Source of the DNA: Nitrospirales bacterium
Lineage (GTDB): Bacteria; Nitrospirota; Nitrospiria; Nitrospirales; UBA8639
NCBI GenBank assembly: GCA_963555755.3
Contig: OY820905.2
Span: forward strand, 1,824,001-1,888,000
Direction: 5' to 3'
Length of the DNA stretch: 64,000 bases
Shown: piece after piece, positions 1 through 64,000 of the stretch
How positions within the stretch are numbered: position 1 is the first letter of the stretch
Layout of the letters: each line of letters begins with the position of its first letter
The notes under the pieces: generated by a model
What the model saw: the letters and a program-made list of their open reading frames with translations, nothing else
The model's database searches: none
What the model was told of the DNA's origin: nothing
Translations under genes and position numbers: made by a program

Positions 1-329
1 TTCTGGTAGGACGCTAAGAGCAAATTGACCAGCAACGTACTGAGTTGTTTCTTGCGAATGATCTCTTTGAGATCCAAGGACTCCCATTTATGTTGCTGCG
101 ACAAGGCTTCAAATCGTCGGGTGTCCAGTTCAACACACACGCCATCCGGCTGTTCCTCTTCGATAACGTCCCGAACTAAATCAGCAGATTCCTGGGAGAT
201 ATGTATCGTTCCGACCAACACAATTGTCTTGTCGCGAACCGACAGGACATGCACATCAGGGGAGGACCGTACGCTGGAGGAGGTTGGTTTCTGTGCTGGC
301 GTTGACTCGTGTGCTTCACATGATTCCAT
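1..329 (-). CDS. TraB/GumN-family (pheromone shutdown TraB-like) protein, N-terminal part; runs off the window
   Basis: Manual translation: MESCEA...IVLVGTIHISQESADLVRDVIEEEQPDGVCVELDTRRFEAL..WESLDLKEIIRKKQLSTLLVNLLLASYQ. The LVGTxHIS and VCVELD motifs are typical of TraB. Not in the ORF track because it is truncated. Confidence 0.85.
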   Translation of the reverse strand, partial: MESCEAHESTPAQKPTSSSVRSSPDVHVLSVRDKTIVLVGTIHISQESADLVRDVIEEEQPDGVCVELDTRRFEALSQQHKWESLDLKEIIRKKQLSTLLVNLLLASYQ

Positions 330-537
330 CAATACACCATGAACAGATGATCCTGATCTTGTCAAGAAAGGGTAAGACGTCTGAATCCCCATCGTGCTAT
401 ACTGAAGGCATTGAACCTAGAAATGGAAGTTGGGCACAAAAAAGACGTGTAAGATATTGGTGTGCATGGTGAAATATAAAAAATCGTGGTCACCTCTGGG
501 GTGATGAGACATTTTTATATTTTACCAGGTGCGCTCA

Positions 538-799
538 GGGTCCGTCACGAAATAACCGGTACAATTGGGAGGCCCAGATTTGTGATCGGGGCAAGGCGCG
601 ACGAGGGAGCAGAGCGGGGCTCTGTGACCGAGGAGCAACGCCGCCCCGGGCCAAAGATGGGCCTCCCCGAGGGCCGGACGCTTTTGGGCTCCGCCCGCGT
701 CGCTCATCGCTTCCATACTCCCGGTATGCGCGCTCTTCGCTCCTTGGCTCGCTCCAAAATCGTCTCGGCCAATTGTCCCGGTTATTTCGTGACGGACCC
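538..799. mobile_element. MITE-like element, family A
   Basis: About 31-bp terminal inverted repeats GGGTCCGTCACGAAATAACCGG(T/G)ACAATTGG; flanks TCA/TAA; no coding capacity. Confidence 0.8.
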
Positions 800-888
800 T
801 AAGAGCTTGCGCGGACTTTTGTGATCCAACTGCCGTTTCTAGGTTGAACATTGAAACCACAAAATTTACTCATGATCGATATACACCA

Positions 889-1080
889 ATGAGCAATACT
901 CGCATCGCCAAACGCATGTGGTTATGGATTAATCGGGATGGCAGTCGATGGAAACTGGCAAAAACGGAGGAGGGGTTTTGGTTTTGCCCAGTGGGTTCTG
1001 GAGGCAAACGCCGAGGGTCTTGGGAAGCCGGATTCCCTCCGGGGTTAGACGATATTCCTCCTTGGCATAAGCAGTCATAG
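889..1080 (+). CDS. hypothetical small protein
   Basis: Trp-rich ORF (MSNTRIAKRMWLWINRDG...) directly followed by an RBS-led ORF; no family recognised. Confidence 0.35.
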   Translation: MSNTRIAKRMWLWINRDGSRWKLAKTEEGFWFCPVGSGGKRRGSWEAGFPPGLDDIPPWHKQS

Positions 1081-1096
1081 GAGTTATGGTTGGGTT

Positions 1097-1414
1097 ATGA
1101 CTCGGAACCTTCGGATCTCAAGTTATCGACTGGCTTTTTGGCATGCGCCTAAACGGGCACGTCACGAGGAAGAGGATGACTTGGATTGCATATTTTGCCA
1201 ATTCACTGAAGGAGTCGCCCGAATGCGTGATGTCGCGGGCTACCTTCACCACAGAGGTTTTACGATTACCGAATGTGATAACCGCTCTTTGACTATTGCC
1301 CTGGATAACTCGTCCGAGACCTCAGACATAATCCTTTCACACGACAAGTCGGCGTTGCTTCGAATCATTTCCGGGCAACGAGCATTCGCCTTCCCCTCTC
1401 CACGTTTTGAATAA
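1097..1414 (+). CDS. hypothetical protein
   Basis: 105-aa ORF with GGAG upstream and a CxxC motif (CIFC); no family recognised. Confidence 0.4.
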   Translation: MTRNLRISSYRLAFWHAPKRARHEEEDDLDCIFCQFTEGVARMRDVAGYLHHRGFTITECDNRSLTIALDNSSETSDIILSHDKSALLRIISGQRAFAFPSPRFE

Positions 1415-1418
1415 AGAC

Positions 1419-2183
1419 TCACTTCGGCATTTGAGAAGCATTCGTTTCTCGATCTTCAGGAGTCAACATCCGAACCTTGCCAAACTCCCCGTCATATCCT
1501 GGCGCAATCGTGACGTTGCCTTCTCGCATGGGTTGAATAGCAATCGCTAATAACGTTCCGCTGTGTTCTTCGATATCGACTATCGGCACATCCATGAGAA
1601 TAGAGAATTCATTGCCTAAGGGTTCGCGCAAGAATAACTTCCCCTGTGTGGGTGCTGAGACACCTGTCTGGCAAGGCGCGAGGACTGCGCATACTCCTGT
1701 ATGGAAAGGACGAGCAACGCCGCCAGACGGGATGGATCAACGTCCAAACAGGGGAAGTTATTCTTGCGCGAACCCTAAGTCCGCGAGTACACGATGATAG
1801 ACCCCCGTCACGCCTTTGGTGGTGACACCTGCACCTCTGATTTCAGAAAGGATTTCCACCAAGGGAACGAGGCTCCAGAAGGGTAACGCATTGGGGAAAC
1901 GATGGCCCGTCGGTTGATCCGCAAGTAACTCCGCTCGGCACGACTCAGGGATCTCACGATCTACAGGTGCGGCCAGTTCTGGCTTAAGGCGATAAAGGCC
2001 CTACTCTGCCGGTACAAGTTTTCTTGCAGCTCGGCAAACCAGGCAGGATGCGTGACGTCACCGGTCCCGACGACGGTAATCCCTTTGAGCTGCGCCCAGC
2101 GATAGAGACTTTCCGGAATCATGTGTTTGCTCCCCGCACGAGAGTAGCGGGAATGAAGTATGAAGATCGGCGATGAATGACAT
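1419..2183 (-). pseudogene. Endonuclease Q / TIGR00375 PHP-family pseudogene
   Basis: Fragments MSFIADLH / HSRYSRAGSKHM...KGITVVGTGDVTHPAWFAEL / ...LVPLVEIL...LG | NEFSILMDVP...PGYDGEFGKVRML. There is a frameshift near the start, a large internal deletion and a MITE inserted at 1620-1775. Confidence 0.8.
1620..1775. mobile_element. MITE-like element, family B (156 bp)
   Basis: TIR GGGTTCGCGCAAGAATAACTTCCCCTGT; perfect TAA target duplication (1617-1619 and 1776-1778). Removing it restores the reading ...ADLGNEF. Confidence 0.9.
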
Positions 2184-2275
2184 GATTGTTCCCTCAAAAA
2201 CGGAGCAAGCATAGCGGAGCCATCGATTGGGGCCAGAGATGGAAAAGAACTTACCGGTATGGGGCTGTATCTATA

Positions 2276-2416
2276 GGGCACCTCTAAAAACCGTCCTTTT
2301 CCGTGATGGCGGCGTCAGCCGCGTGCTCACATCCTCATGTATTCGCCCATACACTCCGGTTTTCCGCGCGCGGCTTCCTTGCCCTCACAAAAAATGCCTG
2401 GTTTGTAGAGTTGCCC
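2276..2416. mobile_element. MITE-like element, family C (141 bp)
   Basis: TIR GGGCACCTCTA(A/C)AAACC; TATA on both flanks; near-identical copies at 7120, 28508 and 32770. Confidence 0.9.
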
Positions 2417-2952
2417 TATAGTGAGAATAAGTGCCCTCGCTTTCGGTTTCTGCTAAAGCTCCCCTCTCATAAAACAGAAACGAAAGATCTCTACTCTGCC
2501 AAAACCAAAATAGATTGATGCTGAAATCTTGAAAGGCTCTTCTCCAAATCGTGTGGGTAACTTCTGGGGTTTTTCACTCCCCTCCTTTGTAAGGGGGTAG
2601 GGGAGGGATGATCAGGGTGAGGCCTCAAGAAAGCCTGGCCACTTTTCCCACGGTCAAAAAACCCACCAACCTCTTTTCCAGCGAGCCTTTCAGGACATGA
2701 CTCGCCCCAATTTACCCACTCACTTGGGAGAAGACCCTCTTGAAATTTTCAAATTAGGAGTAATGACCATCAAGACTTTTAAACAATACACCGAAATAAC
2801 TAAGAAATGACTGTATCCTGAAAATTTTTCAAGCCTGTTGATTCTAGACTCATTGACACATCATCTACCTCCTGTCTGGAACAGATATTGCATTAAACAT
2901 TAGAGAATCTATTTTATTGTATCTTTCCTATAGTATTTGAGGGGAGAAACAT

Positions 2953-4341
2953 TTGGTCGACCACACCAATGGGGCTGGGTTTACTAAGAAATCTCGACCA
3001 GCGATGATCGCGCTCATACTGGCCAGTGTTGTGTTTTGGACACATTTGTGTGCAGATATTGCCACAGCCTTGACTCCTCAAATCACGACGCCTTCCTCAA
3101 CTGGCTCCCTTTTTGAAACGTCCACAATATTAGATGCCCGAGACTTGCTCCCCCCGGAACTGTTACAAGGCGACCATTATACCGTGCTCGACCAAGTTGA
3201 ACCATTCCGATTTATTAACCATTTCACGATATCATCGCCATTTGGACAATTCGATGCCTACGGGCAAGACATGCTCCGGATTCGCATTCGAGAGATTCAA
3301 GCCTTAGTGAAATTACAAGAGGAAGGCGCACTGGATCAGATTTCGGCATTTTGGCATGGCGTGGTCCACGCCGTGGTAAGCCCTCTGAAGTTTTTGGTCA
3401 GTCTGTTGACCGATCCAGTGGAAACGATTATTCAAATTCCCAAAGGGCTATGGCGTGTCACCACTCGCCTCAAGGAAATGGCCACCGGCGATCGAGGGAA
3501 TTTGGAAGATCCCGTAAGCAAGGAATTGATCGGTTTTTCGATGGTGAAACGAAAAATCGCCGACAAATTGGGAGTGGATACCTACTCCTCTAATCCTGTG
3601 CTACAGGATACTCTCAATCGACTCAGTTGGGCCGGGTATGCCGGTGATACAGGCGTCCGCCTGCTCACCATTCCCGTGGCAGGTCCCGCAGGGGCCGTGT
3701 TAACGGGCACGACCTTGAGCATGACCGTCAGTGACATCCTACGGGACTATGCCCCGGAAGATCTTCGACGCTTGAACCGTGACAAACTGGAAGACATGGA
3801 TATTGATGAATGGATCATCGAGGACTTTCTCAGCCATCCGTGGTACTCCCCTCGACACGAAACCGTCATCGTCCAAGCTCTCTCCGAAATGCAGTCTGTC
3901 GCCAACCGTGGCCGGTTTCTTGAAGTCGCGATATCGGCTCAATTCGAAGAGGACGCGTTGTTTTTTCAACGACTCTCGGAGATGTTGGTCGCCTATCACC
4001 ATAATGTCCGGCCCCTGAGTGACATCGTGACCATCGACAACCAACTTGTCGTGGGGTACGCCAATAATCATACGCTGATTGCCATGATTCCGATGGCTCG
4101 ATTAGCCTGGCACCGGGAGGTGGCGGAGGCGGCACAGCGTATTCGGCATTGGAACAGTCCAGACCATTCAACTCAGAACGTGGAAGTATGGATTTCAGGA
4201 GAGCCCACCCCCACCGCGGCCAGAAATCTCAAGGCCTTGGGGCTCACCGTCAAAAAATTTGTGGGGAATCATTTGCGATGGGCTTCGGCAGGAGAGCCCC
4301 TCAACTATGCAGCAAGCGCTCTTCCCTTTGGCCAAGAATAG
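2953..4341 (+). CDS. conserved hypothetical exported protein
   Basis: 462-aa ORF with an N-terminal hydrophobic signal-like segment and GAGGGG upstream. The start may be at 3004. Confidence 0.75.
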   Translation: MVDHTNGAGFTKKSRPAMIALILASVVFWTHLCADIATALTPQITTPSSTGSLFETSTILDARDLLPPELLQGDHYTVLDQVEPFRFINHFTISSPFGQFDAYGQDMLRIRIREIQALVKLQEEGALDQISAFWHGVVHAVVSPLKFLVSLLTDPVETIIQIPKGLWRVTTRLKEMATGDRGNLEDPVSKELIGFSMVKRKIADKLGVDTYSSNPVLQDTLNRLSWAGYAGDTGVRLLTIPVAGPAGAVLTGTTLSMTVSDILRDYAPEDLRRLNRDKLEDMDIDEWIIEDFLSHPWYSPRHETVIVQALSEMQSVANRGRFLEVAISAQFEEDALFFQRLSEMLVAYHHNVRPLSDIVTIDNQLVVGYANNHTLIAMIPMARLAWHREVAEAAQRIRHWNSPDHSTQNVEVWISGEPTPTAARNLKALGLTVKKFVGNHLRWASAGEPLNYAASALPFGQE

Positions 4342-4469
4342 GCCTCTCCTGCATCATCAGTGATCCTTTGCCGTTTACCCGGTGACAACACCCGCACTCT
4401 TTTTTGAACCCACACATAAACACGATTCTCCAAATTCACCCAATATAGTTGGCAGAGGCTTTCGCATTC

Positions 4470-5072
4470 TTATAACACTTCCTCCTGACCTTTCGGGTTC
4501 CATTTCCGGGCTAACTGTTTGGCTTTTTCGATCTGAGCCGGCGTCATCACCTCTTCCAACATCGGCAAAGCCATGAGGGCAGGATCCATGCCCTGGTTAG
4601 CTGCCAGGAAGGCCCATTTATATGATTGCACGTAATCTTGAGCCACACCCTCCCCTTTGAAATACAACAATCCTAAATGGTTTTGCCCAGCCGCATTGTC
4701 TTGCTCGGCTGCTCGAAGAAACCAATAAAAGGCCTGGCGATAATCCTTCGGAACGCCCAATCCATGCAGATAGACCATGCCTAGGTTATTTTGGGCTCTG
4801 GAATGTCCTTGATCCGCCGACCGCTTGTACCACTCCCGAGCTTTGGCAAAATCTTGGTCAACCCCTTGTCCCCATCGATACATATAACCCAGCATGTTTT
4901 GCGCTTCGGCATGACCTTGAGCCGCCAAAGGTGACCATTCTCCAAACGCCGCTTCAAAATCCTCGGCAATATACGCTCTCTCTCCTTCATCAAAATCAGC
5001 CCATGTGGGGAGTGCCGCAAGAAGAATGATCCCGATGATCATACCAATAGTAGAAAGAGTTTTGTTATTCAT
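4470..5072 (-). CDS. Sel1-like repeat protein
   Basis: Signal peptide and repeats AQNMLGYMY..GQGV.QD..KA..WY..SA.QG, AQNNLG, GQNHLG. Confidence 0.92.
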   Translation of the reverse strand: MNNKTLSTIGMIIGIILLAALPTWADFDEGERAYIAEDFEAAFGEWSPLAAQGHAEAQNMLGYMYRWGQGVDQDFAKAREWYKRSADQGHSRAQNNLGMVYLHGLGVPKDYRQAFYWFLRAAEQDNAAGQNHLGLLYFKGEGVAQDYVQSYKWAFLAANQGMDPALMALPMLEEVMTPAQIEKAKQLARKWNPKGQEEVL

Positions 5073-5130
5073 TTGCCCCCCTGGGTTATGATCTGAACCC
5101 ATGCGTAGGATTACTCACACTATTCAGTTA

Positions 5131-5309
5131 GAACCTGAGAGAAAATACCTTGGACAATATCGCGCCAAGATTTGGGTCGGATTTGGACGGAACGATTGAG
5201 AAACACCCGAGGCATAGCACAGCTATGTGGAGGGTGTTTCGATTGAGGCCCGTTCAAAGATGACCCGAAGATTGGATGCGAGATGTCCAAGGTATTTTCT
5301 CTCAGGTTC
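5131..5309. mobile_element. MITE-like element, family D (179 bp)
   Basis: TIR GAACCTGAGAGAAAATACCTTGGACA; TTA duplication (5128-5130 and 5310-5312); copies at 29205 and 46594. Confidence 0.9.
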
Positions 5310-6348
5310 TTAACGACTCCAAATCAATGACGAACCGAAACCGGACATCACCCTTCACGACCCGATCATAGGCCTCGTTCACTTGCTGGATCGGAATCAC
5401 CTCGACATCAGACGGAATTTGATGCTCGGCACAAAAATCGAGCATGTCCTGAGTCTCTTGAATCCCGCCTATCAGCGACCCCACTAAGCGCCTCCGCTTA
5501 AGGACGAGATGAAAAGCCGCAACCGACAACGGATCACTGGGTGCCCCAACTACAATCATTGTCCCATCTCGAGTCAGCAAATCCAAATAGGCGTTGTAGT
5601 CGTGATACTCTGAAACGGTATCGATCAGAAAATCAAACTTGCCTGAAAGCCCAGCCATTGCCCTGTCTTTCTCGGTGGCCACAAAGTCAACAGCCCCCAG
5701 TCGTTCCGCATCGGGCCGTTTGGATTCAGACCGACTAAAAACAGTCACATCAGCACCGAACGCACGTCCAATTTTCACAGCCATGTGACCAAGCCCACCC
5801 AGCCCAACGACACCCAACCGGTGCCCTTTCCCCACACCCCAATGTTTCAGCGGCGAATAGGTCGTGATGCCCGCACACAACAACGGAGCAGCTCCCTCCA
5901 AAGCCAGGGAAGAAGGTATTCGCAGTACATACTTTTCATCCACAACAATCTGTTTCGAATAGCCGCCATACGTTGGCGCACCCTGCTTATCGAGGCCGTT
6001 ATAGGTGATGATCATGCCGTCTTCGCAATACTGCTCAAGGCCTTCCTGACAGGAGGCACAGGTCCGACAAGAATCCACGAAACACCCAACACCAACCGTA
6101 TTGCCCTCTTTAAACGTTTTGACTTCGGGGCCGACCTGAACGGCGGTCCCCACAATTTCATGCCCTGGGACCATCGGGAAAATCGACCCCCCCCACTCAT
6201 CACGAACTTGATGGATGTCGGAATGACAAATTCCGCAATACCGAATGTGGATCAGAACATCATGAGGGCCAACGGATCGACGATCACAATTAAACGGTTC
6301 CAGCACTGCTCCAGCTTGTAACGCAGCGTAGCCTTTGGTCTGTGGCAT
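5302..6348 (-). CDS. Zn-dependent NAD(P) alcohol dehydrogenase (cinnamyl-ADH/YahK-like)
   Basis: CGICHSD, GHEIVG, structural Zn motif CRTCASC...C, LLCAGITTYSPL, GLGGLG, RFRFVID. Confidence 0.95.
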   Translation of the reverse strand: MPQTKGYAALQAGAVLEPFNCDRRSVGPHDVLIHIRYCGICHSDIHQVRDEWGGSIFPMVPGHEIVGTAVQVGPEVKTFKEGNTVGVGCFVDSCRTCASCQEGLEQYCEDGMIITYNGLDKQGAPTYGGYSKQIVVDEKYVLRIPSSLALEGAAPLLCAGITTYSPLKHWGVGKGHRLGVVGLGGLGHMAVKIGRAFGADVTVFSRSESKRPDAERLGAVDFVATEKDRAMAGLSGKFDFLIDTVSEYHDYNAYLDLLTRDGTMIVVGAPSDPLSVAAFHLVLKRRRLVGSLIGGIQETQDMLDFCAEHQIPSDVEVIPIQQVNEAYDRVVKGDVRFRFVIDLESLRT

Positions 6349-6556
6349 TGAATCTCCTTACACGTGTTTCAAACGGGGTGAATATCGTATGGGTTCCCTT
6401 CCACATGACATGATTCATCATGACATATCCAAAGGAGCCTCGTCGATCTAAACACGGTTGTTTATTCTCAAGACGCCAGGGTAAAGGGAATGCTTAAATG
6501 GGAAGAGAGGTATGAGAAACGATTTCTCTAGCTCACTCGTTCAGTGGGGAAAAAAC

Positions 6557-6970
6557 TTATTCCGCAACAACTTTTGCTGGTAACACGTGAGCACTCGGTG
6601 GCACCGGGCGTGTCCAAATGAAAGTGAGGACACTGATCCCAATGAGTAAGATCACGACTTTCACCATCAGCCCCACGTTCACAACCGTAAACGTCACCGC
6701 AAACGTGCCAACGATAAGCACGGTCGCTTTGGTCTTGGCCGTTTTGCAAATACTGCCATTTTGTTGCCAATCTTGAATAAGAGGACCCATTTGGGGGTGA
6801 GTGGTCAGCCACTGATATAGCCGTTCCGAACTGCGACTAAAACAATAGGCCGCCAATAGAATGAAGGGAGTCGTTGGTAACAGGGGAAGAATAATGCCCA
6901 CACACCCCAGGATGAGACTGACCCACCCTCCAATAAAGAACAAGACTCTGAGTGGCTGCAACTGTTTCAT
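6557..6970 (-). CDS. ybaN: YbaN/DUF454 inner-membrane protein
   Basis: GIILPLLPTTPFILLAAYCFSRSSERL signature. Confidence 0.9.
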   Translation of the reverse strand: MKQLQPLRVLFFIGGWVSLILGCVGIILPLLPTTPFILLAAYCFSRSSERLYQWLTTHPQMGPLIQDWQQNGSICKTAKTKATVLIVGTFAVTFTVVNVGLMVKVVILLIGISVLTFIWTRPVPPSAHVLPAKVVAE

Positions 6971-7119
6971 GGCAATACCCCTGGAATGACCTTCTCCTCT
7001 TTCTTATCGGTCACTGGTGGCGTCTGAATAAGAACGGAAAGACAGAAACTTCAACACCTTTCAAAAAACCTGGACGAACGGTACAGTAAAACAAGCATGA
7101 CACCCGACAGAACACACAT

Positions 7120-7260
7120 GGGCACCTCTAAAAACCGTCCTTTTCCGTGATGGCGGCGTCAGCCGCGTGCTCAAATCCTCATGTATTCGCCCATACACTC
7201 CGGTTTTCCGCGCGCGGCTTCCTTGCCCTCACAAAAAATGCCTGGTTTTTAGAGGTGCCC
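7120..7260. mobile_element. MITE-like element, family C
   Basis: Same sequence as the 2276 copy; 4-bp ACAT duplication; the right copy provides the AT of the downstream ATG. Confidence 0.9.
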
Positions 7261-7759
7261 ACATGTCTTCTCCTGACGATTGGAATAGCTTTTGTGAGTC
7301 GAGAGGTGACTATCTCACAGCTCTCGCTATTACCGTGGCCCAAGGGGTGACCCGCCAAGACACGAGCTACCCGGCATTTTGCGGATGTATCGATTGGCAT
7401 TCCTGTGTTCACGGCCTCTATGCGTTGCTCACCGTTTCACGACTCACAGACGATCCGCAATGGGCCGAGATTGTGGAATCGCGATTCGAGCCAGGCAAGC
7501 TCGAGCAGGAACTTGTGGCCATCCAACGAGAGGAAATCAATCAAGAAATGCCGTATGGGTTTGCGTGGTTTCTGAAACTGGCACAAGAACGGGAGCGGTC
7601 GTCAGACCACCAGGATTTACGGCCTTTGGCTACGGAACTCGCCCGACGATTGGAACAGTGGATTTTTTCTTTTTCCTCGGAAGAGATTATTTACCACGTT
7701 CAACATCGCGCCTATGGCAATCTCTCCTGGGCCCTACTCAATTTGTGGGAATGGGTTCA

Positions 7760-8771
7760 TATGCCTTCCCATTTAACTAAGGTTGCTTCAGTTTATTGAA
7801 TCCCAAGGGTTTTGAGCTGCTGGTCAGGATTTTCAACAAACTCTGGAAGGTACTCATTGGAGTCTCACGGCGGTTATAGCGAAAGACAAACTCATCAAGA
7901 TAGTGTTGCAGGTATTTTGAATCCACTCCATGGTGAATCCCGTTCAGCCAGGTCTGCAGATTGCCGAACGCTCTATGGATGTATGGAGCGTGCTTCCCAG
8001 CACTTGCTGGGTCACCCTGGGTCCGTCTCAGGTGTTCGTATCCTGCCAAGGCTTTTGCCGAGTATCCCTTCCAACCATCGGACTTGATCTTACTGCCCTC
8101 AGCGACATGGCTATTGAGGAATGCTTTGATCTCGTTCTCTCCAGCGTCTTGAAGAATCGCTAATCGTAAACGCCCTGCTTTCTCTCGAAAGTGATCCCCT
8201 TGTGTGTACGTGACAATTTCTACGGCTCCGGCTATTAACGTCTTGGTTTTCGCTTTCGCGACGCCACGGCCCGTTTTGCCTTTTACCGGTCCACCGATAT
8301 GGGTTTCATCGGCTTCAACTGTTCCTGCGAGCCGTTCACGGTTCTGTCGTACCATTCCTCGTCGCAATCTGTGGAGCAAATACCAGGCGCTATCCACCTT
8401 CTTGATACTGAGTTGACGCTGCAATTGCACAGCACTGATGCCAGGTGTGTGCGTGGAGACGAAATAGGCAGCCCAAAACCAAAGCCGTAGCGGCAAGTGC
8501 GATCTATGCATCACTGTGCCGCTTAGCGGTGATGTCTGTCTATGACACGACGAACACTCAAACCGGAAATATTTTTTGAGCCACCAACCACCGCGATGAC
8601 CGCAAGCTGGACACATAAACCCGTCTGGCCACCGAATCGCCCGCAAGTACTCGAAGCACGCTTCTTCGGTGTGGAACCTAACAGAAAAATCCAAGATATC
8701 AGCAGCATACCCTGTGTCCATAGTCCAGCAGACTAGTCTAGGGACTAACCTTAGTCAAATGGGAAGGCATA
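7760..8771 (-). mobile_element. IS1595-family insertion sequence (1012 bp)
   Basis: TIR TATGCCTTCCCATTT(A/G)ACTAAGGTT; 8-bp TSD TGGGTTCA (7752-7759 and 8772-8779). Confidence 0.95.
7777..8721 (-). CDS. IS1595-family (ISXO2-like) transposase
   Basis: Zn ribbon CPAC..CSSC, VEADETHIGG, SDGW, YLDEFVFRYNRR. Confidence 0.95.
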   Translation of the reverse strand: MDTGYAADILDFSVRFHTEEACFEYLRAIRWPDGFMCPACGHRGGWWLKKYFRFECSSCHRQTSPLSGTVMHRSHLPLRLWFWAAYFVSTHTPGISAVQLQRQLSIKKVDSAWYLLHRLRRGMVRQNRERLAGTVEADETHIGGPVKGKTGRGVAKAKTKTLIAGAVEIVTYTQGDHFREKAGRLRLAILQDAGENEIKAFLNSHVAEGSKIKSDGWKGYSAKALAGYEHLRRTQGDPASAGKHAPYIHRAFGNLQTWLNGIHHGVDSKYLQHYLDEFVFRYNRRETPMSTFQSLLKILTSSSKPLGFNKLKQP

Positions 8772-9249
8772 TGGGTTCAATTTCGGAAGGATACCGAACG
8801 AGCCGAGGCGTTGGTGAGATGGACCAAAGATCATGTACTTCCCCTCGATCAGGCTGTGCCTCTTTCTTTCGATAACGAGACGAATGAATTCTTCTCCGCC
8901 TCGCTTCAACGTACACGAGCTTTGCTAGCAATTTTATCCAAGGAAGAAAGCCAGGAATGGCTGGAGGATTTTTTTCGTGAGGGGGTTTTCCTCCAACCCG
9001 TGGAGCACCCCTCATCTCCACATTCGGCAGGGTTGAACTTCAGTCGCAGTTGGGCCTTTTGGGATCTGTACACCCATACGGGCGAAACAGCCTTTCGTGA
9101 CCAGTACATCCATCACATTGTCACGCATATCGACTTACCACAGTACTGGCGTGATGACTATAAACAGTACAGCCATTGGGTCGCGCAGTTTGGCATTTAT
9201 GCCATTGCTCTGAGCATGAGTGAACCCTCGATTGGATCCCCTCCTTTGT

Positions 9250-10005
9250 ATTGAGCGCATTTCCACAGAAGGATGCGGATAGGGGAGGAAAAGTCGTAAA
9301 CTTGGCGATTACGGTGCGCGACCTTTTCAATTTTACCCTACAGGTCTCTGCCCCTTCGCACGCACCCCCCCAATGCTTGAAGGTTTGATTATTGCCAGGG
9401 ATCGCGATGAGCATGACAACGGAATTTTTTGGAAACTTGCCAACACACACACCGTTTGAACATTCAAGACCTTTAGGAGAACTGGTGACACTCCCCTCAC
9501 CTTTTACAATCACCCGTAACGGAAGAAGCCGGGGCATTGGAAATGTTGCCATAACTTTGCGAGGTCCATTGAGTCTGCCCTGACACCCCTTAGAGCCACG
9601 ACAGGCCCCCAGCCAACGATGAAAAAGAGGCCCTTCACCGAGCTCGGCCTGAAGTCTTACCACAGTGCCACGAGGAAATTCAGCGGAACACCTCCCAGCA
9701 GAACAGGACAGGCAATCGGGGAAACTTGTTACGGTGCCTCCCCCCCGAACCATGATGTTCAGAGGTACCGGCCGATGTCTTTTCTGAAACTGATGATCGT
9801 TTGATTTGGTCATGGCCTCGGGAGCCACGAGTAACGTGAGCAGGAAGGCAAGCTGAAGGGCTATGCCAATCTTGGAAAACGCCGTGACACCCTGCCATCC
9901 TGGGCGTGACCCTTGTCGTAGAAATCTAGCCCTTACTCGATTGCCTGAGGAGGACACACCATCCTCAGTGTTATTCGCTGTTACCGTATGGTGTTGCACC
10001 GACAT
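9250..10005 (-). CDS. Protein with two InlB B-repeat/Flg_new-like Cys-containing repeats; probably truncated
   Basis: Two repeats G.G.VTS.P..L.C....C...F......V.L.A.......F..W.GAC.G...C...L...R.V.A.F after a TM/signal segment. The ORF runs on to 9121, overlapping the opposite gene, so the true end is uncertain. Confidence 0.7.
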
Positions 10006-10309
10006 GGTCTTCCTCCCTATGAAACCAACAAAACCCCTTCTTCTCGCACCACTCCATTGGGACCATGAGAATCATTCTCTTCTTTGGTCAGTGCCAATTG
10101 TTCAGGGGGTCTTCCCAAGGAATACCCGGCAAGGGTTACTGATGTTGAACTATGGATTCCTCATGACTCGCACCAACGCATATCGTGGTTAATTTTACTC
10201 CTCACCCACGATCCATTATCGGCAGGCGAAGAAACTTTTTGCTTGAGTGCAGTTGAAAGGCAGTGTGAAATCTGCCGAGGAGAAAAAGAAGGAGGAAGAA
10301 GAGTCCGAG

Positions 10310-10363
10310 TCCAGACGGGATGGATCGACGCCCAAACAGGGGAAGTTATTTTTGCGCGAGCCC
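10310..10363. mobile_element. Half copy (right end) of MITE family B
   Basis: ccagacgggatggatcgacgcccaaacaggggaagttatttttgcgcgagccc-taa matches the right arm of 1620-1775 and abuts a stop codon. Confidence 0.75.
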
Positions 10364-11208
10364 TAAGAACTCTTGGGACGACGCCGTTTGACTATCTGCA
10401 TGCCAATTTGGTTCCGAACAAACCGGAACATGTTCTCGGTTTGATGGTAGGGATAGAATATGGTCCTGGGATCACCTATAAATTGCCGCAGGTCTTTGGC
10501 TGGCGTCTGACGACTGACAGCTCCTTGAATAGCAAACCCCGCGCTACAAGGTCGCCAATATTCAGAGGAAAAGGGAAGGGGATCACTGCCAGGTAGAATT
10601 GAGATGCCTTGCAGGCGAGCCTGCTGAAACTGAGGCGGAAAGGGAAGAAATCCCGGTCGCCCACTGTTGTCTCCAAGAAAGAAGGTTGTGGGTGTTTGCG
10701 AAGCAAGAAATTCAGAAAGGATTTGGCCCCGGCGCCCCCACCATTTCCCAAACCCCCACGGGACCACAGCCACGCCCCCGTCGTTTCGAACGGCATCCAC
10801 CGTATCTTTCAGCCCGACACCATCTGGAAACTGTGTGGCCGTTAACAACGCCAAGACTTCAAGATTTTCTTTCACGACAATCTGGCGCCCAGCCACAAGA
10901 TAGAGTTCGGCGCCATGGTTTGCCTGGACCAAGAGAGAACAGGCCTCCTGTGTTCGATGAACCATCCATTCACTGCCCAGCTCGTTCCGAATGCCCTTGC
11001 GTTCGTCTGCCCAAGACGCACATTGCTGAAACCAGTTATCTCCCACCGTCTCGGTGAGAAGAAGAAAACTCGTAAACGACTCCGTCTGATGCCGGGTTTG
11101 CGCTTCGAGTTGACAGTTGTTGTGGGCTGAGTCCCAAAAACTCGCCAAATTAAAACTGGGGTGAATATGGACGTGACTATCAACAATAAGAACGGAAGAA
11201 GGTGTCAT
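10363..11208 (-). CDS. PHP-like metal-dependent hydrolase (hypothetical)
   Basis: N-terminal DSHVHIH, LLLTE, late GSD motif. The start is uncertain (11208-11262). Confidence 0.65.
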   Translation of the reverse strand: MTPSSVLIVDSHVHIHPSFNLASFWDSAHNNCQLEAQTRHQTESFTSFLLLTETVGDNWFQQCASWADERKGIRNELGSEWMVHRTQEACSLLVQANHGAELYLVAGRQIVVKENLEVLALLTATQFPDGVGLKDTVDAVRNDGGVAVVPWGFGKWWGRRGQILSEFLASQTPTTFFLGDNSGRPGFLPFPPQFQQARLQGISILPGSDPLPFSSEYWRPCSAGFAIQGAVSRQTPAKDLRQFIGDPRTIFYPYHQTENMFRFVRNQIGMQIVKRRRPKSS

Positions 11209-11555
11209 AGTGGGCAGAGTGCCTTTATGTTTGAAAAGAATTCCTTCCCGCGTGTACATCAATCATGTAGCCAGGTGTTCCGTCATCTTCCCTTCAAGAT
11301 CGGAAAGGGCATCCAGAAGCTAAAGCCTCATTTCTCAAACACCAAAAGGACTCCTCCCCTGCGTTTCAAGGATATCCTCTGGCAACTCATTTCTAGGGTC
11401 CTGGTCGAGATTAGGAAATTTTTGCAGATATTTTCATATTTCCAGACAGATTAGGTTAGGTTTTGCCTGGTTTCTACCGAAATAAGTAAGTAAGCGTAGT
11501 TGCAAAAAACTGTCTCACGGATGAGACATCCGCCACCAATTGGACAAGGAAAGCC

Positions 11556-11750
11556 ATGGACATCAACCCACGCTTGTATGTGCATCCCTCTTCCCATCCT
11601 ATCACCACGGCTACGGGGGATCGTGAGCCTGGGAGAAATTTGTATTTTGGCTCGCAGCGGAAACGAAAACCTCAGAAGCCGGAGAGTGAACAAGAAGGGC
11701 ATGAGCCTGGGCCAGATGAGCCCGAGCATCGAATCGACATCATGGCCTAA
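11556..11750 (+). CDS. small hypothetical protein
   Basis: AAGGA RBS before ATG; acidic/Pro-rich body ending RIDIMA. Confidence 0.45.
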   Translation: MDINPRLYVHPSSHPITTATGDREPGRNLYFGSQRKRKPQKPESEQEGHEPGPDEPEHRIDIMA

Positions 11751-12094
11751 TTCGTTTCTTATGGCGACCAGGAAGGCATCATAAGAGACGGAGTGGCCCT
11801 CTGTATGCTCATGCCCTCCCCGATCCTCCCCAAAGGAAATTCATCCCATTGGGTGGACGCCGGAAAGGATGGGAAATAGGTAATTTCTCTGAGTGATTGC
11901 GGTAGCGGGTATGATACCGTCCACCCCATTTTTTGTGATCTGGATGTGACATTTACCATTGGCTTTTCGCATCGACAGATACTCAATGTTGGATTCACTG
12001 TTGATGAGATTTCCTGGTCACACCCTTCTTTCACACAAAGTCCCCAGCCCCTTGTCCTATTTTGCCTTTATCCACAACAGGACTATTACAAACA

Positions 12095-13960
12095 ATGTCT
12101 TATAAAAGTATTGGCGATTACGGCATCATCGGCGATCTTCACACCGTGGCCTTAGTGGGAATGGATGGTTCGATTGATTGGTGTTGCTTGCCTCACTTTG
12201 ACTCCCCTAGCGTCTTTGCGGCCATACTCGATCACAAGCATGGAGGACATTTTAAAATTTCCCCCACCATTGAAGGCAATCAACGGCAAATGTATTTGCC
12301 GGAAACCAATATCTTGCTCACCCGATTTTTCCAGGAAGATGGCGTGGGAGAAATTACCGATTTCATGCCCGTGGAATCTGATGCCCCAGGATATATTCCC
12401 ACGCGACACCAAATCATTCGGATGGTTGCCGTAACCAGGGGGCGGGTACGATTTCGGCTCGAATGCGCCCCATCATTTAATTATGGCCGTGATCCCCACA
12501 CCGTCCTGACCCGCGAGACCAACGTCATATTCCGTTCCCAACATGCCGTTCTCGGATTGGTGAGTCCTATTCCAATTGAAGCACGAGAAGGGATGGCGTT
12601 CGCTGAGTTCACTCTCAGCCAAGGACAAAGCCTAACCTTCTTTATCGAATACCTGGAAGCCAGTGGCCCCGAAACGCTGTTATCCACTCCCGAATCCGGA
12701 GAAATGGCCTTTCGAAATACTTCAGCCTTCTGGCAACGCTGGCTCACTCAATGTCAATACTCAGGCCGATGGCGAGAAACGGTGCATCGTTCCGCCCTCA
12801 CCCTGAAACTGCTCACCTACGCTCCCACAGGTGCGATCGTCGCTGCCCCAACCACCAGCCTACCTGAAGCAATTGGCGGACCACGCAATTGGGATTATCG
12901 CTATACCTGGATGCGTGACGCCGCTTTTACGGTGTACGGCCTTCTACGCCTAGGATTCACCACGGAAGCCGGTCGGTTCATGGATTGGTTGAATGCCCGC
13001 TGCCATGATCTGAATCCTGACGGCTCATTACAACTGGTCTACGGCATTGATGGACGCCGTGATCTCCCGGAAGAAGAGCTTTTGCATCTGGACGGCTATT
13101 GCTCCTCAAAGCCCGTGCGCATTGGCAATGCCGCCACACATCAATTGCAACTCGACATGTATGGGACCCTCATGGATGCGGTGTATCTCTACGACAAACA
13201 TGGCACGTCCATTTCTTTTGATCTCTGGATGAACCTCTGTCGGCTCTTGAATTATGTGTGTGACAATTGGCATTTACCGGATGAAGGTATTTGGGAAGTC
13301 CGTGGCGGACGTCGGCATTTTGTCTATTCCAAAGTCATGTGTTGGGTGGCCTTGGATCGAGGCATTCGTCTCGCCGATCAACGCGGGTTCCCGGGCAATC
13401 GAACCCGGTGGACGCATGAACGCGATCGCATTTATATTGATGTCATGGAACACGGCTATAACACGGAAATTGGCGCATTTGTCCAACATTATGACACGGC
13501 CGCCTTAGATGCCGCGAACCTCATTATGCCCCTTGTTGGCTTTGTCTCCGCCACTGACCCTCGCATGATTTCCACCCTCAATCGCACCCTGGAACAGCTC
13601 ACAATGGGAAGCTTGGTGTATCGATATCGAGTCGGAGAGGCTGCTCCCGACGGGCTGGAAGGAGACGAAGGCACGTTTAGCATGTGCACCTTCTGGTTGG
13701 TGGAGGCCTTAACTCGCGCCGGTCGGTTGCAAGAGGCTCGATTGATCTTTGAAAAAATGTTGAGCTATGCCAACCACCTCCGTCTCTATGCCGAAGAGGT
13801 GTCCCATACCGGTGAACAATTGGGAAACTTCCCGCAAGCGTTTACACATTTTGGATTGATCAGCGCCGCCACAAACCTCGACCTCGCCCTCAATACCCGA
13901 CAGGGCACGTTTACGATGACTCGCCAGGCACTCTCCGTGCCAAAACCATTGCAACCCTGA
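12095..13960 (+). CDS. Glycoside hydrolase family 15 (trehalase/glucoamylase-like)
   Basis: IGDYGIIGD, AAPTTSLPE..GG.RNWDYRYTWMRDAAF, GIWEVRG, LGNFPQAFTH. Confidence 0.95.
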   Translation: MSYKSIGDYGIIGDLHTVALVGMDGSIDWCCLPHFDSPSVFAAILDHKHGGHFKISPTIEGNQRQMYLPETNILLTRFFQEDGVGEITDFMPVESDAPGYIPTRHQIIRMVAVTRGRVRFRLECAPSFNYGRDPHTVLTRETNVIFRSQHAVLGLVSPIPIEAREGMAFAEFTLSQGQSLTFFIEYLEASGPETLLSTPESGEMAFRNTSAFWQRWLTQCQYSGRWRETVHRSALTLKLLTYAPTGAIVAAPTTSLPEAIGGPRNWDYRYTWMRDAAFTVYGLLRLGFTTEAGRFMDWLNARCHDLNPDGSLQLVYGIDGRRDLPEEELLHLDGYCSSKPVRIGNAATHQLQLDMYGTLMDAVYLYDKHGTSISFDLWMNLCRLLNYVCDNWHLPDEGIWEVRGGRRHFVYSKVMCWVALDRGIRLADQRGFPGNRTRWTHERDRIYIDVMEHGYNTEIGAFVQHYDTAALDAANLIMPLVGFVSATDPRMISTLNRTLEQLTMGSLVYRYRVGEAAPDGLEGDEGTFSMCTFWLVEALTRAGRLQEARLIFEKMLSYANHLRLYAEEVSHTGEQLGNFPQAFTHFGLISAATNLDLALNTRQGTFTMTRQALSVPKPLQP

Positions 13961-14243
13961 TTTTTCCCGATTCTTTTCCTGCTTCGTACCACTTTCATTT
14001 CGTACTTTACCCTTACGGTTTTTTGCGGTATGGTATGGTGATGGGGCTCCTGTTTACCCCCCTTCATACCGATAAAGAAGTGTTTCCTTCTGTTCTCTTA
14101 GGTTGCTGAAACACAACGGGAGTGAGAAGACTGGATTCCCAGAGATCAATACACAACCAGAACGTGGCGAGCCCTTACTCCCACAGACCTTGAACCTGTC
14201 CCTAGAATACGAGAACTGAGCGCTAGGGGGAAAGGGAACGGTT

Positions 14244-15137
14244 ATGGAAATCGGATTTATCGGACTTGGCAAGATGGGCATGAATATGGTGACTCGGCTT
14301 CGGCAGGGGGACCACCGTGTGATTGCATTTGATCGGTCGCAGGACCTTATCACACAAGCGGAGGGCACCGGAGCGGTCGGAGCCTCCTCACTGAAAGACC
14401 TCATTTCGAAACTCGCCAAGCCGCGCGCCGTATGGGTAATGGTACCATCTGGTGCACCGACCGAAGAAACCATTCAAACCCTGGCAGGCATGCTGGACCC
14501 CGATGACGTCATCATCGATGGCGGCAATACCAAATTCCACGATGACGTGCGTCGTGCCGTTGACTTGAAACCCAAACAGATTCATTACGTGGATGCCGGC
14601 ACCAGCGGAGGTATTTGGGGATTACAAATAGGGTATTGTCTAATGGTCGGGGGCGACAAAGAGATTATCAATCGACTGGGACCAATTTTCACTACGCTAG
14701 CGCCAGAAGATGGCTGGGCTCATGTCGGCACTCAAGGCGCTGGACATTACGTCAAGATGGTGCACAATGGGATTGAGTACAGCATGATGCAAGGCTATGC
14801 CGAAGGCTTTGAGCTCATGTCCAAAAGCCATTACAACCTTGACCTTCCCAAAATTGCCGATCTGTGGATGCATGGCAGTGTGGTGCGGTCATGGCTGTTA
14901 GAACTCGGAGCCGGCGCTCTTAAAGACGATCCGAAGTTAGAGGGGCTCAAAGGATATGTTCAAGATTCCGGTGAAGGTCGCTGGATGCTGATGGAGGCTC
15001 TCGACAAGGATGTCCCCGTTCCCACCTTGTCCACGGCCCTCTTCACCCGATTCCGATCACGGCAGGAAGAGTCTTTTGCTGAAAAAATGCTCGCGGCGCT
15101 CCGCAATGCGTTTGGTGGACATAGCGTCAGAAAGTAA
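14244..15137 (+). CDS. gnd: 6-phosphogluconate dehydrogenase (short, decarboxylating)
   Basis: GLGKMG, IDGGN, DAGTSGG, VKMVHNGIEY, DSGEGRW, LRNAFGGH. Confidence 0.95.
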   Translation: MEIGFIGLGKMGMNMVTRLRQGDHRVIAFDRSQDLITQAEGTGAVGASSLKDLISKLAKPRAVWVMVPSGAPTEETIQTLAGMLDPDDVIIDGGNTKFHDDVRRAVDLKPKQIHYVDAGTSGGIWGLQIGYCLMVGGDKEIINRLGPIFTTLAPEDGWAHVGTQGAGHYVKMVHNGIEYSMMQGYAEGFELMSKSHYNLDLPKIADLWMHGSVVRSWLLELGAGALKDDPKLEGLKGYVQDSGEGRWMLMEALDKDVPVPTLSTALFTRFRSRQEESFAEKMLAALRNAFGGHSVRK

Positions 15138-15138
15138 T

Positions 15139-15283
15139 GGGCCTATTCAAAAAGCATGCCCTCGCGAAGGGGGGGGGGGCCGCCCAGCAAGGCCGCAGGG
15201 GCTTTGGCGCCCGGAGCGTACACGGAGTACGTAAGGATGACAAAGGCCCGAGCACGCAGTTGGCGGACTTTTTCAACTGGCTT
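15139..15283. mobile_element. MITE-like element, family E
   Basis: Imperfect TIR ..CTATTCAAAAAG / CTTTTTCAACTGG; core ccagcaaggccgcag..gagcgtac..gtacg shared with 42277, 58637 and 62729. Confidence 0.75.
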
Positions 15284-15314
15284 ATAATCAACTTCCAACC
15301 CGAGTGGGAATGAT

Positions 15315-16862
15315 ATGACCATGGCGATCGAGCAAGACAAGCCTTCCATAATGCAGACCAACTCTGGCCCCACGGTCGAACCGTGTACCCTCGTCATCTT
15401 TGGAGGATCCGGGGATCTCACCCGTCGCAAGCTCCTTCCGGCGATCTACAATTTGGTGCTCGATGGATTGCTTCCTCCCAACTATGCCGTCGTGGGAATT
15501 GGACGCAAAACCTGGAGTGATGATGAGTTCCGGACCGTGGCTCGCGAGGGCATTGAGAAATTTTCTCGGCAGTCTATTCAGGAAGACAAATGGGAGGAGT
15601 TTGCTCGACGCCTGCATTATTTTTCCGGGACCATTGATGATCCCAATATGTATCAGGGGCTCCGCGGCCGAATCGAAGAAGTCGAAGCCGAGTTTGGTTT
15701 ACCTGGCAACCGCGTCTTCTACTTGGCGATTCCCCCAACGTCCTTTGCTCCCTCATGTCAGGGGTTACAGCAAGCCGGATTGATTTATCCCCCTGAGCTT
15801 CCCGACCGCATGTCTCGTATCATTGTCGAAAAACCCATTGGCCATGATTTGGAATCAGCGAAGGCCATCAATGCGACGATTGGTGAAGTCTTTGAGGAAT
15901 TGCAGATTTACCGCATTGATCATTATCTTGGAAAAGAAACCGTTCAAAATATTATGGTGCTCCGATTTGCCAACAGCATTTTCGAACCCATCTGGAATGC
16001 TAAATATATCGACCATATCCAGATTACCGTGAGCGAGGCAGAAGGGCTCGGCACACGAGCCTCGTATTACGAAGAGGCGGGAGCCCTTCGCGATATGGTG
16101 CAAAACCACATCCTCCAACTGCTCTGCCTTATTGCCATGGAACCGCCCTATTCGTTGGACCCAGACGTGATTCGTAATGCGCGCATGGAAGTACTTCGGT
16201 GTCTTCATCCAATTCGCGGGAAGGACATCGAGCAGTTTACCGTCAGAGCCCAATACTCTCATGGAACAGCTAATGACCAGGAAGTGCCGGGGTATCGAAG
16301 AGAGGAAGGGGTGAAAGCCGACTCGACAACCGAAACCTTTGTGGCCCTCAAACTCTTTATTGAAAACTGGCGATGGTCCGGCGTACCATTTTATTTACGC
16401 ACAGGAAAAGCCATGCCCGCTCGCGCCTCAGAAATCGCCGTGCAATTCAAAGACATTCCGGAAATTTTGTTTAACACCATGCCAGAGGCACGCCAAGCCC
16501 CCAATGTCCTCACCCTTAGGATTCAACCACATGAAGGCATGGCATTGAGAATTATGTCAAAAATTCCGGGAAGCCGCGCGCGATCGCATCCTGTGGAAAT
16601 GAACTTCAACTATGGCGATGCCTTTTCCGCACCTTCCCCAGAGGCCTATGAACGGTTGTTGTTGGACGTCATGGCTGGAGACGCTTCGCTCTTTATGCGA
16701 CGCGATGCCGTAGAAGCTTCCTGGGCCTGGATTACGGATATTCTTGAGGGTTGGACAGCCCATGGCGGCCGTTGGCTTCCCGAATACCCCGCTGGTACGC
16801 GGGGACCCGTTGAAGCTGACAGGCTCATCGAATCCGATGGCCGCAAATGGCGGTTGGTGTGA
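15315..16862 (+). CDS. zwf: Glucose-6-phosphate 1-dehydrogenase
   Basis: FGGSGDL, EKPIG, RIDHYLGKETVQN, RDMVQNH, WRWSGVPFYLRTGK. Confidence 0.97.
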   Translation: MTMAIEQDKPSIMQTNSGPTVEPCTLVIFGGSGDLTRRKLLPAIYNLVLDGLLPPNYAVVGIGRKTWSDDEFRTVAREGIEKFSRQSIQEDKWEEFARRLHYFSGTIDDPNMYQGLRGRIEEVEAEFGLPGNRVFYLAIPPTSFAPSCQGLQQAGLIYPPELPDRMSRIIVEKPIGHDLESAKAINATIGEVFEELQIYRIDHYLGKETVQNIMVLRFANSIFEPIWNAKYIDHIQITVSEAEGLGTRASYYEEAGALRDMVQNHILQLLCLIAMEPPYSLDPDVIRNARMEVLRCLHPIRGKDIEQFTVRAQYSHGTANDQEVPGYRREEGVKADSTTETFVALKLFIENWRWSGVPFYLRTGKAMPARASEIAVQFKDIPEILFNTMPEARQAPNVLTLRIQPHEGMALRIMSKIPGSRARSHPVEMNFNYGDAFSAPSPEAYERLLLDVMAGDASLFMRRDAVEASWAWITDILEGWTAHGGRWLPEYPAGTRGPVEADRLIESDGRKWRLV

Positions 16863-16906
16863 CGTTGACCTTTACAAGGAAGTAAAACCCAGTCCTTCCA
16901 ACCCCA

Positions 16907-16998
16907 TACCATTATTCCCGACATTTGCAAACGGGAATCCAGGTTCATCGTCCTTCCTTTCCGGATGAATCCCCGCTAACCACCGGCGGGGATGACGG
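16907..16998. repeat. REP-like palindromic repeat (ATTCCCG..CGGGAATCCAG / ATCCCCGC..GCGGGGATGAC type)
   Basis: Two facing hairpins downstream of zwf. Confidence 0.55.
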
Positions 16999-17124
16999 AA
17001 TCCAATCCGTAAGACAGCCTTTGCGGGTCAGCCTCAGCTCTCCGTTTTCACCGTTGCACAATATGCCAAAAAAGGCTACTATGGTCTTACTTATTTCTTA
17101 CCTTTTCCCATTGGAGAGGAATAC

Positions 17125-17385
17125 ATGCAAAAAACACGTTTATCGAATAAAGGTCAGATTGTGATACCTAAACCAATCCGTGCAGCTCATGGATGGAAAT
17201 CAGGCCTTGAATTTGTGGTCAAAGATACTGAAGAGGGAATATTCTTGAAACCAATCAAGCCGTTTAGACAGACGGGAATCGAGGACGTTGTCGGTTGTAC
17301 TGGATATAGGGGGCCAAGAAAGTCACTTGAAGAAATGGACGCCGCCATTGCGAGGGGAGCCAAGGACTCACATGGTCGCCGTTGA
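17125..17385 (+). CDS. AbrB/MazE/SpoVT-family antitoxin
   Basis: TRLSNKGQIVIPKPIR...G..LEF; overlaps the downstream PIN gene. Confidence 0.9.
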   Translation: MQKTRLSNKGQIVIPKPIRAAHGWKSGLEFVVKDTEEGIFLKPIKPFRQTGIEDVVGCTGYRGPRKSLEEMDAAIARGAKDSHGRR

Positions 17386-17761
17386 CACGAATATTGTCGT
17401 CAGATTGCTGACAAAAGATGATCCGAATCAAGTTAAACGTGCTGTGGCGATTATGAAAAACTCTGAAGTCTTCATTCCGAAAACAGTCCTGTTGGAAACG
17501 GAATGGGTCCTACGATATGCCTATGAAATAGAACGGGAAGCCATACATAAAGCATTCATGAATCTTCTTGGACTTCCTCACGTCACCATGGAAGATTCAT
17601 CCGCCGTGACGCAAGCGATTTCCTGGTATCAACGTGGGTTGGACTTTGCCGACTCCCTTCATCTTGCTTCGAGTATTCATACAGCTGAATTTAAGACATT
17701 CGATCGCCCGTTAGCGAAAAAAAGCCGAAACATTGAGGCCATACAAGTTACGTTGGCCTGA
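17372..17761 (+). CDS. vapC: VapC-family PIN-domain toxin
   Basis: MVAVDTNIVVR, LLETEWVL, DFADSLHLA, TFD. Confidence 0.92.
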   Translation: MVAVDTNIVVRLLTKDDPNQVKRAVAIMKNSEVFIPKTVLLETEWVLRYAYEIEREAIHKAFMNLLGLPHVTMEDSSAVTQAISWYQRGLDFADSLHLASSIHTAEFKTFDRPLAKKSRNIEAIQVTLA

Positions 17762-17913
17762 GCCAGAAAATCTCCCCCTCTTTTTCAAAGAAGGGCGTTG
17801 AACCTGCAAGAAACATGTTCTGGTTACCCAGAACCGAACAACCCTTTTGAATTTTTTTCAGAGGGCTCTGACACGACGGTTCCTTTTCCAAAACCAACTG
17901 GCCTTGGGGAAGG

Positions 17914-20775
17914 TTACGCTTTTTGCGCCAGCAACGCCCCCTCGACCGCGTTCTGAATTCGCTTTAATCCGGCTTCGATATCAGCACCAAGATGGATTCG
18001 AATCACTCGTCGATTGCGGGTGTTGAGACATTGCAAATCTCCTAAGGCTTGCGCTGCGGCCAAAACGCCAAAGGAATAGGGCTCGTCGGGAATCGCCAGG
18101 TCCTGCTCCACATCAGAGGTCACCTGAATAAAGACTCCGGAATTGGGACCACCTTTATGGAGTTGGCCGGTTGAGTGAAGAAAGCGTGGGCCATACCCTA
18201 AAGTCGTCGCTACGTGTTTGGCATCGCGTACCATTGTCCGAATATGTTGGAAGGTATCGTGGACCGCTGGGGTTCGTTCGACATACGCATTAATCGCGAC
18301 GTAATCCCCTGCTTGTACGCGGGAAAGATGGGCGGATAACACTTGGTCCAAGGAAGACGCGCCACCTAACGATTGTTGATTCGCAGCATCAGCGAAGATC
18401 CGAACGTCACCATCAGTGGCCATCGGTGATTCCTCTGGCAATTGCCCATTCTTCTTAAACCCATCGAGATACGCTTTGGTGAAATCTTTGCTCTCCTGGA
18501 CATTGGGTTGATCAAACGCATTGATCCCTAACAATGACCCTGCCGTGGCGGTGGCGATTTCCCATAAGAAAAACTCTTGGCCCAAATTGATGAGAGCAGC
18601 CACATCAATCCGAACGACCGGATGCCCGGCTTCTTTTAATGCCTCGACCTTGGCATCTTGTTCGGGATCAGCACCATCCGCATACCGAAGATAGGCAAAG
18701 AGGCGATCATCACCATACACATTGGGAGCGCCAAGCGGCTCATCATCCACGGGAATAATGCCTTTCCCTTCTTTGCCTGTGCTTTCGGCAATCAGTTGTT
18801 CCAGCCAGGCGCCGACATCACTGAGCGCTGGTGAAGTAATGAACGTCACCTTATCGCGTCCGGCTTTAGCTAATGTGCCTAAGATCACACCTAACACGAC
18901 CCCAGGGTTATCTGCCGCTGGCACAGTCGAATCACAACTGTGCCGCATCCGCTCGGCGCGATGGACAAAATGCTCGATGTTGACGCCCATTAACGCTGCA
19001 GGGACAAGGCCAAAGTTGGACAACGCCGAATACCGTCCTCCGATTTCCGGCACACCAGGGAAAATATCTCGAAACTTCAGTTCTTTGGCGACTTGTTCTA
19101 AGAGAGAGCCTGGATCGGTAATGGCGATAAAGTTCTCACTCGCGCGATCGCCTTTAACTTGCCGCATCCGTTCAAAGAAATATTTTTGAAACACGAGCGG
19201 CTCGGTAGTTGATCCTGACTTACTCGCCACAATGCACAGCGTGTGCTCAAGATCAACTCGTTCTTCAAAACTTTTCACTTGCGAAGGCACCGTGCTATCC
19301 AGCACATGCAACTCGGGATAACCCGGCACGATGCCAAAGGTCATCCGGCATACTTCGGGGCACAGACTGCTCCCGCCCATTCCCAACAAGAGGATATGCT
19401 TAAATCCAGCCTGTTTGATTTCTTCGGCAAACGCTTTCAATCGTGGAATGTGTTGAACTTGCTGTTCAGAAATAGTGAGCCATCCGAGTGCGTGTTGAAT
19501 GATTTTTTGATGTTCAGGATCTTGATGCCACAAGGTCGCGTCTTTCGCCCATAACCGCCTCACCAAGTTTTGAGCCTGTACGTTTTTCAATGTTTCTTGA
19601 ACCGCAGACTCACATGCCCCAAGAGTCTTGGTCTGACGATCCAATTTGGGACCTAACACATCGCTTCGCTTCCGACTAATCACACCCATCAGTTGATCGA
19701 AAGAGTCTCCAAACATTCGCGCGCCATCTTTGAGCAACGTCTCCGTCACGTCCGTCATGCACACGCCACAGTCCGCCAGGCTTTGCATCGTCGCCTTGGC
19801 TTCTTCCAGGCCTTCGGTCAGAGTTTCTTTTACCGTTCCATGATCACGAAACGCATTAAACGTGGCTGCCGGAATCGTATTCACCGTATCGGGACCAATA
19901 AGCTTATCCACATAATAGGTATCCGGGTACTGGGGATTTTTCGTTCCCGTGCTGGCCCACAAGAGACGCTGAACCTTCGCCCCTTTTTGCTGCAAGGCTT
20001 GAAACTGTGTGCCGGAGAAAATTTCCTGATAGGCCAGATACGCCACCTTGGCATTAGCAATCGCGACTTGGCCTTTTAGGCTTTCAAGGGTCCTTCGTGT
20101 GCTCTCATTGGTTTCGTCTTTGAGTTTGGCATCGAGATATTTATCAATCAGCGTGTCAATACGGCTCACGAAAAAACTCGCCACCGAGGCGATCTTAGAA
20201 ACATCGCCGCCATTGGCTGCGAATTTTTCCAAACCCCGGATATAGGCCCAGGCCACTTCCTCATAGACCTGTACACTAAACAAAAGTGTGATGTTGATAT
20301 TCAACCCCTGACTCAGCAAGTGCTCGATGGCAGGTAATCCCTCTGGAGTTCCCGGCACTTTGATCAGCACGTTGGCACGATCGACGGTTTTCCACAGACG
20401 AAGAGCTTCTTCAATCGTCGCGTCGGTGTTAAATGCAAGAGCAGGGGACACTTCGAGACTCACATACCCATCTCGCCCCTTGCTCGATTCATAGACGGCA
20501 GACATCACATCCGTCGCAGCTTGAATATCTCGGATCGCCAAGGCTTCATAGATATCTTTCACACTCGTGACCCGAGCGACGACACGCTGTAATTCTTCGT
20601 CGTAATCCGCGCTTCCGGCAATGGCCTTTTCAAAGATGGATGGATTTGAGGTCACTCCCATCAGTCCATCCTGATCGATCATCGCTTGTAAGTCCCCAGA
20701 GGTGATCAATCCTCGTTCGATGTAGTCATACCAAGGACTTTGTCCGGCAGTTCGAAGTTGTACGAGGGGATTCAT
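17914..20775 (-). CDS. Bifunctional transaldolase/phosphoglucose isomerase
   Basis: N-terminal half GVTSNPSIF, IKVP, ASFFVSRID, LLWASTGTKNP; C-terminal half LGMGGSSL, SKSGST, IGGRYS, QLIAESTGK, HSTGQLHKGG. Confidence 0.96.
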   Translation of the reverse strand: MNPLVQLRTAGQSPWYDYIERGLITSGDLQAMIDQDGLMGVTSNPSIFEKAIAGSADYDEELQRVVARVTSVKDIYEALAIRDIQAATDVMSAVYESSKGRDGYVSLEVSPALAFNTDATIEEALRLWKTVDRANVLIKVPGTPEGLPAIEHLLSQGLNINITLLFSVQVYEEVAWAYIRGLEKFAANGGDVSKIASVASFFVSRIDTLIDKYLDAKLKDETNESTRRTLESLKGQVAIANAKVAYLAYQEIFSGTQFQALQQKGAKVQRLLWASTGTKNPQYPDTYYVDKLIGPDTVNTIPAATFNAFRDHGTVKETLTEGLEEAKATMQSLADCGVCMTDVTETLLKDGARMFGDSFDQLMGVISRKRSDVLGPKLDRQTKTLGACESAVQETLKNVQAQNLVRRLWAKDATLWHQDPEHQKIIQHALGWLTISEQQVQHIPRLKAFAEEIKQAGFKHILLLGMGGSSLCPEVCRMTFGIVPGYPELHVLDSTVPSQVKSFEERVDLEHTLCIVASKSGSTTEPLVFQKYFFERMRQVKGDRASENFIAITDPGSLLEQVAKELKFRDIFPGVPEIGGRYSALSNFGLVPAALMGVNIEHFVHRAERMRHSCDSTVPAADNPGVVLGVILGTLAKAGRDKVTFITSPALSDVGAWLEQLIAESTGKEGKGIIPVDDEPLGAPNVYGDDRLFAYLRYADGADPEQDAKVEALKEAGHPVVRIDVAALINLGQEFFLWEIATATAGSLLGINAFDQPNVQESKDFTKAYLDGFKKNGQLPEESPMATDGDVRIFADAANQQSLGGASSLDQVLSAHLSRVQAGDYVAINAYVERTPAVHDTFQHIRTMVRDAKHVATTLGYGPRFLHSTGQLHKGGPNSGVFIQVTSDVEQDLAIPDEPYSFGVLAAAQALGDLQCLNTRNRRVIRIHLGADIEAGLKRIQNAVEGALLAQKA

Positions 20776-20829
20776 ATTGTAGCCTCCTTGGTTTCACATC
20801 TGGTGACGTGGATTCGCCATTATTACTGG

Positions 20830-20989
20830 GAGCCTGTCCGAGATTAGCGATCGTCATGAGAATATGCTGGTTTGAGTCAGATATTTCGATCGCTTGAGGC
20901 GAATAGTGGGACTATTCAACGAAAAGGGTCGGAAACTCTGGCCAAATCCAACGCATCCGCAGTAGATCAGTCTAATCTTGGACCGGCTC
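20830..20989. mobile_element. MITE-like element, family F
   Basis: TIR GAGCCTGTCCGAGATTAG / CTAATCTTGGACCGGCTC; central gaatagt-ggg-actattc hairpin; abuts the tkt stop codon. Confidence 0.75.
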
Positions 20990-23059
20990 CTAAGCCCGAA
21001 CGGCAAGTTCGAGTTGTTGTTTTACAGCAGCCATCACGTGATCAACGGTAAATCCAAAATGTTTGGTCAGATCCTTCAGCGGCGCTGACGATCCAAAGGT
21101 GTGCATGCCAATGCTCGTCCCCGTCAGTCCCACATACCGGCTCCACCCAAAAGTTGTCGCCTGTTCGACCGAGACCCGAGCCGTCACGCCGGGAGGAATG
21201 ACCGAGTCCCGATAGTCTTGACTCTGCTGTTCAAACAATTCCCACGACGGCATACTCACCACACGCGCTTTTATCCCATCCACTTTCAATTGTTCGTAGG
21301 CATCCACGCACAGCGGCACTTCACTTCCGGTAGCCAGCAATAACACTTCAGGCTTGCCATCATCGGCATCAGCCAACACGTAAGCACCCTGAGCGACACC
21401 AAGGGCCGATGCATACAGTGTGCGGTCCAACGTCGGAAGGGCTTGTCGAGTTAAGGCCAGTACCACGGGTTGATGTTGGAGTTGCATGATCACTCGCCAG
21501 GCTTCGACCACTTCATTCGCATCACCGGGTCGAAGGGTGACCAACCCCGGAATGGCTCGCAGAGATGCCAATTGCTCAATGGGTTGATGCGTCGGACCAT
21601 CCTCTCCCACGCCAATGGAATCATGCGTGAACACGTAAATCACCGGGATTTCCATCATAGCTGCGAGACGAATAGACGGCCGGCCGTAGTCACTAAAGAT
21701 CAAAAACCCGGAACCATACGCCCGAACTTTCGACAACGACATACCGCTCATAATCGCGCCCATGGCATGTTCCCGAACACCGAAGTGCAGATTTCGTCCA
21801 CCTGGAGTAGTCGCTTCACAGTCGCCTGCACCATCAAAAGTCAAACGGGTTTTGGTTGAGGGCGCCAGATCCGCGGCCCCGCCCATCAGCCAGGGGACTT
21901 CCTTCGCAATCGCATTGAGGACTTTCCCTGACGATTCCCGTGTGGCTAGACCCTTTTTGTCGGCAGGAAATTCCGTCAACCCTCGAGCCCATCCTTCCGG
22001 GAGTTGTCGATGCTGCATTTTGTACAATTGATCCGCGAGGTCTGGATACTGTGTTGTGTACTCCTGAACCTTCGCCATCCACAACTCTCGATTCGCTTTG
22101 CCTCGCTGTCCCATGCCAGCTTGAAAATGCTGAATGACTTCTTCCGGAACCAAGAACTTGGCGTCTTCGGGCCACCCATAATTTTTCTTGGTCAGGCGAA
22201 TTTCTTCTTCACCCAAAGGCTCACCGTGCGCACCATGAGTGTCCTGTTTATTCGGTGAGCCAAACGCAATATGACTATCAACAATAATCAGAGTGGGCCT
22301 GGTGTTTTCCTCCTGAAACGCACGGAAAGCACCGGACAGTTTTTCTAAATTATTGGCATCGTCAACGTAGGCCACCTTCCATCCATACGCTCGAAAGCGG
22401 GCCCCTACATCTTCACTAAACGCCAACGCCGTCTTTCCCTCAATCGTGATTTTATTGTTGTCATAGATCCAACACAGATTTGACAATTTTAAGTGGGCAG
22501 CCAGTGAGGCCGCTTCACTCGACACGCCCTCCATCATACAGCCATCCCCACACAGGGAATACACATCATAGTTGATGATGTCGAATCCCGGGCGATTAAA
22601 ATACTCGGCCATCCAGCGCTGAGCCATCGCCATCCCAACACTATTCCCCAGGCCCTGCCCAAGCGGCCCCGTCGTGGTTTCGACCCCCGAGATCCAATGG
22701 TATTCAGGATGCCCAGGGCATTTGCTCTCCAATTGCCGAAACCGTTTTATTTCGTCAAGTGGAACTGCCAGATCAATCGTGGCCCCGTATTCATTATTCA
22801 CGGCCTTGACTTGGGATAGATGCAACATGGCATAGAGGAGCATCGAGGCATGGCCGATGGAAAGGACAAATCGATCGCGGTTGGGCCAAATAGGATCATC
22901 AGGATCAAATTGAAGAAATTGATTCCAGAGGCAATAGGTCACAGGCGCCATGGCCATAGGCGTTCCCGGATGACCGGATTTGGCGGCTTGCACGGCATCC
23001 ATGGCCAACGTCCGAATGGTATTGATACTTAATTGTTCGGTAGAAATTTGATCAGCCAC
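20990..23059 (-). CDS. tkt: Transketolase
   Basis: SGHPG, RDRFVLSIGH, TTGPLGQG, GDGCMMEG, THDSIGVGEDGPTHQP. Confidence 0.97.
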   Translation of the reverse strand: MADQISTEQLSINTIRTLAMDAVQAAKSGHPGTPMAMAPVTYCLWNQFLQFDPDDPIWPNRDRFVLSIGHASMLLYAMLHLSQVKAVNNEYGATIDLAVPLDEIKRFRQLESKCPGHPEYHWISGVETTTGPLGQGLGNSVGMAMAQRWMAEYFNRPGFDIINYDVYSLCGDGCMMEGVSSEAASLAAHLKLSNLCWIYDNNKITIEGKTALAFSEDVGARFRAYGWKVAYVDDANNLEKLSGAFRAFQEENTRPTLIIVDSHIAFGSPNKQDTHGAHGEPLGEEEIRLTKKNYGWPEDAKFLVPEEVIQHFQAGMGQRGKANRELWMAKVQEYTTQYPDLADQLYKMQHRQLPEGWARGLTEFPADKKGLATRESSGKVLNAIAKEVPWLMGGAADLAPSTKTRLTFDGAGDCEATTPGGRNLHFGVREHAMGAIMSGMSLSKVRAYGSGFLIFSDYGRPSIRLAAMMEIPVIYVFTHDSIGVGEDGPTHQPIEQLASLRAIPGLVTLRPGDANEVVEAWRVIMQLQHQPVVLALTRQALPTLDRTLYASALGVAQGAYVLADADDGKPEVLLLATGSEVPLCVDAYEQLKVDGIKARVVSMPSWELFEQQSQDYRDSVIPPGVTARVSVEQATTFGWSRYVGLTGTSIGMHTFGSSAPLKDLTKHFGFTVDHVMAAVKQQLELAVRA

Positions 23060-23488
23060 GGTCTCGTCCTTCCGGCAGGAAAACAGATGGTCAAATTTAT
23101 AGAAGCTTTGGGCTCACAATGTTGTGAACACCCCCTTGAACCCCCAAGTACTATACCAAAATCGGTTCTGGCATACAGTACTCGTTCTTGATCTTTACGT
23201 AAAATCCTATCATTTTAATCGGTTTTTCCATACTGAAAATTACAGAAACATACGATCCTACTGAGAAAATTAGTTCAGAATTCGCCCGATTAAGTCCTTT
23301 AGACTGCTTTAAGTGGCTATTTTACCTCTGGAAGGTTTTCAGGGCTTTTCGGCTAAGGATGGGGAAAACCCACTGGAAGGCATATTTTTTGAACCTGCCC
23401 CGTATATCCCCCTGTATATCAATGACTTGCCATACCCTGGTGACAATTGCAAACTCAGCACGCGCCGTCTTATGATGCACCAGAAGAT

Positions 23489-23683
23489 ATGAAAGTCCAC
23501 CTCACTCATCCCCCAAAAGATCTCGACATTCCAGGGCCTACGATTGTTCGACAATTGCTCCAGCAATTGCAACTCACCCCCGAAGCCTACCTTGTGATCC
23601 GTGGCGACGACCTCGTCACTGAGGACGAAGTCTTAAACGATTCCGACTCCATTGAAATTCGATCAGTCATTTCAGGGGGCTAA
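23489..23683 (+). CDS. MoaD/ThiS-like sulfur carrier (TtuB-like)
   Basis: 64-aa ubiquitin-like protein ending VISGG, directly upstream of a TtuA homologue. Confidence 0.85.
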   Translation: MKVHLTHPPKDLDIPGPTIVRQLLQQLQLTPEAYLVIRGDDLVTEDEVLNDSDSIEIRSVISGG

Positions 23684-23692
23684 CCCATTCCC

Positions 23693-24625
23693 ATGCGCTG
23701 CAAGAAATGTCCCCAACGTGCCGCCATCAAATTGCCTCAGCATAATATTTCGTATTGCAAAGACTGCTTTACGGAATTTGTCCACTCCCAAGTTGCCAAA
23801 GCTATAAAAAAGCAAAAGATGTTTACTCCTGAAGACCGCATTCTGGTGGCAGTCTCTGGAGGCAAAGATAGTCTGGCCCTCTGGGCGATCTTGTTGAAAT
23901 TAGGCTACCGTGCCGATGCGCTGTACCTTGATTTGGGCATCGGGAATTATTCCGTTCAGTCTCGGCACAAGGTCGACCATTTCCACGAAACCGTTGCCCA
24001 ACCACGAGGAGCAACGCTTCACATCCATACCCTGGCGGAAAACGAAGGAGCTGGCGTGAAGGAGTTGGCAACGATGATGCATCGCCCCACATGCTCAACC
24101 TGCGGCACGATGAAGCGATATCATTTTAATCGAACGGCCCTTGAAAAAGATTATGATGTCATGGCCACCGGACATAATTTGGATGACGAGGCCGCCAGAC
24201 TGTTGGGAAATGTCTTGCGCTGGCAGACAGAGTTTTTGGATAAGCAATCTCCGACGCTTCCGGCCTCAGTGGAGGGATTCGCCAAAAAAGTCAAACCCTT
24301 GTATCGGTTAACCGAGCGGGAGATGGCCGCCTACGCCGTCATCAATAAGATTTCCTACATCGTGGATGAATGCCCCATGGCCAAGGGCTCCAAGATGTTG
24401 GTGTACAAAGACGTGCTCAATCGATTAGAAACCGAATCTCCGGGAACCAAGCAATCGTTTTATTTGAAATTTCTCGACAAGCAAGCCAAAGAGCAAGCCA
24501 GCACCGGCAGCATCACCTCACACGATCAACAACGCCTCACTCCGTGCCAAACCTGCGGCCAGCCCACCTCCATGGAAGTCTGCACCTACTGCAAAATGAT
24601 GACCAAGGCCAAAACACACGTGTAG
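23693..24625 (+). CDS. ttuA: tRNA 2-thiouridine synthase TtuA/Ncs6-like (TIGR00269)
   Basis: N- and C-terminal Zn fingers, PP-loop SGGKDS, CSTCG, TGHNLDD, ECP. Confidence 0.88.
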   Translation: MRCKKCPQRAAIKLPQHNISYCKDCFTEFVHSQVAKAIKKQKMFTPEDRILVAVSGGKDSLALWAILLKLGYRADALYLDLGIGNYSVQSRHKVDHFHETVAQPRGATLHIHTLAENEGAGVKELATMMHRPTCSTCGTMKRYHFNRTALEKDYDVMATGHNLDDEAARLLGNVLRWQTEFLDKQSPTLPASVEGFAKKVKPLYRLTEREMAAYAVINKISYIVDECPMAKGSKMLVYKDVLNRLETESPGTKQSFYLKFLDKQAKEQASTGSITSHDQQRLTPCQTCGQPTSMEVCTYCKMMTKAKTHV

Positions 24626-24745
24626 TAAGAATTACTCCATCAAGACCCCTCAATAAATTTGAAAGGCTTGGTGCACTTACCACACATCCAGCACATTTGG
24701 ATCAATTGGGAATTAGGGAATAAAATAGGACGGCAGGAGAGTCAA

Positions 24746-25114
24746 TTACTGAGGAAGGTCGATTACCATTTCTTTTCCACCATTCCCGTGGACCGAATCT
24801 CTGGCCCGAATGCGGACTTGCTTGGTTCCTGGTGGAATTTTGAGGTGAGACAGTGAACGAGTGAACGGCTGTTCATGGAGGTGAGGGTGGACCAGTTTTC
24901 GAGTCCCCAGGACCTTGCCATTCATTGAAAGCACTTCCCACAAATCGGCATAGTGCTCCCACCCTTCATCTGCATGCTGAACCGTCACTGTAAACTGACA
25001 CACCAGCCCAACATCACACCTAGCCTGGCCAGCAATAACGTTTGCCTTCCCGGCCCAAGAAAGACTTGGGCTGAACAATAAAATATAGATAACAAACCCC
25101 CAAGGACCCTTCAT
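24746..25114 (-). CDS. conserved hypothetical periplasmic protein
   Basis: Signal peptide; HADEGWEHYAD.W, LVHPH.HEQPFTRS, ARDSVHG His-rich motifs. Confidence 0.75.
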   Translation of the reverse strand: MKGPWGFVIYILLFSPSLSWAGKANVIAGQARCDVGLVCQFTVTVQHADEGWEHYADLWEVLSMNGKVLGTRKLVHPHLHEQPFTRSLSHLKIPPGTKQVRIRARDSVHGNGGKEMVIDLPQ

Positions 25115-25169
25115 ACAATCGCCCATTCCATCGGCATTACCCTTTCTTCAAGTAAACCTAAACACAACT

Positions 25170-25784
25170 TTATTTTCCATATTTAAAAAACCCGTTAAAA
25201 ATCGTTCGCCAAATCTTCTCATTCCTATCCCATTCCTTGGCAGGGCACTCAAAATAAACAATATATACTTGGTCCAATTCATCGAACGATTGAAACACCT
25301 TATGAACTAGGATCGGATACCCCTCGGACCCAGTAAATTTGACGCGGTGGATTTCTTTCTTAAACGATCCAAAATCCATAACGGGATCTACCCTTATGAC
25401 TTCAACGCCTTCCTTTTCTCTTTCCGCTCTTGCCCATGCCAACATAAATTCAGTAGGAGTTGCCCCCGAACGCTTACGAATATTGTCAATAAGGGTGACA
25501 CTTGCACCTGTGCGAAACTTTCCTTCTTTCCGCACATCTTCTTTAGACACGGAACCGGTAAACGACCCATTGGCAGGTGAATGGGTTTCATGCCATTCCA
25601 CCGGACGCAACATGGCATATTTGATTTTAGGAAAAATTGCCCAACGGTATCCTTCAGGAGGAATCGGCAAATCTAACCCTCCGTCTGTATATATTTTTTT
25701 CGGTGAGTTTGAAGACGAAAAATTACAGGCTGTTATGGACCCAAGGAAAATTAAACAAAGAAATAGCAACAAAACCCTTTGCAT
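25170..25784 (-). CDS. hypothetical lipoprotein
   Basis: Lipobox ITAC after a hydrophobic stretch; AT-rich. Confidence 0.7.
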   Translation of the reverse strand: MQRVLLLFLCLIFLGSITACNFSSSNSPKKIYTDGGLDLPIPPEGYRWAIFPKIKYAMLRPVEWHETHSPANGSFTGSVSKEDVRKEGKFRTGASVTLIDNIRKRSGATPTEFMLAWARAEREKEGVEVIRVDPVMDFGSFKKEIHRVKFTGSEGYPILVHKVFQSFDELDQVYIVYFECPAKEWDRNEKIWRTIFNGFFKYGK

Positions 25785-25889
25785 AAATCTAGCCTTTCTT
25801 TTTACAAAAAAACTGACGCGACTTCTTTCTTCGTTAAGTCAGAAACACCTCAAAGATTTCACATTCCGCACCAAGTAAAAAAATCTCTC

Positions 25890-26288
25890 TCACAACTTTT
25901 CTTCTAACTTTTCCAAAATATCATCAGTCCAATCTGTTGCAAAAATATTCCTTTCTACGGCTCTTTTTGAAACGACTTCCACATGCGTTCGATCCTGATT
26001 TACAGCCTGTGTAAAAATCGCAACGTTCTCACCATAACTCAAAATTGTGAGTCCCCTCTGAGCAAGAAAATAACCTTTTTCGCGATTTGCATCGACGAGG
26101 TCTAAACCTAAGTCTGATAGCACTAATGGCATCACAGACCAAATTTTCTCGACAGGGGAATTATATTCCCTTGAAAGCCCTGATCCTTTTCCTCTTAAAG
26201 CATCTCCTAAGGTATGGGTTGCACATCCTGATAGCACCAAAAGAGCAGCTATTAAAAGAGCACACCGCGTTGTAACTTGCAGGTTCAT
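25890..26288 (-). CDS. hypothetical lipoprotein
   Basis: Lipobox LSGC; AT-rich. Confidence 0.75.
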   Translation of the reverse strand: MNLQVTTRCALLIAALLVLSGCATHTLGDALRGKGSGLSREYNSPVEKIWSVMPLVLSDLGLDLVDANREKGYFLAQRGLTILSYGENVAIFTQAVNQDRTHVEVVSKRAVERNIFATDWTDDILEKLEEKL

Positions 26289-26574
26289 AATTTTTCACCT
26301 AATCCTATTCACTCACTTAAGAGGTCCTAAGAATGCAAAAATAAGTATTTAATCTAAGGCAGGTTGGTTTAAGAGGGAGAAAATTTTGTCTTCCTTCTAT
26401 GCGTCTTTGGCCCAGCCGAGACTCCGGCTGCATCCGACTTTTAGGCGAGGACTGTTTGAGTAGAGCGAGTTCCGCAGCCATAGGGATTCAGCCGGGGTCG
26501 CAAGGCACCCGAACGGTTGGGCCAGGACGCGAATGATTTTGGTCATTTTGCCGAAACAAAAGGACTTAAAAAAA

Positions 26575-26967
26575 TCAACTCCCATCATCCTTAAAAATAT
26601 CCTCTAGCTTCTGTTGCAACCTCTCTTGGGTTACCGGTTTGACCAAGTACCCGTCGGCTCCGGCCAGGATCGCTTCCCGGATATGTTTGTGATCGTCATC
26701 GGCTGTGACCATAAGAACCTTCATGGACTTCAGCGATAAATCGGTCTTGACGAATTTGAGTAACTCCATCCCATCCATCTCCGGCATGTGCCAATCGGCT
26801 AATAGCAGGTCGAAGGCTTGCCCTTGTAGTTGCTCTTGTGCCTCCTGGCCATTGACCACAGCCACCACATTGGTGACACCTAATTTATCAAGGAGTAGCA
26901 CGACAAGCTTTCGCCCATCCGGATGATCTTCAGCGACAAGAACGGATTTGTTAGCATACTTTTTCAT
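26575..26967 (-). CDS. CheY-like single-domain response regulator (copy 1)
   Basis: VAEDH, LADWHMPEMDG, MVTA, YLVKP. Confidence 0.92.
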   Translation of the reverse strand: MKKYANKSVLVAEDHPDGRKLVVLLLDKLGVTNVVAVVNGQEAQEQLQGQAFDLLLADWHMPEMDGMELLKFVKTDLSLKSMKVLMVTADDDHKHIREAILAGADGYLVKPVTQERLQQKLEDIFKDDGS

Positions 26968-27025
26968 GATTGGCAAACCCTTTGTTAATGAACGATGGTG
27001 TGGTACGACTGTGTTTTCTATTCCT

Positions 27026-27106
27026 AATGGGGTCAGACTCGATTAAATACGATCATCTCGACTGACTAGGGGCACCGCTCGCCATTTAATCGAGTCTGAC
27101 CCCATT
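27026..27106. repeat. REPIN-like hairpin (GGGGTCAGA REP doublet)
   Basis: Perfect 23-bp inverted repeat AATGGGGTCAGACTCGATTAAAT with a 35-nt spacer. Confidence 0.8.
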
Positions 27107-27270
27107 TAGTCCATTTCGCAGCTCGGTGCCCAGGGTATACGAGCGTCTCAATGGCCACTGCCGCGCGGAAGAAGCAGCATAAGATGCCGCGGCTACACTT
27201 GCAGGGGAACGCAGGGGGAACTCCCCCTGCACCCCCCACTTGCCGGAAAATTATCACATCACTCGAATGA

Positions 27271-27969
27271 TCAAATCACCACCCCCCGCCGGGCACGTCG
27301 CCACCCAATCAGCCCCACTAACCCACTACCCAACAGCACCATCGTACTGGGTTCCGGTACGGGCGAACGCACGGCCCAGCCGAAAAACGAGTTGCCCATG
27401 TCGAAGTAGTTCTTTCTTAAGACATCCTGATAGCCAAAGCGGTGATAGTTGAAGTTCCACGCGAGGTCGGTATCCGGCGCGAACTCCGTACCAGACCAAT
27501 ACCTTCCGGCCTGCACGTTCTCAAACACCCCAGGGGCCGCCGCGGTGATGCCCTCCACATTGAACAAGTGCCCCATCTCACTGCCGGTACAGCCAGTGCC
27601 AAAGCCTAGATAGCCAAAGCCTGGTACTTCACCTTGTTTCTCACAATCCGGATCCGGCTGCGTCGTCGTCGGTAGCCGCCAGTTATTGAACCCTTTGTAA
27701 TTGGCCACATTCATCCCGGCAATCCAACTGTTGGCGGTGTCCCAGAACATGCTTCCATTGTCGGCGATCCCCCCGTCTTTGACGTCTTTGTTCTCTAATC
27801 CAAACAGTTTCGTGTACGCCAAGTTGGCATCTTTGAGCCACGTCACGTTGAGATGGTCGTCGTAGATCAGGCCATTGCCTCGATCGATCAGCGTCGCCCC
27901 CGCCGGGGCCACTGCCACACTGGTCAATAACGCCAAACTCACAACTCCTTTGATCAATAAGGCTTTCAT
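27271..27969 (-). CDS. PEP-CTERM sorted protein with DUF1566/Lcl-like domain
   Basis: Signal peptide, WRLPT, SEMGHLF, YWSGTE; C-terminal PVPEPSTMVLLGSGLVGLIGWRRARR. Confidence 0.9.
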   Translation of the reverse strand: MKALLIKGVVSLALLTSVAVAPAGATLIDRGNGLIYDDHLNVTWLKDANLAYTKLFGLENKDVKDGGIADNGSMFWDTANSWIAGMNVANYKGFNNWRLPTTTQPDPDCEKQGEVPGFGYLGFGTGCTGSEMGHLFNVEGITAAAPGVFENVQAGRYWSGTEFAPDTDLAWNFNYHRFGYQDVLRKNYFDMGNSFFGWAVRSPVPEPSTMVLLGSGLVGLIGWRRARRGVVI

Positions 27970-28507
27970 AGGATTCCCTTCCGTTGAAGTGATAAGTGTA
28001 TAAGATAGGAGCTAAGTATACCTATCCATGGTTGTCGAGTTACCTACTCTGCAAGGGCCACGCCACACACCGAGCCGCCGATTGAAGTGGTGCATTCGAA
28101 CGCGTTCACGAAAAATGTGTGGTGTTGTGTGGTGTTGTTGCGTCACGCATCAAGCGCGGGTGGCACGGCAGGTTTGCCACCACCGTAAAGGGTTCCGACA
28201 CCCGCTGCGCAGGAAGGCGAGGCAACGAGAACCACGGGGCATCATTGACCATGTCCTGAACCTCCTGAACACGAACGAGCCCCGGTGAAACGTGTAAAAT
28301 TTTGTGACAGGTTCTTGAGGGCTTTTGGACGGAGGGGGGAGGGACATACTACCTCATAGGGCTAATTGCCTCTGTTCATGCGGGCTGTCGTGCATCATGG
28401 CGACACCCGCTGCGCAGCTCTCACCGTGGAAAGAATCCCGACATCCCCCAAACGAGGGAGGCCTAGGCTCACATCCCATAGTTCAGATAGCCGAGTTGAT
28501 CAACAAA

Positions 28508-28648
28508 GGGCACCTCTCACAACCAGTCATTTTTTGTGAGGGCAAGGAAGCCGCGCGCGGAAAACCGGCGTGTATGGGCGAATACATGAGGAGTTGAGCA
28601 CGCGGCTGACGCCGCCCTCACGGAAAAGGACGGTTTGTAGAGGTGCCC
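28508..28648. mobile_element. MITE-like element, family C (inverted)
   Basis: Reverse complement of the 2276/7120 element, slightly diverged; no TSD retained. Confidence 0.85.
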
Positions 28649-28758
28649 TACAGTCTTCGGCGGAAATGGTGCTGAGGAGCGATAGCGCATTGGTGGCATA
28701 GGACGGCTGACGCGTAGGGGGATTCTGATGAGCCGCCCGGGATACGCGGAAACCCCTT

Positions 28759-29145
28759 CTATTCATCCTTAAAAATATCTTCTAGCTTCTGTTGCAACCT
28801 CTCTTGTGTGACCGGCTTGATCAAGTACCCGTCGGCTCCGGCCAGGATCGCTTCCCGGATATGTTTGTGATCGTCATCGGCTGTGACCATAAGAACCTTC
28901 AGAGACTTCAGCGAGGAATCGGCCTTGACGGATTTGAGTAACTCCATCCCATCCATCTCCGGCATGTGCCAATCGGCTAATAGCAGGTCGAAGGCTTGCC
29001 CTTGTATCTGCTTCTGTGCCTCCTGGCCATTGACCACGGCCACCACATTGGCGATACCTAATTTATCCAGGAGTCGCACGACAAGCTTTCGCCCATCCGG
29101 ATGATCTTCGGCGACAAGAACGGATTTGTTGGCATATTTCTTCAT
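28759..29145 (-). CDS. CheY-like single-domain response regulator (copy 2)
   Basis: Near-identical paralogue of 26575-26967. Confidence 0.92.
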   Translation of the reverse strand: MKKYANKSVLVAEDHPDGRKLVVRLLDKLGIANVVAVVNGQEAQKQIQGQAFDLLLADWHMPEMDGMELLKSVKADSSLKSLKVLMVTADDDHKHIREAILAGADGYLIKPVTQERLQQKLEDIFKDE

Positions 29146-29204
29146 GTTGGCGGCACCCTTTGTTGATAAACGATGGTGTGGTACGACTGTGTTTTCTATT
29201 CTTA

Positions 29205-29382
29205 GGCCCTGGGAGAAATTAACTTGAACATTTCGCGCCAAGATTTGTGGCAGATTTGGACGGAACGATTGAGAAACACCCGAGGCATAGCACAGCTATG
29301 TTGAGGGTGTTTCGATTGAGGCCTGTTCAAAGGTGGCTCGAAGATTGGATGCGAGATGTTCAAGTTAGTTTCTCCCAGGGCC
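29205..29382. mobile_element. MITE-like element, family D
   Basis: TIR GGCCCTGGGAGAAA(T/C)TAACTTGAACAT; interior matches 5131-5309; flanks TTA/TAA. Confidence 0.88.
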
Positions 29383-29580
29383 TAAAATGCGTGACGAATG
29401 GTACTGTACCCAGTCATAAATTTCCAGAAATACTCTTGTTGGAGAATTGGGTCCAGATTATTCGTTCGCTCCTAACCTGGGACCACCCCAAAATTGACCG
29501 AACCCTATCGACTATGCCACATTCGTTCTTCCTATACAGCAACGCATTAGACGAAGAAATACGATAGTTGGAGGACTGTT

Positions 29581-31254
29581 ATGGCTTTAGATCTCAAGCA
29601 CAAAAGTCGCGATTTAACCGAAGGTCCCGGGCGGGCTCCGGCTCGGGCCATGTTGCGAGCCGTAGGGCTCCGGGATGAGGATTTTTCCAAACCCTTGGTG
29701 GCGGTGGCCAACACGTGGTCCGAAATCACGCCTTGCAATTATCACCTACGTGAAATTGCGCAAAAGGTCAAAGAAGGCATTCGTGAGGCCGGTGGCGTGC
29801 CCATCGAGTTTAACACCGTGGTGGTCTCCGACGGCATCAGCATGGGCACGGAGGGCATGAAAGCCTCGTTGATCAGCCGTGAGGTGGTCGCCGACTCGAT
29901 TGAATTGGTGGTCCGTGGGCATTTGTTTGATGCGGTGGTGGCACTCTCCGGATGCGATAAGACCATTCCCGGCACCGTGATGGCGTTAGCCCGACTGAAT
30001 CTCCCCTCGCTCATGCTCTACGGTGGTTCGATCATGCCGGGAAAATTCCAAGGTCGCGATGTCTCGATTCAGGAAGTGTTTGAGGCGGTTGGGGCCCATG
30101 CTCGCGGCACAATGTCTGACGCGGAACTGCACGATCTGGAAACCCACGCCTGTCCGGGAGCCGGGTCATGCGGTGGCCAGTTTACGGCCAACACCATGTC
30201 CATTGCATTTGAATTTTTGGGCATTTCTCCTATGGGATTTAATGGCGTCCCGGCCTTGGATCCCAAAAAGGAATCGGTCTCTACTCAATGTGGACATTTG
30301 ATTATTGACCTGCTCAAACGCGACCTGCGGCCTAAGCAAATTATCACGCGAGATGCCTTGGAAAATGCCATTGCCGCCGTCGCCTCTACGGGTGGCTCCA
30401 CCAACGCCGTGCTCCATTTCCTAGCGCTCGCACATGAAATCGGGGTAGAACTGAATATGGATGACTTCGATACTATTAACCAGAGGATTCCACTTATCGC
30501 CGATTTAAAACCCGGTGGGCGGTACATGGCTGCTGACCTGTATCAAGCGGGGGGCACCCGCCTGGTAGCCAAACGATTGATTGATGCAGGTCTGCTCAAG
30601 AGCGAGTGCATCACCGTCACTGGACGCACGCTCAAAGAAGAAGCCGAGACTGCGTCAGAGACCTCTGGGCAAAAGGTGCTCTATCGGGTGGAAGAGCCGA
30701 TCAAGCCAACTGGCGGATTGGTGATCTTGCATGGAAATTTGGCGCCTGAAGGATGCGTGGTGAAAGTCGCGGGGAATAAAAAACTGACCCACACCGGACC
30801 GGCTAAGGTGTTTGATCGCGAAGAAGATGCATTTGCCGCCGTCCAGCAAGGCGGCATTGTGGACGGCGATGTGGTGGTTATTCGTTATGAAGGCCCGCAA
30901 GGTGGACCCGGCATGCGAGAAATGCTGGGTGTGACCAGTGCGATTGTGGGCGCGGGGCTTGGGGAAACAGTTGCGCTCCTAACAGACGGCCGATTCTCTG
31001 GCGCGACTCACGGATTGATGGCTGGGCATGTGGCTCCCGAAGCCAGTAAGGGTGGCCCGATCGCCACCGTGCGAACCGGGGATAGGATCACCATGGATAT
31101 CCCATCCCGTCGCTTGGACCTGAATATCACGCAAGAGGAAATGAATACCCGCCTCCAGCAATGGACAGCCCCTCCTCCTAATTATACGAGCGGCGTGTTG
31201 GCTAAATATGCCAAGACCGTATCATCTGCCTCAAAAGGCGCGGTGACCTGGTAA
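29581..31254 (+). CDS. ilvD: Dihydroxy-acid dehydratase
   Basis: [51 protein letters not shown]. Confidence 0.97.
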
Positions 31255-31450
31255 GGACTCTGGGTTCTCCTGGTTTGAGAGGTAGACTGTTGTCGATAAC
31301 TTGAAAATCCCCCTAACCCCCTTTTCCAAAGGGGGGATCTGAATAATCACCTCCAGGCAGAGCGCCAGGGAATAACAAGATTCAACAGACCTAAAAAAAA
31401 GGCGGGAAAGCTTTTGGCCTTCCCGCCCTACCAAAACATTTTCCACTGAT

Positions 31451-32689
31451 TTATTTTTTGGCCTTCAGCTTCACGTTTTCCTTAAATCGAGTAATTTGCA
31501 CAGGCTTGAAGGCCCGATCTTTTCTCCCTAAAGAAGCGCGTTGTTCGACTTCTTTGATAAATGCTTCGGGCCCATGAATAGGCGCATAGGTCATGGTCAC
31601 GATGACATCCATGGATGGCGCGTCTTTGGGCGTGGGGAAGGTAAAGATTTCAACCCGTTTTTCCTCAGGCTTCAGAACGTTTTCCTCCAATACCTTAACG
31701 GCTTCAAAATCAAAGATCGTGGCTTTTCCGTTTTTGTCACCAAACACGCGTTCGTAGTATCGCTGTTCATTGAACGTTTTTCGCAAATTTTTACCGAGGA
31801 TCGTCAAGTCGATTACAACCCGAGACCATCCAGGATGCGGCAAGGGCAGGTTGTGGGGCACCAAACTTTGAATGGTGACCGTGACTTCCGATTCCATCCC
31901 TTTGACTTCGGTCACGACGTCCAGCTTCACCGCATCGGCTCGAACTTTTCCGAATCGCCCAGGGAAACTATGGTTGGCGATTTTTCGATTCCGTTCTCCG
32001 TTCGCGGATTCACCAAACTCCTCCGGCATGTGACACGACTGGCAATTTTTTCCACTCTTTTGCGTCTTGGATTCCTGCCAGGGTCCCAGCAAATCAGGAA
32101 GTTTTTCAAAGCCAGGCAGATTTTCATGACAGGTCACACAAAACTGGGATTGGCTATACAGCGATAGAGGAACGGATTGATGCGCTAAATTTTCTTCTGG
32201 CTTTTTATAGCTCCCGAAGACAGTTCGTTCTAATTGGTATGTAGGATGCGGGGGATGCTGGGTCGGATCTACCGATTTAATCAAATGGCACTGAGAACAC
32301 CCGACCCCATCCAACTGCGGATCACCTGATTCGACTTCTTTGATATACACTCCCGTGTGGTCAGGGTATTCTATGGTACTCGGGGCATGGCATCGGAAAC
32401 ACATGGCACCTTCTTTGTCTTGTGTGGTTGCCCGATAGTGTTCCAACGACACGCGAAAAGGGGAACTCAAAATCGATCGGGATTGTGCCGATGCTTCCCA
32501 TTCCTCAAACACGCGCAAGTGGCACCGTTTGCATTTCTGTGAGTGGGGATACGCCTTTTCCAGAGGTTTAGCTGGAGCCTTCCCCGCCGCCAACGTTTCG
32601 GAGGCAGGAAGGTCGATGGTGACCACTAACAAGGCCGTGACCAAAAACAAGCCTGTCACCCAACAGAGTGCATGGAGAATTTTTCGCAT
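31451..32689 (-). CDS. Pentaheme c-type cytochrome
   Basis: Signal peptide and five CxxCH motifs: CKRCH, CFRCH, CSQCH, CVTCH, CQSCH. Confidence 0.92.
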   Translation of the reverse strand: MRKILHALCWVTGLFLVTALLVVTIDLPASETLAAGKAPAKPLEKAYPHSQKCKRCHLRVFEEWEASAQSRSILSSPFRVSLEHYRATTQDKEGAMCFRCHAPSTIEYPDHTGVYIKEVESGDPQLDGVGCSQCHLIKSVDPTQHPPHPTYQLERTVFGSYKKPEENLAHQSVPLSLYSQSQFCVTCHENLPGFEKLPDLLGPWQESKTQKSGKNCQSCHMPEEFGESANGERNRKIANHSFPGRFGKVRADAVKLDVVTEVKGMESEVTVTIQSLVPHNLPLPHPGWSRVVIDLTILGKNLRKTFNEQRYYERVFGDKNGKATIFDFEAVKVLEENVLKPEEKRVEIFTFPTPKDAPSMDVIVTMTYAPIHGPEAFIKEVEQRASLGRKDRAFKPVQITRFKENVKLKAKK

Positions 32690-32746
32690 GAAGCGGACCT
32701 TAATTCATCGTGTTATGTATGGAAAATGGTTTGGGCTTGGCTATTA

Positions 32747-33048
32747 GGGTTCGCGCAAGAATAACTTCAGGGCACCTCTAAAAACCGTCCTTTTCCGTGA
32801 TGGCGGCGTCAGCCGCGTGCTCAACTCCTCATGTATTCGCCCATACACTCCGGTTTTCCGCGCGCGGCTTCCTTGCCCTCACAAAAAATGCCTGGTTTTT
32901 AGAGGTGCCCTTCCTCTGTTTGGGCGTCGATCCATCCCGTCTGGCGGCGTTGCTCGTCCTTTCCATACGAGGAGTATGCGCAGTCCTCGCGCCTTGCCAG
33001 ACAGGCGTCTCAGCACCCCAACAGAGGAAGTTATTCTTGCGCGAACCC
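32747..33048. mobile_element. Family B MITE carrying a nested family C MITE (32770-32910)
   Basis: B-type TIR at both ends; the C element interrupts the left TIR with flanks TTCA/TTCC. Confidence 0.92.
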
Positions 33049-34401
33049 TAAGGACTTTGTCCGAAATGTTAAAAGTCGCTGTGAGGAATAATCCGAAACA
33101 ATCTGTTTGGCTTGTTCCTTTTCCCGTTCAGTTCCCAATGTCGCCAGATATCGATCAAGCAAATCCCGCCCAGGCTCAGGGATGAGCGCATAACTGAGAA
33201 CCGCTTCGACATAGCTGGGAGTCTGACCCTGTTTTACAGGAATTGAAAAAGGAACCCGGCGAGTAGTCCCGCCGCTGACCAGAGGATTTGGGATGGGACC
33301 TCGAAGTAACTTGTCAAAGGATAATCCAAAACGCTCTTGTGTTGTTCCCAATATATGTCCTTCGGCATTCTTGACGGTGACCGTCACAAAAAACTGTTTC
33401 AGCACAGGGTCTCCGCCCGGAAACATGTGCGGCAGGCTTCCATTTCGCACAAGCACTTTTCCCTCGACACGTCCACTGTTTTTTTGTATCTCAAGGTCAA
33501 CCCGAGGGAACCATTCCGCTTGCAAATTCCGATTGCTGAGCATGATCCCCGGAATCACAATCCCTTGAAACCAATGTCGCCCAATGGGCCGTGTCAAAGA
33601 GCCACGCTTTGAGGTGGAACTGCCCGTGGACTGTTCCATGTGGCAATCCTGACAAACCGTCCCTTTCAAAATTTGTCCTGGCAATTGGGCCTTGGTCACA
33701 TCTTTGACTTTACTAAAGTGGCAGGAGGCACAAAATTGAGCACCCTGATACACGTCAGCCTGTTTGGAAGGATGCACGAGGTTGTCTTTAGCATCTGTAT
33801 AGGGACCGAACAAGGTTTTTCCGACATGAATCTTAAAGGCCGGGAAGTCGGTAGGATTTTCTTTGACCGAATCAATCAGATGACAGGAAGAACAACTAAT
33901 CCCCTCGACACGGGCTTTTTTCGCGGCTCGTCTTCCTCGTCTTTTGGGCTGTTCCGACAGGACTTGAGCAATGATGTTTTTAGTATATTGAGGAAACACC
34001 GTTACCGCAGGAGCGTGGCATGCCAAGCACCGTGTTTGTTCTTCGACGGTCGGATTGGTTTGTAACCACAAACCAAGGACGGTTTTAAACACGGGAGAGG
34101 TGAGCGCGGTCCCATGCAACAACGCTCCATCCACGCGACCAAACGTTTTGAGGTCAGGGGTTTGCTCGCGCATCCCCTTCCATTCCTCGTAATGGCGATC
34201 ATGACATTGTTTGCAATGCTCTGACGGGAGAAAAACTTTTTCAATTTCTTCAATCCATGTGGGGCTGTCAGGGGCATTGGTATTATCCTGCGCCCTCACA
34301 GATGAAAGGGGGAACCAAAGGGCGACAATCAGAAAACCCAGGCCCCATTTGGGAAAGCTCAATGGAAATCCTCGAGCGTCAGATTTTCGAAAAGATGGCA
34401 T
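33031..34401 (-). CDS. Pentaheme c-type cytochrome
   Basis: Signal peptide and CKQCH, CLACH, CSSCH, CASCH, CQDCH. The last codons (GFAQE*) lie in the MITE TIR. Confidence 0.92.
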   Translation of the reverse strand: MPSFRKSDARGFPLSFPKWGLGFLIVALWFPLSSVRAQDNTNAPDSPTWIEEIEKVFLPSEHCKQCHDRHYEEWKGMREQTPDLKTFGRVDGALLHGTALTSPVFKTVLGLWLQTNPTVEEQTRCLACHAPAVTVFPQYTKNIIAQVLSEQPKRRGRRAAKKARVEGISCSSCHLIDSVKENPTDFPAFKIHVGKTLFGPYTDAKDNLVHPSKQADVYQGAQFCASCHFSKVKDVTKAQLPGQILKGTVCQDCHMEQSTGSSTSKRGSLTRPIGRHWFQGIVIPGIMLSNRNLQAEWFPRVDLEIQKNSGRVEGKVLVRNGSLPHMFPGGDPVLKQFFVTVTVKNAEGHILGTTQERFGLSFDKLLRGPIPNPLVSGGTTRRVPFSIPVKQGQTPSYVEAVLSYALIPEPGRDLLDRYLATLGTEREKEQAKQIVSDYSSQRLLTFRTKSLGFAQE

Positions 34402-34408
34402 GCCCCCG

Positions 34409-34936
34409 CTAATCCTTTAGAACACGAACCATGTGGAAGTTCAATCCACCACTAATTCCCTGATCATCAACCCCAGCCGGTTCATAGGTGGCAACAGAGA
34501 AATTTTGGGTTGGCAAGGCTTGTTCTAACGCTCGCCCCAAGTCCAATAAATTCCTGACTTCTTTCCCATCGACTTCTTTGATAATGGCTTTGGTCCTAAT
34601 CCCCGCAAGGTCGGCCGGTGTGCTGCCGATCACCGCAAAGACCACCACACCTTCAGCCGTTGCCAATCCTAGAAACTCCTTGATCTCTTCATCAACCTCG
34701 CCGACATCCACACCAAACTCTTCGGCTAACTCGAAGGCCCGCTCTTCCGTCATTTCCTCAGTAGCTCCGAAGGACTGATGGGGAAAGGCCAGAGATCCAA
34801 TCATCAAGACACACAGGACAAATGATGGCAGTGTATGGAAACCGGGGAACCGTTGAGTAGGTGATGTCAGAAAAGCCGTTTTCATGAGTTCGTTATTGTG
34901 ATGAAGTTTCAGTAGATGAGTGATCTGTTCATTCAT
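34409..34936 (-). CDS. PDZ-domain periplasmic protein
   Basis: GVVVFAVIGSTPADLAGIRTKAIIKEVDGKEV PDZ signature after a signal/TM segment; start uncertain. Confidence 0.8.
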   Translation of the reverse strand: MNEQITHLLKLHHNNELMKTAFLTSPTQRFPGFHTLPSFVLCVLMIGSLAFPHQSFGATEEMTEERAFELAEEFGVDVGEVDEEIKEFLGLATAEGVVVFAVIGSTPADLAGIRTKAIIKEVDGKEVRNLLDLGRALEQALPTQNFSVATYEPAGVDDQGISGGLNFHMVRVLKD

Positions 34937-34940
34937 TGTA

Positions 34941-35837
34941 TCATGATTTCTGTGAGGTAATCGGTCCGCCCAGGGGATCGACCAGTAATTGAAGCCAAGA
35001 GGCCACAGCCTTTTGGCCATTGCGTTCATTATTTTCGCCATTCCACACGGCAAATCCTACGGCTTGCATTCGACCAGGGATGAGCGTAGCTTCGTTTTCG
35101 TCTCCGCCGCCTGGTTTGGTCAATGGACGCTTCATGACCACTCGCCAAAACCCATTTTTCCATTCAGCCTGTCCTTTAATTTTCCCTTGACGCGCCTTAC
35201 TCGTGAGAGTACTAAACCCTCCCCCGATCAGATCTTCGACAGAAGATGGCCGTCGGGGAATCACTTCAAACCGTCGAATACCTCGTTTCCTTCGTTTCTT
35301 TTCCTTGGCCCGTGCAGCTCGACGATCCACGTCACTTTGCCAATCGGCCTTCCAATGCCAAATATTGACGTAGTGATCGAGTTGTCCCATACAGAAAAAG
35401 GCAGGTGCATCGCCTAACGGAAGCGCCACAGCTGCTCCATCACGAAAGACACCGGGGGTTAATTTCTCATTTTTGGTAGCATCCTGCCACTCGATTAAAA
35501 ACGAGATGTCTTTTCCATTATGCATAGATCGGACGGAAACCACTTTGGCGCTTGGCTCAGGCCAGACAGGCCGCGTGATAATTTGTCCACTGAGCGGAAT
35601 CGGAATTGGGGCTAGTGTTTCCCAGGCCTGATCGGAGGGATAGGAAGGAATAACTCCTTCACGGAAATGGGAACGGATGAAAATGCCTTGGCTACTGACG
35701 ACCGGGATCTCAAACCAGCCTAACACCATGGCGGTGAGGACAATTCCCAGCCCCGTCGCAATCAGAGAGCGTGTCCAATGTCGTCGTGACTTCACGCCAT
35801 ACCTTTCCGGTAAGGGCATTAGGTGGGAACGCCCCAT
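34941..35837 (-). CDS. DMSO-reductase type II heme-b subunit (EbdC/EB_dh family; NxrC-like candidate)
   Basis: One N-terminal TM; WQDAT, FRDGAAV, CMGQ, VNIWHWKA, WRVVMKRPL, FAVWNG..ERNGQK. Confidence 0.88.
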   Translation of the reverse strand: MGRSHLMPLPERYGVKSRRHWTRSLIATGLGIVLTAMVLGWFEIPVVSSQGIFIRSHFREGVIPSYPSDQAWETLAPIPIPLSGQIITRPVWPEPSAKVVSVRSMHNGKDISFLIEWQDATKNEKLTPGVFRDGAAVALPLGDAPAFFCMGQLDHYVNIWHWKADWQSDVDRRAARAKEKKRRKRGIRRFEVIPRRPSSVEDLIGGGFSTLTSKARQGKIKGQAEWKNGFWRVVMKRPLTKPGGGDENEATLIPGRMQAVGFAVWNGENNERNGQKAVASWLQLLVDPLGGPITSQKS

Positions 35838-35891
35838 TTCTGAACGTGACCGATGAAGGAGTAGGGATGTTAGGAGACTGATGACGATATC

Positions 35892-37154
35892 TTACCAGAG
35901 TTTGACTCGACGAATCTTATTTTCATTCCGTTCACAGATATACAGATAGCCTTGTGGGTCAAGCGCTAACCCGGACGGGGAAAACACGACCGCATCAATG
36001 GCCATGCTCCCATCCCCATGTTTCACCATTCCGGTTTCTTCTTTGGCGACAAATCGCGCGGCTCCACACCCACCCATATTTTTGTCATCATAGCCGCTAT
36101 CCCCATTGCCGGCTATTGTTGTTATCATACCGGTAGTGGGGTCAACTTTGCGAACACGATGATTCATGGAATCGGCGATATAGACATTTCCCTCATGATC
36201 CACAATGGCTGCTTCAGGAACGTTCAGCATCGACTTCACACCGAGTTTATCATCTCCATCATAGCCAAATCGGCATACGCCCGCGACCGTGGAGATTATT
36301 CCGGTCTTCATATTCACTTTTCGAATCCGATTGCTGGCCTTATCCGTGAGATAGAGGTCACCCTGCTCATCGACAGAAATCGACACGATGTCCCACAGTT
36401 TTGCTTCCAAGGCAGGTTGTCCATCATCGAGGTAGGGGGTCAAGTCCAAATTGTCTGAACATTGGGGCCGAAGCCACCCTTGGTCATCACTAAAATCAAT
36501 CCCGATGGCATCTCCAGATAACACCACGAGATTCTGAGCAGTCAATGGGCTAATCCAGTCTTCGTCTACCCCGGTCCAGGTACCCGCTACCGTGGTGACC
36601 ATCTCTGTTTTGGGGTCGTACTTGCGAATTCGGTGGGCTTGCGTATCGGCAATGTACAAATTATCATCCTGATCAAAAGCAATGAATCCGGGATAGGTCA
36701 AATTCACCTCTAAGGCTGGGCCATCACCGTTAAACCCTGAGGGACCTGCGCCGACTACCGTCGTGATGATATCCGTTTTGTGATCCACTTTCCGAATACG
36801 ATTGCTTCCTGAATCACAGATAAACAGATCATTGTGTGAGTCCACCGCGATACTCAGAGGAAGGTAGAGTCCGGCTTCACCACACGGTCCATAGTCGCCG
36901 CAGTACAAGGTTTCGCCAATGCCGGCATAGTTGTGAATCCGACCGGTTTCCAAATCCACACGGCGGATACGATCCGATCCGTTTTCCGCGATATACATCC
37001 AGCGCCCCTCTTTATCCAAACAAATATGATTCGGCAGAGGGATCCCCGCTTTGACGGCTCGTTTGCCATCTCCGGTGCTTCGAGATTTCCCATTTCCGGC
37101 AAACGTTTCAATTTTTCCAAGGGTTGATTCGACTGATTCTACACTGGTTTCCAT
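35892..37154 (-). CDS. NHL-repeat beta-propeller protein
   Basis: Repeated P..IA.D..G.LYIAD..N.RIRKVD..TG.ITTVAG; GAGGAG RBS before ATG 37154. Confidence 0.9.
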   Translation of the reverse strand: METSVESVESTLGKIETFAGNGKSRSTGDGKRAVKAGIPLPNHICLDKEGRWMYIAENGSDRIRRVDLETGRIHNYAGIGETLYCGDYGPCGEAGLYLPLSIAVDSHNDLFICDSGSNRIRKVDHKTDIITTVVGAGPSGFNGDGPALEVNLTYPGFIAFDQDDNLYIADTQAHRIRKYDPKTEMVTTVAGTWTGVDEDWISPLTAQNLVVLSGDAIGIDFSDDQGWLRPQCSDNLDLTPYLDDGQPALEAKLWDIVSISVDEQGDLYLTDKASNRIRKVNMKTGIISTVAGVCRFGYDGDDKLGVKSMLNVPEAAIVDHEGNVYIADSMNHRVRKVDPTTGMITTIAGNGDSGYDDKNMGGCGAARFVAKEETGMVKHGDGSMAIDAVVFSPSGLALDPQGYLYICERNENKIRRVKLW

Positions 37155-37355
37155 TCCATACTCCTCTTGAGAGATTGTTGAAAGGTCTGGCCAAATTGTC
37201 TCCCATAGGCCAAAATTGAATCCCCCATGCCCCTCTCCTTCGTCGAAATTGTGACAAAGCCAGAACAGAACATGGGTTTGAACCGAAAACCTTTGCGCAC
37301 CTTCTACCAACCCTGATCGTACGCCACGCTCATACCGCTAACCGATATGAGTGCT

Positions 37356-37694
37356 TTACACCTTGGAGGTTTGGACCGGTTCAGGCTGAGCCACTTGTGC
37401 TGGGGGAACCGAGGCCATCGGATCCGACTGTGATGCGGGGGCCACTTGTAAAGAAATCTGACTCGGGTCCTGTGCCGGCTGCTCTGTCGCCATGGCTGGT
37501 TGAGCCTGATTTTTTTCCTCAGCAAGCACCTGGGCTTCCGCTTCAATCTCATTGGCTTCATGAACCGATTTCTTAAAACCTCTGATCGCTTTTCCCACGC
37601 CCTCACCCAATTGGGGCAACTTGCCTGCTCCAAATATGATCAGGACAATAACCAGAATCAACACCAGTTCTGTAATTCCTAAACTCCCAAACAT
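37356..37694 (-). CDS. tatA: Twin-arginine translocase TatA/TatE subunit
   Basis: [40 protein letters not shown]. Confidence 0.95.
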
Positions 37695-37722
37695 GATATA
37701 GGTCTCCTTTTGAGGCTAAAAA

Positions 37723-38541
37723 CTAACCTGGACTTTTCTCTTTTGACCGTTTCGCAAACCGCTGTTTCAATCGCTGGCGAGCCTCCTCCGCCTGGTCAAA
37801 CATTTTACACTTTTCATACGTATTGATGAGATTGTAATACGCCAAGGGTTCGTCCGGGCTATGATCCACAGCGTCTTCCATAATCTTCACGGCCATATCG
37901 CTCTTTTTCAGCGTAAAGGAAATGTCCATTAATTTGAAACTGGACTCTAAATGCGCGGGATCGAATTCCAACACCTTCATGTAGGCTTGGACAGCCATAT
38001 CCAGCGTATTAAAGTCGGAGACCTGCGGATTATCCAATTGTTCATACACCCCTGCCAGATTATACCAGGCAATCGGATCCTCTGGAGTAATTTCAATTAA
38101 TCGCTCAAAGTAATCCTTGGCCAGCATATACTCTTTTTTCTCACTTTGCAGTCTTCCCAAATTGAACAACGACAACACATCATGGTTATTCAACTCTAAG
38201 GCTCGTTCAAACTGAGGACGTGCATCATCCATCATGCCCTTCGTCCCGTAAATTGTACCAAGGTTGGAGTAATACATGGCGAGTGACCGATCCATTTCGA
38301 CCCTCAATCCCTCGGCCATTTCAATGGCTTTTTTGACCTCGGTCAGCGCTTCATCCATCCGACCTTTGCCAAAATATAATTCTCCGAGCCGACATCGAGC
38401 CTGAAAGTCATCCGGCTCTTCACTTAACAGCTTCTCCAGCTCTATGATTTCCTGATCTGGTGTCAGTTGTTCCTCTTGTGCGGGAGGATTTTCTGACACA
38501 GTGCTTTCCGTTTCGGCTGCGACTTCTTGTTGTTGTTCCAT
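37723..38541 (-). CDS. Tetratricopeptide-repeat protein
   Basis: Several TPR units (ARCRLGELY, YYSNLGTIY, FNLGRL, AWYNLAGVY). Confidence 0.9.
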   Translation of the reverse strand: MEQQQEVAAETESTVSENPPAQEEQLTPDQEIIELEKLLSEEPDDFQARCRLGELYFGKGRMDEALTEVKKAIEMAEGLRVEMDRSLAMYYSNLGTIYGTKGMMDDARPQFERALELNNHDVLSLFNLGRLQSEKKEYMLAKDYFERLIEITPEDPIAWYNLAGVYEQLDNPQVSDFNTLDMAVQAYMKVLEFDPAHLESSFKLMDISFTLKKSDMAVKIMEDAVDHSPDEPLAYYNLINTYEKCKMFDQAEEARQRLKQRFAKRSKEKSPG

Positions 38542-38558
38542 TGTTTCCACGCGTCCTC

Positions 38559-39683
38559 TCAACGTATTCCGCCCAACACAGGGGTACCCGGGGAATACAC
38601 CACAGGTTCTCCGATTTTGTTTCTCAACTTCCCTAACGTTCCACGCTTATCAATCGTCATGAGGATCAGCCCCACGACCACCATCATTGTTAAATGTGAT
38701 AATTGAAGAGCATACCCAGCCATAAACATTAACCCAAGACCATACCCTGCCAGCCGTCCAATCAGCACTAATTTTATCACGGTGTAGGCCCAACAGGTAA
38801 AGCCCGCTAGATACAACGCAAATGGCAAATAAAAGGTGTAGCCCATTCCCATTTGGAACACCCAACCAAGTCCCTGTCCTGCTTTTCTCGCATCCTCGGC
38901 AAGTGCCGGGTTATACAGCGACAAGAAAAAGTCAATATACAGCATCGTAAAAAAGGTGATGCCTCCACTGGCGAGAAGAGTCAGGGCCCACTTCCGTTGG
39001 GTTTTATTCTTTGTAAAGAGTGAGGTACTCCCATATGACCAGAAGACGAGAATACTGGCCAACACCATAAACGCTTCCCCTCCTCGACTGATTTCATGAA
39101 CGAGCGGTGGGGCATCGAGTATTCCGAGGAGTCCATACGAAGTCGTGACCGTTTGATAATAGATCCACCCAAAAATCCCAAGTACAAAGCACCCAACCGT
39201 GATACGTTGGCTCCACAAACGATGGGACACAAAAAATTCGGCCATGAGGATTAATAAAATCGCCAACGAGACGATGTTATAAATAACAGATCCCAACATG
39301 GCTGGGGGAAACACCAAAAAGACGATGGTGATGACAATGAGGAGGGATACGGATGGCACTAACAGGCGATCAAAGCTCCCAGTCCAAATCGATGGTTTGA
39401 ACTTTTCAATCAGCAAAATAAATAACACTAAAAAGAGCAAAATTGAGGTGACATTGAGCAGGACGAAACCTAGGGAAGAGAGGGTTTTAAACGTCAGGCG
39501 AATGGCTTCAGACTTTTCAGCCAGCTTGGCCATATGCATACCCATCCGTGACGCCAACCGGTAGAGCACCAACTCTAAAAACGCGGAGATCAGAAGAAAC
39601 TTTAAGGCATACTCAAAGAGCAAACTCGGATTTCCCGACCGACCAGAATCTTTTGCTGGTGTCGCCACTCCCATGACATCCAT
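38559..39683 (-). CDS. Polytopic membrane protein, unknown function
   Basis: About 9-10 hydrophobic helices; overlaps or abuts its neighbours as in an operon. Confidence 0.8.
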   Translation of the reverse strand: MDVMGVATPAKDSGRSGNPSLLFEYALKFLLISAFLELVLYRLASRMGMHMAKLAEKSEAIRLTFKTLSSLGFVLLNVTSILLFLVLFILLIEKFKPSIWTGSFDRLLVPSVSLLIVITIVFLVFPPAMLGSVIYNIVSLAILLILMAEFFVSHRLWSQRITVGCFVLGIFGWIYYQTVTTSYGLLGILDAPPLVHEISRGGEAFMVLASILVFWSYGSTSLFTKNKTQRKWALTLLASGGITFFTMLYIDFFLSLYNPALAEDARKAGQGLGWVFQMGMGYTFYLPFALYLAGFTCWAYTVIKLVLIGRLAGYGLGLMFMAGYALQLSHLTMMVVVGLILMTIDKRGTLGKLRNKIGEPVVYSPGTPVLGGIR

Positions 39684-39752
39684 GAAACGCTCACACTCTC
39701 TTTCGTGTTAAGACCCTACCAAGGCATTTCACTTTTCCATTCACACGCAGCC

Positions 39753-41537
39753 TCATGAAACCGTGGAAAACTCCGCGGCATGTTGTTTTTTATGTCGCGC
39801 AATATAGAGAAGCCCATCGGCCATCGAATAATTAAACGGCAACTCAACCACTACTTCACTAATTTTTCCATAGATATATTGGTACAACTTTTCTGCCTCT
39901 TCCGGAGTCATTCCTTCCTTCACTTCATAGAAAAACCCAAGACTTAAATCTTCTGCAGCAGGGCGCATGATTCGCTGAACCCCATAGCCTCCGGGGTCGC
40001 TCATAATTGGGGCTTCCTTTTCGAGGTCGAACAAACAGGGCTGACAAGAAAAGCCATAGGAGGAATTCAACTTGGTCGTATCCACAATAAAATTCATGGT
40101 CTCCAACGCTTCTTCCTCGGTTTCGGTTGGGAAACCGACGATGACATAACAATGCACGGCGATGCCCAGATCAACACAATCGAAACAAATCCGGTCTACG
40201 CTCTCCTGTTTTATGCCCTTCTGCATAAAGTCCATCATGCGCTTGTTATAGGTTTCTAACCCAAAGACGATCTTATGACACCCGGCATCTCGCAATTGGG
40301 TGAGTAAATCGTGTGAAAGGTTTTTCTCAAATCGAAATTCCGCTGTCCATTGGATATCAAACTCACGATTGATGATTTCTTTACACAGCCGGCGAGCAGG
40401 GGATAAGGCTAGGCATTCGTCCGTAAAAAAGAAAAATGGCGTATCATATTTTTTTGAAAGGTGTTGTAATTCATCAACGACTTTCGCCGGATCTTTTTGC
40501 CGAAAATTTTGATGATCAAGCGTCAGCGCACAGAACGCGCAATCTTTGTAATAACAGCCTCGAGAAAATTGAACCGGCAGGACCGTTGTGGGCGCAAGAT
40601 AGCGATCCAGAGGAAATCCATCGTAATTAGGGGCAGGATGCTGGGATAAATTTTCAGAATAAAATGGTTGATTGACAATAACTTTTCCATCTTGTCGATA
40701 AATCAAATTAGGCACTTTGGCAAAATTCTTGTGCCCATCTAATTGATTCACGAGTTCAAGAAGCGCGGTTTCCCCTTCAAAGACAATGAAGTCATCCATG
40801 AGCTGAAACAACCGTTCACATTTGCGTAAATTGTCTACAAGACGGGTAAAAATGCTGCCCCCGATGGTTATATGAATATCAGGATTCGCTTCCTTAATGA
40901 GCCGACTCAGGGTGAGACCTGGAATGATTTGGGAAGTGGCTGTAATGGAAATACCAATAAGGTCAGGTTGCTCCCCGATAATAGATTGCAAAAAATATTG
41001 CCGATAGAGTTCGATATAGGGATTCTGTCCTTCGTCTTTTACCGCTTTTAAAATATCTCTGGAGGAATAAATGGAGTAGCTGAGTTGGTTGTCGACCACG
41101 GTCAATCTGGTCGGGAAGTAAATTGCTGACACCACCTCCAACCAACGATCAATCAGAAAGAGACATTCACGATATCGATCGATATCGTAAAAATCTTCAC
41201 TTCTGAGAGAAGCTTTGGCGGGTTCAATAGCATCGATCAAATGGGGAAAGCGGTCTAGGGCTTCAACAATTCTCCCATAATGCTCATCGCTCCCATGCCC
41301 GAATTCACCATCTCGTGACTGTTCGAGTTGCTTCAGTTTTTCCACTAAACGTTCATACACATCCAACCCATACGTTCGGGAAAGAATGGTATCGAGCATT
41401 TCAATATTTAAATCACGTTGGCTATTATCCTTAATCCCAGCTTGATCAAGGAAAGCGGTCAAACAGGGAAGGCTTAAATACGGTTGGGAGGGATGCCAAC
41501 TTGGTGGAAATAACAGAGACACTTTCACAGGCGTCAC
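39753..41537 (-). CDS. B12-binding radical SAM protein (class B methyltransferase-like)
   Basis: LLFPPSW..QPYLSLP, DLIGISIT, IGGS, FEGE, SRGCYYKDCAFC, FGLE, IVGFPTET. Confidence 0.9.
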   Translation of the reverse strand: MTPVKVSLLFPPSWHPSQPYLSLPCLTAFLDQAGIKDNSQRDLNIEMLDTILSRTYGLDVYERLVEKLKQLEQSRDGEFGHGSDEHYGRIVEALDRFPHLIDAIEPAKASLRSEDFYDIDRYRECLFLIDRWLEVVSAIYFPTRLTVVDNQLSYSIYSSRDILKAVKDEGQNPYIELYRQYFLQSIIGEQPDLIGISITATSQIIPGLTLSRLIKEANPDIHITIGGSIFTRLVDNLRKCERLFQLMDDFIVFEGETALLELVNQLDGHKNFAKVPNLIYRQDGKVIVNQPFYSENLSQHPAPNYDGFPLDRYLAPTTVLPVQFSRGCYYKDCAFCALTLDHQNFRQKDPAKVVDELQHLSKKYDTPFFFFTDECLALSPARRLCKEIINREFDIQWTAEFRFEKNLSHDLLTQLRDAGCHKIVFGLETYNKRMMDFMQKGIKQESVDRICFDCVDLGIAVHCYVIVGFPTETEEEALETMNFIVDTTKLNSSYGFSCQPCLFDLEKEAPIMSDPGGYGVQRIMRPAAEDLSLGFFYEVKEGMTPEEAEKLYQYIYGKISEVVVELPFNYSMADGLLYIARHKKQHAAEFSTVS

Positions 41538-41709
41538 CTTTAAATTATGTTGAGCGGTCCTTAAAAATTTTCCCGGTTATTTTCGACTATTGCACTTTGC
41601 CAAAAACGGGAAAAAACTTTCCAAATCAAAGAAAAAGATTAGCCTTAACCTTCTTAATCCTTATACACGGCCACAGGTTTCCCACGCAACTTTCAACCCC
41701 AAAACACGT

Positions 41710-41912
41710 ACCATGGCAACTTGCCGGGTAATCCTTCGGGAGGTTCAGGACGAACGTGGTGCCGTGTCAGTCACCAGGTTGGGGAAAGTCAGTTCGTCCT
41801 TCGGCAGGCCTGCCTGAGCGAGGCCACGGGAATCAGAAAAAGCCCATGAGGGCCGCGATCACAACGGTAGCCGAAAGGATCAGATATTGCGAGCTGGCGT
41901 TTTTGGGCTCAA
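41710..41912 (+). ncRNA. candidate structured non-coding RNA
   Basis: GC-rich multi-stem island in an AT-rich intergenic region, with C(UUCG)G and C(GAAA)G tetraloops; family not recognised. Confidence 0.45.
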
Positions 41913-42208
41913 GAAACCTACAGTTATTGATATTCTTAAACCGATCCCCTCCCAAACAAACAATTTTTCAGTTTTTCATACAATACTCATTCATAGTATT
42001 GGGAAAACCTTGATTTCAACCGTAAAACAAAAAAATGCAAGTTGGATCATAACAATTCGCTCAACCTCTTGCCGCGTCTGACATAATAAAAAAATGTCTT
42101 ATGACAATCAAGGTCATCCAGATTTTTTTTATTTCACCATGCCCAGCAATATCTTACACAGCTGGTTTTCACCCAACTACCGTTTCTAGGTTAAAACCGA
42201 CAAGCAAT

Positions 42209-42422
42209 GGGACTGTTGAATATTTCACTCAAATGGCAAATAAATGCCCAAGAGGAGACAGCCATCAGTAGCTGAAGGGAATGTTCAAAAAAGCATGCCC
42301 TGAGTCCTTCCGAAGGGTCTATCCAGCAAGGCCGCAGCCCTTTTGACGCGCGGAGCGTACATGGAGTACGTGAGCACGGCAAAAGGGCGAGAACGCCGCT
42401 GGCGGCTTTTTTCAACATTCCC
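42209..42422. mobile_element. MITE-like element, family E (inner copy 42277-42422 plus an extra outer TIR)
   Basis: GGGAATGTTCAAAAAAG / CTTTTTTCAACATTCCC; extra GGGACTGTTGAA end at 42209. Confidence 0.8.
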
Positions 42423-42540
42423 GCAATCGATATATGGTAATTGAGCAAAAAGAACCCTGGCAGCCCATTTTTAATTGGGCCACCAGGGTTTTTACCTGCT
42501 TTATGATCTACCAAAAAGACTTATGAAAATTCAGCTGTCT

Positions 42541-43494
42541 TTACGGCATTTTGGCTGTGAACCAGGTGGAGATACCCTTCATGCCATTCCGTTCGACATT
42601 CTGGCCATCCCACACTGCAAATGCTATTGGCAAACTTTGTCCCGAACGGAACTGCACATCGTTCGGATCATTTGTCGTCAATGAGCGCTTCATCACGACC
42701 CGCCAGGTTGGTCCGCTACAGCAACCACCCTTTAAGGCACCATATGGTTCCCATAACCCGTTACCCAACACATCTTGCGATGCTTGCGTCGTCAACGTAC
42801 TGAAACCAGTGGCATTCAAATCTTCCACGGAACTATTCCGCATGTCCGGATCAGACATAATGTTGCCTGACCAAATCCCAGGATTGAATGGCCCAAGGCT
42901 CCGTCCAATACGGTCTGGATAGGTCACACCACCCGCTGGTTCTTCATAATAGAAGTCCCATGCGATGGAAGGATATTGATCATCCACATCCCACATCCCA
43001 GCGACGCCACGACCCATGTCCTTTTGCCATTCCGCATTCCAGCGCCAGATGTTGACGGTTCCACCGGATTGCCCCATACATTGAAATGGTGGCGCACCAG
43101 AGGTTTGAACCGGGAATTGCACCGCAATTTGGTCACGAAAATCTTGTGGCCCAATAGTGGTGTTATTAAGGGTTTGATCACCCCAGTTAGCCCACACCGC
43201 GATCTCCTTACCATTGGTGGCTATCTTAACCATCACGGTTTTCACGGAGATATTTGGATGCATAGGTGTGGTAATGGTTTGGCCACTCAACGGCACCACA
43301 ATGCCCGGCACGGTTTCCCAAACGGGATTGGCCGCGTCCATTGGGATGGAGCCGCTAATCGTGCCCACCGGAATGGTGACCGGTTGGCTGACTGCGAGAG
43401 GCACCTGCCCGAGCGTCAACATGACACCAACTGCCAGGGCAGAGAGTAAAATGCCGAACACCAGTCCTTTGTTACGCGTCTGCACCACTCTCAT
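42541..43494 (-). CDS. DMSO-reductase type II heme-b subunit (EbdC/EB_dh family; NxrC-like candidate)
   Basis: N-terminal TM/signal; FRDQIAVQFP, CMGQ, VNIWRWNAEWQ, WRVVMKRSL, FAVWDG..ERNGMK. Confidence 0.9.
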   Translation of the reverse strand: MRVVQTRNKGLVFGILLSALAVGVMLTLGQVPLAVSQPVTIPVGTISGSIPMDAANPVWETVPGIVVPLSGQTITTPMHPNISVKTVMVKIATNGKEIAVWANWGDQTLNNTTIGPQDFRDQIAVQFPVQTSGAPPFQCMGQSGGTVNIWRWNAEWQKDMGRGVAGMWDVDDQYPSIAWDFYYEEPAGGVTYPDRIGRSLGPFNPGIWSGNIMSDPDMRNSSVEDLNATGFSTLTTQASQDVLGNGLWEPYGALKGGCCSGPTWRVVMKRSLTTNDPNDVQFRSGQSLPIAFAVWDGQNVERNGMKGISTWFTAKMP

Positions 43495-43590
43495 AATGAC
43501 GCATCCTCCTTTAATGAAAGATTAAAACTAAATGACTGCGGACTAAAAAACTCTTCCAATGAAAGAACACTCACTACTTTTGGACAACAA

Positions 43591-44559
43591 TTAAGCGGTC
43601 CCTGACTTACCTTGATCCTGCTCTTTATCAAGGTAAACCTGTGCGCCGACTTCATTCATCAAGAGACTTAACTCATTCCCTTTGTCCTGCGCACCACATT
43701 CAAACGACTGGCCTTCAGGATTGCTATGGATAGCAGGACGATAGTCCGTTTCTGAATACTTCTGCGGACTCACTGAAAGAAAATGTATTTCAAAATCTAC
43801 CCAGGCAGTCGTCAAGTCAGCAATACATTTATATAACCCATAATCGGCTTTATTCTTGAGCATTTCAGAAAAGAGTGGAACCCATCGTCCTATATGTTCC
43901 TTCACAAATTTCTTTTCTGCGTCAACAACGGTTTGAACTTTTTCAGGTCCGTCATGACACAATGCGTAGGATTCTTTATAGGCCAGGTAATGTAAAAACT
44001 CCAGTTCTACGGCTAAATGATCAAGGCGTTCATGAATGTCTTGTGATAACTGAAGTCCAAAGGCTGTATAGAAGCCGGAAATGTCACCCATGACATACGA
44101 TTGCCCAAACACATGGTCATTGCCAAACAAGGTTTCGTAAGGGGGACAATCTAACGCAATGACATTACTAAACACCCGACGATGTTCATCTCGCAGGTCC
44201 TGCACACTCCAGTTTACGCCCTCAGATGAAGTCCAATTTTCAACTTCATCAAAGTGCTTGGCAATCGCATCCAAGCTCTCTTGGGCTTCCTCTCCCCCAT
44301 GACTCTCTAAGACGGACCGCAGGCTTTCAAGAGCAGCCCTTCCATCTTCGACAAATTCGCCGCTTTGGAGATATTCCAAAAACTCATCGTCTTCGGGATA
44401 GAGGTAACTCCATGATAACAACAGATATATTTTGCTTCTGGAAAGAGCGCGTTCAACAGCAGGGGAATCTTTTAAAGGTGAGACCGCAGAGGTGGCAGTA
44501 TTTGGATGGCTTGCCGTGCCATTTACTTCATTTTGATCTTCTTTTAATTTTGTCGCCAT
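43591..44559 (-). CDS. TorD/DmsD-family molybdoenzyme maturation chaperone
   Basis: PPYET, ISGFYTAFGL, ERLDHLAVELEFL, F..EHIGRW. Confidence 0.92.
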   Translation of the reverse strand: MATKLKEDQNEVNGTASHPNTATSAVSPLKDSPAVERALSRSKIYLLLSWSYLYPEDDEFLEYLQSGEFVEDGRAALESLRSVLESHGGEEAQESLDAIAKHFDEVENWTSSEGVNWSVQDLRDEHRRVFSNVIALDCPPYETLFGNDHVFGQSYVMGDISGFYTAFGLQLSQDIHERLDHLAVELEFLHYLAYKESYALCHDGPEKVQTVVDAEKKFVKEHIGRWVPLFSEMLKNKADYGLYKCIADLTTAWVDFEIHFLSVSPQKYSETDYRPAIHSNPEGQSFECGAQDKGNELSLLMNEVGAQVYLDKEQDQGKSGTA

Positions 44560-44812
44560 AGACTACCTCTCAAATTCCTCATCCGGAATAGTCTTAGCTT
44601 CTCCGCCCAACATCAGAGCTCACAACACTATCTACCCTCGCTAAAGGGAGGCCAGATAATAGGTGAACTCTATGGCGAAGTCAAGATCTAATTCCGGCAT
44701 ATCGGACCAAAAATGTAGAATTTCGTCTTGTTTTTGATGAATTTTCAGACAGGAACCCAACCTTAAAACACAACTCCTTCCTTTTTCCTTATTATCGAGA
44801 TTTTCATACAAC

Positions 44813-45460
44813 CTACAAGTCCTTGATTTGGTTAAACGATCGCATGGGCGAAACCTTAATGGCAAGACGATCATTCACACTTCCACAGACATATTCACAA
44901 ATACCACACCCCACGCATCGTGCTTCATCAATGGTGATGGTAAATGATGAAAAATCCATTTGAATCGCCTCCGTTGGGCACTTGGACACACAGGCGTGAC
45001 ACCCTGCTGGGGCAGTGCATAGTCGATGATTAACCCTGGCTATTCCCATATTGACATCAGTAATTGGGCCATTGATGGGTAGCAGCGCCTCTGTCTCACA
45101 TACCGTGATGCATGGAAGATCCTCACAGACATAACAGGGGGTGTGATCGGGAAAAATTTCAGGCCGTTCATCTTGCTTAGAGACCTGAATGCTGTCATGT
45201 GGGCACACATCAACACAGTCCCCGCATGCGGTGCACCGTTCAAGAAATAGCGACTCGTTCACAGCACCCGGAGGTCGCAACCAATCGGTCCGAACTGGAT
45301 CAGTGTGTTCTTCTTGAGGAGGTTTAGCATCACGATGTTTGATAAACTCGTGAACCGTCATTCCCAAAGAGACGGCCGACTGCTTTAAAAAATTGCGCCG
45401 TCCGTAGACTGGTTCAGTATCCGTTGATTTTCGGCCGGAAAATCGGCTCATAAATGACAT
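44813..45460 (-). CDS. NapF/MauM-like poly[4Fe-4S] ferredoxin
   Basis: GRRNFL, LRPPGA, CTACGDCVDVCP, further Cys clusters, CVGCGICEYVC. Confidence 0.9.
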   Translation of the reverse strand: MSFMSRFSGRKSTDTEPVYGRRNFLKQSAVSLGMTVHEFIKHRDAKPPQEEHTDPVRTDWLRPPGAVNESLFLERCTACGDCVDVCPHDSIQVSKQDERPEIFPDHTPCYVCEDLPCITVCETEALLPINGPITDVNMGIARVNHRLCTAPAGCHACVSKCPTEAIQMDFSSFTITIDEARCVGCGICEYVCGSVNDRLAIKVSPMRSFNQIKDL

Positions 45461-45541
45461 TTACCTGACACTCCCGCCATTCAACCCTGCACCACAACAA
45501 AATAAAACCAGGCAAGCGACCGACCAAATGTATTCAGCTCC

Positions 45542-46540
45542 CTAGACCACCCCAGCAGCCCGAAGCTTGTACACTTCGACGCAACGATCACAGGCTCCAT
45601 ACATGGTATCCCAGCCTGGATGATTTTCTCGAATAAAATCGAGGACGTACGGTTCGAGATTTTCATCTAAATCCTCCACCCAGGAATAGGTGGGAAAGCG
45701 ACAAAGCGGGCAAGGAAAGCCCGGCGTGAGTATGGGTTTTGTGGGTACATCAGGAACCTCGCTGTCGCCAACCTCAACAGCACGCTCGATGACTCGACCA
45801 GTATCTTGAGCCATTTCAACGAGTTCAGCATGGGTGAAGTAATCGGTTCCCCACAGTCCTTCGAACACGGATTCCACTTGAGTCGCAGGTATTTTTCGAT
45901 ACCACGACCGAAATTCTCGCAACCGATATTCACGAGTGAACATAGGTTCTTTGCCCGATTGCGCAATCCGACTATCGATGTGCAGACTCCACAAAACTCG
46001 ATATCGATTAAGAATAAGATGCTCTTCCCCTGGATTCAACCCGACTTTCGTGTCAGGGTCATAGCCATACGCCGGATCCAACATATCGGAAATGTGCGTG
46101 AGTTCATGGCGAAGGTATCGATTAATCGCTGGATCATAGAACCGACGGGGAACCAATTTAATACCCACCCCCCTGAGCCCTTTTTCCTCAAACTTCCGCG
46201 CAAGCTTCGCTTCGACAATGCCCCATTTTCGAAGGATGTCCACCCCTTCCTGGTCCTCTTTGAGCACGCCACGCACCAAGACAATACCAATTTTCTCTTC
46301 TAAATCTGGGAATTCCTTAAACCCATCACGGAGAATATCGGCAAACCCCCATTTGGCAAACAAATATTGATACAACGTTTTAAATTCCGGTTCGCGATCA
46401 TCAAGAGCAAACTTTTCATAAATGGGGTCAGCCACTTCATGAAACTCATTAAAATAGGTAGGGTCCCCTTCCCGTTCGGTTTTTTCAGCGAACGAGTCAA
46501 TGACTTCTTGAAGAAGGGCTGGTTGAAAGCGTGTTTCCAT
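45542..46540 (-). CDS. conserved hypothetical protein with HExxH and C-terminal CxxC...CxxC
   Basis: RHELTHISD; CPLC ... CDRC; AAGGAG RBS. Confidence 0.8.
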   Translation of the reverse strand: METRFQPALLQEVIDSFAEKTEREGDPTYFNEFHEVADPIYEKFALDDREPEFKTLYQYLFAKWGFADILRDGFKEFPDLEEKIGIVLVRGVLKEDQEGVDILRKWGIVEAKLARKFEEKGLRGVGIKLVPRRFYDPAINRYLRHELTHISDMLDPAYGYDPDTKVGLNPGEEHLILNRYRVLWSLHIDSRIAQSGKEPMFTREYRLREFRSWYRKIPATQVESVFEGLWGTDYFTHAELVEMAQDTGRVIERAVEVGDSEVPDVPTKPILTPGFPCPLCRFPTYSWVEDLDENLEPYVLDFIRENHPGWDTMYGACDRCVEVYKLRAAGVV

Positions 46541-46593
46541 AAATCAACTCCTTAGTACTCGACAACGAACGAAAAATTTGGCCCATCCACTTA

Positions 46594-46771
46594 GGACCTG
46601 AGAGAAAATACCTTGGGCATATCGCGCCAAGATTTGGGTCGGATTTGGACGGAACGATTGAGAAACACCCGAGGCATAGCACAGCTATGGTGTAGGTGTG
46701 TCGATTGAGGCCCGTTCAAAGATGGCCCGAAGATTGGATGCGAGATGTCCAAGTTATTTTCTCTCAGGTCC
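46594..46771. mobile_element. MITE-like element, family D
   Basis: TIR GGACCTGAGAGAAAATA; perfect TTA duplication. Confidence 0.9.
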
Positions 46772-46961
46772 TTAACAATTTCACGACCCAAAAACCAGTC
46801 GTCATTCTGCGTATAACGCCTTGATATACTTAACCTTGACGCCACGTTTCGTCGCTAGCTAGTATCTCTTCGGGGCCATGTTAAAGCCATTATAGTCACC
46901 CCTACTTTTCATTCGCAAGGAACATACTGACGCATTCAATCAGCGAAAGGACTACCCTCAT

Positions 46962-48077
46962 ATGGATCACATGAACCTATCTTCTGTCGGCACTGAACCG
47001 ACCCATCAGCCCATGCAGCCCATGGAACAACCATCACCCCTCCCACCACCTATTGATGCCCTGAGCTATTGGAAGGCCGGCACGCATGAGGTCAAAACAT
47101 TCCGTGGACATTCGCAAGGAGTGTGGAGCGTGGGGTATTCCCCGGACGGTCTCACCTTAGCCAGTGGAGGCGCCGATCGACATCTCCGACTCTGGGAGAT
47201 AGAGACAGGACGGCTGATTCGATCTCTTCGAGGGCATACACATGATATCCGGCAAGTCGCCTTCAGCCCGGATGGACAAATTCTCGCAACGGCCAGTGAA
47301 GATCGCACGATTCGCCTATGGAATCCCCAGACAGGCGAAACCACCAGGCTTCTCTTTACACGCTATGATCATGCGGTGTGCAGCATCTCGTTTTCCCCCG
47401 ATGGACTCATGTTAGCTCGTGCCGGACAAAATAAGGATATTAAAATTTGGGAGGTGACTACGGGGACAGAACTCATGTCCCTCCTCGGAAAAGATCAATA
47501 TGACCACAATTGGACCGTCTGTACCGCATTCTCACCCGATGGGATTCATCTTGTTGGGGGAAGCGACATTGGAAAGTTGAAGCTATACGAAGTCCTTCCC
47601 AGTGGTGAAGAAATAACCGTATGTCTTGGGCATTGGCTAGACGAACCCGATGATGAAGAAACCGAACATCGCGGTTTTTTTGTTGACGATCATGGTGGGT
47701 TCCAAAAGCCCATGGAATATTGGATCGGAGCCATTATCTTTTCGCAGGACGGAAAGCAGATTATCACAGGAGGACGAGACGCCACGCTTAAATATTGGGA
47801 CGTGCCAGACATGAAAGAAATCCGAACGGTGAAGGGGCATACGGAATGGATTCGATGCCTGATCCTCTCCCCGGACGGAAAGATGCTCGTGAGCGCCAGC
47901 GAGGACCACACCATCAAAATGTGGAATGTAGAAACAGGGCGGCAGGTTCAAACTCTAAAGGGACACACCGGAGGCGTTCGGGGCATTTCATTTTCTCCGG
48001 ACGGACGATATTTAGCCAGCGCGTCGTACGATCGAACGGTTCGGCTTTGGAAAGGTGGCGAGACATTTGACGATTAG
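46962..48077 (+). CDS. WD40-repeat protein
   Basis: Seven GH...V..FSPDG..LAS.S.D.T..LW repeats. Confidence 0.95.
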   Translation: MDHMNLSSVGTEPTHQPMQPMEQPSPLPPPIDALSYWKAGTHEVKTFRGHSQGVWSVGYSPDGLTLASGGADRHLRLWEIETGRLIRSLRGHTHDIRQVAFSPDGQILATASEDRTIRLWNPQTGETTRLLFTRYDHAVCSISFSPDGLMLARAGQNKDIKIWEVTTGTELMSLLGKDQYDHNWTVCTAFSPDGIHLVGGSDIGKLKLYEVLPSGEEITVCLGHWLDEPDDEETEHRGFFVDDHGGFQKPMEYWIGAIIFSQDGKQIITGGRDATLKYWDVPDMKEIRTVKGHTEWIRCLILSPDGKMLVSASEDHTIKMWNVETGRQVQTLKGHTGGVRGISFSPDGRYLASASYDRTVRLWKGGETFDD

Positions 48078-48082
48078 GGCTT

Positions 48083-48266
48083 AGAATTGTAACTACTCAG
48101 GTGGATAGGCCGAAGGCTAAAGGCTGAAGGCTTTTATAGGAAGCAATCACGCGTGCAAAACCTCGGACATTATAAGTATTAGCCTCCAGTCTTCAGCCTT
48201 TATCCTTCAGTCTTTAGCCTTTAGCCTTCAGCCTTCGGCCTATCCACCTCAGTAGTTTCGAATTCT
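48083..48266. repeat. Palindromic element built of inverted heptamer arrays (CTGAAGG / CCTTCAG)
   Basis: Left arm aactactcaggtggataggccgaaggctaaaggctgaagg; right arm about 9 heptamers followed by cctatccacctcagtagtt; lies between two convergent stop codons. Confidence 0.8.
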
Positions 48267-49727
48267 TTATTCTTCCTGGGCCTCTGATTCCTTCGGATCA
48301 GATATTCCGTAGCGCTTACACTTCTCCCAGAGGGCTTTGCGAGACAAGCCAAGGGCTTTCGCTGTACCGGTTCGGCTCCAATCCCCACGATTGAGTAATT
48401 CCAGGACATATTCACGTTCAAATTGCTCTCGGGCTTCCGCAAGGGTTCCACCCGTTGACACCGTCAAAGACAGAGTGGATCGTGTCTGGCCTCTACTCAG
48501 CCCTTCCTGACAGAATCCACACCACTCCTGAACGGGTCCACCTAAAAACGGACACCCTTGATGCCCGCAAAGATCCCACACCTCAATTTCTTTCCGGTCC
48601 TGGGACAAGGCCACAGCCCGCTCGATGGTATTTTCTAATTCCCGAACATTGCCCGGAAAAGAATACCGCAACAAGACTTCCTTCGATTGAGGCGAAAACC
48701 CTTTGGCCGCACAGTTGTTCCGGGCAAGGCAAACCTTTAATGAATGATCCCCCAACACCAAAATATCTTCTTTTCGTTCCCGCAAGGGAGGCAACCGCAC
48801 TTCCAAAACATGAAGCCGATAATACAGATCCTCCCGAAACCGTCCTTCTTCGACTTCTTTTTTCAAATCTTTTTGCGTCGCACACACCAGCCGAACATCG
48901 CTTTCAATCGTTTCCATCCCCCCGACTCGTTCAAATTGCCGTTCCTGAATCACCCGCAAGAGCTTCACCTGCACCAGTGAGGAAATTTCTCCGATTTCAT
49001 CTAAAAACAGCGTGCCTTTATGCGCCAATTCAAACCGCCCCCGACGCTGTTTGACCGCACCAGTAAACGCGCCTTTTTCATGGCCAAATAATTCCGCTTC
49101 AAGAAGGGTTTCCGGCAACGCCGCGCAACTGACTTTGATCAACGCGTGTTCCCGACGGGGACTGTTGCGATGAATAGCATTCGCAAACACTTCCTTGCCG
49201 GTTCCACTTTCTCCCATGATCAGGACCGTCGCATCAGTTGTCGACATGAGTTTCACTTTTTCGATCACATGCCGCATCTGTTCATTTTTGCCCACAATGC
49301 CCTCAAAACTAAACTTGCCTTCTAATTCCTGCCGCAGCGAGATATTTTCCTGGCGCAGCGCCACGACTTTGGTGGCACGATCCACGGTCAATAACAGTTC
49401 ATCCATGGAGAAGGGCTTGGTGATGTAATCATAGGCGCCCAGCTTCATGGCTTGGACAGCCGTTTCCACCGAACCGTGCGCAGTGATCACAATCACTTCC
49501 GTATCCGGAGAACTCTCCTTGCAAGCTTGGACCACTTGCAGACCATCGCTTCCAGGCATGCGCAAATCCGTGATGACAAGATCGTATCGCCTTGCCCGAA
49601 CCTGCTTGACACCTCCATCGCCCGTCGAGGCGGCCTGAACGTCATAACCTACCGCCTTGAGCGCATCCGCCATGGACAGGCGCATGAGCGGTTCGTCATC
49701 AATAATCAACACCGAACGGTCGCTCAT
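48267..49727 (-). CDS. Sigma54-dependent response regulator (NtrC family)
   Basis: REC domain (DLRMPG), [30 protein letters not shown]-terminal Fis-type HTH. Confidence 0.96.
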
Positions 49728-52700
49728 GAGACCCTCGCCGTCGACACACGCGTGGCACTACACGGCAGCTTGACCGTAAAGACAGTCCCATGGCCTTCTT
49801 CGCTTTCCACCGACAATTGTCCGCCATGTCGCTCCACAATCCCCAGGCTCACAGACAAACCCAACCCCGTACCTTCACCCGTGCGTTTCGTCGTAAAAAA
49901 TGGATCGAAGATATGTGGGCGAACATCCGCGGCAATACCCGAACCTGTATCGGCAACCTCGATCTCGCACATCTTTCCCACGACGTGTGTGCGTAACGTA
50001 ATCATCCCCCCTTGTTTCGTGGCCTGAATGGCATTGAGCAGCAGATTGGTAATCACTTGTTCAATCATATGCGGGTCAACAAACAACGAGGGTAAGTCCG
50101 GGGCCAAATCTTTTTCGAGCTGCAACCCTTTCTCAATAATCGCATGATTGGTGAGCACCAGAACCCGATCAATGAGCACATTGATTGCACTCATCGTAAA
50201 TTCCGGTTCATGTTGCTGAGAAAAATCGAGCAATTGCCGAACGATCTTCTGCGCCCTCCGAAGACCATCCTCCATATACATGAGGTATTCCTCTTGTCGC
50301 TCCGGCGCCAAGGTGCCTTTTCGAATGTTATACAGACAGTTCAGAATTCCCCCCAACGGATTATTAATTTCATGGGCAACCCCAGCCGCCAATTTCCCCA
50401 CTGACGCAAGCCGTTCGGTATTGCGAATGTGTTGTTCCATACTTTTCCGATCGGTGATATCGCGAGCAATCCCCAGGACACCCACCACAGTATCCTGGTC
50501 ATTGCGAAGCGGAGAGACACTCACCAACACTGATCGAGTTTCCCCCGTCCGGCTCATCACTTCAATTTCATATTCCTGTTTGACCGGCATGTTCAAAATT
50601 TCTTTCAGACGTCGCCCACGATGTCGCTTGGACAACAGGCTCAGAAAGGGCCGCCCGAGCAAGTCCTCTTTCTGATACCCCCAGATTTCGACCTTGCCAT
50701 TGACGTAGGTAAAACACTGATCATGATCTAACGTATAAATCACATCGTTGGCATTTTCCAAGAGACTTTCCAAATATAACTTGGTGCGTTGAATTTCCAA
50801 GGTCCGTTCCTGAACTTTTTCCTCTAATTCTTCACTGTAACGTTGAAGCCGGGCCTCTAATTGTTTCCGCTCCGTAATATCCCGGAGTTGGACCATCACA
50901 ACGATGGTCGTTTCCTGTTCCACTCGAATGAGATCCATTTCTACAGACAGTAACCGGTGCTCCGCATCATAGACCTCGATCTCCGTGGTCGAAACTTTTT
51001 CTTCACCCGAGACAACGGTACGTAATAGCCCAATCGTTAGCTGGCGAAACGATTCAGATACCACATCAGTCAACGGGTGATGAATCAATGCCGATTCCGG
51101 ATAGCCCAAGACTTCCTGCTCCCGCTCATTCACCGCAACGATGATTCCATCGGAATCCACCATCAAAATCGAATCAGCCGAACGGTTAAACAAGACACGA
51201 TATCGCTTCTCCGACTGTGACAATTGCTGGGTTTGGACAGACACTTCTTCTTCCAATTTTGACGTGTATTGTTCGATCTGGTGTTGCAGCGCCTTGCGTT
51301 CCGTCACATCCCGCACAAAAGCCCGCGTATACACGAGTTCGCCAGAATCAGTGTCAACCAGAGCCGTGGAGTGAATCTCCACATCAATAAATGCACCTTC
51401 ACGTGTCACAAACACTGTTTCAAGTGTTCCTTCCCGTTGATGGGATAAACGTTGAAAATACTCTAATATTTCCGGTCGCTTGTCAGGCGGCGTGATATCC
51501 CACAAATACTTATCCAACATGTCTTCCAGCGAATAGCCAAGTTTCTCGAGCTCAGTCTCATTGACATGAACGAATCGACCGGTTTTGTCGATCTGATGAA
51601 TCATTTCCGGCGAGTTCTCGATTAAGTCCCGATACCGTTCCTCTAACTGACGAATCTCACCCATCTGGTCGTTGAGTTGCGCAAAAGACTGTTTCAGATT
51701 CGTGGCCATTTTATTAAACGCGTTGGCCAAATCTTCAATCTCATCACCCGTCGGAAGAATGAGATGGTGATCCAAGTTACCGCTTCCGATTCGCTGCACA
51801 CCATCCCGCAACGTTTGGATCGGACTCACGATTCGCCGTGCCACGAAAATACCCGCCAGCCATAAAATGCCGAACACGATAATCCCGTATGTCGCCACTT
51901 TGATGAGCATTTGATTCAATGGGGCGTAGGTCTCACGAGGATCCTGCCGAACATAGATCACCCAATGACGACCGCCAAAACTCTCGGGCGCTAACGGGTC
52001 AGCCATGCGCAACCGCGCAAATCCCACAATCGAATCCTGAGCCCCATGCGAATCTCGTTCGGCTTGCACCCAGCCAACAGAGGTTTCCTCAATAGCCGCG
52101 ACAAGTGACGGTTGAAGAAGATGCCGTTCAAGTGAGAGAACCGGACAGATCAACGGAGTCCCATCACTGGACATGAGCATCGCATGCCCGGTCGAACCAG
52201 CCGTGACTTCGGAAATGGATCGGTATAATGAATCGCGCCGCAACAAAATACTTACGGTGCCAACCGCACGAACCCGCTGTGAATCAAGGATTGGGACCGC
52301 CACATTGAGAACATGTGTCCCAAATGACGGGTCAAAGGACAGCTCACTCACATACAGTTGCCCGGCCCCCTGATGAAACGCCGCCTTCCACCATTCACTT
52401 TCGCCATGGAAAAACTGAACTTGGGGTAGTGAACTCAAGACAATGGCACCTTGATTATCCGTCACCAAGATTCCAAGGTAGTCGGACTTCCGAACCGCAT
52501 GCCAATCCATCAAATAATTCGTCGCAATCTGGTTGACAAACACGGGAAATTCATCAGGGTCCTGACGTTGCCGCCACCGCTGCCGCCATTCCTCGATAAT
52601 CGCCTTGATCTTTTCTGCCTCCCGGCCTTCATAACTACGATTCGCCTCCGTCACTGCGGTCCGGATAAATGGAAGGGTGGCCAATTGCTGCGCTTCATTG

Positions 52701-52903
52701 ATCCCGCGCATAATCTGAGTCTCAATTTTTCTGGCAACTTCAACGGCAATGCCTTTGAAATTTGAACCGCTCGTCTCGCGCAGAGCTCGACGCTCTTCAA
52801 CATAGGTGAGGATCAAAGAAAGGAGGAGCGGGAGAAGACCCACTAGCACCATCCCAAGGATAGTTTTCCGTTGAATGCTCTGTGACCACTTCCACCGTTT
52901 CAT
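49724..52903 (-). CDS. Sensor histidine kinase (periplasmic Cache-like, HAMP, three PAS domains)
   Basis: Two TMs, HAMP (DEIEDLANAFNKM), three PAS ending RD(V/I)TERK/TDRK, AHEINNPL, NLLLNAIQA, DTGSG, GTGLGL; 4-bp overlap with the regulator. Confidence 0.96.
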   Translation of the reverse strand: MKRWKWSQSIQRKTILGMVLVGLLPLLLSLILTYVEERRALRETSGSNFKGIAVEVARKIETQIMRGINEAQQLATLPFIRTAVTEANRSYEGREAEKIKAIIEEWRQRWRQRQDPDEFPVFVNQIATNYLMDWHAVRKSDYLGILVTDNQGAIVLSSLPQVQFFHGESEWWKAAFHQGAGQLYVSELSFDPSFGTHVLNVAVPILDSQRVRAVGTVSILLRRDSLYRSISEVTAGSTGHAMLMSSDGTPLICPVLSLERHLLQPSLVAAIEETSVGWVQAERDSHGAQDSIVGFARLRMADPLAPESFGGRHWVIYVRQDPRETYAPLNQMLIKVATYGIIVFGILWLAGIFVARRIVSPIQTLRDGVQRIGSGNLDHHLILPTGDEIEDLANAFNKMATNLKQSFAQLNDQMGEIRQLEERYRDLIENSPEMIHQIDKTGRFVHVNETELEKLGYSLEDMLDKYLWDITPPDKRPEILEYFQRLSHQREGTLETVFVTREGAFIDVEIHSTALVDTDSGELVYTRAFVRDVTERKALQHQIEQYTSKLEEEVSVQTQQLSQSEKRYRVLFNRSADSILMVDSDGIIVAVNEREQEVLGYPESALIHHPLTDVVSESFRQLTIGLLRTVVSGEEKVSTTEIEVYDAEHRLLSVEMDLIRVEQETTIVVMVQLRDITERKQLEARLQRYSEELEEKVQERTLEIQRTKLYLESLLENANDVIYTLDHDQCFTYVNGKVEIWGYQKEDLLGRPFLSLLSKRHRGRRLKEILNMPVKQEYEIEVMSRTGETRSVLVSVSPLRNDQDTVVGVLGIARDITDRKSMEQHIRNTERLASVGKLAAGVAHEINNPLGGILNCLYNIRKGTLAPERQEEYLMYMEDGLRRAQKIVRQLLDFSQQHEPEFTMSAINVLIDRVLVLTNHAIIEKGLQLEKDLAPDLPSLFVDPHMIEQVITNLLLNAIQATKQGGMITLRTHVVGKMCEIEVADTGSGIAADVRPHIFDPFFTTKRTGEGTGLGLSVSLGIVERHGGQLSVESEEGHGTVFTVKLPCSATRVSTARVS

Positions 52904-53876
52904 TTTGGTAACACGTATCCCAAGTGGAAAGTATAAGTTATTAATTTTCCAGTGAATTTTTTCAGGGAGATCTAACCCTTGTCAAGGATTGGGCTTCATT
53001 GGACAGAGCAATCAGGCAGGGTGTTGAAAAATTAAAAAACCCTCAGAAGCCGTTCATGGCTTCATGAGGAACGCAAATCACCAGTTGGCGGTACAGAATG
53101 CGCAGCAGCCCCCATCAGCGCCAGAAACTCGAACGGCTGTGTCGCGACATCACGCGCCCGGCCTTGGGCCACAAACGCCTGCGCCGCACCCCGGCCGGTG
53201 AGGTCGTGTTGCAACTCAAAACCCCGTACCGCGATGGTACCACCCATCTGGTGATGACCCCGCTGGAATTCCTGCAACGCCTCGCGGCCCTCGTCCCACG
53301 TCCCCGGCTCCATCTCATTCGCTTCCACGTGCTGGCACCCAACGCAGCCCTGCGCTCCCAGATCGTGCCCGGCGAGGCCGACCAGGCGACGGACACCACC
53401 GATGGGGACGGCGAGCTCTCCTCGGCCACAACGCGGACCCGCCTGCGTTCGGCGCAATTACTCAAACGCGTGTTCGCCATCGACATTACCACCTGTCCGC
53501 AGTGCGGCGGGACGTTGACCATCCTCGCGGCGATCGAGGATCCTGCGGTGATCGTCAAGATTTTGAGCCACCTGGGCTTGTCTACCCGCGCTCCACCACG
53601 AGCCCCGGCCCGGCTCGACGCGTTCATGCAGACAGCCTAATCTCCCCCCTGGATTCCGGTTCAGTTCCCGAACCGACACTCCCCCTTTGCCCAATTCCCC
53701 CACTCACACCCACAATGGAGCGACAGGCTGGCCCGATCCTGGAAAAATGGGCCGGTCAGACCCTCCTCCTTGGATGCACACCCACATTTCAGACGGCGGA
53801 GTCTGCGGATTAACCCTTCACCGAGTTCTTTGGTACTTTCCTCTCCAGTCAAAAAGGCCTTTTAAAATTCCTATTC
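52903..53876 (+). mobile_element. Direct repeat copy 1: about 190 bp of non-coding DNA plus an IS91/ISCR-like remnant ending at an oriIS-like end
   Basis: Homologous to 58897-59860; ends AAAGGCCTTTTAAAATTCCTATTC. Confidence 0.8.
53098..53640 (+). pseudogene. IS91/ISCR-family transposase, C-terminal fragment
   Basis: LERLCR.ITRPAL, LKTPYRDGTTHLVMTPLEFLQRLAALVPRPRLHLIRFH, LKRVF.IDI..CP.CGG, ILSHLGL..RAPP. Confidence 0.88.
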
Positions 53877-54266
53877 TCCAATTACAAGGCTCTCCGGATC
53901 TGATATAAGTGCATTCCAATCTTTTGGATCAACTCGGATCCCGGTTAATTTACCCGGCTCAACCTCGTATATTCCCATGGAAACTATTTCTTTTTTCAAC
54001 CTTACCTTCATACGGTAAAAAGGCATCTCTGTCACATAGGATCTTTTGTGTGATAAATCAGAAAAACGCAGATCTGATCTCAGATGATCTAATAACTTAT
54101 CGATACCCTTGCGGGATCCTGCCACAGTCGCATTAAGTCCCTCTTCAGCTAATAAAATAGTCCCTTTAAGATCTTCTGCTTCGCATAGCTCAAGCAGTGG
54201 CATGCGTAGTCCTTGATGATCCGCCAAGCGGACAAATTTATACATTGCAACAACAATAATATTCAT
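53871..54266 (-). pseudogene. trhO: TrhO/YceA (UPF0176) rhodanese-related protein, 3'-truncated
   Basis: YKFV, LKGTILLAEEGLNATVAG, PFYRMKVRLKKEIVSMG, W..LI.DP. It stops just before the expected rhodanese DxRN motif, at the oriIS-like end. Confidence 0.85.
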
Positions 54267-54431
54267 AATTATCTCTAATTTTTATATCTTGATGTAATCA
54301 ATTTGATCGATTGTAGTATCGATATCACCACTTGCGGTATTCCTTGAGGGGATAGCTGGAGGGGATAGTGCTATGAATGGGGTAGACTTTTGGAAAAGGG
54401 CAAAGGGAAAGGCTTTTATGCGTCCGATACC

Positions 54432-54857
54432 CTACTTGACCTTAATCATCGTAGGTTTGCCGATATCCCCTATCTGGAACACTAATATCTCCAGGTCATC
54501 AGAGAGACTCAGATTCATGCCAGTCACCGCTTGACCAGCATCCTTGGCGAATACCTCTCCCGTCTTAAAGGTTTTAGTTTCACCTTCACTCTCCACAGTA
54601 AGTTCACCCTCCAACACGTAAACAAAGATGGGTCCTGGATGCATATGCTTATCACCAACAAATCCCGCTGAGATCCCGAAGTGAGTAATCGTCACCTCCT
54701 TACCTTCTATCCCGATCCCGGTGATCGGTGCCTGGTAGAGTACGTTCTTCAGTGACCTAGGCACGTACTCGTTGTCGGCGATCGCGGGAAAACTTGCTGT
54801 TCCCATCATCGTAACTAATAACAGCGAGATACTAAATAACTGTTTCATTTTTTCCAT
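54432..54857 (-). CDS. Exported cupin-domain protein
   Basis: Signal peptide; KHMHPGPIFVYVLEGEL. Confidence 0.85.
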   Translation of the reverse strand: MEKMKQLFSISLLLVTMMGTASFPAIADNEYVPRSLKNVLYQAPITGIGIEGKEVTITHFGISAGFVGDKHMHPGPIFVYVLEGELTVESEGETKTFKTGEVFAKDAGQAVTGMNLSLSDDLEILVFQIGDIGKPTMIKVK

Positions 54858-55024
54858 TTTAGTTTTTTCCTTTTTTCTATTTAGGAAATAGGATTTATAA
54901 AAGGCCTTTTTGAGAGAATCGCACAGTACCAGATACGGGTCAAGTCTTTGGTTGACTAATACTTTTCACGGAGAATTTGGAGGCGGGGGGAGGTGGGGAT
55001 GGCATAGGGTATGGGGTCAAGACT

Positions 55025-56493
55025 CAATACTGTTCACTTAGATATCTTCGGTGGTTTGATGGATGGTGTCCAGTCAATTTGCGCAACGGGCGGTCTCGGA
55101 CGTTTGTACGGTGCGTATGGAGAGTTTCGGCGTTTCACCATCCTCGGCTTGATTTTTCCACGACTGGATTCACACAACAGTTTCGCCGTCGCCTCAAACA
55201 GCAGCCGATACCATGTTTTTTGGCGCTCAGGGGGGAAGGGCCCCAGATTGGGGCAGGGTTCGACGCACTAACTGCACCGTGGCCGTAAAAGATACCGTGC
55301 GGTCAGGGATGTCTGCCTGGGTGGCCCCTTGATACATCAACCAGCGCACGGCGTAGTGGGCCATCACCCATCCGTAGAACTCTTGACGCACCAACTCTGG
55401 CGTTTTACTGCGCAGGACGCGACGACGTTGCCTCAGGTGCGTCTTCAGCTCATCAAACACCAATTCCACCTCCCAGCGCTCGTGATACAGTTGAGCCAGG
55501 TCCTGGGCGGGTGCGCCTTGGTCATCCAGCAGCGTGGTGACGAGACGGTACAGCGGTTCGCTATTGGGCCCCTGCGGTAAGACATACTCAATCACCCTGA
55601 TGGCGATCCCATCAATTCGCTTTCTTCTGGCGCGTTCACTGGGATACAGATGGCTCAGGTACGAGCCATCGTCCAACAGCTTGTCAACTGGAAGGATCAA
55701 GCTCTTCGGCATGCGCCAGAGTAGTTGCGCTCCGGTCTGAAGGCCGGCCTGCCAATGGGCGTACCCGACAAAGCCGCGATCGGCCATGCAGAGCATGTCG
55801 GGCGTGAGGCGACGCACCAAGGGCGCGGCCACCTCCCATTCGGCCTGCTTATAGGCCCCTAGTTCGGCATCCAAAATGGCGTGACTGGCACATTCCGTCA
55901 AAATGGCGCACTGGGCTTGGGGGTAGCCGGCCTGCCCGGTTCGGCTCCCTGGGTACCCAAAGACTTGCACATTGGCTTCCTCATCCGGGACCTCAAAGTT
56001 GGAGCCATCTATCGCGACGAGTCGGTAGCCTGCAAAAAAGGCGTGGGCATGCTCTGGACGAGCCAACGGGCGCAAGCAGCGCTGTCCAATGGCTTTCAGC
56101 GCCTTCCACGTCAGCCGTGAGCGGGCTTTGCTGATGGCTGATTTGACAACGGTCACGGGAGCAACGGGTTTGTGGTCTTTCCATGCCAGCCCTTGGGCCA
56201 CAGCGGCAAACACCGCTTCGTACGCGGCCTCGCTGTATAAGCTCAACGCCATGGTGTAGTACACCACGGCAGAAGCGGGAAAGGTGCGGACACGTTCACT
56301 GTTACAATGATGTGCGTCAAGTTCTTCGTTGATGATGGCCACCGGAAAGGCACGAGCCAGTAATCCCGTGCTCAAATAATCCGCCAATCGAGCCCCCGCC
56401 CCCAAGCCGACTTTCTTTCTTGCCATGTTGCCTCCTCCCAGATTACGTGTGGAGGCGAAGTATAACAGATTTTCATCTAAGTGAACAGTATTG
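55025..56493 (-). mobile_element. IS4-family insertion sequence
   Basis: TIR CAATACTGTTCACTTAGAT; 10-bp TSD GGTCAAGACT (55015-55024 and 56494-56503). Confidence 0.95.
55227..56426 (-). CDS. IS4-family transposase
   Basis: VAIDGS, ADRGF, YHERWEVELVFDELK (YREK motif), LRSKTPELVRQE. Confidence 0.95.
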   Translation of the reverse strand: MARKKVGLGAGARLADYLSTGLLARAFPVAIINEELDAHHCNSERVRTFPASAVVYYTMALSLYSEAAYEAVFAAVAQGLAWKDHKPVAPVTVVKSAISKARSRLTWKALKAIGQRCLRPLARPEHAHAFFAGYRLVAIDGSNFEVPDEEANVQVFGYPGSRTGQAGYPQAQCAILTECASHAILDAELGAYKQAEWEVAAPLVRRLTPDMLCMADRGFVGYAHWQAGLQTGAQLLWRMPKSLILPVDKLLDDGSYLSHLYPSERARRKRIDGIAIRVIEYVLPQGPNSEPLYRLVTTLLDDQGAPAQDLAQLYHERWEVELVFDELKTHLRQRRRVLRSKTPELVRQEFYGWVMAHYAVRWLMYQGATQADIPDRTVSFTATVQLVRRTLPQSGALPP

Positions 56494-56705
56494 GGTCAAG
56501 ACTTGATTTAATACATTTTTAACTGGTTAGTTGCTTCTCGTTCTTCCGTTTCACCGAGTAGGTCTCCCACGTTTCTCCCGTCGTTCCCTTCCCGTTTTCC
56601 TTGCTGCAATTTCTTCTTGCTCTTGCCTTAGCTGCGTTTGCCCGTCGTTCCTTGAAGAAACGCATCCAACACTTGGGCAGGGAGTCGAGACTTGATTTAA
56701 TATCT

Positions 56706-57603
56706 TATGCCTTCCCATTTGACTAAGGTTAGTCCCTAGACTAGTCTGCTGGACTATGGACACAGGGTATGCTGCTGATATCTTGGATTTTTCTGTTAGG
56801 TTCCACACCGAAGAAGCGTGCTTCGAGTACTTGCGGGCGATTCGGTGGCCAGACGGGTTTATGTGTCCAGCTTGCGGTCATCGCGGTGGTTGGTGGCTCA
56901 AAAAATATTTCCGGTTTGAGTGTTCGTCGTGTCATAGACAGACATCACCGCTAAGCGGCACAGTGATGCATAGATCGCACTTGCCGCTACGGCTTTGGTT
57001 TTGGGCTGCCTATTTCGTCTCCACGCACACACCTGGCATCAGTGCTGTGCAATTGCAGCGTCAACTCAGTATCAAGAAGGTGGATAGCGCCTGGTATTTG
57101 CTCCACAGATTGCGACGAGGAATGATACGACAGAACCGTGAACGGCTCGCAGGAACAGTTGAAGCCGATGAAACCCATATCGGTGGACCGGTAAAAGGCA
57201 AAACGGGCCGTGGCGTCGCGAAAGCGAAAACCAAGACGTTAATAGCCGGAGCCGTAGAAATTGTCACGTACACACAAGGGATCACTTTCGAGAGAAAGCA
57301 GGGCGTTTACGGCAGCGATTCTTCCACGCTGGAGAGAACGAGATCAAAGCATTCCTCAATAGCCATGTCGCTGAGGGCTCAGATAACCGGCAAAAGCCTT
57401 GCCCCCAAGCCGAACACCTTTCTTGCCAGGGTGCCTCCTCCCAAGTGATTAGAGCGTTCGGCAATCTGCAGACCTGGCTGAACGGGATTCACCAAGATGA
57501 GTTTGTCTTTCGCTACGCACCGCCGTGAGACTCCAATGAGTGACCAGCAGCTCAAAACCCTTGGGATTCAATAAACTGAAGCAACCTTAGTTAAAGGGAA
57601 GGC
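56706..57603 (+). pseudogene. IS1595 copy, degenerate in its 3' half
   Basis: Essentially identical to 7760-8771 up to about 57280, then many small deletions and frameshifts. Confidence 0.85.
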
Positions 57604-57618
57604 TTGATTTAATATCTT

Positions 57619-58606
57619 ATGCCTTCCCAGTCCCTAGACTAGATGGGGACACAGGGTATGCTGCTGATATCTTGGATTTTTCTGTTAGGTTCCACACCGA
57701 AGAAGCGTGCTTCGAGTACTTGCGGGCGATTCGGTGGCCAGACGGGTTTATGTGTCCAGCTTGCGGTCATCGCGGTGGTTGGTGGCTCAAAAAATATTTC
57801 CGGTTTGAGTGTTCGTCGTGTCATAGACAGACATCACCGCTAAGCGGCACAGTGATGCATAGATCGCACTTGCCGCTACGGCTTTGGTTTTGGGCTGCCT
57901 ATTTCGTCTCCACGCACACACCTGGCATCAGTGCTGTGCAATTGCAGCGTCAACTCAGTATCAAGAAGGTGGATAGCGCCTGGTATTTGCTCCACAGATT
58001 GCGACGAGGAATGATACGACAGAACCGTGAACGGCTCGCAGGAACAGTTGAAGCCGATGAAACCCATATCGGTGGACCGGTAAAAGGCAAAACGGGCCGT
58101 GGCGTCGCGAAAGCGAAAACCAAGACGTTAATAGCCGGAGCCGTAGAAATTGTCACGTACACACAAGGGGATCACTTTCGAGAGAAAGCAGGGCGTTTAC
58201 GATTAGCGATTCTTCAAGACGCTGGAGAGAACGAGATCAAAGCATTCCTCAATAGCCATGTCGCTGAGGGCAGTAAGATCAAGTCCGATGGTTGGAAGGG
58301 ATACTCGGCAAAAGCCTTGGCAGGATACGAACACCTGAGACGGACCCAGGGTGACCCAGCAAGTGCTGGGAAGCACGCTCCACACATCCATAGAGCGTTC
58401 GGCAATCTGCAGACCTGGCTGAACGGGATTCACCATGGAGTGGATTCAAAATACCTGCAACACTATCTTGATGAGTTTGTCTTTCGCTATAACCGCCGTG
58501 AGACTCCAATGAGTACCTTCCAGAGTTTGTTGAAAATCCTGACCAGCAGCTCAAAACCCTTGGGATTCAATAAACTGAAGCAACCTTAGTTAAATGGGAA
58601 GGCATA
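57619..58606 (+). mobile_element. IS1595 copy with a damaged 5' end; transposase ORF 57672-58589
   Basis: Near-identical transposase; right TIR followed by TAATATCT, which also precedes 56706 (8-bp TSD). Confidence 0.9.
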
Positions 58607-58636
58607 TAATATCTTTTAAGCTGGTTGGTTGCTTCT

Positions 58637-58818
58637 CCTGTTGAAAAAGTCCGCCAGCGGCGTTCTCGGTCATTTGCCGTGCTCACGTACTGCCGTACGC
58701 TCCGCGCGCCAAATGCCCTGCGGCCTTGCTGGACCTGGCTTCGCCGAGCCCTCCTTCGCCGAAGTGGCTACGAAGGCTGAAAGCGGCTTCGCGCAGGCGA
58801 GCGGCCTTTTTGAACAGG
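58637..58818. mobile_element. MITE-like element, family E (inverted) with an internal palindromic cassette
   Basis: CCTGTTGAAAAAG ... CTTTTTGAACAGG; core shared with other E copies. Confidence 0.8.
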
Positions 58819-58896
58819 CCCTCTGCTTGTGATGAATCAGGGAATTGGTCAAATGGAATTTGGCGCTCAGACATTTTTTAGTTACTCAACGGTACC

Positions 58897-59860
58897 TTTT
58901 GGTAACACGTATCCCAAGTGGAAAGTATAAGTTATTAATTTTCCAATGAATTTTTTCAGGGAGACCTAACCCTTGTCAAGGATTGGGCTTCATTGGACAG
59001 AGCAATCAGGCAGGGTGTTGAAAAATTAAAAAACCCTCAGAAGCCGTTCATGGCTTCATGAGGAACGCAAATCACCAGTTGCAATACAGAATGCGCGGCG
59101 GCCCCCAGCAGGGACAAAAACTCGAACGGCTGTGTCGCGACATCACGCGCCCGGCCTTGGGCCACAAACGCCTGTGCCGTACACCAGCGGCGAGGCAACT
59201 CAAAACCCCGTATCGCGATGGCACCACCCACCTCGTCATGACCCCGCTGGAATTCCTGCAACGCCTCGCGGCCCTCGTCCCACGTCCCCGGCTCCATCTC
59301 ATTCGCTTCCACGTGCTGGCACCCAACGCAGCCCTGCGCTCCCAGATCGTGCCCGGCGAGTCCAACCAGGCACCGAACACTCCCGATGAGCACAGTGACG
59401 CACCCTATGCCTCCACGCAGGCTCGCATGAGCTGAGCGCAATTACCCAAACGGGTCTTCGGCCATCGACATGGCCGCCTGTCGGCAGTGTGGCGGCCCCT
59501 TGACCTTCATCGCGGCCATTGAAGATCCTGCCGTGATCGTCAAGATTCTCGCCCACCTGGGTGTGCCCACGCGTGCTCCACCTCGGTCACCGGCTCGCAT
59601 CGACGAATGCTTTCAGACAGCCTAAGCCCACCCTGGATTCCGGTTCAGTGCCCGAGGCGACACTCCCCCTTTGCCCAATTCCCCCACTCACACCCACAAT
59701 GGAGCGACAGGCTGACCCGAGCCTAGGAAAATGGACCGGTCAGACCCTACTCGTAGGATACACTCCCGCATTTCAGACGGTAACGTCTGCGAATTGACCC
59801 CGCAACGGGGTCTTTGATACTTTCCGGTTTAGGCAAAAAGGCCTTTTAAAATTCCTATTC
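58897..59860 (+). mobile_element. Direct repeat copy 2: IS91/ISCR-like remnant (frameshifted) with an oriIS-like end
   Basis: Same leader, transposase fragment and terminus as 52903-53876. Confidence 0.8.
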
Positions 59861-60270
59861 CCTGAGTGATATCGTGGGAACTGTCAATCGCAGCCTGAGA
59901 GGGTGGGCGAATTATTTCCACTATCGTAACTCAAGTCTGGCGATGAACAAGGTCAGAAATCATGCGGAAGCCCGGCTGCGAACTCACTTGATGAAACGCC
60001 ATAAAGTGAAGGCTCGACGAAGTGGTCTCGGCCGTTTCCCGCATGCTGATCTCTACGGGCGTTATGGGCTGTACAAAGTTCCTGTGGGACCGGGCTGGCG
60101 CTCGGCGCATGCCTTGGCTTTAAGAACATCGGAAAGCCGTGTGCGGGAAAACTGCATGCAGGGTTTGATGAGGGGGCGCTGGTCATTTCTGACTGCTCTA
60201 GCCCGGATTAGGCGCGTGCGTCGAAACGTTCGAGAGCAGACCCAGGATGAGCACCAGTGCTCTACTCTAC
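59861..60270 (+). mobile_element. Group II intron 3' remnant (maturase X-domain end, domains V and VI)
   Basis: VNRSLRGWANYFHY; DV AAGCCGTGTGCGGGAAAACTGCATGCAGGGTTT; DVI GAGGGGGCGCTGG...CCAGTGCTCTACTCTAC ending in AC. Confidence 0.9.
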
Positions 60271-60345
60271 CCCATTTCATCCTGACCCCCATCCCTTATC
60301 TCTTAATATGGTTTACCCTCTTTTTTTTCCTCTTCGAATTTCGTT

Positions 60346-61014
60346 TTAATTGTCAGAAAGTTGCTCTAGCTTAGTTAACCAATTGCTAAAGTGATCACAT
60401 TCTTCCCTAATTCGCTCTACACCAATTCGTCCAGCAATTAGGGAACCATGCAATGGTTTCTGGTAGTTCGGGTAAGCATTAATAATTCTTTGGTGGGGGG
60501 CAGTAGACTTATGGTCATTAATTTCTTCAGGGGATTGGAACTGTTCCCGGATATTCTCAAAAGTATGACGAAGTCTTGAACCTCCAGGTAGGGCATCTTC
60601 CATCGCTTGAGGGGATGAAAAAAGAAGTCCCTCGAATTCGTGTAGGGTTAGGAACGGTATGAATTTCGAGTCATTAATATCCTGTTTGATAGCTTCCTCA
60701 ACATAACAAACATGGTCATAACAGTTACTTCCCTGCGGAGCACTTCGTCCAGGGAAGGTAGAGGGGAGGCCATAATAGTCAAGCATTGTTGTTACAGCGA
60801 CGGCGCTGGTGTCTTGCAAAAGATTCCATATTTCCTTTTTCGCTTTGTGGTATTTTGGCACACCGCCCTTAAAGACGGGCTGTGAAAACACGAATTTGGT
60901 TGTTGCTACGATGGGGTGGCAATATAGATTGCGGATTTCCAGATAGGGAACCAGGAGAGTTTTTACAAATCTTTCTTCCGTTTGACCTTCAACATAAATA
61001 AAGACTTTTCTCAC
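60346..61014 (-). CDS. DUF4276-family protein (TOPRIM-like VEGQTE motif)
   Basis: IYVEGQTEERFV, TTMLDYYGLP, LHEFEGLLFS, SPEEIND, C.HF..WL. Confidence 0.88.
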   Translation of the reverse strand: MRKVFIYVEGQTEERFVKTLLVPYLEIRNLYCHPIVATTKFVFSQPVFKGGVPKYHKAKKEIWNLLQDTSAVAVTTMLDYYGLPSTFPGRSAPQGSNCYDHVCYVEEAIKQDINDSKFIPFLTLHEFEGLLFSSPQAMEDALPGGSRLRHTFENIREQFQSPEEINDHKSTAPHQRIINAYPNYQKPLHGSLIAGRIGVERIREECDHFSNWLTKLEQLSDN

Positions 61015-61016
61015 GA

Positions 61017-62105
61017 TTACGGTCTACCGCCCAGAAGATTTTTCTCCCAAAGATCCCCAAGACCATAATCTTCTATCCAGCTTTCCATTTCTTTACTTTC
61101 TAGATGCCTGAATGTAGATTGTCCCCTACCCCGATCCACAACGAGAATGTCTTCTGGTTGAAGTTGGTTAACAAGAGGGACTGATTGCGTAGAAACAATG
61201 ACTTGCGTTTTTTCTGAGGCACTTTTCAATAATGATGCGAGGACAGTAATTGCATAGGGATGTAAGCCTAGTTCTGGTTCATCTATCAGCACAGTTGATG
61301 GTGGTGTTGGTTGTAGAAGTAAGGTGGCTAGACACATGAAACGAAGTGTACCATCAGAGAGGTGGGAGGCCCTAAAAGGAAAATCGGATCCCTTTTCACG
61401 CCATTCCAGCCTAATATTATCTTTAGCAATAGGATCGGGTCTTAGTACGAAATCGTCGAAAAACGGAGCAACCTGCCGAATGGTGTCACGAATTGCCTCG
61501 TAATAGGAACCAGTTCGACTTTCTCTTAATAAATATAAATAGGCAGCTAAGTTTCTGGCATCTGAACGAAGATAAAGATTATCATTTATTTCCCCAATCT
61601 TTTTGACTTTTGCACTATCACTCGTGTCGTGAAAGTGGTAAAGCCTCCAAGTTTTGAGTGAATCCATAACATAGCCGGGCACTTTTTTCGGCAATTTCCT
61701 GGCAGCGTCAGGCAGTTGGCTCTCTTTGTGACCCGAGCCTAGATACTCTCGATAAACTGATGGTTTATAATCACCCCAAAAAAGACACTCCTCTCGACTG
61801 AAGAAAAGCGACCCATCTGCCGTTGGTGCCCAAACACAGTAATATCCATTCGCACCAAACCGTAGTTCGACTTCGATTTTGTCTGTGGTTTTTTCACCAA
61901 AGTGCAAAAATGTTTCAGCACCACCACCATGCGTAACCGCATTTTGAAAATTCCCAGCTCCCATCTCATTTAATAGTTTAAATATACTAATAAAATTGCT
62001 TTTTCCTGCACCATTAGATCCAATCATGACATTTAAAGCACGCAGATCTAGGTCAAGATCACGTATAGATTTAAATCCTTTAAGATTTATCTTCTCCAGT
62101 TTCAT
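61017..62105 (-). CDS. AAA/ABC-type ATPase (AAA_21/AbiEii-like)
   Basis: GFKSI, GSNGAGKSN, LSDGTLR, LIDEPELGLHP, VSTQS, LGDLWEKNLLGGRP. Confidence 0.92.
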   Translation of the reverse strand: MKLEKINLKGFKSIRDLDLDLRALNVMIGSNGAGKSNFISIFKLLNEMGAGNFQNAVTHGGGAETFLHFGEKTTDKIEVELRFGANGYYCVWAPTADGSLFFSREECLFWGDYKPSVYREYLGSGHKESQLPDAARKLPKKVPGYVMDSLKTWRLYHFHDTSDSAKVKKIGEINDNLYLRSDARNLAAYLYLLRESRTGSYYEAIRDTIRQVAPFFDDFVLRPDPIAKDNIRLEWREKGSDFPFRASHLSDGTLRFMCLATLLLQPTPPSTVLIDEPELGLHPYAITVLASLLKSASEKTQVIVSTQSVPLVNQLQPEDILVVDRGRGQSTFRHLESKEMESWIEDYGLGDLWEKNLLGGRP

Positions 62106-62327
62106 ATTTCTGTCGTGAACCTTTCTACGCCTTCACAAATGGTACAAAATAAAGGCTGTTATTCTCTACTTGAAATAATTTACGACGAATTAAAAATCTT
62201 GGACCGTAAGGAAATGGCGACAGGCTACTTTTTGAAATGAACGGTGTCAACAGTCTTTTACGATAATACGCGCGAACCTGGGTCGGGGTGAGTTCTCACA
62301 TTCCTACATTTTTGCTAAACTCACACT

Positions 62328-62628
62328 ATGGCCAGACCGTTACGACTGGAATTTGCAGGGGCGTTGTATCATATCACCTCACGAGGAGACAGGCGCGACG
62401 CCATTTATCGAGCCGCTGACGATCGAGAAGCCTGGTTGGAAGTCCTTGGCAACGTCTGTGCCCGGTTTAACTGGGTCGTGCATGCGTATTGCCAGATGAC
62501 CAACCATTATCATGTGCTTGTGGAAACCATAGACGGCAACCTCTCACGCGGCATGCGGCAATTGAATGGTCGATATACCCAGCGGTTTAATCGCCGCCAT
62601 GGCCTGGTTGGGCATGTGCTTCAAGAAT
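62328..62628 (+). pseudogene. RAYT/IS200-like Y1 transposase, 3'-truncated
   Basis: MARPLR..F.GALYHITSRG, AYCQMTNHYHVL (HUH), FNRRH...GHVLQ, then broken by a REP copy. Similar REPs lie at 62286-62311 and 62630-62654. Confidence 0.88.
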
Positions 62629-62728
62629 CCGGGGTCAGTTCTCACATTCCTACAGTAGGTGTTGAAAAAGTCAAAAACTATCAGAAGCAGTTCCTGCTCC
62701 AGGAAGAAATCAAAACACCAGTTGCAAT

Positions 62729-62850
62729 GCAGGGTGTTCAAAAGGTCCATCCAGCAAGGCCGCAGGGCTTTTGGCGCGCGGAGCGTACAGCAGTACGTGG
62801 GCACGACAAAAGTCCGAGAACGCCGCTGGCGGGCATTTTCAACATCCTGC
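62729..62850. mobile_element. MITE-like element, family E (shortest, cassette-free copy)
   Basis: GCAGGGTGTTCAAAA / TTTTCAACATCCTGC; abuts the secF stop codon. Confidence 0.82.
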
Positions 62851-63770
62851 TATCGGCCCCGGCTCAGGAGCCGGCCTTCGATTCCTGGCCAGGCCAGGAG
62901 AAGGGGGCTGGCGACAAAAATTGAGGAATAGGTCCCAATGAGCACGCCAAGAAGAAGTGCCAAGGCGAAATCGTGCAAGACTTCGCCCCCAAATAGCGTC
63001 AACGGCAGCAAGACCAGGACCACCGTCAGCGTGGTGATGAGCGTCCGGCTCAACACCTGATTAATGCCGTTATTGATAATGGTCAGAATGGAATCGCGCC
63101 GACGCGCCCGCAGGTTTTCCCGAATCCGATCAAACACCACGACCGTATCCGTGAGGGAATACCCGGCCAGGGTCAGGAGGGCCGTCACCACCAACAAGGT
63201 GATTTCGATATCCAAAAGATAAAAAATCCCGAGGACGGCTAAGACATCATGAAACGTGGCGATGGCTGCAGCCACGCCAAATCGCAACTCAAAACGCGAT
63301 GCGACATAGAGAATAATGCCGATTAAAGAAATCGTAATAGCCAACAAGGCATCCTGTTGCAGCCGATGGCCAATGGTGGGACCGATCTCGATACTGGAAT
63401 CCACAACAAATTTATTTGTGGTAAATTCTTGTTCAAAGATTTGAATAATCCGTTCGGAAATTTTCTCCTCAATCGTGCCTTCGGTTTTGACCCGGATCAA
63501 CAGTTTATTGTCCTGGGTGAATTCCTGAAGTTCTGCATCGTTGAGGCCATGCTTGATCAGTGCCTGCCGGGCCACATCAATGGCAATGGGATTCTCAAAT
63601 TTTAATTGCACCGCCGTCCCACCGGAAAAATCAATTCCTAAATTCGCCGCGCCTCGCCCAATCTGAACGATGGTGAAGAGCCCAAGGACCACCAAAAATC
63701 CTGAAATGACAAGGGCAACCTTCCGTTTCCCCATAAAATCAATGTTTGTTCTGCCAACGATTTCGAGCAT
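62850..63770 (-). CDS. secF: Protein translocase subunit SecF
   Basis: IDFMGKR, LGIDFSGGT, IGPTIG, FHDV, GYSLTDTVVVFDRIREN, GTYSSIFVA. Confidence 0.97.
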   Translation of the reverse strand: MLEIVGRTNIDFMGKRKVALVISGFLVVLGLFTIVQIGRGAANLGIDFSGGTAVQLKFENPIAIDVARQALIKHGLNDAELQEFTQDNKLLIRVKTEGTIEEKISERIIQIFEQEFTTNKFVVDSSIEIGPTIGHRLQQDALLAITISLIGIILYVASRFELRFGVAAAIATFHDVLAVLGIFYLLDIEITLLVVTALLTLAGYSLTDTVVVFDRIRENLRARRRDSILTIINNGINQVLSRTLITTLTVVLVLLPLTLFGGEVLHDFALALLLGVLIGTYSSIFVASPLLLAWPGIEGRLLSRGR

Positions 63771-63825
63771 CGGTCCCCTCAATTGTAATAAAATCCCCGC
63801 CGCAAGCAGTGAGGTATTGATTGGA

Positions 63826-63888
63826 AAATCCCCCTCACCCCCTTTTCCAAAGGGGGGACCCTTCGACCTGACTCAGGGCAGGCTTCAA
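63826..63888. repeat. Short palindromic repeats (CCCCTTTTCCAAAGGGGG and CCCTTCGAC..CTCAGGGC)
   Basis: The first type recurs at about 31305-31340 and, more degenerate, at about 17770 and 2575. The second type recurs inside the MITE at about 42297. Confidence 0.65.
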
Positions 63889-63925
63889 GGGTTACCCCAA
63901 GACAGCGCACAGAGGAATCACGAGT

Positions 63926-64000
63926 TTAAATACTCAGACTTTCAATCTTTCGGCGATTCACCAAGTCAAACACCACTTTTGTTCCAATCAAAGCCGTGAA
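63926..64000 (-). CDS. secD: Protein translocase subunit SecD, C-terminal end
   Basis: Manual translation FTALIGTKVVFDLVNRRKIESLSI*, directly upstream of secF. Confidence 0.8.
   Translation of the reverse strand, partial: FTALIGTKVVFDLVNRRKIESLSI

Follow-up and report, generated by a model that had tools for sequence, protein, structure and literature searches.

A folded core common to MITE families with different ends in a Nitrospirales genome

The window analysed here, 64,000 nt of a Nitrospirales bacterium (contig OY820905.2, positions 1,824,001 to 1,888,000), holds many non-coding MITEs whose ends differ from family to family and whose centres look alike, which raises the question of what such a centre does for an element that its ends could move. 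The matter is not peculiar to this genome: why the centre of the rod-folding MITE ERIC is conserved, and how elements of this sort reach a high copy number without a transposase of their own, has been open since 1990. An initial annotation of the window had proposed that the functional unit may be a structured passenger and not the TIRs.

Elements of the window and recognition of their core

Cores were located with a covariance model trained on foreign sequence alone and then run on the window. A pattern was used to choose the training set, so the words that do not vary in it were fixed by that choice, and kin are not independent of one another. The model matched C, E, B, A and two of the three D copies, and nothing else in the window below E = 0.3, bearing out for these families the similar central hairpin that had been annotated across full-length copies. 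Neither F nor the D copy at 46594 gave a match at E<=5; F is tied to the core by motif register, its sole link being an outer loop of shortened form. In a MAFFT alignment with eight long foreign elements, F was misaligned.

The likeness between families is visible in structure and motifs, not in plain BLAST, which links A and B alone (74% over 50 nt). Interior HMMs matched A2, the second core of A, to B (E = 2e-5) and D to Selenomonas elements bearing the full core (E = 3.7e-6). A descriptor made of the outer words and the hairpin found 540 matches in the chromosome versus 1 in 2 Mb of Markov sequence, and an inner descriptor 485 versus 1 in 1.5 Mb. Rfam, to which the annotation had pointed as a possible source of a known family, returned nothing above the gathering threshold in the window and only tRNAs on 20 foreign loci.

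All 15 positions cited as MITEs were confirmed by their TIRs and family-specific target duplications. MITE A (538 to 799, no strand assigned) has TNA-type ends, sits inside another repeat, G (about 413 to 846), and carries two cores in opposite orientation: A1 (585 to 650, + strand, E = 7.5e-4), of the short class with an inner length of 37, and A2 (688 to 752, − strand, E = 0.35), whose outer loop has an A·G variant. The hairpin sequences quoted by the annotation are correct, but for A it had chosen the weaker of these two. MITE B at 1620 to 1775 (+ strand, TAA duplication) has a short-class core at 1665 to 1729 (E = 2.7e-5); the supposed half copy of B is indeed a B right end standing alone (10311 to 10363, + strand), but there is no core in it. 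In the B copy at 32747 to 33048 (− strand; core 32938 to 33003, E = 2.1e-5), a C element is inserted near the end of B (32770 to 32910, − strand; core 32797 to 32882, E = 2.9e-10). Further C elements lie at 2276 to 2416 (− strand, 4-bp duplication; long-class core 2303 to 2388, E = 5.9e-10), 7120 to 7260 (− strand, ACAT duplication; core 7147 to 7232, E = 9.8e-11) and 28508 to 28648 (+ strand; core 28536 to 28621, E = 1.6e-8).

The D copies are all on the + strand. That at 5131 to 5309 has an inner module at 5183 to 5257 (E = 1.2e-3) with other sequence in place of the outer loop, that at 29205 to 29382 has its inner module at 29256 to 29330 (E = 4.6e-4), and that at 46594 to 46771, 95% identical to the first, has a mutated inner motif. 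MITE E is found between the 6-phosphogluconate dehydrogenase and glucose-6-phosphate dehydrogenase genes (15139 to 15283, + strand; core 15180 to 15266, E = 4.8e-8), at 58637 to 58822 with a small extra palindrome inside (− strand; core 58654 to 58732, approximate ends, E = 1.2e-6), and, in a Y1 reading frame (IS200/RAYT-like, 62328 to 62924), within the 3' portion (62729 to 62851, + strand; core 62748 to 62832, E = 1.5e-6). A fourth E copy lies at 42277 to 42422 (+ strand; core 42320 to 42405, E = 2.9e-9); elsewhere in the genome, copies of its subtype are targeted by an IS110 element. MITE F (20830 to 20990, + strand), between the transketolase and transaldolase-PGI genes, has a core of the shortest class at 20895 to 20924.

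Fold and covariation of the core

One strand of the core folds into a rod, at the base of which the TIRs pair; the outer loop of this rod is fixed, its G·A pairs stand in tandem and its tip has the form RTA/TAY. The rod is strand-asymmetric, and in five of five families the complement folds less well than the core strand. In the alignment 87.9% of cells are paired, versus 63.6% when shuffled and 30-42% when slid; 19 of 26 pairs vary on both sides, and at pattern positions left free 85, 82 and 77 of 85 foreign cores pair. The cross-family covariation of the stems, on which the annotated idea of a shared core had been staked, is thus strong. It extends to a non-canonical pair, columns 13/83, which is C·A in 33/46 and A·G in 12/46; C·A prevails in E (221/283), B (130/177), A1 (39/46) and F (72/96), and A·G in C (103/124). 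A G·U pair is near-fixed (42/46).

Inner length is stepped: 15-16 in F, 37 in A1 and B, 57 in C and E, and, among foreign cores, 39-41 in 5/85 and 52-62 in 77/85. These three classes are about one helical turn apart: counted from the outer loop in steps of roughly 10 bp, the tip stands at zero, one or two. Within the inner motif the word GGAG(G) is fixed. No sub-motif is universal: the outer loop is missing from D, and B, A2 and F do without the canonical inner motif. The core may also resemble the bulges of E. coli REP, kink-turns and the L1-binding site. A mimic of SRP RNA helix 8 was rejected: this genome's SRP RNA, compared by eye, differs in the third pair and has a short GNRA-capped stem absent from the core, and the SRP family gave no match on cores.

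Such a likeness could be passive, the product of common descent and a general selection for stable hairpins without specific recognition. MITE transcripts in general form long stems, according to PMC10969869, and nesting by itself can shift interiors between ends. We consider this explanation very improbable indeed, as unpaired bases are better conserved than paired ones (in 168 distinct E copies loop bases are 97-100% fixed and stem bases vary with compensation), a non-canonical pair covaries, and the stepped lengths recur across phyla with dissimilar stems.

Ends, transposases and spread across genomes

Genome-wide, the MITE families are non-coding elements of 123-262 bp with 46-283 cores each (847 in total), and paired TIRs were counted for 46 A, 154 B, 124 C, 54 D, 150 E and 83 F elements. 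A 3-bp TNA target duplication is present in 79/143 paired copies of B and 44/67 of D, and weakly in A (11/44, site CTNAG); a 4-bp duplication is present in 95/119 paired copies of C, in 26/82 of F, where CTAG is most frequent, and weakly in E, whose ends are variable (32/181). Elements with IS66 ends, here called H, have an 8-bp duplication. These counts uphold the annotated difference in duplication length, 3 bp for B and D and 4 bp for C. The TIRs, described as unrelated, do differ by family, but the TNA target type is common to A, B and D. Since the duplications are family-specific, it is the ends that do the transposing, and the view that puts the passenger in place of the TIRs as the functional unit finds no support in that form.

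F shares its ends and its CTAG site with a DUF772/DDE transposase element (C1:1335521, 2921633), and H is matched by an IS66 of the same genome (L005); the core is absent from both of these autonomous elements and was found in no transposase-coding element at all. No autonomous IS with A, B, C or D ends was found among the 23 DUF772/DDE_Tnp_1 loci inspected, and E ends bear only a loose likeness to one. Long elements with MITE ends, considered as autonomous partners, turned out to be MITEs into which something else had inserted: E holds two types of IS110, B an IS630, F an IS66 and an IS5-type element, and C a cargo gene. Core-free MITEs also spread, G to about 43 copies, and a regex search found 19 of 25 IS66-ended elements to be without the core. 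Six elements combine the 14-bp IS66 TIR with the core, and five of them show 7-8/8 duplication matches.

The core is present in at least eight phyla, and the taxa that bear it include E. coli, Nitrospirota, Desulfobacterota, Acidobacteriota, Planctomycetota and Bacillota; across phyla the stems share little sequence. It is carried on the ends of unrelated IS types (TNA, CTAG/4-bp and 8-bp IS66). C-type ends enclose other cores at two foreign loci (L091, L204), and a C/H-like core lies within other ends at a third (L201). Ends and cores have been reassorted, one end type occurring with different cores and near-identical cores in different ends; together with the covariation, this substantiates the annotated module common to different transposon ends. 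The foreign collection comprised 121 loci, and 12 were dropped as chance matches in coding regions (11 actinobacterial, 1 Halomonas). ORF clustering found no recurrent neighbour gene family beside the 121 loci, and no transposase was found beside foreign cores, as 43 query proteins of this genome gave one unrelated match against L060-L204 and four viral loci. On viral contigs a loose pattern hit mostly chance coding matches, with about 4 of 43 loci resembling real cores, and plasmid searches using E and using the Selenomonas element gave no matches.

Tandem core arrays without obvious TIRs in three foreign genomes (L187-L189), and the attraction of IS110 and small palindromic inserts to E elements, would suit a REP-like unit amplified by a putative single-strand (HUH-type) enzyme and wrapped in IS ends only secondarily. 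This appears decidedly improbable to us: copies in this genome have DDE-type duplications, no gene family recurs at the foreign loci, and only 2 of 17 Y1 genes have an inner-motif match within 1.5 kb, a single one in each case and never a flanking pair. On the same count, REP/REPIN with RAYT was rejected as the known system behind these elements.

Between co-directional genes 249 cores are sense and 267 antisense, behind stop codons 157 and 169, and relative to replication the count is 396 versus 451, so overall the core does not keep to one orientation with respect to adjacent genes or replication. This points to selection on the copying of the element, not on the neighbouring mRNA. With crude gene calls, E behind stop codons is sense in 38 and antisense in 89 cases, and F in 17 and 5. 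In the RNA runs, for which assembled contigs alone were used, repeats pile up as in DNA runs and the RNA showed no excision joint; neither observation counts for or against a role of the core in RNA. The orientation counts bear on another possible role, one already proposed for ERIC: transcripts that read through an insertion would carry the core as an RNA signal for processing or stability, and the host would thereby tolerate the insertion or profit from it. The non-canonical pairs are RNA-like, copies lie within operon-like runs (E in gnd-zwf, F in tkt-tal), and ERIC, which matches our model, is reported in PMC2229807 to affect mRNA stability, destabilising upstream transcripts via RNase E in an orientation-dependent manner. 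A host-selected signal on one strand would be expected to be consistently oriented; with counts near parity and opposed family biases, we regard this role as unlikely.

We propose instead, with a probability of roughly 45%, that MITEs with family-specific ends share a folded single-strand core and that this core, as a putative cis-acting structure recognised by a protein, makes the element that carries it more likely to be copied. The ends move the element, the core has no transposase-coding carrier and no consistent orientation, and for these reasons the core is likely to be a recognition structure that acts in cis and benefits the element. Every step of the mechanism is one that we infer. 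The MITEs would be mobilised in trans, likely by several kinds of DDE transposase, and the fold would arise once the core strand is exposed; free RNA is a less probable setting for this than DNA that has become single-stranded or extruded while being replicated or transcribed. A conserved host protein might then recognise the loops, which would lie along the same side of the helix, and, once bound, hold the paired ends together or help them capture a transposase of any family. An element may acquire new ends when it nests in another, as C has in B, A in G and E in F, and one of the two end pairs is then lost. The near-fixed G·U, the tandem G·A and the C·A/A·G swap count against a DNA-based proposal, being at least as RNA-like as DNA-like. 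Also against the proposal stand the spread of core-free MITEs, the effect on mRNA reported for ERIC, the orientation biases of E and F and the want of a universal sub-motif.

Alu hijacks LINE proteins. By analogy, a transcript not yet released from the DNA copy it is read from might use the core to recruit a ribosome or a newly made transposase to that copy, which would explain the action in cis, the RNA-like pairs, the unbiased new insertions and the indifference to transposase family, and could give a role to the fixed GGAG(G) word. That word is buried within the fold and the resemblance of the outer loop to SRP RNA helix 8 is superficial, and we hold this account to be improbable.

Kinship with ERIC, RSA and other repeats

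In E. coli K-12, the ERIC copy between aceF and lpd, which carries the ERIC primer sites as given in PMC3867629, matched the covariance model at E = 1.5e-4 in 1.2 kb. Four of 12 further ERIC copies matched at E<0.01 (best 30.6 bits), the other eight gave E>0.01 or nothing, and a strict scan of the whole E. coli genome listed no ERIC. Matching copies share with the window cores the outer loop and the GGAG..TAC/GTA..GTGA tip, and in both the long stem-loop has a conserved central inverted repeat, alike in structure and not identical in sequence. In length and ends they differ: ERIC (also IRU or RU-1), non-coding like the window elements, has 127 bp, TA ends and a 7-bp TIR according to Table 1 of PMC2229807, whereas the window families have 123-262 bp, long TIRs and TNA, 4-bp or CTAG duplications. 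A second K-12 repeat of 150 bp in six copies is probably RSA, judging by size and copy number (150/151 bp, 6 copies in Table 1 of PMC5172473). Its interior closely resembles the C and E cores (E interior HMM, E = 1.4e-4), but its ends are weak or decayed, its outer loop is altered and, genome-wide, only 3/6 copies matched, at E = 0.025-0.37. Both E. coli repeats match the model more weakly than the window families do; the module is therefore not wholly new, being carried by ERIC and, probably, RSA.

More tentatively, the core could be a universal, transposase-independent mobility enhancer, read by a conserved host protein and capturable by any IS end pair, which thereby becomes a high-copy MITE; ERIC and RSA would be its enterobacterial members, and a large share of bacterial MITEs would form one superfamily defined by the interior. 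A covarying, helically phased module that reaches from E. coli to Nitrospirota, Desulfobacterota, Acidobacteriota, Planctomycetota and Bacillota indicates the exact bases to mutate, and makes the conservation of the ERIC centre a question testable in E. coli K-12. It also turns round the usual view that MITE ends alone matter.

BRE of Betaproteobacteria and BOX of streptococci both have a CAAGGC word. BRE was rejected as kin, as its sequences (supplement of PMC3110155) lack the tip and the inner motif and differ beyond this one word. For BOX, 27 metagenome loci score E>=0.17 and have no inner module, a viral match was due to chance, and a sample of 401 genomes centred on one from Clostridia held none; BOX-primer loci do have a word pair like that of the outer loop. 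Type II MITEs, defined in PMC10969869 as sharing only TIRs with an IS, are fitted by F and H through the ends of the DUF772/DDE element and IS66; the interior here is conserved across families and the ends are swapped, the reverse of what is usual. In the literature we found no description of the module. A family from Geobacter whose tip is the same appeared in a 2009 list, as a possible regulatory RNA of a few deltaproteobacteria that was noted in Desulfotalea as well; its entry there does not describe it as a MITE core and gives no structure past the palindrome. The central palindrome stated for it is the reverse complement of the tip at our Geobacter locus (L072).

A structured core across families

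Every element assigned to families A to F by the initial annotation was found in the window, and paired-TIR copies recur throughout the 4.62-Mb genome that carries it (50.9% GC, 99% complete), numbering 46 for A, 154 for B, 124 for C, 54 for D, 150 for E and 83 for F, with 847 cores in total by whole-genome BLAST. A core descriptor gave 540 matches versus 1 per 2 Mb of Markov sequence, and a second one 485 versus 1 per 1.5 Mb. Since plain BLAST and interior HMMs strongly linked only A with B, the question is whether the likeness is structural.

A degenerate pattern run on GTDB contigs returned at least 121 loci, the matches listed coming from Desulfobacterota, Acidobacteriota, Planctomycetota, Bacillota, Nitrospirota, Omnitrophota, Bradymonadales and a Kerfeldbacteria bin; 12 chance hits in coding regions were removed from the foreign set afterwards. 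Because the pattern itself dictates certain words, their invariance was not taken as evidence. Among the matches listed, 85 of 117 distinct ones also contained the downstream outer word, for which the pattern had not asked, and three positions at which either base was allowed were paired in 85, 82 and 77 of those 85. The 96 complete cores were reduced to 64 non-redundant ones. From these, an alignment and a model were built on 46 long-class cores, all of them from other genomes. Pairing in this alignment reached 87.9%, compared with 63.6% after shuffling and 30-42% after sliding, and both sides had changed in 19 of 26 pairs. This covariation supports the suggestion of one structured module conserved across different ends.

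Applied to the window, the foreign-trained model matched four C, four E, two B and two D copies and core A1 (585-650) at E<=0.0012, and the opposite-oriented core A2 (688-752) at E 0.35; no other match in the window fell below E 0.69. F and D46594 escaped the model. The core is real, conserved and selected, and passive descent is the least probable of the explanations weighed.

One strand of the core forms an outer stem that runs on into the TIR pairing. An outer loop follows (YAAGGMR facing YRACGCMG), then a variable stem and a set of tandem G·A pairs with a bulged G; the tip is an RTA/TAY stem with a free loop. Outer-loop columns 13/83 of the foreign alignment covary, being C·A in 33 and A·G in 12 of 46 cores, a swap presumably compatible with an isosteric sheared pair. 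The C·A variant occurs in E, B, A1 and F, the A·G variant in C. In F the outer loop is closed by T-A, not C-G, and the tip is attached directly; by a loose pattern, 12 of 94 foreign elements have one more outer word pair in common with F. D retains just the inner module; Selenomonas elements with the tip of D and a full outer loop form the bridge to it. Inner lengths are 15-16, 37 and 57 in this genome and 39-41 or 52-62 abroad, and steps of some 20 nt are about one helical turn of a rod. Loop bases are 97-100% fixed among E copies while stems vary with compensation, and in all five families compared the fold of the core strand is more stable than that of its complement.

Known relatives and range

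The K-12 aceF-lpd repeat, which carries published ERIC primer sites (PMC3867629), has 13 BLAST copies in K-12. The aceF-lpd copy matched the core model at E 1.5e-4, and of the remaining 12, four matched at E<0.01, three weakly and five not at all. A strict whole-genome scan of K-12 returned, in place of ERIC, three copies of a second repeat (E 0.025-0.37; six copies of about 150 bp), with an interior much like those of C and E; by size and copy number, as tabulated for RSA in PMC5172473, it is probably RSA. A G. metallireducens family listed in 2009 has the same tip (PMC2700814). The window families differ from ERIC in length and ends, whereas ERIC's core is common to both. Streptococcal BOX-type loci (L218-L244) have a word pair in outer-loop register (A·G variant) without the inner module, a likeness that is not significant.

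Within this phylum the model matched 50 of 121 genomes, and it also matched 23 of 101 sampled around a Halomonas genome, counts of kin rather than independent trials, and single Clostridia, Planctomycetota and Acidobacteriota genomes; that Halomonas genome and a Micromonospora genome gave no match. Head-to-tail core arrays with no obvious TIRs occur in one Clostridia genome and two of this phylum (L187, L188, L189).

No description of a cross-phylum MITE core was found in the accessible literature searched, including PMC10969869, PMC3184786, PMC2229807, PMC2996986 and PMC3110155; subscription literature may hold partial ones. The elements are a variant of known MITEs in which the core is of ERIC type and the ends are exchangeable; this analysis contributes a test of six families against a model trained on foreign sequence, a member with IS66 ends, the helical length steps, the connection to RSA and the tests of orientation.

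Exchange of ends and cores

Ends and cores are reassorted between elements. The 14-bp TIR and the 8-bp duplication typical of the genome's own IS66 recur in a seventh family, H, whose core is intermediate between C and B/A1. F ends match a DUF772/DDE transposase element, by our reading IS1182-type, that has no core. C-type ends enclose other cores at two foreign loci (L091, L204), and a third (L201) has a C/H-like core inside other ends. Nesting is frequent (C in B, A in G, E in F) and would offer a route for such exchange. Among small IS66-ended elements, 19 of 25 have no core when searched by regular expression. Long elements with MITE ends were considered as autonomous partners and rejected, being other IS inserted into MITEs, and no transposase was found beside the foreign core loci examined.

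Family G, for which clustering gave about 43 copies, harbours A at about 413-846 of the window and elsewhere hosts B and inserts into D; it matched neither the core model nor the interiors. An element at 48091-48257 combines ends of the IS66 type with internal short tandem repeats and has no core. Elsewhere in the genome, an IS66-ended element lies within an F MITE, a DruA-like gene (PF14236) preceding its IS66 transposase (L005, G000:C1:2361898-2364479), and a 1.35-kb insert splits a C element at the hairpin, leaving both ends intact (L004, G000:C1:2350503-2351998). The 234-aa frame of this insert had no Pfam match; the locus is possibly a cargo-carrying MITE. E elements are landing pads for IS110, as REPs are for IS621: two IS110 types enter them at a CT dinucleotide (L001, G000:C1:1893133-1894492, and L002), and about ten 1.36-kb copies retain E ends. 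Small palindromes are often inserted in E at fixed places next to the outer loop (for example at window 58733-58800).

Possible action of the core and other window features

Target duplications are family-specific genome-wide, TNA for A, B and D and 4 bp for C; that of E is 4 bp with a weak signal and that of F is CTAG. It is therefore the ends that do the moving, which speaks against the proposal that the passenger core, rather than the TIRs, is the functional unit. Core orientation had no consistent overall direction relative to neighbouring genes; behind stop codons, by crude gene calls, E leaned antisense and F sense. Relative to replication it showed no clear bias (396 versus 451, p 0.06; A1, 15 versus 31). 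The overall inconsistency argues against action on neighbouring mRNA for the host: an mRNA-processing signal serving the host would predict consistent orientation, and is the less probable reading, though next in rank. The best fit is selection for copying of the element itself, for which the core would need to act in cis. On this reasoning we prefer, over all four alternatives and at slightly under even odds (about 0.45), a model in which one strand of the element, more probably as DNA than as RNA, would fold and, in helical phase, bind a host protein. A tethered nascent RNA is improbable and a captured REP-like unit slightly more so.

E62729 lies within the 3' part of a forward-strand Y1 (IS200/RAYT-like) reading frame (62328-62924), one of 17 Y1 matches in the genome, most with GGGGTCA-type sub-terminal repeats. 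A perfect 23-bp inverted repeat of the RAYT-associated GGGGTCAG type occupies 27026-27106. An L20-leader-like match with a terminator (31388-31557, reverse strand) is weak and under the cut-off, and a group II intron domain V/VI-like fragment (60132-60270, forward strand) scores 39.3 bits, slightly below the Rfam cut-off. IS1595-family transposases (three copies or pieces) and one transposase of IS4 are found at 7777-8721, 56756-58589 and 55227-56426.
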